64,000 bases of DNA from Macrostomum hystrix (lineage: Eukaryota > Animalia > Platyhelminthes), in NCBI GenBank assembly GCA_950097015.1, contig CATNEN010000002.1, positions 6,014,001 to 6,078,000 on the forward strand, given 5' to 3'. The notes under the pieces are model-generated. The model did no database searches. It was not told where the DNA came from and saw nothing but the letters and a program-made list of their open reading frames with translations. Positions 1 through 64,000 of this stretch are shown one piece after another (positions within the stretch are counted from its first letter, which is position 1; every line of letters starts with the position of its first letter). Made by a program: the position numbers and the translations under genes.

Positions 1-199
1 GCAGCTCGGAAGGATCAGAGTCTAATTCTGACTCTGTAAGAAAGCAAAGTTCGATAAATAGCATGAAAGGAATTTTCGACGAGAACGCACGGCAAGAGAA
101 TCGCAACTTTGAACTATACCATGAATTTCAAAGTCAAGAAGAAGAACATTTTGTCTGTAACCAGTCAGGAAACAGTAAAGAAATAGAGATTGACTTAGA

Positions 200-930
200 A
201 GCTAAATGATGTAAAGAACATTGGTTTGCAAATGGTTGAGACACGATTTGAATTTTCTCGTCCGGATACGAACAAAGCAATCAGTAAGGCAATGCGAAGG
301 ATTTCAACTTGCGTTTTAGTATTTTCTGGTTACAACCATATAAAAGCCCCGGACTCCAGAAAGCAAAAAACTATGTTTTGGACAATTAAAGCTGGTTGCA
401 TGTAAAATTGCTGGATGCAGTAGGTTATATCGATTTGTTATGCAGAATCCTCCGAAAATGATGAATACAAATTTTCTGTTCAATCATATGGCAAATTCGA
501 TCATTCAAAGTCGGCCTACAGCTGCTTTAGACGAACAACACACGAAGAGAGACAAAAATTTATAGCACAAATTCGCGAAGTCGGAGCTACGGAGGCTTAC
601 CGCAAAAATTTGTGCTCAAGCTACAATTTGTCTTACTTCTTATCAAAAAACTTTGATTCATGTAAAACACTTGGTGTCATGAAAAATTTACGGCGCCTTA
701 TTTGTGCTGAGGAGCGACTGCACAACAGTATGTCCGTTCAGCTTGGCATCCTTCAGAAATTTTATGAAGCCGAATTTCCTGATGCAATTATACCAGGTGT
801 TATCCGTGAAAGATGCATAGATCCATTTCGGCTCATATTAATTTCTGCTGCGGAAATCAGGCTTTTGTTGTCTTTGCTATCTGCTGACCGACCAACATTT
901 TTGCACTTCACCCTTTGCATTCTTGTATCA
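200..930 (+). mobile_element. Degenerate DNA-transposase-like fragment (possible MULE/NOF-FB-like N-terminal region)
   Basis: A reading frame broken by stops gives CVLVFSGYNHIKAPDSRKQKTMFWTIKAGCM*NC...GKFDHSK...PGVIRERCIDPFRLILISAAEIRLL...PTFLHF. I recall this layout (C..C..H finger, then G(Y/V)I...PF...LHFDATG) from MULE-related invertebrate transposases. The match ends before any catalytic D. Recognition is from memory and has not been searched. Confidence 0.4.
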
Positions 931-1771
931 TTTATATCATACCATTCAAAAATTTTCTTGCTTGCTGTTCGACGACTGTAAAGTTTGGTTGAAATTGGAG
1001 CAGCGAAAGTGGCTCTATTCTGAATATAAATATGGCCTCTAAGATTGCATATAAATGCATTGCGGAGATAGGCGAGCACAGTTCAGACGTGAATAACTTT
1101 TGAACTGTACTACGAACCGACTCCAAATTTGATATGCACGGAAAACTCGCTTGCTGTTCGAAGACTGTAAATTTTCATGTGATTTGGTAGGACAGAGCCA
1201 GAGTGTTTGTTATATTTCGAATATAAATCTGAATATATGTATCGGGGAACCATTACATATTCTTTGTCATTGTGTAGTACAATACTCCTGCTACTTTTAA
1301 ATCAAGGACTCGTTTTAAATATGTATATTATTTGTCATTTCTATTTCGTATTTTGTTGTTCACGATGTCATTATATTATTCTATACTGTATTCGTACTCT
1401 ACTTTCTCTCGCTGTGTCGATGGTATAGTATTTTACTGTATTCGTATTTGTTTTACAGTATGATACATTTAAAAAGCTCACTGCGATCGCGAACTCTTAT
1501 GCTGTATGCTGATTGGCTCGAAATATAAATATACACTTAATAATGATTGGCGGCCAGACCTGAGCGCTCGGGTGGTTAATTGCTCTAATTCGGCCTTGTA
1601 ACCATTTGGAGTTGCGTTGTTCATAATTTAAAGCGGCCACCGGCAACTTTCAAAGTGTTAAAATTGTAAAATTCAAATTCGTGCTTTCCATCGTCGCTTT
1701 CAAATAAAATTAAAACTCTTAAATTAATTGGAAATTAGCCGTCAGAATGTTGTGAGTTTAAATAAGTATGG

Positions 1772-1854
1772 GGCCGAACTGGTTTGTGGCCGAAACGGTT
1801 TGAGGCCGAACCGGCTTTTGGCCGAAACGCCTATGGCCGAAACGACCGGTTACC
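1772..1854 (+). repeat. Five GGCCGAA(AC) motifs at ~16-bp spacing ending in ACCGGTTACC; possible subterminal repeat of a non-autonomous DNA element
   Basis: Copies at 1772, 1788, 1804, 1820 and 1835. No partner end identified. Confidence 0.45.
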
Positions 1855-2512
1855 CCGCCCTATACCCCAACCCCAACTTTTTAACAAGGTTTTCAAAGTC
1901 AATTAAGCAGATTTTGAAATAAATTTGGGAATAGAATAGTCTTCATATTGATAGCTATTAATATGTAGAGGTGTAAAGGGGCAGTGTGTGAAAAAACTGA
2001 AACTAATTGTAAAAGTTAAAAATAGGCCAGTCCACAACAATTAGCCTGTTTGGCCAAAGTTATTTATTTATGTTTATTTGGATGAGTTCTGAAATTTTTT
2101 CGAACTTAGGTATAAAATATTCTAAATTGCTGTTCTAAATTGGTGCGAATGCGTAGAAAGCGAAAGTGATAACGAGCATTTAATCAGTCGAATAATTTGA
2201 TATTTAAAAAAAAATGAAAACTCAAGAGCGCGCAAAAATGATTACGAGAAAATATATATATAAAAAAAAATTAATAATTCGTTTAAACGTTTTGAATTTT
2301 TGATTAGCATATCAGCCAATTGCATACATTGCAGCGTGTGCATATACTGTTTGTAGTATGCATAATATTGTTGTAATGTAATTAAGCGTAGAATAACAGC
2401 AAATGCGCTTTAAAATGCACCTGCATATTTAACACGGTGAAATGTTACTGAAAATGTTGCTATCAAAGTCAAAATTCTTCAAAGCTTATTGACACCACTA
2501 AGCTTTAAGATT

Positions 2513-2701
2513 TTAATTTCCGTCGATGAAAAGCAGCATTTGAACCATCTCCGGCGAAAGCCGGTTCCTCTTTTCAGTAACGACGAGGCTTTCCACACTG
2601 ATCAGCCGCTCCGACTCGGCACTGGATGGAGGAGGGATGCATGCTATAGAAACTTGGATGTGACGAATCCCAGACGGCAGTTCGTTCTTGCGTCTGTTCA
2701 A
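2513..2701 (-). mobile_element. hAT transposase C-terminal dimerisation-domain remnant
   Basis: IPPPSSAESERLISVESLVVTEKRNRLSPEMVQMLLFIDGN matches the hAT dimerisation consensus IP.TS..SER.FS..G.I.T.KRNRL.P..V..LLF...N. Upstream domains are absent. Confidence 0.75.
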
Positions 2702-4013
2702 TAGTTTAGCTGTGCTAACCGAGCTTTTTTCTCAGAAGGAAAAAATAAAATATTTGGAACCATAACTTCCACGACTGTCCACTGTGTGCGTTTCGTGTGA
2801 GCTCGCGAACTGACAGCTATAGTTTGAATTCGAAATATAGTACGGCTTAAACTACGCATTCCTAAACTAGAACTTAAAATAAACAAGAAAATATAATTCG
2901 TAAGCGATAAAAAGTAAAACAAGTGACACCATGAAAATAGTTGCGGGATGAGTTCTGCCTCGAGTTCTACCATGAACGTCGCTGCCTCGCACTCCAAAGG
3001 ACGCTAGTTCGATTCACCCTTCAAGTCACCATTAATTTCGGGACAGTAGCGACCGGCGGAGGTGCACCATATTTCGTGCAATCAAAGCTTGAAATAATAG
3101 CTTCAAGCTATAATAATAAATAATAGCCCATCCATGGTCGTTCAGGATGAGCCGATGTCGCGGTTTTGGATTCTGCAGACTTGCTTCTCGTTTGATTTTC
3201 CCACAAAATCTCCATCAATGTAGAAATTCTCGAAGCATTGCGCATTGTTGGCAGTTTTCATTTTAAAATTGAAAGCTCTCTGCTTTGAGCAGATTTGGCT
3301 TGTGAGAGCATTTGCTGAGTGAGCATCACGGCTGAACATTTTCGAAGGTGCTGTTTCATCCGGAACAATCATCGCCTTCTGGCGCAACTCAGGCGATGAG
3401 ACCAGCAAAATGAGATGGGTTTGCGCTGAGGTATCCTGAAGTATTGATTTAAATATATACATATTGCGAAGCAATGATGCATCGCAACTCGCTGAGAAGC
3501 AGTTGATTTGAGTTAGATGTGTTGTGTGTGTTGCACACTGTAATTACCTGTGGAAAACAATGAGATGGAGTCTGTGATCGACATAACTTAACATTGGCTC
3601 AAAAGCAGCCTTTTTGTTTTGAGCAAATGTATGCTGAAAATGGATCGATCTTGTTGTCTTCCACAAGGTTACAAAATTCATAGCTTAGTGTTCAATCAAA
3701 GAGAAGCTAGAAGTGAAAATTAGTTTCCTGTATGATTACAACAAAGAGTTATTCAACAGTGTATCCTGATACTGCTGCTGTACAAGTTACTTTTGTATGA
3801 AAAAATGAACAGTAAACTGCCTTGCCTTTTAAATATTTGTCAAGTTGCTCCGTTTATTTAAGAAGATGCAGTTTAAAAAGAGTTAATGTTGCTCATTTTC
3901 AGTTTTTTCCTTGATATTTTTAATAAGAGTATCGATCAAATCGACTTGAAATTGAAATTCCGTGTATAGAATCGGCGCAGAACCAGTCGTGACGATCGAG
4001 GATCAACGGTGCT

Positions 4014-4772
4014 TCAATTAAACGGCGACAAGCACTCGCAATAAACTCCATTTGTGTCCGAGGCTTCACTCCTGTCAGTTAAGCCCTTGTCACGAAAGAA
4101 CCTCGCTATGGCGTTCTCCTTGCCTCCGAAGTTGTTTGGCTCACCCGAATTCCAAAGGCTATTGTCCACGGTGATGTTGCAAGCGACCCATGACCAACCA
4201 CCTCGGGGCTCCGCACTGCCTGGCGCCTGAAAGCCTCCGAGCCACAGTGTTTTGCCCTGGCCCTTCGTGACTTGCAGGTTGTCCACGTGGGTCATCTCGG
4301 TAGCGTCAGTCACGTCAGCCATAATCACCAGACCGCTCTCCGACTCGCACTTCTGCCTGCCAGCTTGCCAGCCCCAACTATCAAAGTACAGCTTGTACTT
4401 TACTCCGCACAGGTCATCTTCGTAGCCTGACGGGCACAGGGCGCCAAGTTCGAGTCCCGACTGCTGCTTCACCAACACCTGGCCTCTCCTGGAGCAGCTG
4501 CAGTCCTTTACCGACTTGTTGCACTTGTCAAACACGAACAGCTGGCACGCGCCGTCAGCCATGGCGAACGCTTGACAACGCGGGTTTAGCAGACACAGAT
4601 TGGCGCAGCCAAAAGGAATCACCTCCGGGTGGGTCTGGACGAACTCAGCGTTGATGCAGAGGAAGCCGTCCATCACAGCGAAAAACCCAGCCGAACGGCT
4701 AAGCACCATCGGGCTCTTGAGCACAGAGCAGATCAACAGCATGACGAAAAAGCGGGTGGCACTAGTCTTCAT
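4014..4772 (-). CDS. Secreted PAN/apple + C-type lectin domain protein, intronless, 252 aa
   Basis: ATG 4772 gives signal peptide MKTSATRFFVMLLICSVLKS. PAN motif CANLCLLNPRCQAFAMADGACQL. CTLD motifs WQAGRQKC, LWLGG, WNSGEPNNFGGKEN and YCE. Confidence 0.9.
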   Translation of the reverse strand: MKTSATRFFVMLLICSVLKSPMVLSRSAGFFAVMDGFLCINAEFVQTHPEVIPFGCANLCLLNPRCQAFAMADGACQLFVFDKCNKSVKDCSCSRRGQVLVKQQSGLELGALCPSGYEDDLCGVKYKLYFDSWGWQAGRQKCESESGLVIMADVTDATEMTHVDNLQVTKGQGKTLWLGGFQAPGSAEPRGGWSWVACNITVDNSLWNSGEPNNFGGKENAIARFFRDKGLTDRSEASDTNGVYCECLSPFN

Positions 4773-4997
4773 TTCTGATGTAGCTCGCACATGAGTTGTT
4801 GCTCTATCGTCACACAGTCTTGCTCGCCTCTGCAACAAACCACTCGAGTCGCGAATGCGCCTTTGTAGCTATCGCCCCGAACTCAAGCTTCTATTGTTTC
4901 TAGGATTGTGAGCCCATTTCAGATTTGACAGCTTCACTCATTGGCTGTTGATTTCCAGGGAAAACACTTTACAATGAACTGAATCTCTGTCAGTCCT

Positions 4998-5790
4998 TAG
5001 CTCCCATTGGTTAGCGCTTCGGTATTCGGTCTGAGAGGGCAGGAGTTCGAATCTTAATACAAGGAGACAATTAGCGTGGACTGGAGATGGAGTCTCCCAG
5101 TCCACGGACTGAACAGCTCTTTAACGCAAATGCTGTGGCTGTTCCATTGGTTGTACAATTGACCCAACTGGGTTAGGCGTAATTTATAATTTTATTTGTT
5201 ATGCTAGACTAAGACACTTATAATAGAACAAAGTATACGAGTAGTTAGAGAATTGAAGGTCGGGGTTCTATTTCCGATACCCACTGGAACAATTTGTGTC
5301 CTTTAGCAACACACTTAACTCTACATTGCTTCAATTCATCCAGCTGTTAAATTGGTACCAGAATTAGCTGGGTTTCAGTGGCAGAGCGGTCAACGCGTTT
5401 GCCTCTCGCACAACGGTCCCTAAGTTCGATTCCACGGCGAGGCCACATTTATTTGGGGCGCAGCCGCGGAGAGAAGGCTTGAGGGCTTGTCGTGCAATTT
5501 ACGCCCTTGAGGGCCAACCTCTAAGGCACAGTGAAATGTACACTGCCTGACAATGAGAAAGTCAGGGCAACTGTACACACCTGTGTGAGCGTATGCCTGC
5601 GTACAGTATCTGTGTGTGTGTGCTCACGAGTCAGCGAAATGGGCAGAATTGCCTCCTCGCTGGCTGCGGGTCTAGTGTCACTAATTGATGTCCCCCCAGT
5701 CCATGGACTGAACAGCCGTACGCAGCCTTCTGGTGCGCCGCGCAATAGCTGCGGCTAGTGCTGTCGGCTGCACATCTGACCCATTTGGGG
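4998..5790 (+). mobile_element. Cluster of tRNA-derived SINE pieces (three heads, two families)
   Basis: Pol III A/B boxes at 4998-5053 (TAGCTCCCATTGG...GGAGTTCGAATC). About 5230-5370 matches the 40677 SINE core (TGTGTCCTT..AGCA..ACACTTAACTC..CATTGCTTCA.TTCA.CCAGCTG). A second family starts at ~5370 (TGGCAGAGCGG...AAGTTCGATTCC) and matches 20935-21165 and 46463-46575. Shared tail CCCAGTCCATGGACTGAACAGCC. Confidence 0.75.
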
Positions 5791-6158
5791 CAGGTGAAAT
5801 GAACAACAAAAACTAGTCAGAGACAGGAATGTTATTACTTCTCAAAGTGCGTCGTACTTATACCAGTTAATCATATTCCTAAAGTAACACTTTTAGTACT
5901 ACTCTCAGTACTAGTTCATGACTAAAGTTAAGTGCCCCGTAACCAACGAGCTTTGAGCTTTAAACTCGTTTAATCTGGAGTTTTTTGGCCACGCATTCAA
6001 ATTACCAGAAATTGAAAATAGAGAAAGAAGCGGAGACAAATGGGTATCAAGAGAAGGAACCACAAGCCAGGGGACATTGGGAGAGCATCAATAAACTTCG
6101 CTTCACTTAGAGAATCATAAAAAAAGTATATCTAGAGTTTTATTCCTGATTCCGAGCG

Positions 6159-6765
6159 CAGTGGCGGATCCAGGATTTCTTAAGTGGGGTGGCGGATATG
6201 CGAGTACAGAAACTAGAAACTAAGTAATCCCAATCCATCTATCTTTCATCTATGCTCAATACAAGATCTTGAGAGGATATATCAATTTTTGCATACATTT
6301 TAATGCCTAGAGTGGTGCAAATGACTCTGACACATGAGGGTAGTAGTAGAAGTTGGCTCGGGTCTCGGGAAGAACTAACCCGTTTTGGCCAATATTGACA
6401 ATTGTATTTAGTGAGTTATCAAGGCTTCATTTAAAAGAAAGTCAATGACAATGTGAGAAGACCAACACTATAATATTTTAATTTGAAATTTGAATAGAAT
6501 GTACGTGTTGCAGTGAGACGCGAATAAGCAATCGTTTGGTTTGTCTAGAAATAAATAAAACCGAACCGACAATGTTCCATGGGATGCAATTCCATTCCAA
6601 GGAAAAGCAGACAGACCATAGAAGCAATGGAAATATAATGAAGAACTTGGACTTTGTGGGTTGAGGAGCCCAAAATTAAAATATCTCCCTTCCATGCAAG
6701 TCCAGCCACGGCGAAAGTGGGAGGGCGGCCGCCCCCCCCCGCCCCCCCCCCTGGATCCGCCACTG
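6159..6765. mobile_element. hAT-type MITE, 607 bp
   Basis: Perfect 16-bp TIRs CAGTGGCGGATCCAGG (6159-6174) and CCTGGATCCGCCACTG (6750-6765). Perfect 8-bp TSD TCCGAGCG at 6151-6158 and 6766-6773. No transposase ORF inside. Confidence 0.95.
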
Positions 6766-7348
6766 TCCGAGCGAGCAAAACAAATCGCAACCGATGGCGA
6801 CTGAGGCTGAGAAGCGGTACTTGAGGATGTGCTCAACAAAAGCGTTCTTCTTTTAGTCCAATCTACCTATCAGGTAAACTTTTTACCTGCAACCTCTTCT
6901 TGTCTTGCCTTCTTGGCAACCAGGTTCAAAAGTAGGGAGACATTATCTGTAGCCCTGCTTGCTGCATTGCTTTGATGTTGCTTTTTAAACTTGGCCCCGA
7001 GAAGAAGCTAGGTTTCTTGATAGAAAAGTTCCCAAAAGCCTGACAATGTTGAGTAGGGAGTACGACAGAGTTCAAAGGGCCAGGCCGCGTAAAACATTTC
7101 CCTAAAGTGACGGAACCCAAAAAGAATCGTGTCCAAAGTCAATAAAACAGATGAGGTGAAGAAGGGAAAATACAATGCAGGGGCGTTTAACATTCTGTGT
7201 ACACCGTGACTTCTTGTTGTCATGGCTGCCTGCCTCAAATTCCTTCCAATTCCTTAGATTTAAGATTCAGTTTTAGCTTTGGCCTCGGACAGAGCTCAGT
7301 GTCTCAACTCACGGGACTCTACACTTACTCGGCAAAACACATAATCTG

Positions 7349-8683
7349 ATGAACTGCATCACGGGTAAGTTTCTAATCCCATGCATGCCGTAGCAGTTGG
7401 CACATGAATAGCACCGATTATACAAGCGTTGAAATGCCTAGCTATAAGACTGGCAGTAGGTACCGCCCATTGAAGGTCTAGAAGCTCCGCCAAGGTGAAG
7501 ATCAGTAGACACTGCAGAACTCACTTGGTCGACCCGCTGATAAAATTTGAACCGTACTGTGGTGCTGTGCCGATTAGTGTACAGGGGTGTACTGAGTGCA
7601 TTGAGACTCGCTCACACTGCCATTAAACGAGGCCAAAAAACACAACAGTACAAATCGTGCACCAAAAAAGGTGACCACACTCTTTCAGAAATCATCCTGG
7701 TAATATTCGTCGGTCACTTCGGACAGACTAATTCGCATAGTTTGGACACCTGGCTGAGATTGAAAACTCAGCAATGCATTGCGGACACCCCTGAGCCACT
7801 GCCGGTCGAGTTGCGATCCGAAGTTGAGTGCTTGGCTCTGGCTGAAAGAACTTCTGACCTTCTGGTGGTCCAGTTCAACTCGGACACTCGCCAGTGCTCG
7901 CTGTTCAAGTACATTGCCGTGTGCCACCTCATCGAATCACTAGCCAGCAATGGGATCAATGCACTGCACAGCTGCGCTGCATTCGCCAACACCAGAGCCG
8001 TCAACTTCATGACGCTGAGCAGGAAGCTGGTGAGCAGTGTGGGCTCGAAACTGCGTGCAGCGTGGGTGATGAGTGACGATGAGGAAGCCAGCAAGAGCAA
8101 CTTGGTGTGCGGCGAGACGCAGCAGTGGCAGTCGGAGTCAGTCCAGTTCAGCAGCGAGGGAGCCAGGTTCAACGGAGTGTCTTCCAAGATGCGGCTGGAG
8201 AATGTGGAATTCGCCAACCTGCATTCTGGACTCACGTGGCTGGTCAGGCTGAAACGCTTCGTCGGTCAAAATTTTGCTACGATTCTCGAGGCTGTCACCT
8301 GTGACACGCGGGCGCCCGGGATGGGCTTCTGGGATGGATGGCCTCCTAATGTAGGCTTATACCTGCTTAGGAGGTTCAATATGAGTTCATACGAATTCGT
8401 TACGGTACCGTCAACGAGCACCTTCGACCCGAACACCTTCATCGAAGTTGGTGCGATGTCTGCCGGCCCGACCTTTATCTCCAACTCGTCATTCGTGCCG
8501 CAGTCGCTCGCCAGACTTGAAAAAGTGACAGCAATTTCAACTACACCTGACCTGAACTGCCTCACTCTCGGATTCCGCCAGAATGACTTGCGAATGCTGA
8601 ATGGCACAGTGCGAGCCGTAGCCATTGCTAACGAGACGATGACCGAGGCCGAAATTCGCAGCTTCTTTGCTCAGGTGCGCTGA
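7349..8683 (+). CDS. Secreted PAN-like + LamG/concanavalin-A-like (pentraxin-like) protein; exons 7349-7364 and 7689-8683
   Basis: ATGAACTGCATCACGG|gtaagt joined to ctttcag|AAATCATC is phase-compatible and gives signal MNCITEIILVIFVGHFGQTNS. PAN-like SEVECLALAERTSDLLVVQFNSDTRQCSL. LamG-like motifs ARFNGVSSKMRL, LTWLVRLK, LTLG and MLNGTVRAVAIANETMTEAEIRSFF. Confidence 0.8.
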
Positions 8684-9961
8684 GCAGTGCTTGTTCAACC
8701 CGGATATACCTGGCTAACATCTGGCAGTGAATGACTGGAACTTAAATATTGTTTGCACTAAGAAGCTTTGTTCTTTTTACTTACTTTTAGCTCGTATTAA
8801 CATTTATTTATGATTCTTTACTTCTCTTAACATTATACCCACTCTCCGTTTGAAGCCCCATCAACAATGATCATTTCTTGAGTGCTTCTTCGCTTTCATC
8901 CTCCTCACTTTCCAAATCTTGAAATCTAAAGCTGTCAATCGAGAACTCGGATTTACAGAAAATGAACATGAAATATACACCGAACTACGAGTATTTCGAT
9001 TTAGAAAACCTCTTAAATTTAAATAAACTGACAACTTTGATAAAGTAATATCACATTTACAGAAAAAATGTACATTTTTCCCATTTTCAAAATATTACAC
9101 CAATCGCCATGAACGCGGGTTAAAATTTTCTGCTCTATTCGATGAAACAACTTTCAGAATCACAAAACATCGCCATCGTCGAGACTCGTCGGAGTTTCTG
9201 GTGGCAAAAGCAAAGAATACGATCTTATTTTTCTGCTCACAAAATGGCTTGAAATGCAGAGCCCAATGATCTTTGTCATGATGAACACGAGGACGATGTT
9301 CGCTGGACTCCAACCAGCCTTGTACAGGCTGGTTAGATTGCGGGTAGTCTATCACCTGCTGTATAGATTGCGGGTGATTTTCTATCAGGGCCAGCCAATC
9401 AGCGCGCACGCAGGTGAGAAAGCGGGTGGGGTTGGGGTCTAGAGCGCAGACATGGGGTAGAAAAAAGTACACGATAATATTCTAGGGCACACTTAACTAG
9501 TGTAGCAGACCTCTCAGCTCTCTCTCTCTCTCTATTTGTTGGATTTGGGATTGGTGAGCTGAGTATTTGGGGGGAATGGTAGTGTAAGTTATGAGGGTGA
9601 GAATAGGTATTTTTCACGCTGTTCGGGTTATACCTAAGGTAGCGCTAATGCCCGAGCGGCAAGACACTAGCTACTAACAATGGGAGAAGAATCGACTGCG
9701 GCTGGCACGAGGGCTAAGGTCACTGATCTGGGGCACACAGTCCGTGGGGCCTATCAGGATGGATCGAAGTTACCTGGTGAACGTCCTTCGCACTCTCACT
9801 TACTTTCCTCTATGGGGTCCGGAATTAGTACAGTTTCATTCTTTTCGATTTTACTTTAAACGAGCCTACACAATGACAATAATGGCGTTAAAGTCCGCTT
9901 TTTCTGTAAAAACTAAAATTACATTAGAAAGTAGAAAGTAGAAAGAGAAAATTAACAGTAG

Positions 9962-11477
9962 AAAGACCATGCTATTTTCCCACTGGCGAAAGACCACGCT
10001 ATTTTCCCACTGAAGAAAGACCACGCTATTTTCCCACTGGGGAAAGACCACGCTATATTCCCACTGGGGAAAGACCACGCTATTTTCCCACTGGGGAAAG
10101 ACCACGCTATTTTCCCACTGGGGAAAGACCACGCTATTTTCCCACTGGGGAAAGACCACGCTATTTTCCCACTGGGGAAAGACCATGCTATATTCCCACT
10201 GGGGAAAGACCACGCTATTTTCCCACTGGGGAAAGACCATGCTATATTCCCACTGGGGAAAGACCACGCTATATTCCCACTGGGGAAAGACCACGCTATT
10301 TTCCCACTGGGGAAAGACCACGCTATTTTCCCACTGGGGAAAGACCACGCTATTTTCCCACTGGGGAAAGACCACGCTATTTTCCCACTGGGGAAAGACC
10401 ATGCTATATTCCCACTGGGGAAAGACCACGCTATTTTCCCACTGGGGAAAGACCACGCTATTTTCCCACTGGGGAAAGACCACGCTATATTCCCACTGGG
10501 GAAAGACCATGCTATATTCCCACTGGGGAAAGACCACGCTATTTTCCAACTGGGGAAAGACCACGCTATTTTCCCACTGCGGAAAGACCACGCTATTTTC
10601 CCACTGGGGAAAGACCATGCTATATTCCCACTGGGGAAAGACCACGCTATTTTCCAACTGGGGAAAGACCACGCTATTTTCCCACTGCGGAAAGACCACG
10701 CTATATTCCCACTGGGGAAAGACCATGCTATATTCCCACTGGGGAAAGACCACGCTATTTTCCAACTGGGGAAAGACCACGCTATTTTCCCACTGGGGAA
10801 AGACCACGCTATTTTCCCACTGCGGAAAGACCACGCTATATTCCCACTGGGGAAAGACCACGCTATTTTCCCACTGGGGAAAGACCACGCAATTTTCCCA
10901 CTGGGGAAAGACCATGCTATATTCCCACTGGGGAAAGACCACGCTATTTTCCAACTGGGGAAAGACCACGCTATTTTCCCACTGCGGAAAGACCACGCTA
11001 TATTCCCACTGGGGAAAGACCACGCTATTTTCCCACTGGGGAAAGACCACGCAATTTTCCCACTGGGGAAAGACCATGCTATATTCCCACTGGGGAAAGA
11101 CCACGCTATTTTCCAACTGGGGAAAGACCACGCTATTTTCCCACTGGGGAAAGACCACGCTATATTCCCACTGGGGAAAGACCACGCTATATTCCCACTG
11201 GGGAAAGACCACGCTATTTTCCCACTGGGGAAAGACCACGCTATATTCCCACTGGGGAAAGACCACGCTATATTCCCACTGGGGAAAGACCACGCTATAT
11301 TCCCACTGGGGAAAGACCATGCTATATTCCCACTGGGGAAAGACCACGCTATTTTCCAACTGGGGAAAGACCACGCTATTTTCCCACTGCGGAAAGACCA
11401 CGCTATATTCCCACTGGGGAAAGACCACGCTATTTTCCCACTGGGGAAAGACCACGCTATTTTCCCACTGCGGAAAG
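9962..11477. repeat. 27-bp minisatellite GGGGAAAGACCACGCTATTTTCCCACT, ~56 copies
   Basis: Direct tandem array with no spacers. Each unit has an internal inverted repeat GGGAAA/TTTCCC. Confidence 0.97.
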
Positions 11478-11935
11478 AGTTACGGAGTTACGAAGTTACT
11501 TAAATCGGATAGGGTGGAAAGTTTTAGTCCTTGTACTGGATTTTCATCGCGATTGTTCCAATATTTTGGGGGATGGAAATGGAAAAGTCTGCAAAATCTC
11601 TCTTGATTAATAAGTGCAATTTTATTTCTACACGCATTAAACAGTTGTCCGTGTGTAAAGCCAGCACTGACAGAATATAGACATAAAAAAATTAATTTTC
11701 GCAGTTCAAATGTACAAAGCAATCGGCTTTTTGAAAGTCCAAACGGGTGTAAAAGTTAGAGAACTTATATAAGTCATAATATAAGCAGAACAGATACATT
11801 AATTTGCTGAAAGCGTCTATGAAACTATGAAAGCGTCAGTATAATAGGGCAGGGATAAGACAAAGTTGGGTTGAAATAAAAAAACAAATCTGTGTTATTC
11901 TTTGACAAAAATAATGAAAAAGTCGCGTGGCAATC

Positions 11936-12631
11936 TTAAGCTGCCATTGCGGCGTGCGTTGCACTGGCAATTGAAGCTTCGGCGGCGGCTGCTGCAGCTG
12001 TTAGCCATCGAGCCATGCGTTGGCCAGCCGCTGACGTCCCGGATGTCGCGGCCAGGGAGGCTGGCGTTGCCCCAGCAGAGTCGGGCATTCGTAGGGCAGC
12101 CAGCAGGCCTCGAATCAGCGGCAATGACTTCGGTTGGACTGATTTCAGCGGGAAGGCCCGCAGTAGAGCAATTAGGCAGGCTTCGCTCTGCGCAGCGGCG
12201 CAATAGTGCAACGCATTTCTACCGCTGGCATCGTACAGACGATGCACCTGGCTGGCATCTCTAAGAGCTAGCGCCCCAGCTAGCCTAGGCATCCTGGCAG
12301 TGATGGCCATCATCATCAGCGACTCCAGACTCGCGCCGCGCCATTTCTCAGTCAGCTGAGACGTCGCCAAGTCTCCGAGCAGGTTGTCGCTTAGGTGTAG
12401 AGCGACCAGGGCGTCAGCCTCGTTCCCGCGTCGGATGGCATCCAGCAACGATTTCAAGTTGCGGCTGCTAGCTTCAAGATGCTGCATGAGTGCGCCAGCG
12501 ATCACTGTTCGGTGCTCGGTGACAAATCTCAGCCAGTCAGACCTGGAGCAGTCTCGGCTGAGCTTCCTGAGTCTGTCCGTCACCTCAACCCGGCGACCTC
12601 CGCTCGTAGCGTTGCTGCTTCTAGGAGTCAT
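11936..12631 (-). CDS. Ankyrin-repeat-like protein, 231 aa, single ORF
   Basis: DASGRNALHYCAAAQSEACLIALLR and PDSAGATPASLAA match the ankyrin G.TPLH.AA pattern. GC-rich coding-like ORF with ATG at 12631. Confidence 0.65.
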   Translation of the reverse strand: MTPRSSNATSGGRRVEVTDRLRKLSRDCSRSDWLRFVTEHRTVIAGALMQHLEASSRNLKSLLDAIRRGNEADALVALHLSDNLLGDLATSQLTEKWRGASLESLMMMAITARMPRLAGALALRDASQVHRLYDASGRNALHYCAAAQSEACLIALLRAFPLKSVQPKSLPLIRGLLAALRMPDSAGATPASLAATSGTSAAGQRMARWLTAAAAAAEASIASATHAAMAA

Positions 12632-13262
12632 AGTTAGCCAAGACTTGTTTATTCAAGGGTTATTTCAGCTTTTATCGATTAGAAGTGTTGGCTGTTTGTG
12701 CTCAATTGCTTCTCCAACGCAGTGTAGTATTATATACGCATTTCGCATAGCTTCCATGGCTCGTCTCGCGGGAATTCCGAGGACGCGTGTGCAATGTTAG
12801 CTCTCTGGGGCGGAGCCCAAATTAAGAGTTTTGGGAATTCCGCGCCCGGTGGCTAGAAAAGCAGATATATCTATTTTTAGTTAGGTTACGAGCGGCTGGA
12901 AAACGAGCGGCTAAAGCTGTTTCGTGGGCGGGTACATTCGCGCACTGAATAAGCGTATTTATGTCCTTAGAAAATCCATGCAGCTGAAATTGTCTATAGC
13001 AGGGATTGTGTACGCTTTGTTGTACTGTACGTGAGCGGCTAGGCTTATACTCGTATTAGCAAGTATTACTTTGGGCTTGATGATAAGCAAGTTCAGTTTT
13101 GCTATGTTTTGCCGGGTTTCTTAAATAAAAGTTTCGTCAATTCTCAGCTTCAGATGGTCTTTACTGTAAGACGTAGTCATTAAAGAAAAAAACAATTTCT
13201 CTATGATGTAATTATTTTCGTATTAAATGAATATGTTAAAATAAAAAAAAAGATGGCAGCTT

Positions 13263-13585
13263 GCTAGAATCGCAGCAGAATCGCAGCAGGATATAGAATC
13301 GCAGCAGGATCTGTAGCTAGAATCGCAGCAGGATCTGTAGCTAGAATCGCAGCAGGATCTGTAGCTAGAATCGCAGCAGGATCTCTAGCTAGAATCGCAG
13401 CAGGATCTATAGCTAGAATCGCAGCAGGATCTGTAGCTAGAATCGCAGCAGGATCTGTAGCCATAGAATCGCAGCAGGATCTGTAGCTAGAATCGCAGCA
13501 GGATCTGTAGCCATAGAATCGCAGCAGGATCTGTAGCTAGAATCGCAGCAGGATCTGTAGCTAGAATCGCAGCAGGATCTGTAGC
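13263..13585. repeat. 24-bp minisatellite TAGAATCGCAGCAGGATCTGTAGC, ~13 copies
   Basis: Direct tandem array lying between the divergently oriented ankyrin and kringle genes. Confidence 0.95.
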
Positions 13586-13997
13586 TGGCATTTCTGAGGC
13601 GAGACAAACAAAATTAATTTCAAAATCTGAAGCCTTGGACAATCGAAACATCAATACGAGCGTAGTTCTGAATTTGATGTACTTTAGATATTATGGAACA
13701 AACAAACTGAAAAGAGTTTCTTTATAGTTTACTATGATGAATCCTACAATTTTTTGCACAAACCGTCCAATGAGCGCAGAATAAACACCAAGTGGTTTGA
13801 AGGAGTAAAAACACGGGGCTTGTCTATGGCCAAACTAACTGCAGCTTAAGAATCGCTTGCTTTTAATTTTAGGGTGCGGAACACAGGAAAAAAATAGTCT
13901 ATGGTCTGAACTTCTTTTATCTGGCAATGAAAAGCTTTTCTAGGCCAGCAGACTTAGTCCCAGACTCAGTTTGTACCGTAGAGGCCGAACAGCAGGC

Positions 13998-16900
13998 ATG
14001 CATCGCTATTTTTTACTACTGCCCATTTTCCTGACCAGCTTAGTGCAGCTCGCTGAAGCAGTTTTTTGTCCCGGACAACCGTTGCGCAGTCACATCTTCC
14101 AGAGAAGCATACCAACGAGTATTCGACTGGCTGACAACGAATGCCTGGGAAGATTTATCATAGGCGGCTGGTGCGCCTGGGAGCCCTTGGAGACGGCGCA
14201 CGGGATCAGCGCCTGCCAGAAGGGATTAAACATTCGTTGGCGCAGGCGATTGTGCAACTGCCCGCCGCCGAAGCCGCTGGAGCTGCGAGAGGCCTGGTGC
14301 CAGCCGGCCAAAAATGCCAGCTCGGTGGCTCGTCTGCTCAATGAGGAGACTCGCCTGAGAGCTCTGAAGCCCGTCATTTGGAACGATCCGAAACTCTGGG
14401 ATTTGACCCAACCATTTAGCAGGCCTGGCTCATTGACTAACTCTCATCTGTCCTGCCTAGATATGCATGTGAGTGTTACTTACAGTTTCCTCACAGTTTG
14501 CTCACAGTTTCCTCACAGTTTCCCCACAGTTTCCTCACAGTTTCCTCCCAGTTTCCTCACAGTTTCCTCACAGTTTCCTCACAGTTTCCTCACAGTTTCC
14601 CCACAGTTTCCTCACAGTTTCCTCCCAGTTTCCTCACAGTTTCCTCACAGTTTCCTCACAGTTTCCTCACAGTTTCCTCACAGTTTCCTCACAGTTTCCT
14701 CACAGTTTCCTCCCAGTTTCCTCACAGTTTCCTCACAGTTTCCTCACAGTTTCCTCACAGTTTCCTCACAGTTTCCTCACAGTTTCCTCACCGTTTCATC
14801 CCAGTTTCCTCACAGTTTCCTCACAGTTTCCTCCCAGTTTCCTCACAGTTTCCTCACAGTTTCCTCACAGTTTCCTCACAGTTTCCTCACAGTTTCATCC
14901 CAGTTTCCTCACAGTTTCCTCACAGTTTCCTCCCAGTTTCCTCACAGTTTCCTCACAGTTTCGTCACAGTTTCCTCACAGTTTCCTCACAGTTTCCTCAC
15001 AGTTTCCTCACAGTTTCCTCACAGTTTCCTCACAGTTTCCTCACAGTTTCATCCCAGTTTCCTCACAGTTTCCTCACAGTTTCCTCCCAGTTTCCTCCCA
15101 GTTTCCTCACAGTTTCCTCCCAGTTTCCTCACAGTTTGCTCACAGTTTGCTCGCAGTTTCCTCACAGTTTGCTCACAGTTTCCTCACAGTTTCCTCACAG
15201 TTTCCTCACAGTTTCCTCACAGTTTCCTCACAGTTTCCTCACAGTTTCCTCAAAGTTTGCTCCCAGTTTGCTCGCAGTTTCCTCACAGTTTCCTCACAGT
15301 TTGCTCACAGTTTCCTCACAGTTTCCTCACAGTTTCCTCACAGTTTGCTCACAGTTTCCTCACAGTTTCCTCACAGTTTCCTCACAGTTTCCTCACAGTT
15401 TCCTCACAGTTTCCTCACAGTTTCCTCACAGTTTCCTCCCAGTTCAGTTTCCTCACAGTTTCGTCACATTTTCTCATTCCTACCAAACTTTCTTTCTCCC
15501 CATGCAGGAGTGCTACTATCACACGGGAGCAACCTACAAGGGCAAAGTGTCCGTGACTAGGCTTGGCCACACTTGCCGACCTTGGGCCGACGTAAAGGAT
15601 TTCCTTGCGGTTTACGGCATGAGCCAGTCAGATATATTAAAGTTTATTAACAGCAAGCCAGAAAACTATTGTAGAAATCCATCAGCCAGTGGGACTCAGT
15701 ATCTGTATACGCGACTCAAGCCTTGGTGCATAACTGCCAACGATAGGAATAGCATGGAGCAATGGGATTATTGTGAAATCCCAAGATGCGGTGCAATGCA
15801 TTATCACGGAACAGTGTTCTTCAATTGGCTCGCAACTCATGACCTGTACAGCAAAGGCCTTTCGTTTACGTCTACTTCTGCTTCAAGCAGTTTTAGAATG
15901 TCGGACTTCACGGGAGACGCGAATGCGGAGGGCTGCTTCAACACATGCCGGTTCCGCTGCGACAGATTCGCTTGTGAGTTCCTTAGCGGGGGGAATTCGG
16001 GTGGTTGCGAAGGCCTATCCAGTCCGCAGACTGAACAGCTGTACACAAGCCTCTGGATGCATCACACGATAGCTGCGGCTGATTTCTAATCTAAGTGTCT
16101 CATCTCAACGTCTAATCCCAGTGTCTAATCTCGATGTCTAATTCCAGTGTCTAATCCCAGTGTCTAATCCCAGTGTCTAATCCCAGTGTCTAATCTCGAT
16201 GTCTAATTCCAGTGTCTAATCCCAGTGTCTAATCCCAGTGTCTAATCCCAGTGTCTAATCCCAGTGTCTAATCCCAGTGTCTGATTCCAGTATCTAATCC
16301 CAGTGTCTAATCCCAGTGTCTAATCCCAGTGTCTAATCCCAGTGTCTAATTCCAGTGTCTAATCCCAGTGTCTAATCCCAGTGTCTAATCCCAGTGTCTA
16401 ATCCCAGTGTCTAATCCCAGTGTCTAATCCCAGTGTCTAATCCCAGTGTCTAATCCCAGTGTCTAATCCCAGTGTCTAATCCCAGTGTCTAATCCCAGTG
16501 TCTAATCCCAGTGTCTAATCCCAGTGTCTAATCCCAGTGTCTAATCCCAGTGTCTAATCCCAGTGTCTAATCCCAGTGTCTAATCCCAGTGTCTAATCCC
16601 AGTGTCTAATCCCAGTGTCTAATCCCAGTGTCTAATCCCAGTGTCTAATCCCAGTGTCTAATCCCAGTGTCTAATCCCAGTGTCTAATCCCAGTGTCTAA
16701 TCCCAGTGTCTAATGCCACTGTCTAATCTCGAAGCCTAATCCCAGTGTCTAATCCCAGTGTCTAATCCCAGTGTCTAATCCCAGTGTCTAATCCCAGTGT
16801 CTAATCCCAGTGTCTAATCCCAGTGTCTAATCCCAGTGTCTAATCCCAGTGTCTAATCCCAGTGTCTAATCCCAGTGTCTAATCCCAGTGTCTAATCCCA

Positions 16901-19900
16901 GTGTCTAATCCCAGTGTCTAATCCCAGTGTCTAATCCCAGTGTCTAATCCCAGTGTCTAATGCCACTGTCTAATCTCGAAGCCTAATCCCAGTGTCTAAT
17001 CTCGATGCCTAATCCCAGTGTCTAATCCCAGTGTCTAATCCCAGTGTCTTATCCCAGTGTCTAATCCAAGTGTCTAATCCCAGTGTCTAATGCCACTGTC
17101 TAATCTCGAAGCCTAATCCCAGTGTCAAATCCAGTGTTTCCTGAGTGCTGTACGAAGCGATAAATATTTGAAGGTTCGGGGTGAAAGCTTCTTATAATAC
17201 TTTTAGCAGTATTGTAGCAAACCAACCTACTTCTTCCTCTACAGTGCTTAACCTCAGATTGAGTCCGATGGCTTCTACACCGATATTTCGCGCCTGCCAG
17301 TGCCTCAGCCAGCACGATTTGCCAGATTTTGAGCGGCACTTCAAGGCGAATTTCGTAGACAATTTCACACACGGCATGACTCTTAATGGACGACATCATT
17401 TTAACCGCCATTACTTCCCAACCCAGAGAAGCGACGATGCACTGTTTGCTCGTTTCGAATGGCAGCAGTGTATTCTGTTTAATTCTTTCTTCCGTTGTCC
17501 GTTTATAAAAGAAGTAGGCACAAGGTTGATTGCGTCAACCTTTGAATTGGCTTTGCCAAAGAACTGCTACGAGACTGACAATATGCTGGGCAAGCCACTT
17601 AGCCCCACTACTGTCTATGGCGTTATGGGAGATTTTAAGTAAGCGCGCGCTTTTGTAGTGCATAGATATTTTTGCAAGATAATTTTACATCTAGAAGTCC
17701 ATAGTAACGCTTTGGACAAGCAAACCTAATAGAAATTTCATTGGCTGTTGTAAGCCTCTAGGCACCGATAGCCGCAACCCTGAGAGCTCATTACCATAGA
17801 CCAAGGGGTCGGCAAACTCTGGCCCGCGGGCCAGATGCGGCTCTCGAAGCTCCCAAGTCCGGCCCGATGCCCCTTCCGACACCTATAGTATCCCATTTTA
17901 TCTTTTCCGTCTCATCTCTCCTCCGTCTCATCTCTCCTCGGTCTCGTCTCTCCCGTGTCTCATCTCTCCCATGTCTCATATCTCCCCTTTCTCATATCTC
18001 CGCCGTCTCATCTCTCCCCTGTCTCATCTCTGGTTTTTGTGGTTTTGTGGTTCAAATCCTGAACTGTTTCACTCCGACCTATAGGGAATAGGATTAACGC
18101 CAGAGCGCGCACTACTTAATCCGCACTAGTCACAGCGATCGCAATCATTATTCATTCATTCCAGACTCGTATCACTGAAGTTTGATGGCTTTTTCTACTC
18201 CAGTCGGAATCCCGGCGACCGTAAAGCCACACTGTGCACTCACAGAACAAGAACTTCCCCCTCCTGCCCGAGCTTTGGCGCGTCATCCTTGCGCGACCCA
18301 AACTCCTACTTTAACAATGTGGTGGACAACGAATACCATTGGATAATAATTGACAGCAACAGATACACCCACAATGCCGTGTTTAAGATTAAAATTTCTG
18401 GCTTCAGCATTGAGGCCTACCGCAGCATGGAGGTCCTTGTGAGATCAGCTCCTCTGCCCGATTGGCTAGTCGAGAAAAGCTTCAGAAGCAGCGAAGGTCG
18501 CAGCGGCCGTCGCACTGAATACTTCAAGAAGGCTACAAAGACGGAGCAAATGCTCTGGTGGAAATGCGAAGAGTTCCTGATGGAGAATGTGACTGATTCG
18601 GCAAGCTCGGTGAGTCCACCTCATACTCTGATTGTTTGACCTTTCTCCCTCCAGCGTCTCACCCCCAGTGTCTCACCCCCAGTGTCTCACCCCCAGTGTC
18701 TCACCCTCCAGTGTCTCACCCCCCGGTGTCTCACCCTCCAGTGTCTCACCCTCCAGTGTCTCACCCCCCGGTGTCTCACCCCCCGGTGTCTCACCCCCCG
18801 GTGTCTCACCCCCAGTGTCTCACCCCCCAGTGTCTCACCCCCAGTGTCTCACCCCCAGTGTCTCTCCCCCCAGTGTCTCACCTCCCAGTGTCTCACCCCC
18901 AGTGTCTCACCCCCCAGTGTCTCACCCCCCCGGTGTCTCACCCCCCGGTGTCTCACCCCTAGTGTCTCACCCCCCAGTGTCTCACCCCCAGTGTCTCACC
19001 ACCCAGTGTCTCACCCCCCAGTGTCTCACCCCCCGGTGTCTCACCCTCCAGTGTCTCACCCTCCAGTGTCTCACCCCCCGGTGTCTCACCCCCCGGTGTC
19101 TCACCCCCCGGTGTCTCACCCCCAGTGTCTCACCCCCCAGTGTCTCACCCCCAGTGTCTCACCCCCAGTGTCTCTCCCCCCAGTGTCTCACCTCCCAGTG
19201 TCTCACCCCCAGTGTCTCACCCCCCAGTGTCTCACCCCCCGGTGTCTCACCCCCCGGTGTCTCACCCCTAGTGTCTCACCCCCCAGTGTCTCACCCCCAG
19301 TGTCTCACCACCCAGTGTCTCACCCCCCAGTGTCTCACCACCCAGTGTCTCACCACCCAGTGTCTCCACCCCCCAGTGTCTCACCACCCAGTGTCTCACC
19401 CCCCAGTGTCTCACCACCCAGTGTCTCACCCTCCTCCTCCCAGTGTCTCACCCTCCACCCCCAGTGTCTCACCCCCCAGTGTCTCACCCCCAGTGTCTCT
19501 CCCCCCAGTGTCTCACCTCCCAGTGTCTCACCCCCAGTGTCTCACCCCCCAGTGTCTCACCCCCCGGTGTCTCACCCCCCGGTGTCTCACCCCTAGTGTC
19601 TCACCCCCCAGTGTCTCACCCCCAGTGTCTCACCACCCAGTGTCTCACCCCCCAGTGTCTCACCACCCAGTGTCTCACCACCCAGTGTCTCCACCCCCCA
19701 GTGTCTCACCACCCAGTGTCTCACCCCCCAGTGTCTCACCACCCAGTGTCTCACCCTCCTCCTCCCAGTGTCTCACCCTCCACCCCCAGTTTCTCACCCT
19801 CTAGTGTCTCACCCTCCAGTGTCTCACCCTCCTCCCAGTGTCTTACCCTCCAACCCAAGTGTCTCACCCTCCTCCTCCCAGTGTCTCACCCTCCACCTCC

Positions 19901-21625
19901 AGAGTCTCACCCCCAGTGTCTCAGCCATAGCCACACCACGTTTCCACCCTCCCTGTGCAGGCAGCAGCATATTCAGTGTGCAGCCCGCACCAGCGCACTC
20001 GGTGGCTGATGCTGCGGTCGCGCGTTAAAATCGATTATTTGGAAATGAAGCACATGATGGGATATACCTGGCTGCAGTCCCCTGAGCTGCCGAATATAAA
20101 GTTTGATTCGATCGAATTGTACGAATTAGGGGAATACAGAATGAACTGTCTGACAATGCACCATCCGCCTATGGGACCCGAGTATGCGGACTACTGGGAG
20201 GACCTTTACAGCTTCGATAGCAATGTGAGTCACTCCGTCACTATGTCACTCCGTCACTATGTCACTCCGTCACTATGTCACTCCGTCACTATGTCACTCC
20301 GTCACTATGTCACTCCGTCACTATGTCACTCCGTCACTATGTCACTCCGTCACTATGTCACTCCGTCACTATGTCACTCCGTCACTATGTCACTCCGTCA
20401 CTATGTCACTCCGTCACTATGTCACTCCGTCACTATGTCACTCCGTCACTATGTCACTCCGTCACTATGTCACTCCGTCACTATGTCACTCCGTCACTAT
20501 GTCACTCCGTCACTATGTCACTCCGTCACTATGTCACTCCGTCACTATGTCACTCCGTCACTATGTCACTCCGTCACTATGTCACTCCGTCTGCACCTCG
20601 TCACTTCGTCGCTTCAGGGCATGCCTGTGGATCCGCCATTGTTCACTAAGACGCACCCACTGTTCACTTTGCCGCTGACAACTCACGACTCGATAAATTC
20701 TGAGGAGCGCTACATGCAGGAGGAATGGGATGTTGAAGCCTGTGGCGACTGGGATATCCTGCAGGACACCTCTGTTGTCGGGGTGCCCGCCAGGCTCGTT
20801 GTTGTCATCGACCAGAAATTGCGCAGGGGTCAGGCCTGCGCAACGCGAAAAGAAGGTGAATATCTAGGCAGATTGTCTCTAAATTTCAGGCTTAACGAAT
20901 TCTGCAACTGCACCCAATTGATAAAGCTTCTGAGCTGAGGAGGTCCTGAGCTCGAATCCACAGTGAGACCATTCTAAATTGGGACCCAGTCGCGGAGAAA
21001 GGCTTTGGCGGGGGGCGGGTGACAACTGCTTGTCGTGCGATTTCCACTCATGATGGACCGTTAGATAGTCAGGGCAGATTTACACACCTGTGTGAGTGTG
21101 TGCTCAGGAGTCAGCGGAATGGGCAGAATTGTCTCCTCGCTGGCTGCGGGTCTAGTGTCACCAAAGGCTGTGCCATTGCCTGAAATCCATCTGGGGATAT
21201 TATCATGACTAATTATGCGTAGATTCAATCACCTTGTCACATTTTCTCAATCAGTGATTGGACCAGGCAATAACACCAGATGCACAAGATCCGTGTACTT
21301 CAGAGTGGACAAAGACAGCGGGGAGGTCATTCACTACCCGGACTTTGGCCGCTCCTACGATCTCACCAAGGAACAGGCCCATTGTCAGTTCGTGTGCGCG
21401 GTGTCGCGAGAGTGCAAGGCTTTCGAATTCTCCCAGGACAACTTCTGCCGTCTGCACCTCATCACCTACACCCTGGAGACTATGTTCACCAGCGAGAAAG
21501 GCACCGTCTATGGCAGAAAGTCCGACATCATGGCAACAGCGAATCCATTCACCTGGAACAACCCTTACCACCCATATTACAGAATGCTGCAGGACATTCT
21601 TACTGAAACTGACTTTTTCCGCTGA
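13998..21625 (+). CDS. Secreted multidomain protein (TSP1-like, kringle, WSC-like, unknown, discoidin/galactose-binding-like, unknown, PAN/apple), 882 aa, 7 exons
   Basis: Exons 13998-14468, 15508-15973, 17245-17638, 18165-18609, 19961-20224, 20618-20855 and 21255-21625. All six introns are GT-AG with matching phases (0,1,2,0,0,1); total 2649 nt = 883 codons. Signal MHRYFLLLPIFLTSLVQLAEA. TSP1-like WCAW..C...RWRRRLCNCPPP. Kringle ECYYHTGATYKG..CRPW..NYCRNP..PWC..WDYCEIPRC. WSC-like CFNTC..RFALL..CQC. C-terminal CQFVCAVSRECKAFEFSQDNFCRL. Confidence 0.8.
14482..15460 (+). repeat. 11-bp minisatellite TTTCCTCACAG filling intron 1, ~85-90 copies
   Basis: Direct tandem array starting 13 bp after the GTGAGT donor at 14469. 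Confidence 0.97.
16107..17135 (+). repeat. 13-bp minisatellite CTAATCCCAGTGT in intron 2, ~78 copies
   Basis: Direct, highly homogeneous tandem array. Confidence 0.97.
17808..17875 (+). mobile_element. Probable end of a hAT (Charlie-like) non-autonomous element
   Basis: CCAAGGGGTCGGCAAACTCTGGCCCGCGGGCCAGATGCGGC resembles the CAGGGGTCGGCAAACT...GGCCCGCGGGCC terminus of hAT MITEs. The other end was not found. Confidence 0.5.
17905..18030 (+). repeat. Short 16-bp array GTCTCATCTCTCCCAT in intron 3
   Basis: About 7 degenerate copies; reverse complement of the 44022-44372 array. Confidence 0.8.
18653..19922 (+). repeat. 14-15-bp C-rich minisatellite CTCACCCCCCAGTGT in intron 4, ~85 copies
   Basis: Direct tandem array with variable C-run length. 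Confidence 0.97.
20229..20592 (+). repeat. 16-bp minisatellite GTCACTCCGTCACTAT in intron 5, ~22 copies
   Basis: Near-perfect array beginning inside the GTGAGT donor. Confidence 0.97.
20935..21165 (+). mobile_element. SINE fragment (second family) in intron 6
   Basis: Shares GTCAGCGGAATGGGCAGAATTGTCTCCTCGCTGGCTGCGGGTCTAGTGTCAC and CTTGTCGTGC with 5370-5690. Confidence 0.75.
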
Positions 21626-21629
21626 GAAC

Positions 21630-22562
21630 ATCACATCCCATCCCATTCATCCCATCCCATCCCATCCATCCCAATCCATCCCATTCCATCCCATCCATCC
21701 CATTCTATCCCATTCCATCCCATTCATCCCATTCCATCCCATTCTATCCCATTCATCCCATTCCATCCCATTCCATCCCATTCCATCCCATCCATCCCAT
21801 CCATCCCATCGATCCACCACATTCCATCCATCCCATTCTATCCCATCCCATCTCATCCATCCCATCCCATCCCATCCCATCCCATCCCATCCCATCTCAT
21901 CCATCCCATCCCATCCATCCCATTCTATCCCATTCATCCCATTCCATCCCATTCCATCCCATTCTATCCCATTCCATCCCATTCCATCCCATTCCATCCC
22001 ATCCATCCCATTCTGTCCATCCCATCCCATCCCATCCCATTCATCCCATCCCATCCCATCCATCCCAATCCATCCCATTCCATCCCATCCATCCCATTCT
22101 ATCCCATTCCATCCCATTCATCCCATTCCATCCCATTCTATCCCATTCATCCCATTCCATCCCATTCCATCCCATTCCATCCCATCCATCCCATCCATCC
22201 CATCGATCCACCACATTCCATCCATCCCATTCTATCCCATCCCATCTCATCCATCCCATCCCATCCCATCCCATCCCATCCCATCCCATCTCATCCATCC
22301 CATCCCATCCATCCCATTCTATCCCATTCATCCCATTCCATCCCATTCCATCCCATTCTATCCCATTCCATCCCATTCCATCCCATTCCATCCCATCCAT
22401 CCCATTCTGTCCATCCCATCCCATCCCATCCCATTCCATCCCATCCCAAACCATCCCAAACCATCCCAAACCATCCCATCCCATCCATCCCATTCTGTCC
22501 ATCCCATCCCATCCCATCCATCCCATTCTGTCCATCCCATCCCATCCATCCCATTCTATCTA
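21630..22562. repeat. (CCATC/CCATT)n pentamer satellite with an internal higher-order duplication
   Basis: Starts about 5 bp after the stop at 21625. The rare variant CGATCCACCACATTCC occurs at ~21810 and ~22204, about 394 bp apart. Confidence 0.95.
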
Positions 22563-23101
22563 ATTCCAATAGCCTCTAAAAGATGAGAATCGCACGGTTT
22601 CGCGTTTTTATTTCTTCGTTTTGTTGCATGTTAAAGATCGGCTCACCCAATCTAAACATTCTAACAACTTAGTATTATCAAAAACTAAATACAAATGGTT
22701 AATATTGTTGACTGTCTTCTGTCTTGTTTATCGGATGAGCTTGTTACGCCAGTTTTCTGTTTGACTTTTCTGATTTCTAACATAAGGCAGAGCTGAGCAG
22801 TGTGACACGACACGACTCATTCTAGCGTGGAGTCCCGTCTGTTCTCTTTGCGTGCGTCGATAGTTGACCAATAAGGACAGTCTTCGAGTGTGCCTAGCTG
22901 GGCGCTTATTGGTCAGCGAATCCGTGATGAAAATCTGTGATCGGTGATTGGTCCTGCACCCCTGTCCTGTTGGATAGGACTGATCTAGCGGTGCTGAGGA
23001 GGTCTGCTCATTAGCAGTTTTTTTCTACTCAACCAGTTTAAATAGTTTATGGTGGCCAATACTTGACATCTGAAAAAGAATCCGAAACTAACTGAAACAG
23101 C

Positions 23102-26100
23102 ATGGACAAACGAATTGAAAGTGTCGGTATGAAAGCTCTAGCAAGAGGTGAGTCTCATGCTTAAGCCAGAAATGATTTAAGAACTTATAAACTTGTCTAT
23201 GGCAAATGCCATTTCCGTTTGCTAGCTGTGGAGCTATGCTCTGCCCCAATACACAGAAGTTTTCTGACAACCCTCGCAAGTTTAAAGATGCATTTTAGTT
23301 ATAAAAAATCAGAACTGATACAGATCCCAACGCATAAATTCACATTTTTCTTCCTTAGAGAGCATTTCGCATCACATTGCGGCCATTTTGGGTCCCGCAA
23401 ACAACTCTAAATCGCGAGCGCTACAGCAGCAGCAGCAGCAGCAGCAGCAGCTAAAAGAGAACGCAACATCACCTGCAGAATCTCTGCAGTCTCAAACTCC
23501 TATGGAGAAGGCTGGAGAGGCATCACTAGCTGCAGCCTCTGTGGATTTTGCATTGTTGGACTCTGGCTGGAACCAGCCTAGATTTTTTATAAACCATGGC
23601 GGTCCTGACCTGGCCCTCATCGGTGAGTTCTGCTGATCATTGATTGATTAGGGGATCTGTTGATCATTGATTGATTAGGGGATCTGTTGATCATTGATTG
23701 ATCTGGGGATCTGTTGATCATTGGTTGATTAGGGGATCTATTGATCATTGATTGATCTAGGGATCTGTTGATCATTGATAGATCTGGGGATCTGTTGATC
23801 ATTGGTTGATTAGGGGATCTATTGATCATTGATTGATCTAGGGATCTGTTGATCATTGATAGATCTGGGGATCTGTTCATCATTGGTTGATTTGGGATCT
23901 GTTGATCATTGATTGATCTGGGGATCTGTTGATCATTGATTGATTAGGGGATCTGTTGATCATTGATTGATCTGGGGATCTGTTGATCATTGATTGATTA
24001 GGGGATTTGTTGATAATTGATTGATTTGGGGATCTGTTGATCATTGATTGATTTGTGATTTGTAGATCATTGATGGATATTGGAATGTGTAGATTGCTAA
24101 TTTATATTAATTTTTTTAATCGATCAATTTGGGATTTTTTGCATTTTTCCTGCATCAAATTGTGATTCTTCGACAGTACGCAGCAGCAATGAATTGTACT
24201 TCAGTTCTTAAAAATTGCTCTTTAATAAAAGTGTCGGCTATAATATAGTTATAAGCAGGTTAATATGGTGATGCTGAAGTATTTACGCAGTCTCAAAAAG
24301 CATTGTTTATTCCTCCCCGCGCAGGCGTCATCCGAGCTCGAGTGTGTTTAGAAATCTTTCCAAACAATTCGATGCCCTGCCATTTATCGGGGAATTTAGA
24401 AGACCACGGTGTTAAAATCTGGGTCAAGCGCCAGCAATCACAATGCGCTATATACTATGCAAGTGTGCCTAATTAACCGATTTAAAATTTCCCAGCACCT
24501 GAGATTTGATTTTTCCCACCGCGACCCACTTGACTAACTGCAGTTACTGCGCAGTTTGCAGTAATGCACAGCTCGAAAAATTACTGAAACTTAACAGCAT
24601 GGCGCTTCTAATAGTTTAGGAAGTAATCCTTTTGAATCCCATTGTTATTGCTTTACTGCCATCGAAAGTGACACTTTTAGTTAAGAGACTGAAATGTATA
24701 TTTTCTCTCCGAAATCTCTGTCTCACCTAAATCTCTTATCTCACCTTTATCTCTTATCTCACCTGTATCTCTTACCTCACCTTTATCTCTTACCTCACCT
24801 TTATCTCTTACCTCACCTTTATCTCTTACCTCACCTTTATCTCTTATTTCACCTGTATCTCTTACCTCACCTTTATCTCTTACCTCACCTTTATCTCTTA
24901 TTTCACCTGTATCTCTTATCTCACCTTTATCTCTTAGTCTTACCTCACCTTTATCTCTTACCTCACCTTTATCTCTTACCTCACCTTTATCTCTTACCTC
25001 ACCTGTATCTCTTATCTCACCTGTATCTCTTACCTCACCTGTATCTCTTATCTCACCTGTATCTCTTACCTCAACTGTATCTCTTACCTCACCCTTATCT
25101 CTTACCTCACCTTTATTTCTTATCTCACCTTTATCTCTTATCTCACGTGTATCTCTTACCTCACCTTTATCTCTTACCTCACCTTTATCTCTTACCTCAC
25201 CTGTATCTCTTACCTCACCTTTATTTCTTATCTCACCTGTATTTCTTATCTCGCCTTTATTTCTTACCTCACCTTTATCTCTTATTTCACCTTTATCTCA
25301 TATCTTATCTCCATATCTTATTTTAGCTTCTCAATCTGCAAATACAATCTCTACAATCCCTCCAAGCACGAGTGACATTTCTTATACAGGTGGACATCGT
25401 CCACCCTCATGCGAATCGACCAGTTGTCGCACAAAACAGCCCGCTCGATGATGACGGCTATGGTCCAACCCGCGTCTGAAAAACAAATAAACAGCCGATT
25501 GCTTGCCCCTGTTTTGTAAATCAATTTTTTAGTCCAGTAACTTTGAGCACAGTTTGAGTTGACCAGCGCTCGCTGGCTGCCTGAGAACTGACAGAAATCT
25601 TGATTGATGGGACTCGTGCCATCGCTGGCAATGGGGATATTTTGTTGGGATCTGACATTTCAAACCGAAAGCGATAATTCCTACTCAAATTCCTCTCTCA
25701 ACCATTCCCAAATAACTCCAGCTGATCAGCTTCTGCTGCAGTCGAGCATGCTTCCACCCGTCTATGGCCAGACCTTCGGCTACGGGTTCTGGATGCCGCA
25801 TGCTGCCATGGCTGCGGCTGCCACTGCTGCCGCTGCTGCCGCTGCTGCTGCTGCCGCTGCTACTGCATCAGGCGTCAACACAGCGTGTTCTTTGGCGTCA
25901 GCAAACAAAGCGCCTGATGAAAACCTTGCTGACTGCACTGTCCAAGCCGGCGATGCAGCCTCGGTCAAACTGGTTGATGAACGCGAGCCCGGTTGTGAAA
26001 TCGACCCGGCGCAGCAAGTCGATGAAGTTGACGCTGCGGACGATGATGAAGATGAAGATCGAAGCTCTTCAGCCAACTTCTCGATGCTGGGCGGCGGCGA

Positions 26101-28442
26101 CCGCTCAGCGGCATCTTCCAGCGCCTACGAGGACGGCGGCAGCAAATACCAGTGCGTGAAGTGCTGCAAACTGTTCACCACGTCTCACGGACTGGAGGTC
26201 CACGTGCGCCGGTGAGATTCTTATCGTCCTTTTTGCTTGGCCAATGTTTAGCGGGCCATTCTTAGAAACCTTGTTGGTGTGCCGTTCTTAGAAACTTTGT
26301 TGGTGTGCCATTCTTAGAAACTTTGTTGGTGTGCCATTCTTAGAAACTTTGTTGGTGTGCCATTGGTGTGCTGATTCAGCATTCTTAGAAACTGTGCTGA
26401 TTCAGCATTATTAGAAACTGTGCCGATTCCACATTCTTAGAAACTGTGCCGATTCAGCATTCTTAGAAACTGTGCTGATTCTGCATTCTTAGAAACTGTG
26501 CTGATTCAGCATTCTTAGAAACTGTGCTGATTCTGCATTCTTAGAAACTGTGCCGATTCAGCATTCTTAGAAACTGTGCTGATTCAGCATTATTAGAAAC
26601 TGTGCCGATTCCACATTCTTAGAAACTGTGCCGATTCAGCATTCTTAGAAACTGTGCTGATTCTGCATTCTTAGAAACTGTGCTGATTCAGCATTCTTAG
26701 AAACTGTGCTGATTCTGCATTCTTAGAAACTGTGCCGATTCAGCATTCTTAGAAACTGTGCTGATTCTGCATTCTTAGAAACTTTCCGTTCCGCACTCAG
26801 GTCGCACTCCGGCCGGCGTCCTTTCGAATGCGACGTCTGCTGCAAGACCTTCGGGCACGCGATCTCCCTGACGCAGCACCGGGCGGTGCACTCGCAGGAG
26901 AAAGTGTTTCAGTGCCGCGAGTGTGGCAAGACTTTCAAACGGTCCAGCACCCTGAGCACCCACATGCTCATTCACAGTGACACCAGGCCATACCCGTGCG
27001 AATACTGCGGCAAACGATTTCACCAGAAATCTGACATGAAGAAGCACACCTACATTCACACAGGTGGGCATGGGATTCGGGAGAAAGTTTTTTTTGGAAT
27101 TTTAAATTGGACACATGCGGTGAGGAGGTCTCAGACTCAACCTCGCATGACAACTGCCCAGCAACTGAAGTTATAGGGCCTAGTTGATAAGAACAATGCA
27201 GAATATTCAGCAACAGTTGCTCGGTGACGGTGTCTACAAACCTGAGCTGCTCAAAGCTCGTCACCTGCTCGCACACCTGGGTCTCCGGGGCCTCTACCGC
27301 TCGCAGTATTACTTTTTAAGCTCGCTATTATTGCTACAAGACAAACTGTTGCTCCACTTAATTGGCCCCCAGTGTCCCAGGGCCCATAGGTCCTTCTATA
27401 GAGCAGAACTTTCCTGTTCTGCACCAATTATAATTTCTATTTTAACTGCTCAGTTTGATCAGTGCTAGCTCACAGCAGCAACAATTTTCAGGGTCTCCCC
27501 CTGGGATGCTCCGCTGAGCGCTCAGTTTTTGAGACGGGTCACGACTCACGCAATCAACAAACTTGAGTGACGGGTTGGGGCTAATGAGCAGAAATAACAT
27601 TAGCGAGGCGAGACGAATAGTGTATTAGTTGAGTAATTGTCTGCTTGAGAAAACTTCTAATTTAACAACGTAACACAAAACACGAGAAAGTCAGTGCACT
27701 TTGGACAGCGATTAATGACAATTAATTTCAATTATGTTTCTGTCATTATGGAGCTAAAAAATCTGCTGATGCAACATTCCTAAAAATGGTGATGATGTAA
27801 AATTTTAAGAAATCATATTGATACCACTTTCTCATAAAGTGCGTTGATAATAAATTCTAAGAAACGGTGTTGATTCAGCATTCTTAGAAACTGATCTTAT
27901 GAAGCAGTCGCAGAAAATATTCGGATTTGATATTCTTAGGAACTGAATCGATGCTGCTTTCTTAGAAACCATGTTGATTCGTTTTTCTAAGAAACCGTTT
28001 TGATGCTGTTTTCTTGGAAACTGTGCAAATGCGGTAATTCTTAGAAAGAGTGTCTCTTATACTTTCTTAGAAACGGTGCTGATACAAAGTTAACCTTGTA
28101 ACTAGTAGCAATAAAAAGTGTGATTTCATTGAAGTGCCCCTGAACTTGTACAAACAGGTGATGCATTAATATTTAAACCTTCGATTTGCAGGCGAGAAGC
28201 CCTACAAATGCGCCGAGTGCGGCAAAGGGTTCAGCCAGTCCTCCAACCTAATCACACACAGCCGCAAACACAGCGGCTATAAGCCATTCACCTGCAACTC
28301 CTGCGGCAGGGCCTTCCAGCGCAAAGTCGACCTGAGACGCCACCTGGAGACTCAGCATCCGGCGATGGAGTCTGACAAGCCCGCTTCTGCCAAGCCGTCC
28401 CAGCTGTCACACTCTGTTGACAACATTCTCAGCGTCTGTTGA
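23102..28442 (+). CDS. GFI1: Gfi1/senseless/PAG-3 family C2H2 zinc-finger transcription factor, 437 aa, 5 exons
   Basis: Exons 23102-23147, 23359-23622, 25722-26211, 26801-27063 and 28192-28442, all phases compatible (1314 nt). Six fingers contain the Gfi1-diagnostic [75 protein letters not shown] and [14 protein letters not shown]. The 5' exons are less certain than the finger exons. Confidence 0.9.
23635..24075. repeat. 27-bp minisatellite GATCTGTTGATCATTGATTGATTAGGG in Gfi1 intron 2, ~16 copies
   Basis: Tandem array starting about 12 bp after the donor at 23623. Confidence 0.93.
24722..25315. repeat. 18-bp pyrimidine-rich minisatellite CACCTTTATCTCTTACCT in Gfi1 intron 2, ~33 copies
   Basis: Direct tandem array. 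Confidence 0.95.
26258..26782. repeat. 26-bp minisatellite CATTCTTAGAAACTGTGCTGATTCAG in Gfi1 intron 3, ~20 copies
   Basis: Tandem array filling the intron that splits zinc finger 1 from finger 2. Confidence 0.95.
27855..28072. repeat. Decayed 26-bp-period array retaining TTCNNNGAA palindromes in Gfi1 intron 4
   Basis: Motifs at 27855, 27881, 27933, 27959, 27985, 28011, 28038 and 28064 (spacing 26, 52, 26, 26, 26, 27, 26). Confidence 0.8.
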
Positions 28443-28445
28443 TGA

Positions 28446-28952
28446 GACTGTTAGACAAGGTTCACAACCTGTTAGACAAGGTTCTCAACCTGTTAGACGA
28501 GGTTCTCAACCTGTTAGACGAAGTTCTCAACCTGTTAGGCGAGGTTCTCAACCTGTTAGACAAGGTTCACAACCTGTTAGACAAGGTTCACAACCTGTTT
28601 GACGAGGTTCTCAAACTGTTAGACGAGGTTCTCAACCTGTTAGACGAAGTTCTCAACCTGTTAGACGAGGTTCTCAACCTGTTAGGCGAGGTTCTCAACC
28701 TGTTAGACGAAGTTCTCAACCTGTTAGGTGAGGTTCTCAACCTGTTAGACGAAGTTCTCAACCTGTTAGACGAAGTTCTCAACCTGTTAGGCGAGGTTCT
28801 CAACCTGTTAGACGAAGTTCTCAACCTGTTAGACGAAGTTCTCAACCTGTTTGACGAGGTTCTCAAACTGTTAGACGAGGTTCTCAACCTGTTAGACAGG
28901 CTTCTCAACCTGTTAGACAGGTTTCTCAACCTGTTAGACAAGGTTCACACCT
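28446..28952. repeat. 21-bp minisatellite CTGTTAGACGAGGTTCTCAAC directly after the Gfi1 stop, ~24 copies
   Basis: Direct tandem array. Confidence 0.95.
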
Positions 28953-29477
28953 TTTAGGCCACTGGTTAGATTCTGTTTGACATAATACTCTTGCAATTTC
29001 TTGTAAAAGCAGCTGTTTCTATATGATTAGCTAACCATATAAAATTCATATCTTATATGAATAAAACCTGTTAAAATATAAATTTTGGGATAAATTCTTT
29101 GGAGGTTGACTCATATGATTAGCTTATATCATAAAAAATAGTTGCTCTTGTTGTACAGTTTCAATTGCTCGCGTTTGTTTTCTTTAGAAAATGCCGATCT
29201 GTTTTTTGTTATAATTTGTTGCTTGCCATGCAGCGGCCTCCATTTTCTTAGTTTTAACCTCTGGAGAGCGTGTTTAAAATTGGCGCGACTTTGAAATTTT
29301 ACTTGAACTTGAATTTTAAATATATGAAAGAATCTGTTAAATGCACAACAAGCCGACTATGTGTTCCTATATTTTTCTGTTTTTCTAGTTCTGGTTTATT
29401 ATTAAACAGCTGACATATGCAATTCAAAATGGCATAGAATGGCATAGAATGGCATAGAATGGCATAGAATGGCAAGA

Positions 29478-30640
29478 ACTTATGATGTAGAATCGCAACA
29501 AAGATTTAGGATGGAATCGCAGCAATAACTTACGATGGAATCGCAGCAAGAACTTATGATAGAATCGCAGCAAGAACTTATGATAGAATCGCAGCAAGAA
29601 CTTATGATAGAATCGCAGCAAGAACTTATGATGGAATCGCAGCAAGAACTTACGATGGAATCGCAGCAAGAACTTACGATGGAATCGCAGCAAGAACTTA
29701 TGATAGAATCGCAGCAAGAACTTACGATGGAATCGCAGCAAGAACTTATGATAGAATCGCAGCAAGAACCTTTGATATAGAATCACAGCAAGAACTTATG
29801 ATAGAATCGCAGCAAGAACTTATGATGGAATCGCAGCAAGAACCTTTGATATAGAATCACAGCAAGAACTTATGATAGAATCTCAGCAAGAACTTATGAT
29901 GGAATCGCAGAAAGAACCTTTGATATAGAATCGCAGCAAGAACTTATGATAGAATCGCAGCAAGAACCTTTGATATAGAATCACAGCAAGAACTTATGAT
30001 AGAATCTCAGCAAGAACTTATGATGGAATCGCAGAAAGAACCTTTGATATAGAATCGCATTAAGAACTTATGATAGAATCGCAGCAAGAACTTATCATAT
30101 AGAATCGCAGCAAGAACTTATGATGGAATCGCAGCAAGAACTTATGATGGAATCGCAGCAAGAACTTATGATGGAATCGCAGCAAGAACTTATGATGGAA
30201 TCGCAGCAAGAACTTATCATATAGAATCGCAGCAAGAACTTATGATGGAATCGCAGCAAGAACTTATGATGGAATCGCAGCAAGAACTTATGATGGAATC
30301 GCAGCAAGAACTTACGATGGAATCGCATTAAGAACTTATGATAGAATCGCAGCAAGAACTTATGATGGAATCGCAGAAAGAACCTTTGATATAGAATCGC
30401 AGCAAGAACTTATGATATAGAATCGCAGCAAGAACTTATGATATAGAATCGCAGCAAGAACTTATGATGGAATCGCAGCAAGAACTTATGATGGAATCGC
30501 AGCAAGAACTTATGATGGAATCGCAGCAAGAACTTACGATGGAATCGCAGCAAGAACTTATGATGGAATCGCAGCAAGAACTTATGATAGAATCGCAGCA
30601 AGAACTTACGATGGAATCGCAGCAAGAACTTATGATGGAA
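29478..30640. repeat. 24-bp minisatellite ATGATRGAATCGCAGCAAGAACTT (some 26-bp variants), ~47 copies
   Basis: Direct tandem array preceded by (AATGGCATAG)4. Confidence 0.95.
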
Positions 30641-31424
30641 TGGCAGTGAATCAGCTTTCCAGAAACACTCTCAAAGTTTTTTGCAGCCGCATTCAAAGCA
30701 GCCACCTGCAGTCAGGGATTTCAAGTGTGAGGCAGAAAAATAGAGATTCTTAAAATTAAAAAAAGGCGATCAGGCTTGGCGCCGAAATCAATGCTCCAAC
30801 AGCTTTGATATTTTGCTGGACTCTCAGTTTTCACCTCTTAAAGTTTCTATTTCACGCGCAGAGTACTCACCCCCCGGTACTCGTTGGAGTATTGAGCTCA
30901 CTGGAGGCAGCTGGGGCCAAGGATTTAAAATCAATGCCAATCACTCCCCGGACTTAGCGGTTTGAAGACTTCCAAAATCCCAGCCCTTTCAGTTGAGTCT
31001 CTGGGACACTTCAAAATTTCTCTCCCGTCTCCTTGATCCTTCAGCTGGTGGGCTGAGGGTTGTGCTTGTGTTTAATTAGCATAATTTATTCATGCAAAAG
31101 CAGCCCCAGCCGACAAGGCTTGGTAGCACTGCGTTTCTAAGAAATGTTTCCCGCCTTTCGCCAATTAGCTATTTGAAATTGGACTGCTTGGGAGAAGGGA
31201 GGGGACGAGAGGAACTGGGCGAGATCCCGTCACAGTGGGTGGGTCAGCCGAGAATTATTGAGCCTAAATAATTCACCAGCTCATTTTCGGCCTCGGTTTG
31301 CGGTTCAGATTTCTCCCAGAGAGGACTGAGCTGCAGGGAGGCTGCTGCTGTTGCATTTGCTTCCGTTCCTTCCTACAGGTGTCCCTGGTCTCATTGGGAA
31401 GCTGAGATTTCCGTCTCCATTCCC

Positions 31425-33800
31425 AATCTAGATCTATCCCATTCCCAATCAAGATCTATCCCATTCCCAATCAAGATCTATCCCATTCCCAATCTAGATC
31501 TATCCCATTCCAAATCTAGATCTATCCCATTTCCAATCTAGATCTATCCCATTCCCAATCTAGTTCTATCCCATTCCCAATCAAGATCTATCCCATTCCC
31601 AATCTAGATCTATCCCATTCCCAATCTAGATCTATCCCATTCCCAATCTAGTTCTATCCCATTTCCAATCTAGATCTATCCCATTCCCAATCTAGTTTTA
31701 TCCCATTCCCAATCTAGTTTTATCCCATTCCCAATCTAGTTTTATCCCATTCCGAATCTAGTTTTATCCCATTCCCAATCTAGTTCTATCTTATTTCCAA
31801 TCTAGTTCTATCCCATTTCCAATCTAGTTCTATCCCATTTCCAATCTAGTTTTATCCCATCCTGAATCTAGTTCTATCCCATTTCCAGTCTAGTTCTATC
31901 CCATTTCCAATCTAGTTTTATCCCATTCCCAATCTAGTTCTATCCCATTTCCAATCTAGTTCTATCCCATTTCCAATCTAGTTCTATCCCATTCCGAATC
32001 TAGTTCTATCCCATTTCCAATCTAGTTCTATCCCATTCCCAATCTAGTTCTATCCCATTCCGAATCTAGTTCTATCCCATTTCCAATCTAGTTCTATCCC
32101 ATTCTGAATCTAGATCTATCCTATTCCCAATCTAGTTCTATCCCATTTCCAATCTAGTTTTATCCCATTTCCAATCTAGTTTTATCCCATTTCCAATCTA
32201 GTTTTATCCCATTTCCAATCTAGTTTTATCCCAATCCGAATCTAGTTCTATCCCATTTCCAATCTAGTTTTATCCCATTTCCAATCTAGTTCTATCCCAT
32301 TTCGAATCTAGTTTTATCCCATTCCGAATCTAGTTTTATCCCATTCCGAATCTAGTTTTATCCAATTTCCAATCTAGTTCTATCCCATTTCCAATCTAGT
32401 TCTATCCCATTTCGAATCTAGTTTTATCCCATTCCGAATCTAGTTTTATCCAATTTCCAATCTAGTTTTATCCCATTTCCAATCTAGTTTTATCCCAATC
32501 CGAATCTAGTTTTATCCCATTTCCAATCTAGTTCTATCCCATTCCGAATCTAGATCTATCCTATTCCCAATCTAGTTCTATCCCAATCCGAATCTAGTTT
32601 TATCCCATTTCCAATCTAGTTCTATCCCATTTCCAATCTAGTTTTATCCCAATCCGAATCTAGTTTTATCCCATTTCCAATCTAGTTCTATCCCATTCCG
32701 AATCTAGATCTATCCTATTCCCAATCTAGTTCTATCCCATTTCGAATCTAGTTTTATCCCATTCCGAATCTAGTTTTATCCAATTTCCAATCTAGTTTTA
32801 TCCCATTCCGAATCTAGTTTTATCCAATTTCCAATCTAGTTCTATCCCATTTCCAATCTAGTTCTATCCCATTTCCAATCTAGTTTTATCCCAATCCGAA
32901 TCTAGTTTTATCCCATTTCCAATCTAGTTCTATCCCATTTCCAATCTAGTTTTATCCCAATCCGAATCTAGTTTTATCCCATTTCCAATCTAGTTCTATC
33001 CCATTCCGAATCTAGATCTATCCTATTCCCAATCTAGTTCTATCCCATTTCCAATCTAGTTTTATCCCAATCCGAATCTAGTTTTATCCCATTTCCAATC
33101 TAGTTCTATCCCAATCCGAATCTAGTTTTATCCCATTCCGAATCTAGCTTTATCCCATCCCGAATCTAGTTTTATCCCATTTTCAATCTAGTTTTATCCC
33201 ATTCCGAATCTAGTTTTATCCCATTTCCAATCTAGTTTTATCCCATTTCCAATCTAGTTTTATCCCAATCCGAATCTAGTTTTATCCCATTTCCAATCTA
33301 GTTTTATCCCATTTCCAATCTAGTTCTATCCCAATCCGAATCTAGTTTTATCCCATTCCGAATCTAGCTTTATCCCATCCCGAATCTAGTTTTATCCCAT
33401 TTCCAATCTAGTTCTATCCCATTCCGAATCTAGATCTATCCTATTCCCAATCTAGTTCTATCCCATTTCCAATCTAGTTTTATCCCAATCCGAATCTAGT
33501 TTTATCCCATTTCCAATCTAGTTTTATCCCATTCCGAATCTAGTTTTATCCCATTTCCAATCTAGTTTTATCCCATTTCCAATCTAGTTTTATGCCAATC
33601 CGAATCTAGTTTTATCCCATTTCCAATCTAGTTTTATCCCAATCCGAATCTAGTTTTATCCCATTTCCAATCTAGCTTTATCCCATTTCCAATCTAGTTT
33701 TATCCCAATCCGAATCTAGTTTTATCCCATTTCCAATCTAGCTTTATCCCATTTCCAATCTAGCTTTATCCCATCCCGAATCTAGTTTTATCCCATTCCC
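31425..33800. repeat. 22-bp minisatellite CCAATCTAGTTYTATCCCATTT, ~108 copies
   Basis: Period confirmed at 31801/31823. Longest array in the window. Confidence 0.97.
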
Positions 33801-35115
33801 TCGCAATGTAGCCAAAATTTTATTGAAACACTTTTTTATGTTTCCTCAACAATAGGAAAGTTTTTGAATGATTTGTTACCAACAATTTCAGCATTATTAT
33901 CCTAATAACTTTTAGAAGCAGAAAATTACAGCACGCAACAATGAATAGCTTTGAAACCGTATCATTCCTAAGTACTTCTATTGTCTTCTTCTTCTATAAT
34001 GCGAGTAGAAAAGTTGTTGAAAACGAATCTGTAGAAGAAAAGTGACAGTCGCAATGATGTAAGAGGGATACAAATCATTTTTTTGTTATTTTGAATTCTG
34101 TTTTTGAGCAGCGGCGACACAATTCGCAAACGTGGCTTCCGCGTGGCTGCTGAAACTATGCTGGTGATTCATAATTCATAATTCATAATTCATAATAAGG
34201 CCCAAGGAAGGGGCAGCAGATTATAATACAAAGGTGGCGGTTTGGGGGGGAATACAACAAGAAAAAAGTCACTTTCAACAGTCAAGATTAAAATGAATGA
34301 AAAAAATGAAAATGCTCATATAGGCGGAGACTCTCTAAGACCTGCCATGAGCAGTTCTTGTTGATCCCTGCGCCCTACAACTATATGAGGGCTGAAAAGT
34401 TTTGTTTTTTTATCCCCATCAGAGGCTGCGGCTTCTCAACTAGAGGGCAGCGCCTGGTGGGATAATTATGATGCACGCAACAGCTGAGGAGTGGGATCAG
34501 CATGCCATGGGGGCTCAATGAGGGTCTGAGGTGATCCTCTCTATGCTCACAGGCCTGCTATTATAGATTTGAGCACAAACATGCTGGCGCCCGCACAGAT
34601 TCATCGCATCGAAATGGGATTGCGAATTTTTTGCGATCCCATTATAAAATGATCGCTATACTATCCGTCAATAGAAGGCCTTCTCTGAACTGCTGGCGAT
34701 GCAGGACAAACTTTTACGATCTGCAGCCTGAGTTGGTTGTCAACCCAGTGAGGCTGCGGAGGCTGGGCTGGGTGCAGCTGTGTCATTGCGAGTCTCATTG
34801 TTGTAAACTAAACAAACCACTTGGAGTTGGTAGCTTATGCAACATGGGCAGATCAACCGATACACACGATCAATTAAATAAAAAACTGCTAAACTCATTG
34901 AACTAGAAACTTGCTGGTCATCATTGCTTTTGATAAGGTCTCTGTGGCTTTGGTGAGGCCTGCTGTTATGCAACAATAGCTTCTGCTGATCATTGTTATA
35001 CAATCGATTAATTTTTCGCTGATTTATTGTCTGATCTAAAAATATTATCCTAACATCGGTTCAAGAACTAATTTTTGTTCACATTTTATAATTGGTCTTC
35101 ACCCGTTAGATGTAA

Positions 35116-36830
35116 ACTGTTAGATTTAGTGTTTCACCTGTTAGATTTAGTGTTCACCTGTTAGATTTAGTGTTCACCTGTTAGATTTAGTGTTTACATG
35201 TCAGATTTAGTGTTTACCTGTTAGAATTAGTGTTCACCTGTTAGATTTAGTGTTCACCTGTTAGATTTATTGTTCACCTGTTAGATTTAGTGTTCACCTG
35301 TTATATTTAGTGTTCACCTGTTAGATTTAGTGTTCATCTGTTAAATTTAGTGTTCACCTGTTAGATTTGGTGTTTATCTGTTAGATTTAGTGTTCACCTG
35401 TTAGATTTAGTGTTCACCTGTTAGATTTAGTGTTTATCTGTTAGATTTAGTGTTCACCTGTTAGATTTAGTGTTCACCTGTTAGATTTAGTGTTTACATG
35501 TCAGATTTAGTGTTTACCTGTTAGAATTAGTGTTCACCTGTTAGATTTAGTGTTCACCTGTTAGATTTAGTGTTCACCTGTTAGATTTATTGTTCACCTG
35601 TTAGATTTAGTGTTCACCTGTTATATTTAGTGTTTTCCCGTTAGATTTAGTGTTCACCTGTTAGACTTAGTGTTCACCTGTTAGATTTGGTGTTCACCTG
35701 TTAGATTTGGTGTTCAACTGTTAGATTTAGTGTTCACCTGTTAGATTTGGTGTTCACCTGTTAGATTTGGTGTTCACCTGTTAGGCTTGGTGTTTATCTG
35801 TTAGATTTGGTGTTTATCTGTTAGATTTAGTGTTCACCTGTTAGATTTGGTGTTTATCTGTTAGATTTAGTGTTCACCTGTTAGATTTGGTGTTCACCTG
35901 TTAGATTTGGTGTTCACCTGTTAGATTTAGTGTTCACCTGTTAGATTTTGTGCTCACCTGTTATATGTAGCGTTCACCTGTTAGATTTGCTGGCATGTTC
36001 ACCTGTTAGATTTGCTGGCATGTTCACCCGTTAGATTTAGTGTTCACCTGTTAGATTTTGTGCTCACCTGTTCTATGTAGCGTTCACCTGTTAGATTTGG
36101 TGTTCACCTGTTAGATTTAGTGTTCACCTGTTATATTTAGTGTTCACCTGTTAGATTTAGTGTTCACCTGTTAAATTTAGTATTCACCTATTAGATTTGG
36201 TGTTTATCTGTTAGATTTGGTGTTTATCTGTTAGATTTAGTGTTCACCTGTTAGATTTGGTGTTTATCTGTTAGATTTAGTGTTCACCTGTTAGATTTAG
36301 TGTTCACCTGTTAGATTTAGTGTTCACCTGTTAGATTTAGTGTTCACCTGTTAGACTTAGTGTTTACCTGTTAGATTTTGTGCTCACCTGTTATATGTAG
36401 CGCTCACCTGTTAGATTTGCTGGCATGTTCACCTGTTAGATTTGCTGGCATGTTCACCTGTTAGATTTAGTGTTCACCTGTTCTATGTAGCGTTCACCTG
36501 TTAGATTTGGTGTTCACCTGTTAGATTTAGTGTTCACCTGTTATATTTATTGTTCACCTGTTAGATTTAGTGTTCACCTGTTAAATTTAGTGTTCACCTG
36601 TTAGATTTTGTGCTCACCTGTTCTATGTAGCGTTCACCTGTTAGATTTGGTGTTCACCTGTTAGATTTGGTGTTTATCTGTTAGATTTAGTGTTCACCTG
36701 TTAGATTTAGTGTTCACCTGTTAGATTTGGTGTTCACCTGTTAGATTTAGTGTTCACCTGTTAGACTTAGTGTTCACCTGTTAGATTTGCTGGCATGTTC
36801 ACCTGTTAGATTTAGTGTTCACCTGTTAGA
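35116..36830. repeat. 20-bp minisatellite TTAGATTTAGTGTTCACCTG, ~85 copies
   Basis: Direct tandem array with recurring variant blocks (TTTGCTGGCATG, ATGTAGCG). Confidence 0.97.
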
Positions 36831-37623
36831 TAAGGCAATGGCGCATGGTTAGATAGGCTGCTGCTTGAAGCAGACTGCAGTGTGTTTGCTGACATCCTTC
36901 AACTCAAAAGCTGCAGCTAAAAGCTCCGAGTGAATGACTGGAAAGCCATGGGCCAAAGGGAAAACCACAGGAATTTTTTTGAACAAATCAGGGGCAAAAA
37001 TGTTTAGAACACTTCATTTGACAGGCCGGCCCGATTCTCTGAGCTCTTGTTTGACTTTGAACTCAACTGGAATGCCGAGAGACACGGCCTCACGTGTCTT
37101 CAAAAATCCTTTGAAGCGAAATCCTTTGATTTTGAGCAGCAGAAAATTGCATATAGAGAAAGCTTAAGCTATTGAAAATTGTGCCGCGTGACAGGCCAGG
37201 TTAACAATAGCCTAAGAGCGGAGTCTTGGCCGTGTAGGCGGCCTTCACTAGTATGCAATTGGATGTAAATCCCCATTTATTTGGTGGCGGCAGTTGCCAG
37301 CGATTGAAGCTTTGTAAAAAGAAGTTGGTAAGCCAAGAAAGACAATGGGACTGGGGCCGAGCCAATCAACAAGTGTCAGCCTGGGCTTCCTAGTTTGAGA
37401 AACTTTTTTTTCAGAAACTTTTTTTATTGCTAGAGTTTTGCTTTTCTGTTGCTGCATGCGAACAGGCTGGCGTCTGACTGAGTGTGTGTGAGTGTGTGTG
37501 TGTGTGAGTCCATCCTCGCTTGAGCAATCTGACTCAAATGAGTTAGAGAGGCTGTGCTGGGAGTTGAATAATTAATGCACACCTGTCTTCAGGTGGTTAG
37601 AGAGGGACTTGATTTGCCCCGCT

Positions 37624-37625
<2 letters not shown>

Positions 37626-37664
<39 letters not shown>
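37626..37664 (+). repeat. (CAG)13 microsatellite, non-coding context
   Basis: Counted directly. Confidence 0.95.
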
Positions 37665-37665
<1 letters not shown>

Positions 37666-38039
37666 TAGTATCGGAAATATCTGCTAGAAACTTATTGCTT
37701 TGAGGCCATTAGCATGGACTGCAGTTTTATAGTTAGTTGGATTGTTAAAAAGTCATCATCAATGCAATCATTTTAAGTAGCCAATGCTGTTCTCATCCGA
37801 CTAGGCCAGTCAATTTGTGAGTGCGCAGAGAAACAAATTATTTTATTTCTAGAAATTGCTACCTCAGTGCCACTGGAAATAAAATAAATGACTCTGATTC
37901 ATTGGACTTTTAAAAAATAAAAAACTGGACTAAAACTGATAGGGTTGAGAACAGACGAAACAACCACGGATCGGTAGAATTTTTTTTGCAGATGCGTAAA
38001 ATATTTTTTTTTTATGAAGCTCACAGTAATTTCCTGGAC

Positions 38040-38398
38040 ATGTACAGCTGTGTACAATATTGACAGTGTACAGCTGTGTACAATATTGACAGTGTACAGT
38101 TATGTACAATATTGACAGTGTACAGCTGTGTACAATATTGACAGTGTACAGCAGTGTACAATATTGACAGTGTACAGCTGTGTACAATATTGATAGTGTA
38201 CAGCTGTGTACAATATTGATAGTGTACAGCTGTGTACAATATTGACAGTGTACAGCAGTGTACAATATTGACAGTGTACAGCTGTGTACAATATTGACAG
38301 TGTACAGCAGTGTACAATATTGACAGTGTACAGCTGTGTACAATATTGACAGTGTACAGCTGTGTGCAATATTGACAGTGTACAGCAGTGTACAATAT
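38040..38398. repeat. 26-bp minisatellite TGTACAGCTGTGTACAATATTGACAG, ~14 copies
   Basis: Tandem array built from the palindromes TGTACA, CAGCTG and CAATATTG. Confidence 0.95.
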
Positions 38399-38740
38399 AA
38401 ACGGTGTCTCATGTTTAACATTTTGATGAAATCTAATTCCTAATCTGCCATAATTATGAAATCATGTCCCGTTGCTTTCCTTAGTTTCAAAAAATCCTCA
38501 CAGACTCTGAAAGCATTCGAGAGTTTTTGAAGCAGAATTTGAAACTTTTATTGATACAGAAAACTGACAATGTAGAATCTACCCCATGGATTGAAAAAAT
38601 TATTTGTCAGTGAGTATAAAGATTTGTTTTATCGTAGTCGTCTTTTAAAAGCAGAAATTCTTGAAGCTTGTTCTGCTTTTAGCGAGACACAGCCGATTCG
38701 CATTGTGAATTATTCCCACAGAATTTGCAAGACAGACAGC

Positions 38741-38752
38741 CAAGATGGCGGC
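38741..38752 (+). promoter_or_regulatory. YY1-type motif CAAGATGGCGGC
   Basis: Exact match to the YY1/Pho consensus. The gene it serves was not identified. Confidence 0.35.
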
Positions 38753-39554
38753 CTTGTGATTTGAGAAATCTGCGACTTCCTTCGCCTCCATTGTCTCTCC
38801 ACCCCAAGGCGTTTCCTAGAAAGCGAGCGCGTCAGAACTTGACAGAAAAAAATGAAGCAGATTCTTCCCACCAGGCCTCATCAACTGGGAAGCTGGAGCA
38901 CCCGACCCCGCCCCCCCCGGCTGAAGACAATTGACTGACTGCAGCAGCAGGACTCAAGGCTCACGATTGCTACTCAAAGCCTGCTGTAATAATTCACATT
39001 CAAAAAAAGCCAACAGAATCTATAAGTTGAAGGAAACAAAAAATGTATTGGTATAGAGTGAAACAGAGAGGGAGAGGCTGGGAGAGGAGAGGGGGAAATT
39101 GTGAGGAGGCAAGCGCCGCGGGGGCTCATGGGAACTGTGCAAAATGTTGCTGCTGCGAGGGCAGAGGGAAAATATTTTAAGGGTTGAAGACGGCCCGCTC
39201 AACGCACAGTGATGTATATAGTCACCAAATATTTTTAGCTGATTTATTTAAAATAAAATTGATGGTCTCTCATAATGACGACTTGCAACAATTCCAACAC
39301 ATTCAAGCTCTATAGCCAATCGTTTACTCTAGTCTTTACTGCTTGTTGTCTTCAACAGTTAAACTTCCCGCTGAGTTTTGCAGCACGCAACTCACAGCAA
39401 TGAGCTGGGGGAAGATTGTCTCATCCTCATCTCCAACTGTGTTTGGTGTGTTTCATAGTTTTGATTGACTTGCGCGGCTGAGCTGAGGTTTAAGAGGCCA
39501 CTTTGTGAGTCAGTGTCCTTTGTTTCCAACCAGCAGGAGATCTACTGAAGAACG

Positions 39555-39990
39555 GAGTTGAGATCTACTTGAGTAGGGAGTGAGATCTACTTGAGTAGGG
39601 AGAAGAGATCTACTTGAGTAGGGAGGTGGGATCTACTTGAGTAGGGAGTGAGATCTACTTGAGTAGGGAGGTAAGATCTACTTGAGTAGGGAGGTGAGAT
39701 CTACTTGAGTAGGGAGTGAGATCTACTTGAGTAGGGAGGTAAGATCTACTTGAGTAGGGAGAAGAGATCTACTTGAGTAGGGAGAAGAGATCTACTTGAG
39801 TAGGGAGGTGAGATCTACTTGAGTAGGGAGGTGAGATCTACTTGAGTAGGGAGGTGAGATCTACTTGAGTAGGGAGGTGAGATCTACTTGAGTAGGGAGG
39901 TGAGATCTACTTGAGTAGGGAGGTGAGATCTACTTGAGTAGGGAGGTGAGATCTACTTGAGTAGGAGTTGAGATCTGCTTGAGTAGGAGT
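39555..39990. repeat. 22-23-bp minisatellite GAGATCTACTTGAGTAGGGAGGT, ~19 copies
   Basis: Tandem array. Each unit holds the mini-hairpin CTACT-TG-AGTAG. Confidence 0.95.
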
Positions 39991-40676
39991 TCAGAGCTAT
40001 CCGAGACGCGTGGTGAGTCGCATCTTTTGAATCAAGGGAGTATGATCTATTGCTGGGTAAAGAAGGTAAATAGAAGTTAAATCAAAGTGAGATCTAAAGG
40101 TTAAGAGACTTATGATCTGCTAGTTAAGGCTCGTGATATCGCCAACTCGTAATCGATTTTGGGATAACTCATGCGAGTAACAATCGCCTTAGTAATTAAT
40201 AAATAATTAATGATAGTTAGAGAAGCTGAAGACATGTGGCAGGCGGGCACATGTCCAATCGTCATTGTATTTTTATCAATCCCGGCTCAACAGCATAGCG
40301 CAGCAATCTCTACTATTATTAAATTCTAAAAATTGAGTTAAAAAAACGCGTCAAACAAAAGCGAAACTAATTCTCACGCGTTGGCTTCTAGAAGAGAAAA
40401 GCAAAAAAAAAATATGCGAGTTATTTGTGAGAAATATTAAAATAAGACAAAAGAGCGGCTGGATATCCGCTGAGACTGGGCGAACTTTGAGTCCGGGAGA
40501 AACATCTGGTGAGCGCACGAACTTCACTGCTTGATCTTTGCTTGGGTGGTTGGCGGAACACCTTGAAAAAATATGAAAGAAAATTGAAATCATAATTAAG
40601 CCAGCAGATTTTATTTGATCCTAGCTTGTAGGGAATTAGAGGTGGGGCTCCACTGTGAAATTTGCACACCTGGTAA

Positions 40677-41058
40677 GGCCTTGTAGCCAAGTGGTTAGAG
40701 TGTTGGACTCACGACTTAAAGGTCGGGGGTTCGAATCCCGACTCCATTGGAACAAGATGTGTCCTTCAGCACGACACATAACTCTGCATTGCTTCAGTTC
40801 ACCCAGCTTGCTAAATAGGTACCAGCATATTGCTGGGGTAGTTGAGGGTGGGTGTGGCGTCGCCCAGTCCATGGACTGAACAGCCGTACGCAGCCTTCAG
40901 ATGCGCCCTGTACTGTGATGTACAATATAGACAGTGTACAGCTGTGTACAATATTGAAAGTGTAAAGCTGTGTACAATATAGACAGTGTACAGCTGTGTA
41001 CAATATAGACAGTGTATAGCTGCGGTGCTGTCGGCTGCACATCTGGCCCAATTGGCCA
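40677..41058 (+). mobile_element. Near full-length tRNA-derived SINE with an internal minisatellite
   Basis: A box TAGCCAAGTGG, B box GGTTCGAATCC, core TGTGTCCTTCAGCACGACACATAACTC...CACCCAGCTTGCTAAATAGGTACC and tail CCCAGTCCATGGACTGAACAGCCGTACGCAGCC, all homologous to pieces in 5230-5790. Confidence 0.85.
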
Positions 41059-41742
41059 CTCAATCTCCAATTTCTTAAGCTTTTAATTACTTATATTTTT
41101 CTATCGCCTTTTAAATCTAATCTCAAATATTCTACTCGTTTCTTTACTAAAAAAAGAAAATACATACTGCTAATGAATAATAATAAAATTTAGAAAATTA
41201 GAAAAGTATTTAAAAATACCAGGAGTTTATACATGCTTTCAAATTGCCGAGTAACTCGCATTTTATTGTTGATAAAAATTGACAATTGACCCACTAAAAA
41301 CTACTTGAAGTATTTAACGTGTCCTACAAATACAAAGAACGAAATTTACACAAATGACAAAATAGATTGCGCTGACTAAAATAATGTTTTCGTATTGTTT
41401 GTCCATGAAAAAAGTCCAATATAAAATATACATAAGATCATCATTCCAACCCGTAGTTGCACTTTGTAACTTCAGATAAATTCAGAGAGTATTTTAGGGT
41501 ATATTTAAACAAAAAAGCATCATAAAGCTATTCAGCTCTCCTCTCGCAAATTTGTCTGCTACATTTTTCTTTGGTAAAAATTGTTTTACTAATATAATGC
41601 TTCAATAGAAACAATAATTCAGTTTAAATTACTTTCTCAAATTTAAACAGAATGCAAGCGCCGAATTAATTTTAAAATTTAGTGATCTTAAGTAGCTGAA
41701 AAATCGTCAAAGAGACAAATAATAAACATATAATTAAAATCG

Positions 41743-44700
41743 ATGGATCACAAGACTGTAGCAATTACAAGACAATGTATAAAAGGTCCTTCTGCAATAA
41801 AAACTACGAAAAACTGTCACAGAAAGCAAGCCGCAAATGGAACGACAAGCGGACATTCTAAGGAAGTGGCTCATGGGCAGTTTACAGGAGATACAATTGA
41901 ATCTTTGATGGAGTTTACCAATGCAGATCTCTTGAAAGTAAGTGAACTCGTTTGTTTAACGCGTTGGAAGCTTAGCTTGAAAACCATTCTGTTAATTTTC
42001 TTTAATTAGCATAGTGCTTTATGATAGCTTATGGTTATTTTCTAAGATAGTGCTTTTGTTAGAAAAAAATAAACGAGGATAATAGCTAAGCATATGTTAA
42101 TTTTCAATAGTTGAAATTTAGACATCAATTTTCCTAGATTTAAAAAGAGTAATGCATCCACTGGACAAAGCATTATTTGTCAATCATAATAATAAGCAGA
42201 ATGGATCAAGCTCTGCTATTTTTTTCACTTATCCTAGGCTTAAAAACCTTTGAAATCTGCTTATCATTAAATTACATATTGCAGTTATATAAAAAAACTA
42301 TAATTTTTCCATGAAAAATGCATTGAGAGTACCCTTTAAACAGTTTTTTACCTAACATCTTTTTTGGATTTCTGGCTGATATGTTAGTGCTATCGTAACA
42401 AAAACATTTAGCAAGACAAAAATTAGCATATACAATTTTCTGTACTAATATATTATTAACGTGCATTTTAAATTACCAACATGTAATATTACGACGATAT
42501 AGTAATTTTTAAATCAAAGATATAAACATTATTTGTTTTCAAAATCAAGCATTCCATGAACAATTGAATCATTAGATTTAGTCTCATTACATAAGAAAGT
42601 ATAAAAATCCTTTCCAAACTGTCAGGCCTCTCGCGTTCTGGAGTCCAGACTGGCAGCCAGCAGGTCGCAGATCTCCGCCCTGACCTCCTCAGCCGCGCCA
42701 GGCAGCCTCGACGCCACCCGCCTTGCTTCACTGCGAGCTGAGCAGAAGCAAACTCTCAAGCTGTGCGAGGGCCTGTACTATCTCAGCCTGGACGAGGAAG
42801 AAAAGCAAAAACTTGACAACGGACAAGCCGCCCGGAAGCAGACCCAGCAGCTGAAAAAATCCGTCGCATTTGACGTCGACGATGTTAAAAGCGCCAATAG
42901 CGGCAGAGGCGCCTCGCCCTCCTTCATTCGCGCCAGCCTGGCCGAGCTGGAGTCCCGGGCCGTCTCTGCCGCCTCCGTCATTCCAGCCGAAGCTTCAGCG
43001 AAGCCTCCGCAGCCATCGAAGTCGAAGTCGTCGAAACCGAAGAGTCGCGACGATCTAGACGCCAGCGTCGGCGGCGATAGCGAGTCGGTGCGCCGACGCT
43101 ACCAGGAGCTGCTGCGGTCTCGCGTGAAGGCCTTGTGGTCCGATTTTGACGTTGCCGAAGCTCGAGAAACTCCAGGCGGATGGCATCGACGCCGGTCGGC
43201 ATCTTTAGACGGCAGCTTCGATGGCGGAGCTGCTAAACGATCATCCGTGACGAAGACGGTAGATTTAAAAGTTGTACCACCCTGGCAACTTTTTATTTCA
43301 TTTTATTTTTATTTCAACGCAAGCACACGTGTTCTACGTTCTACGTTGCTACGTTCAGGTGCAGCACAAAAATTGTCAGGGGGGAACCCCCCCTTGGCAA
43401 TTCCACTGTTATTAGCCCTCAACTTTGCGTTTTGCAATTTTTAGTTTCACGAGATTTTGAGGCCTTCTTTGCTCTGTAAGACCAGTCACTTACTGTACGA
43501 TGAAAAAATCTGTGCTGAGGGTCAGAATTGCACAATGAGCCGAAATCACTTTCCAGAATGCCAGCCAGAAGCCGCGGGCAGCGACATCGTCGATGTCGCT
43601 AAGCCGCACCATCCCGGAGCCGTTCTCGATGACCCTGCGCGATTCCGCCGCCGATCCCGCGGCGCTGCGCAAGAGCCGCTCGCTGCTCCAGTTCGAGGCC
43701 GAGCTTCGACGCCGCCGAGATGAAGAGGAGGCCGCCTGCAGGATTCGATTCCACGCCAGCCCGGTGCCGGCGCACGTGCGGATGCCGCTGTTCGAGGAGC
43801 TCAGCGAGCAGCAGCGGGCGCGCAGGCGGGAGATCCGCGAGCTCAGCCGGGAGCGGCTGCGCCAGCTGGAGCAGCCGTTCCACTTTACTTCGACTGAGCT
43901 CGAGCGGACCAGAGCCGAGTCGACGGGTGAGGCGGCCATTGTGACCGGTGACTTTTTAGCTTTTTAGGGAGACAATGTTCCCCAAAAGCAGCAGACAGCC
44001 AATGCCCCACAGAGAGACTTAAGAGACATGAGATGAGACACAAGAGAGATGAGACATGGGAGAGATGAGACATGGGAGAGATGAGACATGGGAGAGATGA
44101 GACATGGGAGAGATGAGACATGGGAGAGATGAGACGTGGGAGAGATGAGACATGGGAGAGATGAGACATGGAAGAGATGAGACACAAGAGAGATGAGACA
44201 TGATGGAGATGAGACACGGGAGGGATGAGACACGGGAGAGATGAGACTCGGGAGAGATGAGACACAAGAGAGATGAGACACGGGAGAGATGAGACACAAG
44301 AGAGATGAGACATGATGGAGATGAGACACGGGAGAGATGTGACACGGGAGAGATGAGACACGGGAGAGATGATATGACTTTTCTTTCAACCTGAACAAAC
44401 CCAGCTCGCACCGAAGCTGCCGGCTCAGGTCAGCTCAACTCGACGACGTCGACATTCCGAGCCAACCCGGTGCCGCCGTCGAGCAGCGCCGGCGAGGCCG
44501 TGCGAGCGCGTCAGCAGCTGCGCGAGGAGGACGAGCTGCTGCGCCAGATCCGCATCCGCATGCGCTCCGAGGAGCTGCTGAGCCGCAGCGCCGCGCCAGG
44601 CGAAATGGCGCTGCGGCAGAGCCAAATGGAAGAGGCCAAGCGGTTGCGCCTTGCCAAGCACGGCCTCGAAGACCCTGCTGACAGTGTCGATGGTAAGACG

Positions 44701-47051
44701 AAGTCAAAATCAAAGCAGAAGCAGCAGCAACTGCAGAAACTGCAGAAATCGAAGTTAAAACAGCGCCGTCAGCTGGCGGGACAGGATCCGCCGGATTTCA
44801 AGAAGCTGCACTGGGGCTTCGGCCAGGAGCTGCTGGCGTCGACTGTGGCCGCTACGGCCGCCACTGGAGGTCGGATAGCGACCAGAACAAAACCGTTCCG
44901 CCTGCGAACTGAGGAGCGAGGTGAGCAGCGAAAACCCGCCACTGCGGGACATCAGCAGCAGCAGCAACAGCAGCAGCTTTTTGTATCGGCTCCCTCACCA
45001 ATGCGATCTTCGACTAAGGTATGTTTGACAGCGTTGAGTAGTTGAGGGCTACTGACAGTCAGGGCTAATTGACAGTCAGTGCTTCTGACAGTCAGGGCTA
45101 ACAGACAGTGACACTGTCAGTGTCTAATAGCTAATAAAATTCCCACCTGTCCATCTTAGGTGGGTCCGGACGTTGCCACGCGCTCAAAGCGCACTCTAAT
45201 TCGTCACGAGGAGGCACCGCCAGCGCGACTGACTCAGTCGGCGATGCTGCGCGAAGCTCGCCGCAGCGCCGAGCGTCAGGCGGAGGAGCGGCGCCAGCGA
45301 GAAGCCCGATCGACAGCCAAGCAGCGCGAAGTTGCCAGGCGCGACCTGGCGGAGTCCGTGCGGGCCAGCGTGAGCATGGCGGCAGCGAACTCGGGACCTA
45401 GCGTGAATGAGCTCACACGGAGCAGGCTGGAGAGTCTGAGGTTGGTTGAAATTAGCTACACCTGCAACCCTGCTTTCTAATTACCAAGGAGTATCGAAGT
45501 ACCTGCAACCCAAGTCCTTAATTTCTCAGAGGTGTGGGAAGCTATCACACCTGCAACCCTCTCCCTAATTACCTGGAAGGTGTGAAAGTTATCACAACTG
45601 CAACCCCTCTCCTTAATTATCTGGACGGTGTGGGAAGCTATCACACCTGCAACCCTCTCCTTAATTACCTGGACGGTGTGGGAAGCTATCACACCTGCAA
45701 CCCCACTTTTTAATTAGCTTGTGGGTTTAAAAGCTATCACACCTGCAACCTTAGTTCTTAATTAAGATGGAGGTTTGGAAATTGCGCGGATAAACACACT
45801 TGCAAGCCCACTCTGAAATTGCCTTGTGGGTGTAAGTTATCGCACCTGAAACCTCATTTCTTAATTACCTAGGGGTGTGGAATTTTTAACTGCAACCCCA
45901 CTCCTTCATTACCTTACCTATAGAGTGTGGTAGTTTTCCACCTTCAACCCCAATCATTAATTACCTAGGGAGTGTGGAAATTTATCGCACCTGCAACCCC
46001 GCTCATTAATCACCTTCTAATCCAGGGACCAGGAGGAGTCCTACAAGCAACAGCTGCGGGCGATGAAAGAGAAAATGAAACAGCGAGACCTGCTTGTGGT
46101 TCAGCAAGCCAAGGTGAGGAAAGCAAGATAATATGAGTTTTAAATTTCGCATCTCCAAGCATGTGCTAACACAAACTTACTCAAACTGAAATCTCTAGTT
46201 GATAGCCCAGCAGCGCGCCCAGGACAAATACCGAAAGACCCTTGAGGAGGCCGGCTTGGATCCCAAACAGGTAGACGAGAATGCCAAGCGCTATCAGGAG
46301 GGCGACCTGCAATCCTATACTCAAGACTTTGAGGACGACAACCGATACGACTCGCCTAGTGAGTAGCTCTGGCTATTGGCTTCATTCACCGATTGATCAA
46401 TTTTGATATGTTGGCAGAGTAAACTGATAGCTCAGCAAAATTGATGTCTTGATTAATTAAGGGGTCGTTGGCGGTTTGACAGGTTTGCCTCTCGCACCAA
46501 GGTCCCTGAGCTCGAGGCCACATTCATTTGGGGCGCAGCCGCCGAGAGAAGGCTTGGGGACTTGTCGTGCAATTTAGTTTATTCGTTAAATTGATTAATT
46601 GGTTGATTTGTTGATTGACAAATCAATAAATTCATTCGTCATTAATATTTTTCGGCATAGAAAATAAATCTGTTTTTTTATTTGAGTCATTAAGATTAAG
46701 TGATTAAATATTACAGACTTATCATTGGAATCGGACATATTTCAGAGACTCGTCGCGGACAGTAAGGCTTTGTTATTTGACTTGACTATTTATATTTACG
46801 ATTTGAATCCAATCTTGCTACTGAAAGTAGAGAGTAGTGAGCGTAGAAGCAGCTTCCTAACACCATTAAATGATTTAAAAAAGGATCTAAAGGCGAATTA
46901 TTTTACATTTAATTATTCTACAAAACTAACAGTCCCAGCCAGTGACGAGGAGGTTAGCGATCAAGGCAGCGGAAGTGGAAGCGTCGGCGGCAGCGGCAGA
47001 CAACAGCTCATCGCCACCGTGACGGGTCATGCTATTTCCGCTGACGATTAA
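41743..47051 (+). CDS. FAM161: FAM161 (UPF0564) family centriole/cilium microtubule-binding protein, ~819 aa, 8 exons
   Basis: Exons 41743-41937, 42626-43258, 43557-43926, 44405-45018, 45160-45440, 46026-46113, 46199-46358 and 46933-47051 (2460 nt, phases compatible). Family motifs TIPEPFSMTLR, RFHASPVPAHVRMPLFEEL..QPFHF, FRANPVP, EDELLRQIRIRMRSEELL, PDFKKLH, TKPFRL and KYRKTLEEAGL. Confidence 0.85.
44022..44372. repeat. 16-bp minisatellite GAGACATGGGAGAGAT in FAM161 intron 3, ~21 copies
   Basis: Direct tandem array. Confidence 0.95.
45455..46010. repeat. Degenerate ~47-bp array (TATCACACCTGCAACCCTCTCCTTAATTACCTGGA.GGTGTGGGAAG) in FAM161 intron 5
   Basis: ACCTGCAACCC...TTAATTACC recurs about 11 times with divergence. 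Confidence 0.8.
46463..46575 (+). mobile_element. SINE 5' fragment (second family) in FAM161 intron 7
   Basis: TTTGCCTCTCGCAC..GGTCCCT...GAGGCCACATT.ATTTGGGGCGCAGCCGC.GAGAGAAGGCTTG..CTTGTCGTGCAATTT matches 5398-5500. Confidence 0.75.
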
Positions 47052-47109
47052 CTTGATGAACTTGCTGACAGAATTTGCTTCTGCTACTGATAAGTCTTCT
47101 ACTGCCTTC

Positions 47110-47812
47110 TAACAGTTCTGTACTAACACATTCTGACAGTTCTGAACTGACACAGTCTGACAGCTCTGTACTGACACAGTCTGACAGTTCTGTACTGACA
47201 CAGTCTGACAGTTCTGTACTGACACTGTCTGACAGTTCTGAACTGACACAGTCTGACAGCTCTGTACTGACACAGTCTGACAGTTCTGTACTGACACAGT
47301 CTGACAGTTCTGTACTGACACTGTCTGACAGTTCTGTACTGACACTGTCTGACAGCTCTGTACTGACACAGTCTGACAGTTCTGTACTGACACTGTCTGA
47401 CAGTTCTGTACTGACACAGTCTGACAGTTCTGAACTGACACAGTCTGACAGTTCTGTACTGACACTGTCTGACAGTTCTGAACTGACACAGTCTGACAGT
47501 TCTGAACTGACACAGTCTGACAGTTCTGTACTGACACTGTCTGACAGTTCTGAACTGACACAGTCTGACAGTTCTGAACTGACACAGTCTGACAGTTCTG
47601 TACTGAGACAGTCTGACAGCTCTGTACTGACACATTCTGACAGCTCTGTACTGAGACAGTCTGACAGTTCTGTACTGACACAGTCTGACAGCTCTGTACT
47701 GACACAGTCTGACAGTTCTGAACTGACACAGTCTGACAGCTCTGTACTGACACAGTCTGACAGTTCTGTACTGACACATTCTGACAGTTTTGTACTGACA
47801 CAGTCTACTGAC
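47110..47812. repeat. 24-bp minisatellite CTGACAGTTCTGTACTGACACAGT after the FAM161 stop, ~29 copies
   Basis: Direct tandem array. Confidence 0.95.
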
Positions 47813-48260
47813 ACTAGCAATTTTCTGAATCGTCTAGAGGCAAGGAACTATTTGATTAACCTTACATTCTCTCATTAGTGGAACTAAAATAACATTCCGT
47901 AGCTTTTCACAGTTTTTTTGCTATCTAAGCATATTTTTTATTACTGTACTTTTGTGATAGTGTTGAACACCTCGAGTTGAGTATTTTTTATACTTCATTC
48001 ATAAGCTAGACAGTACTTGAAAAGTTAAATTATTCTATCGAACTTCTCCTAAATAAAATTGACCATTTTTCATGTACATTTTCATGGTTCTGTGATGTAC
48101 GAGTAACTTAAGTTAATTTCTTGTAGTTTAATACACAGATAGACTTTCATCTCACATTTGCACTCTTCTAAGAGCACTATTTCACCTGGCGTGAAGAAAT
48201 GTGTGCCATTGCTTTGTTTTTCTTATTTGTCTGAGAAAAAATCCCAAATGACATATGACG

Positions 48261-48833
48261 AAATGGGAAATGGGAACTGGGAAATGGGAACTGGGAAATG
48301 GGAACTGGGAAATGGGAACTGGGAAATGGGAACTGGGAAATGGGAACTGGGAAATGGGAAATGGGAACTGGGAAATGGGAACTGGGAACTGGGAAATGGG
48401 AACTGGTAAATGGGAACTGGGAAAAGGAACTGGGAAATGGGAACTGGGAACTGGGAAATGGGAACTGGGAAATGGGAACTGGGAAAAGGAACTGGGAAAT
48501 GGGAACTGGGAAATGGGAACTGAGAAATGGGAACTGGGAACTGGGAAATGGTAACTGGGAAATGGGAACTGGGAACTGGGAAATGGGAACTGGGAAATAG
48601 GAACTGGGAAAAGGAACTGGGAAATGGGAACTGGGAACTGGGAAATGGGAACTGGGAAATGGGAACTGGGAAAAGGAACTGGGAAAAGGAACTGGGAACT
48701 GGGAACTGGGAAATGGGAACTGGGAAATGGGAACTGGGAAATGGAAACTGGGAACTGTGAAATTGGAACTGGGAAATGGGAACTGGGAACTGGGAAATGG
48801 GAACTGGGAAATGGGAACTGGGAAAAAGAAAAA
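48261..48833. repeat. 7-bp-based satellite (TGGGAAC/TGGGAAA)n
   Basis: About 80 heptamers with GGG every 7 nt. Confidence 0.95.
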
Positions 48834-49271
48834 AAGTTTATATTTTGGTACCATGAAAAAAACAGCACAAATCCAAGTTGTTTTTCCAGACATTGGCTAC
48901 TCAGCGATTCATAGAAATTTAACCCTTAGGCACAACTCCAGGGCTCCGATGGGTTTGAGGCTAACGTGATACACACTACCCATCCCCACCCAAAAAGGAA
49001 CGGTAGTAATTCTACTTTTAGTAGGCTGCTGTCCAGCAGCTTCAGTGAAATTCGAAGCATTCGTTCGTGATACTATTGGAGTAAGTCAAAAGTATAAATA
49101 ACCTACAAACAATAGCACTTATGCATTATAAAAATAAGTTTAGATGCTATATATGCGATCGTATGTAAATTCGCGGCTTCGAAAATTTTCTATGGGCTAA
49201 GAGCAAGAAAGCGAGCTCCGACAAGATACACAAGTTTTAGTTATAAAGGGTTATAAATACCAGTTGAAACC

Positions 49272-49820
49272 ACCCCCGCATCTCTTCCCTCTGCCCCAAT
49301 GTGCGTGCGCAGCGTCCTCCCCCGGCCCTCTGCACCACACCCGCGTCTCGTCCCTCTGCCCCCTTTTTGTGCGTGCGCAGCGTCCTCCCCCAGCCCTCTG
49401 CACCACACCCGCGTCTCGTCCCTCTGCCCCCTTTTTGTGCGTGCGCAGCGTCCTCCCCCGGCCCTCTGCACCACACCCGCGTCTCGTCCCTCTGCCCCCT
49501 TTTTGTGCGTGCGCAGCGTCCTCCCCCCGCCCCTCTGCGCCACACCCGCGTCTCGTCCCTCTGACCCCTTTTTGTGCGTGCGCAGCGTCCTCCCCCGCCC
49601 CTCTGCCCCACACCCGCGTCTCGTCCCTCTGCCCCCTTTTTGTGCGTGCGCAGCGTCCTCCCCCCGCCCCTCTGCGCCACACCCGCGTCTCGTCCCTCTG
49701 ACCCCTTTTTGTGCGTGCGCAGCGTCCTCCCCCGCCCCTCTGCGCCACACCCGCGTCTCGTCCCTCTGACCCCTTTTTACTGCGTGCGCTGCGTCCTCCC
49801 CCACCCCTCTGCGCCACTCC
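49272..49820. repeat. 68-bp GC-rich minisatellite (CACACCCGCGTCTCGTCCCTCTGCCCCCTTTTTGTGCGTGCGCAGCGTCCTCCCCC..), ~8 copies
   Basis: Period confirmed at 49336/49404/49472. Same family as the 56306 and 58062 arrays. Confidence 0.95.
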
Positions 49821-50689
49821 CTCCCTCCCCTATAACAGTTAGAAATCTGAAAGCAGCACAACAGAGCTCCAGGTCAAACTTGGGTAAACTTGGCAACAGT
49901 CGAGAGGGCAAGCACCGGAAAGCAGCCGGAAAAAAACAGAGAGGTCAGAGGAAGATATGCCTAGGGGCCACCCATTAATTACAGCGCAAACTTGGCCTGC
50001 ACCGACAGCAACATCGGAACCGGCACGAACCGGCCCGCTGGGGAGACCGACAGGAGGAGAATCGATCGGGGGTGGACATCGAACCCTAGGACCTCGAGAT
50101 AAACAAAGCCGGCCTGGACCACACCTGGAGACGAGGACTGGAAAAGGCCTGGACCGCACATGATGACCCGATCAAGGAGAGCGAGAGGGGTTGGTGTGCC
50201 TACCAACTAAATAGTTTGGCGCTGTGCTAGGCTTGGGGCTGCGACCCCAATCTTCTCAAACCATCTTACGTAACGTTGCCAATAATTTTACACCACCCCG
50301 GAAAGGAGGGGTTTGAAATGAAAATATAAGGCAGAGCGGGGCGCGAAAGCTCCGACACCGTCGCGATTCTCAGAGAGCTAGTCTTTGAGCTCCATTAGGT
50401 TAGCCAATTAGAAAATACACTAGCACACTAAGCCCCCCTTATAGGGCACTGCTGTTCAGACAAGAATATTGTGTAATGTATAAGGACAAAACACGCTTGA
50501 AAGCAAACAAAACAAGAACTCATTTCGTCAGTATTAATTTCTCTGATTGCGAATATTGATTGCGAGCTCGAATAACTTCTGAGACATCCTTGGGTCTCTA
50601 CACCCAAGAGGCCCATTAGGGCAGAATTACACAAGTAACCTACGTTTGATACAACTCAGCTACTAAGGTACATGTGAATACTATCCCAA

Positions 50690-51235
50690 CAGCAGCAGAG
50701 AACTAATTAAATGTCCCCCAAACTGCAGAGAACCGATGTTCCGTCAGCAGCAGAGAACTAATGTCCCCCCAGCAGTAGAGAACTAATGTCCCCTCAGTTA
50801 GCAAATAACCAATGTACCCCCGCCAGAAAATAACCACTGTCCCCCAAACAGCAGAGAGCTAATTTCCCCTCAGCAGCAGAGAACCAATGTCCTCTCAGCA
50901 GCAGAGAACTAATTTCCCCTCAGCAGCAGAGAACCAATGTCCTCCCAGCAGCAGAGAACTAATTTCCCGCCAGCAGCAGAGAACTAATTTCCCGCCAGCA
51001 GCAGAGAACCAATGTCCCGCCAGCAGCAGAGAACTAATTTCCCGCCAGCAGCAGAGAACTAATTTCCCCCCAGCAGCAAAGAACCAATGTCCTCCCAGCA
51101 GCAGAGAACCAATGTCCTCCCAGCAGCAGAGAACCAATGTCCTCCCAGCAGCAGAGAACTAATTTCCCCTCAGCAGCAGAGAACCAATGTCCCCCCAGCA
51201 GCAATGAACCAATTTCCCCCAAACAGCAGAGAACC
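50690..51235. repeat. 25-bp minisatellite CAGCAGCAGAGAACTAATTTCCCCT with alternating AACCAATGTCC variants, ~21 copies
   Basis: A 50-bp dimer is seen at 50881/50931. Confidence 0.9.
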
Positions 51236-51419
51236 TCCATAATACCAGAATTGAGGCTACTTGCAGGCATCCAAACCCCCAGCACGAAATGTTTCCCCTC
51301 TTTCTTTGACAGGAAACCATTGCCCCCACAAAGCAGAGAAACAATTTTACTCAGCCAGCAGGCAAAAAATGTCTCCTGTTATATCTCCTGTTACATGTGG
51401 CACTGTAGATGCATTTAGA

Positions 51420-51700
51420 AAACTGTTAGACTCCTCAGAAAACTTTTAGACTCCTCAGAAAACTGTTAGACTCCTCAGAAAACTGTTCGACTCCTCAGAA
51501 AACTGTTAGACTCCTCAGAAAACTGTTAGACTCCTCAGAAAACTGTTAGACTCCATTATTAACTGTTCAACATATTTAAAATTTTTAGACGCATTTAGAA
51601 AACTTTTGGACATATTTAGAAAACGATTAAACACAGTTAGAAACCTGTTAAACACAGTTAGAAACCTGTTAAACACAGTTAGAAACCTGTTAAACACATT
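51420..51700. repeat. Two short arrays: 20-bp AAAACTGTTAGACTCCTCAG (51420-51552) and 21-bp AAACACAGTTAGAAACCTGTT (51630-51700)
   Basis: About 6 and 3 copies respectively. Confidence 0.85.
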
Positions 51701-52517
51701 GAGAAAACTGTAAAACTCGTTTAAAAACTATTAAACACATTTAGAAAAACCCGGAAAGGAGGGGTTTGAAATGAAAATATAAGGCAGAGCGGGGCGCGAA
51801 AGCTCCGACACCGTCGCGATTCTCAGGGAGCTAGTCTTTGAGCTCCATTAGGTTAGCCAATTAGAAAATACACTGTGCTTGTGTTATTTCTTGTTCTGAT
51901 CTCTGATCCCCGAGGTAAGGATCCAAAAGAGATCGCAACCACCAGCCGTGGTACTGAGAAGCGATAGTCGTTAATAGTTATAGCCTTCAAGTCATCGAGA
52001 CTGTCACAAAACCGCTAGACTACCCATAGATAAACTGAACAGAACTCCCAAGTGAGAGAGGGACAAAAAACTTGAAGAGCTATATCCCCCTTCCCCATAT
52101 AAACATCATTTAAATATGCCGTTTATACGGCTTAAAAACGCTTTTTCAAAGAAGTCGACTTGAAGAAGTTGCATAGTGCTACGGTGTCAGCTCACCCAAT
52201 CCGCAAAACCGCTTCTTCGTGCATCGCTCTTTAATAGGGTGTTTCCATAACATTGTTGATAACACGATCAACATTCATGTTCTGGGGAACTGACTGATCT
52301 ACACCAACAGGTCCAAATAATAATTTTTCAAATTGATTCTTCTCTGATTTTATCCTTTTTAAACAGAAAAAATGAACAACAGCCAAAGGACTTTAGAACA
52401 GAGAGGCTTGAGTTGTCTCATCAGTGTCTGCCAGTCCCATCTCCAGCTCAAAGTTTAGCCAGTTACACGTTACTCCGTTAAAAAACGGTGTACAGTTGTC
52501 AACCAAACGTACACCGT

Positions 52518-53331
52518 TTAGGAATATTGGAATCCAAAAACCTCTAATTCGCAAATAGTCACAGGAATGTTGGACTGTCGATTGAGAATCTTAATCTTGC
52601 TTCCGTAGCCGTAGCAGGTCAGGTTGACGACGCTGAATGTGGCGAAGGTGTTGTTGTATTGGTTGCACTGAGCTCCGTCCAGAAGCAGGACGAAGTCTCC
52701 AAGTCTCCAAGGGCAGCAGTCGTTTCTGTTGTAGATGGTGACGTAGGAGATGACCGCAGCGGCAGACAGATGGCCCTCCCACCATTCGTTGTTTAGGGTA
52801 GTGTCGTCAGTGTGGCTGCAGGAACCACTGTAGAAATTTAGGTCTCTGTTTCCGTCCATCGCCTTTTCGCAAGGGCTTCCATGAGCGATGGAACTCTGGG
52901 CACAGCTGGCAAACGGAAGCTTCTGATTCGCTGTGGGAGAGTGACGTGACATGAGTGCGTCAAAAGTTCGATTTGAAAACTCACATCAATTTCTACCTTG
53001 AGATCTAAATTAACAATTCAATTCATTCACCTTTAGGTGGTCGGATGAAGATGGTGCACATCGCAGTCCTGCTTGTCCAGTTGCTTGAGTAGAAGGCCTG
53101 AGCACTGATCAGGTGGCAGTGGCTCAGCAGCGAGAAGAATCCGTAGCAGGTCGAGTTGAAGCCGCACAGATAAGCACAGAGCCGCTCAGAGCTGGCGCCC
53201 ATCGATTCCTGAGTGACCGACGGAGCTTGGAAGCTGGCGTTCCGGCCGATGATGAAGCCATTGTTGATTGAGGCGACACCTCTGAGGACACTCAGAACTG
53301 TTACAACTTGCGAGAAGAGTAGCGGCAACAT
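52518..53331 (-). CDS. Secreted PAN/apple + F-type (fucolectin) lectin, copy A, 237 aa
   Basis: Exons 53331-53031 and 52930-52518 (phase 1, 100-bp intron). Signal MLPLLFSQVVTVLSVLRGVAS. PAN CAYLCGFNSTCYGF..CHL. FTLD Ca motif AMDGN and fucose motif H-x28-RNDCCPWR. Confidence 0.9.
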
Positions 53332-53904
53332 TGTAGCATATCTCTGAGCAAAAAAGTTTTCCCGCTTAGGAGGGAAATAATTTGAGGCCGATATAATGAA
53401 GCTGAGCAAATATATTGGGATAGGCAGTAGGCATCTGACAATGACAGGCCTTCAAAAAACTCATTCTAAGTAAGACCTAGTGGGCTGTGTTGGAGACCAT
53501 GACAAAAACAAATTGTTATTTTTCATATAATCTTTTACGACTTTATGTGCAGTGTTTTACTGGGACCCGACCAGTAATTTTTTTAAACTAATTTGCTTTT
53601 AGAAAATAAAAAAACGATGAAGCATTTTTACTCTCGTCATTCATTTGGTCTGTATATCTGTCGCTGCTTCATCATCTCTTTAAGTCTGTCTGCTTCTATT
53701 AATTTGTAAATCCCAATGCATGAGGCAAATATTTCCAGCTCAGGACTTTGGCGGCTAAAAACTGCTTTATGGAAAATTTCAGGTTCCATTTGGAGTAGCC
53801 GAGACAACAGAACCCCCCCTGAGTATTGAAAACAAAAAATATGATAGCCGAAGATCTAACAGAACTATAATACAAAAGGGTGGACAAAGTAGCAGAGTTT
53901 TGCT

Positions 53905-54800
53905 TTAAAAATTAACTTGGAATAAATATTCAAGAAACAAAGCTTTTTCGCTGTAACTCCCCAACGAACAGGGGCGAATAAGTTGATATTGCAAGGTCGA
54001 CTGGTGGTAACAGTTCAATAGTGGAAATACCTGGGATTTCACATAAACTTGAAGGGGAAAGTCGATACCCACGCCATTGAAGTTAGCAAAAAGTGTGGCT
54101 CTACCCAACAATGTTTCTTAGGAAGTTTGCAGGATTCCGAACAGTCAAATTTAAGCAGCTTATGTAATGCTGTTCTGCACAGCCGTGATAGAAAGCATAG
54201 TCCTGTATGCTTTAGGAGGCCTGGGGCGCCTTTGTTTCCTGGAACTTGGGACCCTGTGTTTGAGGCTTAATAGAGAGAATTAATTTTAGGAACTGAAAGG
54301 CAATACTACAACTCAATCAAAATAGTCATAGCAATGTGGCCCGATCAGGGCTGGAGACAGAGGGTGCAAAATTCTGTAGAGCTCAACCATTTGTACTACA
54401 GTTTTAAGAGAGATTCCTGCCGTGAAAAATATCTATCCAGCGAATGTTTCAAAACCCGGAACACAGGCGCGTACTGTCAAATTTTCGTTTAGGAAATCAC
54501 AAACTGGCCTGCGAAACGATGTGATCTGTTCGCCCGAAAATCCCCTATGAAGACATAATTTGCCTTAAGTGCAAAGACGGGGTAGAAAATGAAGTACATT
54601 TTCTTTTTCTATGCATCTGGGATCCTTGAAAGGTAGTCAGGGAAATTTTCGTTGGAGACATTTCATCGATAGTGAAGAACTTTCTTAGTCTCACAGCTGA
54701 AGACAAAAGCCTTATTTTAATGGTGCTATCAGAAAAGCTAGCAAAGTACAAAGCAAAGATTGCGAGACTGGAACTGCAGAAATAGTAAGTAAATATTTTT
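53905..54800 (+). mobile_element. Degenerate non-LTR retrotransposon (LINE) ORF2 3' end
   Basis: Broken frames give WKYLGFHINLKGKVDTH (RT C-terminus), YYSFKRDSCREKYL, HRRVLSNFRLGNHKLACET and the zinc knuckle CLKCKDGVENEVHFLF.C. A paralogous fragment lies at ~58565-58640. Confidence 0.75.
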
Positions 54801-54984
54801 AATATCCCAAACAGTATCACAATGTTGCCATAATATGTGCGCCTAACTCGTTTTCAGCATTATTTTATTGGTTCCTGTTATGATCTTTGCATTTAGGTAC
54901 AAACCAATTAATATGATTCATTTCTATTAACTCTAACCATCTGGTTTAATTCTTTTACAATGTCACTTTTGTTATATTCTTCTG

Positions 54985-56044
54985 TTATTCGTCTATTTAA
55001 CTAAATCGCATAAGTAACCATAGATAACCTTTATTCGTCTATTTAACTAAATCGCATAAGCAACCATAAATAACCTTTATTCGTCTATTTAACTAAATCG
55101 CATAAGCAACCATAAATAACCATTATTCGTCTATTTAACTAAATCGCATAAGCAACCATAAATAACCATTATTCGTCTATTTAACTAAATCGCATAAGCA
55201 ACCATAAATAACCTTTATTCGTCTATTTAACTAAATCGCATAAGCAACCATAAATAACCATTATTCGTCTATTTAACTAAATCGCATAAGCAACCATAAA
55301 TAACCTTTATTCGTCTATTTAACTAAATCGCATAAGCAACCATAAATAACCATTATTCGTCTATTTAACTAAATCGCATAAGCAACCATAAATAACCATT
55401 ATTCGTCTATTTAACTAAATCGCATAAGCAACCATAAATAACCTTTATTCGTCTATTTAACTAAATCGCATAAGCAACCATAAATAACCTTTATTCGTCT
55501 ATTTAACTAACTCGCATAAGTAACCATAAATAACCTTTATTCGTCTATTTAACTAAATCGCATAAGTAACCATAGATAACCTTTATTCGTCTATTTAACT
55601 AAATCGCATAAGCAACCATAAATAACCTTTATTCGTCTATTTAACTAAATCGCATAAGCAACCATAAATAACCTTTATTCGTCTATTTAACTAACTCGCA
55701 TAAGTAACCATAAATAACCTTTATTCGTCTATTTAACTAAATCGCATAAGTAACCATAGATAACCTTTATTCGTCTATTTAACTAAATCGCATAAGCAAC
55801 CATAAATAACCTTTATTCGTCTATTTAACTAAATCGCATAAGCAACCATAAATAACCTTTATTCGTCTATTTAACTAAATCGCATAAGCAACCATAAATA
55901 ACCTTTATTCGTCTATTTAACTAAATCGCATAAGCAACCATAAATAACCTTTATTCGTCTATTTAACTAACTCGCATAAGCAACCATAAATAACCATTAT
56001 TCGTCTATTTAACTAAATCGCATAAGCAACCATAAATAACCTTT
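54985..56044. repeat. 46-bp AT-rich minisatellite TTATTCGTCTATTTAACTAAATCGCATAAGCAACCATAAATAACCT, ~23 copies
   Basis: Period confirmed at 55031/55077. Confidence 0.97.
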
Positions 56045-56305
56045 ACACACAGCCGAAATTTAACAAGGTCGAAATTGTCAAAGTTGTCAAAGCTGTTTTG
56101 TTTTGCGGGCAAGCCTAAAGGCGCACACAGTTAAAAAGCCGACAAACAATAGCACTCCTGCATTGTAAAAATGCAGTTTTAGAAGCTATATTTGCGACCG
56201 TAGGTAGATTCGAGGCTTCGAAACTTTTCTATGGGCTAAGAGCAAGAAAGCGAGCTCCGACAAGATACTCACTTTTTTGTGAAAAGGGTTAATGACCGGT
56301 TCGCG

Positions 56306-56600
56306 ACACCCCACGTCTCGTCCCTCTGCCCCCTTTGTGCATGCGCTGCTTCCTCCCCCGCCACTCTGCGCCACCCCCACTTCTCGTCCCTCTGCCCCCT
56401 TTGTGCATGCGCTGCTTCCTCCCCCGCCACTCTGCGCCACCCCCACTTCTCGTCCCTCTGCCCCCTTTGTGCATACGCTGCTTCCTCCCCCGCCACTCTG
56501 CGCCAACCCCACTTCTCGTCCCTCTGCCCCCTTTGTGCATACGCTGCTTCCTCCCCCGCCACTCTGCGCCACCCCCGCGTCTCGTCCCTCTGTCCCCTTT
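56306..56600. repeat. 66-bp GC-rich minisatellite, ~4.5 copies (family of the 49272 array)
   Basis: Period 56381/56447. Its left flank 56140-56290 is homologous to 49100-49250. Confidence 0.93.
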
Positions 56601-56609
56601 CGCGTGTTG

Positions 56610-57170
56610 GGCAGTCACCGTCTGCTGTATGTGGGGCATGTTCCACAAATCTAGCTTACTGCCAGCCACGGGAAAAGGTCCGGCACGTGTGCGCTGCGCC
56701 GACATTGTTCGACATCCGCGAGGCCTGATCTTGCGCCTGGAGCTAGCGAAAACTCTCCAGGTTAAAGAGCGTGTGCGCCAGGTGCTTCTACAGAGGCTAG
56801 CGAGGCGGCCGCCATGTGTCCAGTGTTGGCAATCGAGAAGCACGCTAGATTCAACACCCTGAAATCAGCCGAGGCAATCCCATTTGCCTACGGCGATGCT
56901 GGTGGCAATCAGCGGCTGCTGACCGGCAGGCTGCTCGATCGATTTCTATCTGACAAGTTAGACGTGGCGGCTTCTCAGCCGCAAGCGTGAGCACTACTCA
57001 GCACACAGCCTTCGCCGAGGCGGTGCGACCTGGGCCTCAGTGTTAGGCGTGCCCGTGCCCGACATCATGCGGATCGGTGACTGGAAGAGCGATGCGGTGC
57101 AGCGGTACTTCCCGCAGTTTCAGCAGGGCATGGCGGCATCCCTCGTGTTTGCAGATGGTGTAGGGACTCT
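56610..57170 (+). mobile_element. DIRS/Ngaro-type tyrosine recombinase, 5'-truncated and frameshifted
   Basis: Motifs FHKSSLLP, CADI..LILRLELAKTLQVKER, CPVLAIEKH, HYSAHSLRRGGATWA (H at 57004) and GDWKSDAVQRY (Y at 57106), spread over three frames. Confidence 0.85.
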
Positions 57171-57430
57171 AGTTTTAGTTCCACATTCTGTCTCGTTGTG
57201 ACTCTTTGTCGCTTACCCTCCCTTTTTGTTGTATTTGTCGCTTCCTCTTCGCTGCTTTGGCTTTGGAGGTTTCGCTGCTGCTTTCGCAAAGTTTGTGCCT
57301 CGCTCACGCTTCTTTGTTCGTGCTTTCGGGGCACTAATATTTCTTAGTCAATAGAAATGAACGACTTAACGGCTTAAACAACTCAAGCCAAATGAGGAGC
57401 GACTCATCGTTCGCATCCAAAAACAATGGT

Positions 57431-57720
57431 CTAAGGAAAGCTGAAGCCATAGACCTCAAACTCGCAGCCTGCTTCCGTGGCCAGCGAAGGTCAGGTTGAT
57501 CACGCTGAATTTGCCGGTGTTGTATTTGTTGCACTGAAGTCCATTCAGCTGCAGGATGAAGTTTCCCAGTCTCTCCGGGCGGCTGTCTTGCCTGTTGTAG
57601 ATGGTGACGTAGGAGATGACTGCGTCCGCGGACAGTTGGCCCTCCCACCACGTGTTGGCCTGGCTGTCCGTGAGGCTCAATGCTGATCGTTTTGATGCAT
57701 TTTGTGTTACCGTATGTGGA
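57431..57720 (-). pseudogene. F-type lectin copy B, doubly deleted derivative of a copy-D-like gene
   Basis: Retains WWEGQLSADAVISYVTIYNRQDSRPERLGNF. Lacks 38 bp relative to D (frameshift). Its 5' part is joined to D-intron-like sequence. Confidence 0.85.
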
Positions 57721-57829
57721 CTAATCATTTTTGAGTCCTTCTAAATACAACACTTCCACTGACAGTGAACCATTACAACAGGATGGAACGGGACTTTAGT
57801 TAAAAATAATAGAAAGTTTGCTTAGAAAC

Positions 57830-58560
57830 AAATGATTACCGACTTTTAGTTTAGCTGCAGGATAAAGACACTAGATAAGTAGTAAATTAAAGTACGTGTA
57901 GTGGTTAGAGAATAACTGCCTACATTATCATCACTTCGTCAGCAATACGAAGTAGTCAGTGAAAACTGTAAAGTTTACTGTAAAAGGAGAAAGTGTTCCG
58001 AAATTTGACACAAAAGACTTCAGTTTGATTTTATTATAACTTTCACGACGGCTTCCGTCTCTCCGCCACTCTGCGCCACCCCCGCGTCTCGTCCCTCTGC
58101 CCCCTTTGTGCGCGTGCTGCGTCCTCCCCGCCCCACTGCGCCACCCCCGCGTCTCGTCCCTCTGCCCCCTTTGTGTGCGCGCTGCGTCCTCCCCGCCCCA
58201 CTGCGTAACCCCCGCGTCTCGTCCCTCTGCCCCCTTTGTGTGCGCGCTGCGTCCTCCCCGCCCCACTGCGTAACCCCCGCGTCTCGTCCCTCTGCCCCCT
58301 TTGTGCGCGTGCTGCGTCCTCCGCGCCCCACTGCGCCACAACCGCGCTAACCTGCGAGAAGAGCAGCGGCAACATCTCTGTTGAATATATCTGAGCAAAA
58401 AAGTTGTCCCGCTTTTAAGGAAGGAAAGGAAATAATTTGAGTCCAATGGAATGAAGCTGAGCTGATATATTGAGATGGGCAGTAGGAAGCAGACAGGCCT
58501 ATTCATTCTATGCAGAACTAGTGGGCTGTGTTGGAGGCTGTGACAAAAACGTTTTTTCCT
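57830..58560 (-). pseudogene. Gutted PAN-F-lectin paralog (copy E): upstream region, start codon and 3' flank retained, coding body replaced by a minisatellite
   Basis: 58350-58560 is homologous to the 5' ends of copies A (53310-53510) and C. ATG 58375 gives MLPLLFSQV. 57830-58060 is homologous to the 3' flank of C (58930-59135). Confidence 0.85.
58062..58345. repeat. 65-bp GC-rich minisatellite, ~4.3 copies (family of the 49272 array)
   Basis: Period confirmed at 58091/58156/58221/58286. Confidence 0.93.
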
Positions 58561-59143
58561 TTCAAGTCTCACAGCAGAGGACAAAAGCCTTTTTTAATGG
58601 TGCAGGAAAATACAGAGGTAACAGGAAAGCTAGCAAACTACTCGTACATAGAAAACTTTCTTTCGCATAACTTTTTCCTACCGATTATGCATTACCAAGA
58701 TGATTCATTTCGATCCATCCAAAGTTCATTTTTAACCTTTCAATTGCTACCATTGCCGTATTTGCAAAAAATCTAAAAATTTTTAAGCGTGCGCAAAAAA
58801 AATTTGTTAGAGGGGATTTCCCCTTTAGGTAGTTCGACTGTTGAAGCCGGCTTTATGTTTTCCTTTCGAAAAAATGTTACTGTATTTTTCTTTATTTAAA
58901 AAATTTCATAAAGTTCGCTCGAAAAAATTAGATTACCGATTTTTTGTTTTGCTGCAGGATAAAAACACAAAATGTATAGTAAATTAAAGTACGTGTACAT
59001 TGGTTAGAGAAAAACTGTGCAGAAATCATCACTTCGTTAACAATAGTTAGTGGAACTGTAAATTTGACTGTAAAAGAAGAAACTGCTCCAAAATTTGACA
59101 CAAAAACTTCACTTTCACGACGACTTCCCTGTCGAAGCCGCAA

Positions 59144-59944
59144 TCAAGGAAATGAATATCCGTAAGCCTCCACCTCACACAATACAAATGAACTAGTTGT
59201 CAGTCGGCTGAAGACTTTAATCCTGCTCCCAAAGCCAGTGCAGGTGAAGTTTCCGACAAGAAATGTAGAAACGGTGTTGTTGTACTCATTGCATCGTAAT
59301 TCGTCCAGCAGCAGAACAAAGTCACCAAGTTTCCAAGGGCAGCAGTCGTTTCTGTTGTAGAGGGTGACGTAGGAGATGACCGCAGCGGCAGAGAGCTGGC
59401 CCTCCCACCATTCGTTGTTTAGGGTGTTGTACGTGTGGCTGCAGGAGCCATGATTGAAAATTTGGTCTTTGTTTCCGTCCATCGCTTTTTGGCAAGGGCC
59501 TTCATTAGAGATGGAACTCTGGGCACAGCTGGCAAACGGAAGCTTCTGATTCGCTGTGGGAGAGTGACGTGACATGAGTGCGTATTTGATTAAAAAACTC
59601 ACATTAATTTCTACGTTGGGATCTAAACTAGTAATTCATTCACCATTAGGTGGTCGGATGTAGATGGTGCACATCGCAGTCCTGCTGGTCCAGTTGCTTG
59701 AGTAGAAGGCCTGAGCACTGATCATATGGCAGTGGCTTAGCAGCCAGAAGAATCCGTAGCAGGTCGAGTTGAAGCCGCACAGATAAGCACAGAGCCGCTC
59801 AGAGCTGGCGCCCATCGATTCCTGAGTCACCGACGGAGCTTGGAAGCTGGCGTTCCGGCCGATGATGAAGCCATTGTTGGTTGATGCGGCACCTCTGAGG
59901 ACACTCAGAACCGTTACAACTTGCGAGAAGAGTAGCGGCAACAT
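59144..59944 (-). CDS. Secreted PAN/apple + F-type lectin, copy C, 236 aa
   Basis: Exons 59944-59644 and 59553-59144 (phase 1). Exon 1 is nearly identical to copy A. FTLD AMDGN and H-x27-RNDCCPWK. Confidence 0.9.
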
Positions 59945-60884
59945 TGTAGCATATCTCTGAGCAAAAAAGTTTTCCCGCTTAGGAGGGCAATAATTTGAGT
60001 CCAAGCTGAGCAGATATATTGAGATGGGTAGTAGGAAGCAGACAATGGCAGGCCTAAAAAACTCATTCTATGTTGACCTAGTTGGCAGTTTTGGCAAAAA
60101 TGTCAAAACGTTATTTTCCTTACAACTGGGCGCATTTTGCGGTTTTAATTGGAAGTGAAGGATAACTATGAAATAATTTAGGCTCTTTCTCTCCTCATTG
60201 AGGTGCATCTATTATGACAATGAGCTTAATTGAAAAATTCCCGCTAGGTGGGTAGCTGCATGAGATAATTTCGTAACGACAAGAGATCTATTAGAGCTTG
60301 TCACTTGGACCGAAGCTTTATATTAAACGTCAACTATGCTATCATCGCCTCGGTCTAAAGGCGATTCGGCTTGCACTGCTGCTCACAATTGTTTCAGACC
60401 GACAAAAGTGCAAAAATGTTTGCACTGGTATGCTGAATAAATGCTGGCTGTGTTTCGCACATTTTCCTTATTTACCAGAGAAATTGATCTGCAGAAACTT
60501 CACTTGAAGCCTGCATCGGTTGAACCCTGTCAAACGCTAATTGTTATGCACTGTGTGTTGATCAGGTTAACAGTCTGATTTAGAATAGCTATTTGAAAAA
60601 GAGTAATAGTCGCAGGAGGGCTGCGGGCAATGGCACATTATTTGGTGACACTAGAACCGCAGCCAGCGAGGAGGCTATTCTGCCCATTTCGCTGACACTT
60701 GAGCACACAGTCCCATAAGTGTGTACATCTGCCCTGAATTTCTCATCATCATGCAGTGTACAGTCTCACCGTGCCTTGGAGATTGGCCCTCCAGTATATG
60801 AATTGCAAGACAAGCCCCCAAGCCTTGTCTCCGCGGCTACGCGCCAAATGAATGTGACTCATCGTTCGCAACCGAAACAATGGT

Positions 60885-62200
60885 CTAAGGAAAGCTGAAG
60901 CCATAGACCTCGAACACGCAGATCTGAAGCGAGTCAACGAGTCGACGAAAAACCCGCAGCCTGCTTCCGTAGCCGTGGCAAGTCAGGTTGATCACGCTGA
61001 ATTCGCCGGTGTTGTGTTGGTTGCACTGAGCTCCGTCCAGCTGCATGCTGAAGTTTCCCAGTCTCTCCTGGCAGCAGTCTTGCCTGCTGTAGATGGTGAC
61101 GTAGGAGATGACTGCGGCCGCGGACAGTTTGCCCTCCCACCACGGGTTGGCCTGTCTGTCCGTGTGGCTGCAGGAGCCTTTACTGAATTCTTGGTTTCGG
61201 TTTCCGTCGATTGCTCTCGCGCAAACATGATCAGAAAACGTCGAGCTCTGCTTGCAGCTGGCGATAGAGAGTCTGTGAGGAACTGCAAAAATAAATTAGC
61301 GATGGGTCAAGAGCCGTTTGACGCATACTTCAAATTAAACAATTTTGAGTAGACTTTGAGTATGTTAGCCATCAATAAACCTCTTGAAAGTTTAGTTAAC
61401 TTTTTAATTTTTTAAAGAGACGTGCTGAAAGACGTCTCTTGGAACTGTTAGCGTCTGCTTGTCATTTGCCTGAAATCACGAATCACAGCATTAACAGTAG
61501 AAAGACGGGAGGGTAGAATATCATATCCACATGTTTCTTTTTTTCTGTATCTCCTAAAATATTTAACCAACCGCCATATTGCAATCAAGAAAACGGGTTG
61601 GTTTTTATCGCTCTATTCGATGAAAAAATCTGAATCACAGTATCGGCGTCGTCGAGATTTTCAACGATCCACATTGTGGACTTTGACGAAAATCGGTCAG
61701 TCGGTTCGGGAGCTATTAGGAAGTAGGCAGCGGGCAACGGGTATTTAAAGTACCCCGTGTTCTTGCAACTGCCGATTGAAAGTCTCTGAGGGACTGTTGG
61801 ATGTCGATCAATGCTGATTGTTTGGATGCATTTTGTGTTACCGTATGTTGAACAGGACGTACAAGAAATAATAATTGACGAAGTTGAAATCATACGTGTA
61901 GTATTTCACACCTGCAAGGCTTCGAATGTACACAGTGCACTGAGTTTCTGTGCTGGTCCAGTTGCTCCAGAAGTTCGCATGAACGCTGAACAGGTGGCAC
62001 TGGTTGAGCAGCCGGAAGAAGACGAAGCAAGTGACACTTGCGCGTGGTCAGCGCAGACGTCGAGCACGGCTCACCGAGCCAGGCCTGGCACTCTCGCTCC
62101 TCTGGAGCATGGAGCGTTGGCCCCCGTCTATCTCGGCGACGTCGTGCCGCAATTGACCAGCGCTGAACCAGAAGAAGATTAAGCACCTCAGCTGTTAGCT
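60885..62200 (-). pseudogene. PAN + F-type lectin copy D: intact FTLD exon (61282-60885), disrupted PAN exon (ends 61912)
   Basis: The FTLD exon reads open with AIDGN and canonical H-x26-RQDCCQER through to CVFEVYGFSFP*. Exon 1 ends TCFVFFRLLNQCHL..CTVYIRSLA|gt in phase 1, but upstream it has a TGA and at least two frameshifts. Confidence 0.75.
61585..61793 (-). other. Divergent FTLD-like exon inside the intron of copy D
   Basis: Phase-1 acceptor ccaacag|TC CCT CAG gives VPQRLSIGSCK, versus VPHRLSIASCK at the start of the D FTLD exon. Open for 69 codons to a stop at 61585. Confidence 0.55.
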
Positions 62201-64000
62201 GTCTGTGGACTGTAGAACTCGGCGCGGATGATCCCACATCCCCATCCAACCTCATTCAAACTATACTCATTCTACATGACTACGAGTTATTAGTTATACA
62301 TTAATGATCGGCAATCCCTCTCGACCCTAAAGTTCCTGCCAGGACACCACCACCGCCTTCGAGTAGATCTCGCAGAAGCCCAAGGAGCAGGGCACTCGCC
62401 GGGAGAAGCATTATTTAGTGTCATCATTGACAACATCTGGACCTAGCATCCTGGCAACATGGCTGAGTGCCTTCCCCAACGGCAGCCCAACGCGCTGGTC
62501 CTGCAGACGCCATGGTCGGCAACGGGAAAGGACAGATTCCATTAGTAGAGGTATTAAAATATTCTAAAATGGAGGGAATACTATACTGGAGAAATTTTCG
62601 TGCACTGCAATGCGAATGTAAATGTATAGTGCAATGTAATGCGAATATGCATAAAATAAACTGAATTCATATATCCTGTTTTAATTGAAATGCATAACAA
62701 GGCAGGCCATTTATATTAGCTTTGTTTAAGCTAATGAGAATATAAAAAATCACAAAGCAATTATGCTGTACTCAAATGGAGCGCAAGTCGTTTTAGTCCG
62801 CGAAATATCACTAACTATCATGCTAAGTTTAAATTCGTGCCAATATCATTTAATATTACTATGTTTGTTTCATTGCGCAAAACATTATTTAATATTCAGC
62901 ATTTATTATAAACATGAATCTGAAAACCACAAAAAATAGACGAGAATTCCGAAGGGAGTAACGCGCGTAGCGTAGTATTAACCGCTAACTTAGAAGTTGG
63001 CTCAATCAACCCCACTACGGCGTGAGAGTTTAAAATATCCCCTCAGGGAGAATAAATACAGTAATTAGATATTACAGTGTACAATAATCCTCAGACGATT
63101 GATAACGATTAGGATAAGAAATGTCACAACAACTTTGGTGGCACTAAAATCATAATCGCACGAAGGGAGATAAGCTAGAACCGCAACAACTTTGGTGACA
63201 ATAGTGAGATAAAATACTTTTCTGAGAAGCAAAGGAGAAGACCCACAACAATAATCATGTTTGTTAATCATAATAATAAAATTGTTAGCCTTGCAACCAG
63301 CTGTTTGCAATCCAATGTCCGGAGCGTTTCCCTCGCATGCAGTGATATCACATAGAGCTTTCCTGTCGTCTTGCTGCCATCCAGATCTTGAGATGGGATC
63401 CGAATTGTCAGCCAGATTAGCCAGTGGAAACAGGTTGTGCGGCTTCGATTCTATGTGCGAGCCGCGCAAGTCACCGAAGTACGTACACCGGATGTTATAC
63501 CACGGATGGTGTCCGTGGAATTGGCCGTGGCTCTGGCTGCCCACATAGACTAGGCGATGGTGTCCTGTGGATAAGCTGCGCCTAATACTTTGGCTTGAGC
63601 AGTAAAGTTAGAGAAATTTGCCTCCGGGTATCTATATATAGTGGCCTATTTCCACCTGTTGTAGCCCTTGAAGGTCCAGCAAATCCGTCTAGATAGAGGT
63701 AGGTGACCACCAAAGATGGAGATGATGCAGACACATTCGGGTGACATGCTGATAAATTTTGAAGGCCTGGGAAGGCCACACTGAGGCGTAGTGCTAATTT
63801 GTGTATAGGGGTGTATGAAATACACTAGCACCGTTCTGGTGCAGCACAAATAACTCCCCCTTGGGGAAACCCCCCCGGGGTAGTTCTACTGCGAAAGTTT
63901 ACGGGTAATCTAATGGTTTTATAGAAATTACGAGTATATTCGCTTTATGCATTTAATCAGCGCAGGTGGGAAAGGTGGCAAAATGCGGGCTAACAGTAAC

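What the first reader, a model, noticed from the sequence alone, without database searches (positions are those of the whole stretch)
4014..62200. One PAN/apple module fused to three different lectin folds: a possible modular pattern-recognition family
Sequence: within 64 kb there are signal-PAN-C-type lectin (4.0-4.8 kb), signal-PAN-like-LamG/ConA (7.3-8.7 kb) and signal-PAN-F-type lectin genes (at least four copies with PAN or signal remnants, 52-62 kb), plus a PAN-terminated kringle protein. Knowledge: gastropod FREP/CREP/GREP proteins join a shared IgSF module to different lectin domains. Inference: this may be a parallel system using PAN as the common N-terminal scaffold with swappable carbohydrate-recognition domains (immunity, mucus or adhesion). 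In the FTL genes the PAN and lectin domains sit on separate phase-1 exons, which suits exon shuffling.
Basis: partly seen in the sequence, partly recalled or inferred. Interest (0 to 1): 0.8.

Follow-up and report, generated by a model that had tools for sequence, protein, structure and literature searches.

The report
Flatworm lectin families sharing PAN-type heads
This flatworm (Macrostomum) DNA stretch holds members of three very large families of small secreted sugar-binding-type proteins, each with a PAN/apple-type front module but a different lectin fold behind it; the pattern is real, but the front modules are only distant cousins, not one swappable part.

Summary
The window encodes:
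- an intronless signal-PAN-C-type-lectin gene (4017-4772, minus strand);
- a signal/PAN-like/ConA-LamG3 gene (7349-8683, plus strand);
- four PAN-F-type-lectin copies at 52-62 kb, two intact and two damaged;
- a kringle exon and a separate weak PAN exon.

Each gene belongs to a large family in this 220-Mb Macrostomum genome. There are at least 150 PAN-CTLD copies, about 120 LamG-type matches and 47 PAN-FTL loci. At least 7 PAN-fibrinogen loci add a fourth fold.

PAN is well supported for the CTLD and FTL families. For the LamG family it is only probable: sequence tests fail, while language-model features and the model's topology agree with PAN.

By profile comparison, the PANs of different families are no closer to each other than to the kringle-side PAN. 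Gene structures also differ between families. PAN+CTLD is already known in nematodes, and PAN+lectin in plants.

"Swapping" is seen only within families. A middle segment is kept nearly identical at the DNA level, or in the FTL genes the whole PAN exon is, and it is joined to old, divergent and re-paired ends. The scan had already noted this mosaic pattern on other windows of this genome.

Function (secreted multivalent glycan binders) is inferred, not shown.

The parts
4017..4772 (-). Intronless gene for signal peptide + 6-Cys PAN/apple + C-type lectin-like domain (EPN motif), 252 aa; stop codon at 4014-4016. Roughly: signal 4698-4772, PAN and conserved linker 4437-4697, CTLD 4017-4436.
   Evidence: ORF. 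Family profile against PDB: L-selectin 7.6e-6, EtMIC5 PAN 3e-4. Pfam PAN_4/PAN_3/PAN_1 below cut-off in 11, 8 and 5 of 20 members. At least 150 paralogs.
7349..7364 (+). Inferred exon 1 of the LamG-type gene: ATG plus 13 nt, first part of the signal peptide, phase-1 donor GTAAG at 7365.
   Evidence: Read from the sequence. Inferred; no RNA evidence.
7689..8683 (+). Exon 2 of the LamG-type gene: rest of the signal peptide, a 4-5-Cys PAN-like module (about 7742-7990), a long helix, and a ConA-like/Laminin_G_3 jelly roll (about 8021-8680).
   Evidence: AF2 pLDDT 86.7. VIA Z 18.9 to AbnA domain 4, 14.4 to CBM40. Foldseek 1e-7. ESM Atlas Laminin_G_3 clusters. Pfam Laminin_G_3 in 16 of 32 members. 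N-terminal module: protein-atlas features 0.93, all 30 hits PAN_1; PAN_3 E=0.049.
15511..15789 (+). Kringle domain exon.
   Evidence: Pfam Kringle 2e-13, 50.9 bits against a cut-off of 34.3.
21368..21511 (+). PAN-type module in open frame 21215-21625 (the 'PAN-terminated' end of the proposed kringle protein; linkage to the kringle exon not tested).
   Evidence: Pfam PAN_1 E=0.0089, below cut-off. hhalign to the PAN(FTL) profile: probability 83%.
53031..53331 (-). PAN-FTL gene A, exon 1: signal peptide + PAN module.
   Evidence: ORF; donor read; 94% identical to gene B exon 1.
52518..52930 (-). PAN-FTL gene A, exon 2: F-type lectin domain (includes the stop codon).
   Evidence: Pfam F5_F8_type_C_2 2.4e-9; acceptor read.
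57453..58375 (-). Degenerate PAN-FTL copy: FTL fragment 57453-57668 with an in-frame TGA; a start-plus-signal remnant near 58375 runs into a 65-bp minisatellite.
59644..59944 (-). PAN-FTL gene B, exon 1: signal peptide + PAN module.
   Evidence: Pfam PAN_1 in 11 of 21 family members, best 1.9e-4. Protein-atlas score 0.95 to PAN clusters.
59144..59553 (-). PAN-FTL gene B, exon 2: F-type lectin domain (includes the stop codon).
   Evidence: Pfam F5_F8_type_C_2 1.5e-8; acceptor CACAG read.
60888..62041 (-). Divergent PAN-FTL copy: open FTL exon 60888-61277; only the second half of the PAN exon (61922-62041) remains in frame, and a TGA interrupts the frame just upstream.
   Evidence: The same truncated layout is found in the duplicate block at C2:4.930 Mb.

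Best explanation
The window lies in a lectin-gene-rich part of contig 2 of a Macrostomum genome. It holds members of three separate, large, lineage-restricted families of small secreted two-domain proteins.

Each family pairs an N-terminal PAN/apple-type module with a different C-terminal glycan-binding fold: CTLD, F-type lectin or ConA/LamG3. A fibrinogen-type family elsewhere in the genome does the same.

The families are old and separate. They have different gene structures, and their PAN modules are only distantly related.

Inferred mechanism: the C-terminal domain binds glycans. The PAN module gives oligomerisation or anchoring, and so avidity. This is the job done by collagen or coiled-coil stalks in collectins, ficolins and molluscan fibrinogen-related proteins.

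Shown here: within each family, diversity arises by duplication plus region-limited homogenisation. A conserved middle block, or in the FTL genes the whole PAN exon, stays nearly identical at the DNA level. The ends are anciently divergent and are re-paired between copies.
For: Family sizes:
- At least 150 full-length PAN-CTLD copies.
- 121 LamG-type matches.
- 140 FTL exons. Of 59 PAN-profile hits, 47 have an FTL exon within 2 kb downstream on the same strand.
- At least 157 fibrinogen exons. Seven lie 0.3-1.7 kb downstream of a Pfam-level PAN_1 hit.

Domain identity.

PAN(FTL) and PAN(CTLD) are homologous: hhalign 91.7%, E=7.7e-7, cysteines in register. The FTL-PAN profile also picks up PAN-CTLD genes at E about 1e-3.

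Mosaic evolution:
- PAN-CTLD core, codons 66-125: 95% nucleotide identity and pS 0.02-0.15. Flanks: 48% and 67% identity, pS 0.5-0.8.
- LamG family core, codons 57-160: 89% identity against 56% and 52% in the flanks.
- Re-paired ends: copy L013 shares its N part with L004 (2% different) but its C part with L019 (4% different), and L019's N part differs from L013's by 53%.
- FTL genes: the PAN exon is 96-100% identical between copies, while the lectin exons fall into two types about 80% identical.

Lineage restriction: every named full-length relative is from Macrostomum lignano. The other full-length relatives looked up lie on short unnamed contigs; for the three traced, the sources were one metagenome assembly and two sequencing-run assemblies.
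Against: - No expression, secretion or binding data; signal peptides were judged by eye.
- PAN in the window's own copies is below Pfam cut-offs.
- The structure model of the PAN-CTLD protein failed (pLDDT 41).
- The LamG-family N-module is not PAN by any sequence statistic.
- The CTLD lacks the usual Cys after the E-N pair, and its WND motif is altered, so sugar binding may be atypical or lost.
- The role given to PAN is inferred from other proteins only.
- Family counts are six-frame matches, not annotated genes.
Confidence: 0.62

Rival explanations
1. One reading: one modular recognition system in which a single PAN scaffold has been combined by exon shuffling with interchangeable lectin domains. 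This would be a functional parallel of gastropod FREP/CREP/GREP, acting in immunity.
For: - PAN-type heads occur on three or four lectin folds in one genome.
- A phase-1 intron lies between PAN and FTLD.
- The constant PAN exon is joined to two lectin-exon types.
- The FTL-PAN profile weakly cross-detects CTLD-family PANs.
Against: - PANs of different families are as far from each other as from an unrelated PAN. The LamG module is not detectably related to either.
- Cysteine patterns differ: 6, 4-5 and 4-5.
- PAN-CTLD is intronless, and the LamG gene has no inter-domain intron.
- There are no immune data.
Confidence: 0.15
2. Only two (three with fibrinogen) of the folds are truly PAN-headed. 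The N-terminal module of the LamG family is an unrelated small disulphide-rich domain, so the 'three folds in this window' pattern is partly a motif-level illusion.
For: - hhalign probability 16% and 0.8% to the two PAN profiles.
- No PAN among PDB profile hits.
- Pfam: one PAN_3 hit at E=0.049 among 25 members.
- The module lacks the C3-C4 hairpin disulphide.
Against: - Language-model features: all 30 nearest named clusters are PAN_1, score 0.93, 176 of 256 features shared. The Pfam-supported FTL PAN used as a control gives similar values, 0.95 and 172.
- The AF2 secondary-structure order is strand, helix carrying the second Cys, then a hairpin carrying the third Cys. This is PAN-like.
- The weak hhalign alignment puts the cysteines in register.
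Confidence: 0.25
3. The pairing has no special meaning. PAN is simply one of the commonest extracellular modules in this genome, and lectin domains are also hugely expanded, so PAN-lectin fusions and their co-location are by-products of two promiscuous, expanded domain classes in a duplication-prone region.
For: - At least 140 Pfam-level PAN_1 exon hits, many not next to any lectin exon found here. Examples are clusters at C38:5.72-5.82 Mb, C33:0.48-0.49 Mb and C15.
- 93 of 140 FTL exons lack a PAN.
- The C2 4-9.4 Mb region is dense in FTL, fibrinogen and LamG genes.
- PAN+CTLD also arose in nematodes (PMC5297725).
Against: - In each family PAN sits in the same place, directly after the signal peptide and before a single lectin domain, in proteins of 235-335 aa.
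- Each architecture has been kept through tens to hundreds of duplications with open frames. That argues for a retained function.
Confidence: 0.3

Closest known systems
Nematode CTLD + PAN/CW proteins (C. elegans clec class IV, '1-2 CTLD + 1-2 CW'; PMC5297725)
   Same: [quoted passage not shown]
   Different: - The nematode module is the CW/PAN_3 type.
- 16 genes in C. elegans against at least 150 here.
- No close sequence relationship: the named full-length relatives found by the library-wide search are all from Macrostomum.
- Here PAN is always N-terminal and the genes are intronless.
Gastropod FREP/CREP/GREP (IgSF + fibrinogen, C-type lectin or galectin)
   Same: One type of N-terminal non-lectin module in front of different lectin folds; multigene families; recombination or conversion contributes to diversity.
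   Different: - The N-module is PAN, not IgSF.
- The PANs of the different families are not close relatives.
- No evidence of haemocyte expression, parasite binding or somatic diversification.
- The resemblance is an analogy only.
Plant G-type lectin receptor kinases (bulb-type lectin + S-locus glycoprotein + PAN + kinase)
   Same: PAN/apple together with a lectin domain in an extracellular recognition protein; very large families.
   Different: In plants PAN follows the lectin domain in a transmembrane kinase. The flatworm proteins are small, soluble, PAN-first and use animal lectin folds.
F-type lectins (eel agglutinin AAA type; review PMC5712786)
   Same: The FTL exons carry the H...R-x-D-x4-R/K fucose-site motif and hit the galactose-binding-like clan in Pfam. 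Multi-FTLD arrays also exist in this genome.
   Different: The review's domain-partner figure legend lists H-type lectin, CTLD, pentraxin, regulatory, transmembrane and CCP domains. Its text adds S/T/P, factor I-membrane attack complex and FA58C. PAN, apple and flatworms are not mentioned. The 47 PAN-FTL loci found here therefore look like an undescribed architecture.
Ficolins, collectins and coiled-coil fibrinogen-related proteins
   Same: A small secreted lectin with an N-terminal non-lectin module that could supply oligomerisation and avidity.
   Different: The module is a globular disulphide-bonded PAN domain, not a collagen or coiled-coil stalk. Oligomerisation has not been tested.

Membership tests
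PAN/apple (Pfam clan PAN), CTLD-family head | Significant match to a PAN model or a known PAN structure | tested here: met
   Family profile against PDB: Eimeria MIC5 PAN E=3e-4, TgMIC4 0.17. Pfam PAN_4/PAN_3/PAN_1 hits in 11, 8 and 5 of 20 members are all below cut-off.
PAN/apple, CTLD-family head | Six-Cys pattern (C1...C2-x3-C3-x5-C4...C5...C6) and the PAN fold | tested here: inconclusive
   The Cys pattern is present and invariant in 20 sequences. The fold was not obtained: AF2 pLDDT 41.
PAN/apple, FTL-family head | Match to the Pfam PAN models | tested here: inconclusive
   PAN_1 in 11 of 21 members, best E=1.9e-4. The window copy scores 13.5 bits against a cut-off of 21.4. hhalign to PAN(CTLD): 91.7%. 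Protein-atlas features 0.95 to PAN clusters. EtMIC5 E=0.12.
PAN/apple, LamG-family head | Sequence or structure match to PAN | tested here: inconclusive
   Sequence tests not met (PAN_3 E=0.049 in 1 of 25 members). Language-model features are all PAN_1, score 0.93. The model has a helix-plus-hairpin order. The fold search was filled by the ConA-like domain.
C-type lectin-like domain | Profile match over the whole domain, WxGG/WIGL-type core, Cys framework, EPN-type site | tested here: met
   L-selectin 7.6e-6 over residues 134-247; mosGCTL-1, codakine and langerin also hit. UniProt names the M. lignano relatives 'C-type lectin domain-containing'. Pfam Lectin_C hits only 1 of 20 members, at 0.012. 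The Cys after E-N is missing and WND is altered, read from the sequence.
F-type lectin domain | Jelly-roll domain of the galactose-binding-like clan with the H-x(~26)-R-x-D-x4-R/K motif | tested here: met
   F5_F8_type_C_2 at 38.1 and 35.6 bits, above the 27.8 cut-off. Motif present with x27/x28 spacing (read). Structure not modelled.
ConA-like / Laminin_G_3 | ConA-like beta-sandwich fold and a Pfam PF13385 match | tested here: met
   VIA Z 18.9, rmsd 2.7 over 180 residues; many LamG, pentraxin and CBM40 matches. ESM Atlas Laminin_G_3 clusters. PF13385 in 16 of 32 members, best 9e-7; the window copy only 0.16.
FREP/CREP/GREP-type system | The same N-terminal module, closely related, shared across the lectin classes | tested here: not met
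   Cross-family PAN similarity is no higher than to an unrelated PAN. The LamG head is not detectably related.
FREP/CREP/GREP-type system | Immune-cell expression, pathogen binding, somatic diversification | not testable with these tools
   No expression or binding data were available.

The most novel reading that the evidence does not exclude
Macrostomum flatworms may run a very large germline recognition repertoire, at least 350 genes, of 'PAN-headed' lectins built on four different glycan-binding folds. In it the PAN module would be a common assembly or anchoring handle. Region-limited gene conversion would keep a constant joint while old N- and C-terminal cassettes are re-paired. This would be a PAN-based counterpart of molluscan FREP/CREP/GREP, evolved independently.
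Probability: 0.2. Interest if true: 0.75.

Novelty: new variant of a known kind. Interest (0 to 1): 0.45.

Why it matters
Lineage-specific lectin expansions are the usual raw material of invertebrate recognition systems, and flatworm immunity and mucus biology are poorly known.

This genome places the same kind of N-terminal module in front of CTLD, F-type, ConA-like and fibrinogen-type domains, in hundreds of genes. That gives a concrete and testable hypothesis about what PAN does for a lectin: assembly, anchoring or a second binding site.

I did not find PAN-FTL in the F-type lectin review I read (PMC5712786), so it may be an undescribed architecture.

The result also lowers the original claim. 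There is no evidence for one shuffled PAN scaffold, and PAN+lectin combinations exist in nematodes and plants.

Tried and rejected
- Pfam on the window's own ORFs gave no PAN, CTLD or LamG hit at E<=0.1. I therefore moved to family profiles.
- AlphaFold on the PAN-CTLD alignment of 20 close paralogs failed (pLDDT 41). This used one of the two jobs, so no N-module could be folded alone.
- The whole-model fold searches were filled by the ConA-like domain and say nothing about residues 16-100.
- The LamG N-module profile found no PAN in PDB or Pfam.
PAN-fibrinogen therefore rests on coordinate adjacency, checked by eye for seven pairs.
- The word search with the FTL exon found nothing. Searches with M. 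lignano locus tags found no papers.
- I considered the co-location of the three genes as a functional cluster and rejected it. The PAN-CTLD gene is the only member of its family listed on contig 2. The surrounding 4-9.4 Mb is generally rich in lectin genes.
- Spliced models of the FTL and LamG genes were not joined.

Full report
**Context.** The window is eukaryotic and full of minisatellites (42 array rows). Earlier notes of this scan identify the genome as a Macrostomum flatworm. This fits my own searches, in which every named relative is from Macrostomum lignano, at 55% identity or less. The window is G000:C2:6014001-6078000 in a 220-Mb assembly.

**Checking the observation.**

*PAN-CTLD gene.* The minus-strand ORF at 4014-4838 holds a 252-aa protein from the Met at 4772. 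It has a hydrophobic N-terminus, six cysteines in PAN spacing, a conserved Cys-rich linker and a CTLD-like end with EPN. Alone it gives no Pfam hit. A profile of it plus 18 paralogs and one M. lignano protein (A1) hits L-selectin at 7.6e-6 over residues 134-247. It also hits the Eimeria tenella MIC5 PAN domain at 3e-4 over residues 48-84.

*LamG-type gene.* The plus-strand ORF at 7547-8683 is best read as exon 2. An ATG at 7349 followed by a GTAAG donor at 7365, and a TTTCAG acceptor ending at 7688, give a phase-1 junction and a plausible signal peptide. This splice is inferred. A 36-sequence alignment gave a good AlphaFold model (pLDDT 86.7, pTM 0.84). Residues about 111-330 are a ConA-like jelly roll:
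- VIA Z 18.9 to a carbohydrate-binding domain of arabinanase AbnA; Z 14.4 to sialic-acid-binding CBM40 modules; Z 11-13.6 to pentraxins and laminin-G domains.
- Foldseek 1e-7 to trans-sialidases; the aligned target region was not reported.
- ESM Atlas Laminin_G_3 clusters.
- Pfam Laminin_G_3 in 16 of 32 family members.

*PAN-FTL genes, 52-62 kb.* There are two intact two-exon genes. Each has one phase-1 intron between a signal+PAN exon and an FTL exon. A third copy has an open FTL exon but a frame-broken PAN exon. The fourth is a remnant whose start runs into a minisatellite. The FTL exons pass Pfam F5_F8_type_C_2 and carry the H...R-x-D-x4-R/K motif. Because spliced models may not be joined, the exons were analysed separately by reference.

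*Kringle and PAN.* The kringle exon is solid (2e-13). The PAN at 21.4 kb is weak in Pfam (0.0089) but aligns to the FTL-family PAN profile at 83% probability. Whether both belong to one gene was not tested.

**These are members of very large families.**
- The PAN-CTLD protein has at least 150 matches in its own genome, nearly all full-length and most without stops. They lie mostly on contigs 3, 7, 9, 1 and 25. The window's copy is the only one listed on contig 2.
- The LamG-type protein has 121 matches. About 25 close ones lie on contig 2 at 7.1-9.0 Mb. Many at 27-35% identity lie elsewhere, and some of these are intronless with their own signal peptide.
- The FTL exon has 140 matches.
- A profile of the FTL-family PAN exon (A4) has 59 matches. 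Of these, 47 have an FTL exon within 2 kb downstream on the same strand. PAN-FTL is therefore a family of about 47 loci. The other 93 FTL exons, many in tight tandem arrays, have no PAN.
- Pfam Fibrinogen_C has at least 157 exon matches.
- Pfam PAN_1 has at least 140 matches, nearly all above its cut-off. Seven PAN_1 hits lie 0.3-1.7 kb upstream of a fibrinogen exon on the same strand: C1:21129022, C1:21132072, C33:2974934, C37:2063128, C15:548531, C39:6666103 and C32:2762907. This partly confirms the earlier scan note s1-394548 of PAN-like fibrinogen lectins and adds a fourth fold. I could not fetch those loci.

**Is the head really PAN, and is it one module?**
- *FTL family.* PAN_1 is found in 11 of 21 members, best 1.9e-4. 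EtMIC5 is again the top PDB hit, at 0.12. The language-model search puts the exon among PAN clusters at 0.95.
- *PAN(FTL) against PAN(CTLD).* hhalign gives 91.7% probability, E=7.7e-7, 19% identity, with C2-C5 in register. The FTL-PAN profile also weakly detects PAN-CTLD genes in the genome. These two heads are homologous PAN domains.
- *Control.* PAN(FTL) is just as similar to the PAN at 21.4 kb, which is not attached to a lectin: 83%, E=8.7e-6. It is also about as similar to generic Pfam PAN_1. Nothing groups the lectin-attached PANs together.
- *LamG-family head.* It has four invariant cysteines and a nearly invariant fifth. It is not significantly similar to either PAN profile (16% and 0.8%) or to any PDB PAN. 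One member has a PAN_3 hit at 0.049. On the other side, all 30 nearest named ESM Atlas clusters are PAN_1 (0.93; 176 of 256 shared features), comparable with the positive control. The model's order of elements is PAN-like: strand, helix carrying the second Cys, hairpin carrying the third Cys. I rate PAN for this head at about 70-75%.
- *Gene structures differ.* PAN-CTLD is intronless. The LamG gene has an intron inside the signal peptide. FTL genes have an intron between the domains. Together these points argue for separate, old families and against one scaffold shuffled among lectin domains.

**What 'swapping' does occur.**
- *PAN-CTLD family.* Codons 66-125 cover the second half of PAN, the linker and the first CTLD strands. 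They are 95% identical at the DNA level, 92% at third positions, with pS 0.02-0.15. The signal and first half of PAN (48% identity) and the rest of the CTLD (67%) have pS 0.5-0.8.
- *LamG family.* The same design: core codons 57-160 at 89% identity against 56% and 52% in the flanks.
- *Re-paired ends.* L013 has the N part of L004 (2% different) and the C part of L019 (4% different), and L019's N part differs from L013's by 53%. L011 and L020 share C parts (12% different) but not N parts (77% different).
- *Close PAN-FTL copies.* The signal+PAN exon is 96-100% identical, while the lectin exons fall into two types about 80% identical.

This is region-limited homogenisation, most simply gene conversion, plus recombination. 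The scan has already described it for PAN-CTLD and LamG clusters on other windows of this genome (s1-410593, s1-306119, s1-398636, s1-395431, s1-258398). My measurements agree with those notes and extend the pattern to the window's own copies and to the FTL genes.

**Distribution and literature.**
- A full HMM search of 1.84 billion cluster representatives with the PAN-CTLD profile found about 20 clusters that cover both domains at 230-275 aa. The named ones are all M. lignano. The others I looked up lie on contigs of about 1-2 kb; the three traced came from one metagenome assembly and two sequencing-run assemblies.
- The LamG family has four outside hits. One is from M. lignano and the rest are unnamed contigs.
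- PAN+CTLD is stated to be known in nematodes, with 16 C. elegans genes of the CTLD+CW class (PMC5297725).
- PAN with lectin domains is standard in plant G-type lectin receptor kinases (papers listed).
- The F-type lectin review does not list PAN among FTLD partners and does not mention flatworms (PMC5712786).
- I found no paper describing these Macrostomum families.

**Mechanism.**
- *Shown:* the architectures, the family sizes, the open frames and the mosaic evolution.
- *Inferred from what is known of these domain families:* the proteins are secreted; the C-terminal domains bind glycans (fucose-type for the FTL motif, mannose-type for EPN CTLDs, unknown for the ConA-like domain); PAN supplies oligomerisation, matrix or mucus anchoring, or a second binding site. 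PAN/apple domains dimerise factor XI and bind carbohydrate in apicomplexan MIC4. These last examples are from my own knowledge, not tested here.
- *Open:* whether the role is immune, mucosal, adhesive or reproductive.

**Verdict.** The finding is a new variant of known kinds of lectin architecture and lectin-family evolution. Its most original element is the PAN-FTL family and the recurrence of PAN-type heads on four folds. It is not a demonstrated modular immune system.

Noticed in passing
window 52000-64000 and G000:C2:4926000-4951000: The window's FTL cluster has an inverted duplicate about 1.1 Mb away on the same contig. The duplicate includes the copy with the truncated PAN exon (same 35-74 profile match and same 69-aa open frame), so the damage predates the segmental duplication. 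One further near-identical gene lies on C39:14.596 Mb.
   Followed up: partly
window 4772-7349: The PAN-CTLD gene (minus strand) and the LamG-type gene (plus strand) are head to head, 2.6 kb apart. A shared promoter region is possible but was not examined.
   Followed up: no
G000, e.g. C38:5724363-5824704, C33:482142-491736, C15:1904029-2073086, C1:26.0-27.5 Mb: There are at least 140 PAN_1 exon hits genome-wide, nearly all above the Pfam cut-off. Many lie in clusters that are not next to any lectin exon found here, and some sit in 210-310-aa open frames. Their partner domains are unknown.
   Followed up: no
G000:C1:6621045-6637124 and C3:4452970-4462650: Tight tandem runs of FTL exons about 0.5 kb apart, with no PAN exon, suggest multi-FTLD proteins or dense arrays distinct from the PAN-FTL family.
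   Followed up: no
window 49269-49821, 56309-56600, 58059-58346: Related 65-68-bp GC-rich minisatellites flank or invade the FTL cluster. One of them replaces the body of a PAN-FTL copy after its start codon.
   Followed up: no
window 11936-12631 (-), 25604-26215 (+), 43088-45480 (+): Other apparent coding stretches were not examined: a 231-aa ORF (possibly ankyrin-like), an ORF ending in a C2H2 zinc-finger-type motif, and charged, glutamine/arginine-rich ORFs.
   Followed up: no
P0007 (3072 aa), P0008 (811 aa), P0018, P0023: In the big protein search some database proteins carry the PAN-CTLD unit four times, or only the PAN-plus-core part at the C-terminus of a longer protein. These may be merged gene models or real fusions.
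   Followed up: no
PMC12732829 (M. lignano Mlig-tuf1/tuf2): These are orphan genes from a study of intestine-enriched M. lignano genes. One of them has weak IgV-like and CLECT domain hits, and knockdown gives a fasting phenotype. A relation to the families here is unknown, but it would be a lead for function.
   Followed up: no

Follow-up and report, generated by a model that had tools for sequence, protein, structure and literature searches.

A lectin gene relic in Macrostomum hystrix with minisatellite DNA in place of its coding body

The locus at 57794-58565 on the minus strand of the window (the whole 64-kb stretch of Macrostomum hystrix DNA analysed here), which we call copy D, is by its genomic context an unprocessed pseudogene of a C-type F-type lectin gene: it stands in tandem with intact lectin paralogues, as identified with BLAST and MAFFT, and both of its coding exons are absent. 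A 65-bp minisatellite occupies their place. We consider it probable that this is an old and non-functional gene in which repeat DNA from an array close by filled a single deletion, and in which the number of repeat units has drifted since. The relic is made up of the following parts.

58376-58565, minus strand: upstream region and 5' UTR of copy D, 75-77% identical to intact 5' regions.
58349-58375, minus strand: inherited ATG and 8 more codons (MLPLLFSQV), with which the lectin signal peptide begins, placed by alignment with seven intact C-type genes.
58347-58348, minus strand: 5' junction, 2 nt (AG) assignable to neither lectin nor repeat and the same in both paralogous relics.
58063-58346, minus strand: 65-bp minisatellite, G-rich in the minus-strand reading, 4.4 units, from TRF and unit dissection.
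58052-58062, minus strand: 3' junction, AGAGAC (6 ambiguous nt) and then GGAAG, base-identical in all three genomic copies.
57794-58056, minus strand: relic 3' UTR and 3' flank of the lectin gene, 78% identical to the copy C flank.

The family from which the relic descends is well represented around it. From 52.5 to 62 kb, and on past the end of the window, small genes for secreted, sugar-binding F-type lectins stand in tandem on the minus strand. They have two exons separated by a 90-bp phase-1 intron; the first codes for a signal peptide (MLPLLFSQVVTVLSVL...) together with a Cys-rich module, the second for an F-type lectin domain. Two members of the cluster provide the context.

59144-59944, minus strand: copy C, the intact reference gene, read from its ORFs; exon 2 holds the F-type lectin domain.
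57387-57728, minus strand: a second, adjacent relic, an A-type lectin exon-2 fragment without exon 1, found by tblastn with residues 63-130 of copy C exon 2.

In copy C, exon 1 extends from 59944 to 59644, the intron from 59643 to 59554 and exon 2 from 59553 to 59144, with GT..AG boundaries in phase 1 read from the sequence; the exons were searched against Pfam and PDB separately rather than as a joined spliced product. Intact neighbours match Pfam PF22633 (E=1.5e-8 and 2.4e-9), and their second exon matches PDB entries 3cqo (FBP32; E=1.5e-22) and 1k12 (eel agglutinin; E=1.2e-11). Judged by these matches, the second exon is a true F-type lectin domain, which bears out what an initial sequence-only reading had proposed for the parent gene. 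The same reading had assigned exon 1 to the PAN family. This assignment drew no support from Pfam, where a search for PAN/Apple in exon 1 of copy C and of copy B returned no family even at E<=10, and the cysteine pattern of the exon is at most suggestive of a PAN-like module.

The lectin cluster is prone to rearrangement because breakpoints in its copies on C39 and a truncated relic adjoining copy D both testify to breakage. The latter, the A-type fragment, lies directly downstream of the gutted gene, is 79% identical to 60843-61169 and has a 44-bp piece of intron (57677-57720, 93% identical to 61808-61851) fused to the middle of exon 2. On C39 there are two further copies of copy C together with the relic's upstream region, at 14591525-14592557 and 14596243-14598061; these break off inside that upstream region, at the window equivalents of 58524 (joined to 57590) and 58476 (joined to 54655). 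Several independent breakpoints are thus found within ~100 bp upstream of the relic's ATG.

Aligned with seven intact C-type genes, copy D shows lectin homology from the upstream region through codon 9 (GTT, 58349); the homology picks up again at GGAAG (58056), a position 15 nt downstream of the stop codon in the intact genes. On the 5' side, 58349-58565 is homologous to the 5' regions of copy C (59918-60125) and copy B (53305-53509) at 75-77% identity by BLAST and MAFFT, and the blocks retained in the relic include the TATA-like CAATATATC and AAGCGGGA.AACTTTTTTGCTCAG. On the 3' side, 57794-58026 is homologous to the copy C flank at 58890-59115, which starts ~15 nt past the copy C stop (78% identity), and the relic's flank holds a lineage-specific insert of ~21 bp containing AATAAA. 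Taken over the 5' region, the ATG and 9 codons, and the 3' UTR and flank, the relic aligns to C-type genes at 75-79%, and this identity is the mark of its ancestry. Between the junctions it has no lectin-domain sequence, which makes it a relic of the F-type lectin family and not a coding member.

What is missing relative to copy C amounts to ~790 bp (59917 to 59129), comprising the rest of the Cys-rich exon 1, the 90-bp intron, and the F-type lectin exon with its stop. The sequence-only reading had correctly seen that the coding body is replaced and had put the loss slightly lower, at ~770 bp. It had also traced a lectin-derived 5' end as far as the first ~12 codons; the upstream region, the ATG and 9 codons are indeed inherited, and codons 10-12 belong to the junction and the repeat. 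They look lectin-like through a T found in the window copy alone, where the other two relics have a G. Of the ~21 residues of the signal peptide, 9 are left in the window relic. The 3' flank is copy-C-like from GGAAG onward, at 78% identity, just as first described, and the gap does hold the ~285 bp of 65-bp array that had been reported: TRF calls it at 58059-58346 with a period of 65, 4.4 copies, 93% matches and a score of 478. The units run head to tail in the order head unit, u1, u2, u3 and partial tail unit, and the number of 65-bp units differs across three loci, as in a minisatellite or VNTR.

A search of the whole assembly (220 Mb) found two more copies of the relic on the plus strand of contig C2, to which the window also belongs (C2:6014001-6078000), 1.1 Mb away, at C2:4934008-4934676 and C2:4939836-4940438. 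They sit in an inverted duplicate of ~12 kb of the lectin cluster, 91-97% identical to it, and this duplicate has in turn been doubled in tandem, with a period of 5.8 kb. The A-type relic was duplicated along with the gutted gene (C2:4934800-4935060 and 4940562-4940822). Homology is confined to the lectin cluster, and these are therefore paralogous blocks and not haplotigs. A three-way alignment shows both junctions to be identical base for base in the three relics; it follows that the gutting was a single event and predates the duplication of the blocks. The relics share 94.5-98.6% identity with one another outside the array, and the 5' region has been kept no better than the 3' flank, in which the window copy is 96.8-97.5% identical to its two paralogues. 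Immediately upstream of the window relic lies a piece of ~55 bp (58565-58620) that has ~20 dispersed matches at ~90% identity across many contigs and probably marks one end of a small mobile element; at the equivalent position both paralogous relics carry different sequence.

The flanks fit an origin from one C-type paralogue. They are about equally distant from all intact C-type genes (74-79% on both sides); the intact copies are nearly identical to one another at the 5' end, and the relic stands apart from them at 75-79%, a pattern that gene conversion among the intact copies would explain. This agrees with the earlier view that a single parent, rather than two paralogues joined by a deletion, supplied both flanks, each being about equally diverged (75-79%) from the intact genes. 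We found no intact D-type paralogue in the assembly, in which the best non-relic matches to either flank reach 74-79%. Nor did the assembly contain any other lectin gene gutted by the 65-bp repeat family besides those in the window block and its duplicate at 4.93 Mb; arrays of the family occur in these two blocks and, as a 50-bp variant, on C28, where nothing matches the relic's lectin-derived flanks. Unprocessed pseudogenes of tandem lectin and immune-type clusters offer the closest general parallel. Like them, the relic has recognisable flanks, has lost its coding capacity, lies beside a truncated paralogue and was duplicated along with functional neighbours. It differs in that its body has not decayed or been frameshifted but has been cleanly excised, from codon 10 to the 3' UTR, and substituted by a repeat.

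The repeat itself can be traced. The window contains two more arrays of the same family, one with a 66-bp unit (56309-56600) and one with a 68-bp unit (49269-49821), both called by TRF, and the nearer of them is a candidate template for the insert.

56309-56600, minus strand: neighbouring 66-bp array of the same family and orientation, 1.46 kb downstream of the relic, from TRF.

On the G-rich strand both arrays end in GGTCATTAACCC, which is followed by ~175 bp of common flank; the gutted gene's array is made up entirely of internal units, without either end of the element. The unit also occurs once per copy in a low-copy dispersed element of ~170 bp, present in at least 11 places at 82-92% identity (L037:417-595 and at least 10 others, on C1, C7, C28, C30, C34, C37, C38 and C39). 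The element consists of a TATA-like 5' part with a CCATATAAG box, a G-rich middle, GGTCATTAACCCC and a terminal hairpin, CGTAAGCG..CGCTTACGG. The relic's units are 91% identical to its positions 79-135, and the copy on C28 contains a 50-bp amplification. By these alignments the 65-68-bp minisatellite family is an amplified internal piece of the ~170-bp dispersed element.

In this respect the family resembles minisatellites derived from transposable elements, its 65-68-bp unit being an internal part of the element and other copies having been amplified in situ with units of 50, 66 and 68 bp. It differs from them in that the element is low-copy, without an Rfam match or an identified coding partner, and in that the relic's array is detached from the element. 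Rfam gave no match in the window arrays or in five dispersed copies of the element, and a known RNA gene was rejected as the source of the unit on that ground. Instability driven by G-quadruplexes was likewise dropped as a candidate, the canonical motif (four runs of G3+ with loops <=7) being absent from the gutted-gene array and from the 56-kb array.

Two further repeats border the 56-kb array. At 56601-57338 it is abutted by a dispersed repeat whose copies elsewhere (C7:13435138 and many on C39) have no array. A plus-strand ORF inside this repeat (57040-57201) ends in ...GDWKSDAVQRYF, which we take to recall the C-termini of tyrosine recombinases; Pfam is blank here, and a tyrosine-recombinase element was set aside as a matter of resemblance only. 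Beside the element end of the 56-kb array, at 54985-56045, there is a very regular AT-rich array of 23 copies of a 46-bp unit (97% matches), which is shorter or absent in the duplicate block at 4.93 Mb.

These findings suggest the following history. The ~170-bp element would already have been amplified into the array that lies 1.5 kb downstream in the same orientation when one ancient rearrangement deleted ~790 bp of the lectin gene, from codon 10 to ~15 nt past the stop, and left at least 1.4 units of the 65-68-bp G-rich repeat in their place. We infer that this happened during repair of a break or of a stalled fork, in which the template may have been switched after codon 9 into the array and then back into the 3' UTR at GGAAG; such an event would belong to the class of deletions with templated inserts, of the theta-mediated end joining or the microhomology-mediated replication type. 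The relic was then carried along in the duplication of the ~12-kb lectin block, inverted, to a site 1.1 Mb away, and the inverted copy was duplicated again in tandem. Thereafter the length of the array drifted in each copy, to 1.4, 2.4 and 4.4 units, the window copy having recently added two identical units. The last step is suggested by the identity of u1 and u2, which share private variants: because these units are the same, the gain in the window copy appears to be recent.

Templated repair had been proposed at the outset in preference to plain insertion. Plain insertion fails because 790 bp were lost and element ends are absent: the gene body is gone and not merely interrupted. As to templated repair, it stands as the most economical mechanism, short of proof, given the absence of element ends, the AGTGGCGG variant in the tail unit and the GGAAG at the 3' junction, which occurs both in the repeat unit and in the lectin 3' UTR. 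The AGTGGCGG variant is present in the 56-kb array type and absent from the 49-kb array and the dispersed element. Internal units of the gutted-gene array are in places closer to the consensus of the dispersed element than the 56-kb array is, and because the two arrays are now only 83-85% identical the 56-kb array is a possible donor and not a demonstrable one. Counting against templated repair is a 5' junction without clear microhomology, where only 2 nt are ambiguous.

When polymerase-theta-mediated end joining repairs breaks in the germ line, it is documented to leave heritable deletions whose inserts were copied from sequence close by (PMC4490562). The relic resembles the products of templated filler repair (TMEJ; FoSTeS/MMBIR) in that the lost sequence was replaced by nearby DNA in the same orientation, no transposon ends are present, and a short identity (GGAAG) is found at one junction. 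It is larger than the typical theta scar, its insert of at least 90 bp and its deletion of ~790 bp both exceeding the scars described in C. elegans (PMC4490562). It differs also in having a minisatellite for its template, with the result that the insert could grow afterwards, and the donor is not certain.

Decay in several steps would yield an identical end product. On that account the ~170-bp element, or an amplified form of it, inserted into the lectin coding sequence and two later deletions ended inside the array. The repeat is indeed derived from an element that is mobile or at least dispersed, and the cluster is rich in independent breakpoints, as the C39 copies broken at 58524 and 58476 and the truncated A-type relic attest. 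We nevertheless think this course unlikely: it needs three events against one, and every one of them must predate the duplication since both junctions are common to all three copies. Moreover, the insert borders of the relic fall within repeat units, and it has kept no element terminus, hairpin or target-site duplication; a check for a transposable-element insertion at the relic found that the TATA-like 5' part, GGTCATTAACCCC and the hairpin, element parts seen in dispersed copies and in the other two arrays of the window, are all absent.

Under the surviving ATG the array of the window copy gives rise to an open reading frame, which the sequence-only reading had picked out and the ORF listing recovers.

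58043-58375, minus strand: 110-aa Gly/Arg/Ala-rich ORF with an ATG start, from the ORF listing; read here as incidental.

Two further ORFs, of 217 and 103 aa in the other two minus frames, also span the array, and a Pfam search of the 110-aa ORF gave no match. The sense strand of the array is 52% G and 4% T, and none of its three frames contains a stop at any of the three loci; all sense frames are open because T is so scarce (~4%). The same is seen elsewhere: 12 of the 26 arrays of at least 250 bp in the window have two or more stop-free frames. The three relic arrays measure 283 bp (the window copy), 153 bp and 89 bp, or 4.4, 2.4 and 1.4 units, and since the 65-bp unit is not a multiple of 3, every gain or loss of a unit shifts the frame. 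Frame conservation across the three relics is nil. The window copy alone gives the 110-aa product; at C2:4934008-4934676 the ATG is gone and a small local duplication stands in its place, and at C2:4939836-4940438 the ATG frame gives 53 aa in a different frame with a different C-terminus. The 110-aa ORF is most likely a by-product of the base composition of the repeat, the old ATG having survived in the window copy.

It had been proposed that the locus might be a proto-gene with an inherited promoter: expressed from the promoter, ATG and partial signal peptide of the lectin gene, the repeat would yield a new Gly/Arg/Ala-rich protein for secretion. The architecture invites the thought. Ancestral sequence supplies the 5' end, where a signal peptide begins, and the 3' UTR, and a repeat codes for what lies between; in this the locus recalls the antifreeze glycoprotein (AFGP) gene of notothenioid fishes, which arose from a trypsinogen-like protease gene whose ancestral 5' secretory signal and 3' UTR it kept around a repeat-coded middle (PMC6410882); in the relic, the TATA-like and 5' UTR blocks are recognisable and an AATAAA lies ~10 nt past the stop of the ORF. 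Against this, the ORF is different in each of the three copies, the 65-bp unit shifts the frame at each change in number, the stop-free frames follow from the 4% T, and 9 of ~21 residues are all that remain of the signal peptide. The inherited promoter fares no better: the upstream region of the window copy has deletions of 7 and 8 bp and an insertion of 8 bp relative to the two paralogous relics and the intact genes, and it is the most eroded of the three. Nothing in these comparisons indicates selection on the frame or on the promoter, because the copy with the longest ORF has the most damaged upstream region and the 5' part is not the better conserved. The comparison with AFGP ends at the same point. 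There the middle is likewise a tandem repeat between an inherited 5' end and 3' untranslated sequence, but its unit is 9 nt long, stays in frame and grew from the gene's own sequence, and the product is conserved, expressed and functional; the relic has a 65-nt frame-shifting unit from a dispersed element and, as judged from the three copies, lacks the maintained frame that is the key test of an AFGP-type gene. We regard the proto-gene as very improbable.

The least credible alternative, to which we give next to no weight, is that two lectin flanks were misjoined in assembly through a collapsed repeat, a worry that the 32% tandem-repeat content of the region might encourage and that is not supported here, the array being merely 288 bp long and both junctions having been assembled independently, and identically, at three loci with differing array lengths and 2.5-5.5% flank divergence.

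The relic, with its single deletion and probable repair patch, is an ordinary kind of feature and a tidy, well-replicated example of it. Its significance would be greater only if the chimeric ORF were translated. If the surviving promoter of the lectin gene drives transcription of the relic, and if the window copy is translated, for which we see a very slim chance, the locus would count as an AFGP-style partial de novo gene of very recent origin, and the copies of 1.4, 2.4 and 4.4 units would form a natural series of a repeat-coded ORF growing from a repair patch. Its more immediate bearing is on annotation. Tandem arrays make up 32% of the 64-kb window (39 merged arrays with periods of 5-68 bp), arrays poor in T stay open over long stretches in several frames simultaneously, and because many arrays are stop-free in this way gene calls in this genome that rest on ORFs need care; the 110-aa ORF is a cautionary case for calling new genes by that route. 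On the best reading of its history, the relic shows that repeat DNA can take the place of a gene's entire coding body in a single step, and that a repair patch of this kind can later behave as a growing minisatellite, here from 89 to 283 bp across three copies.
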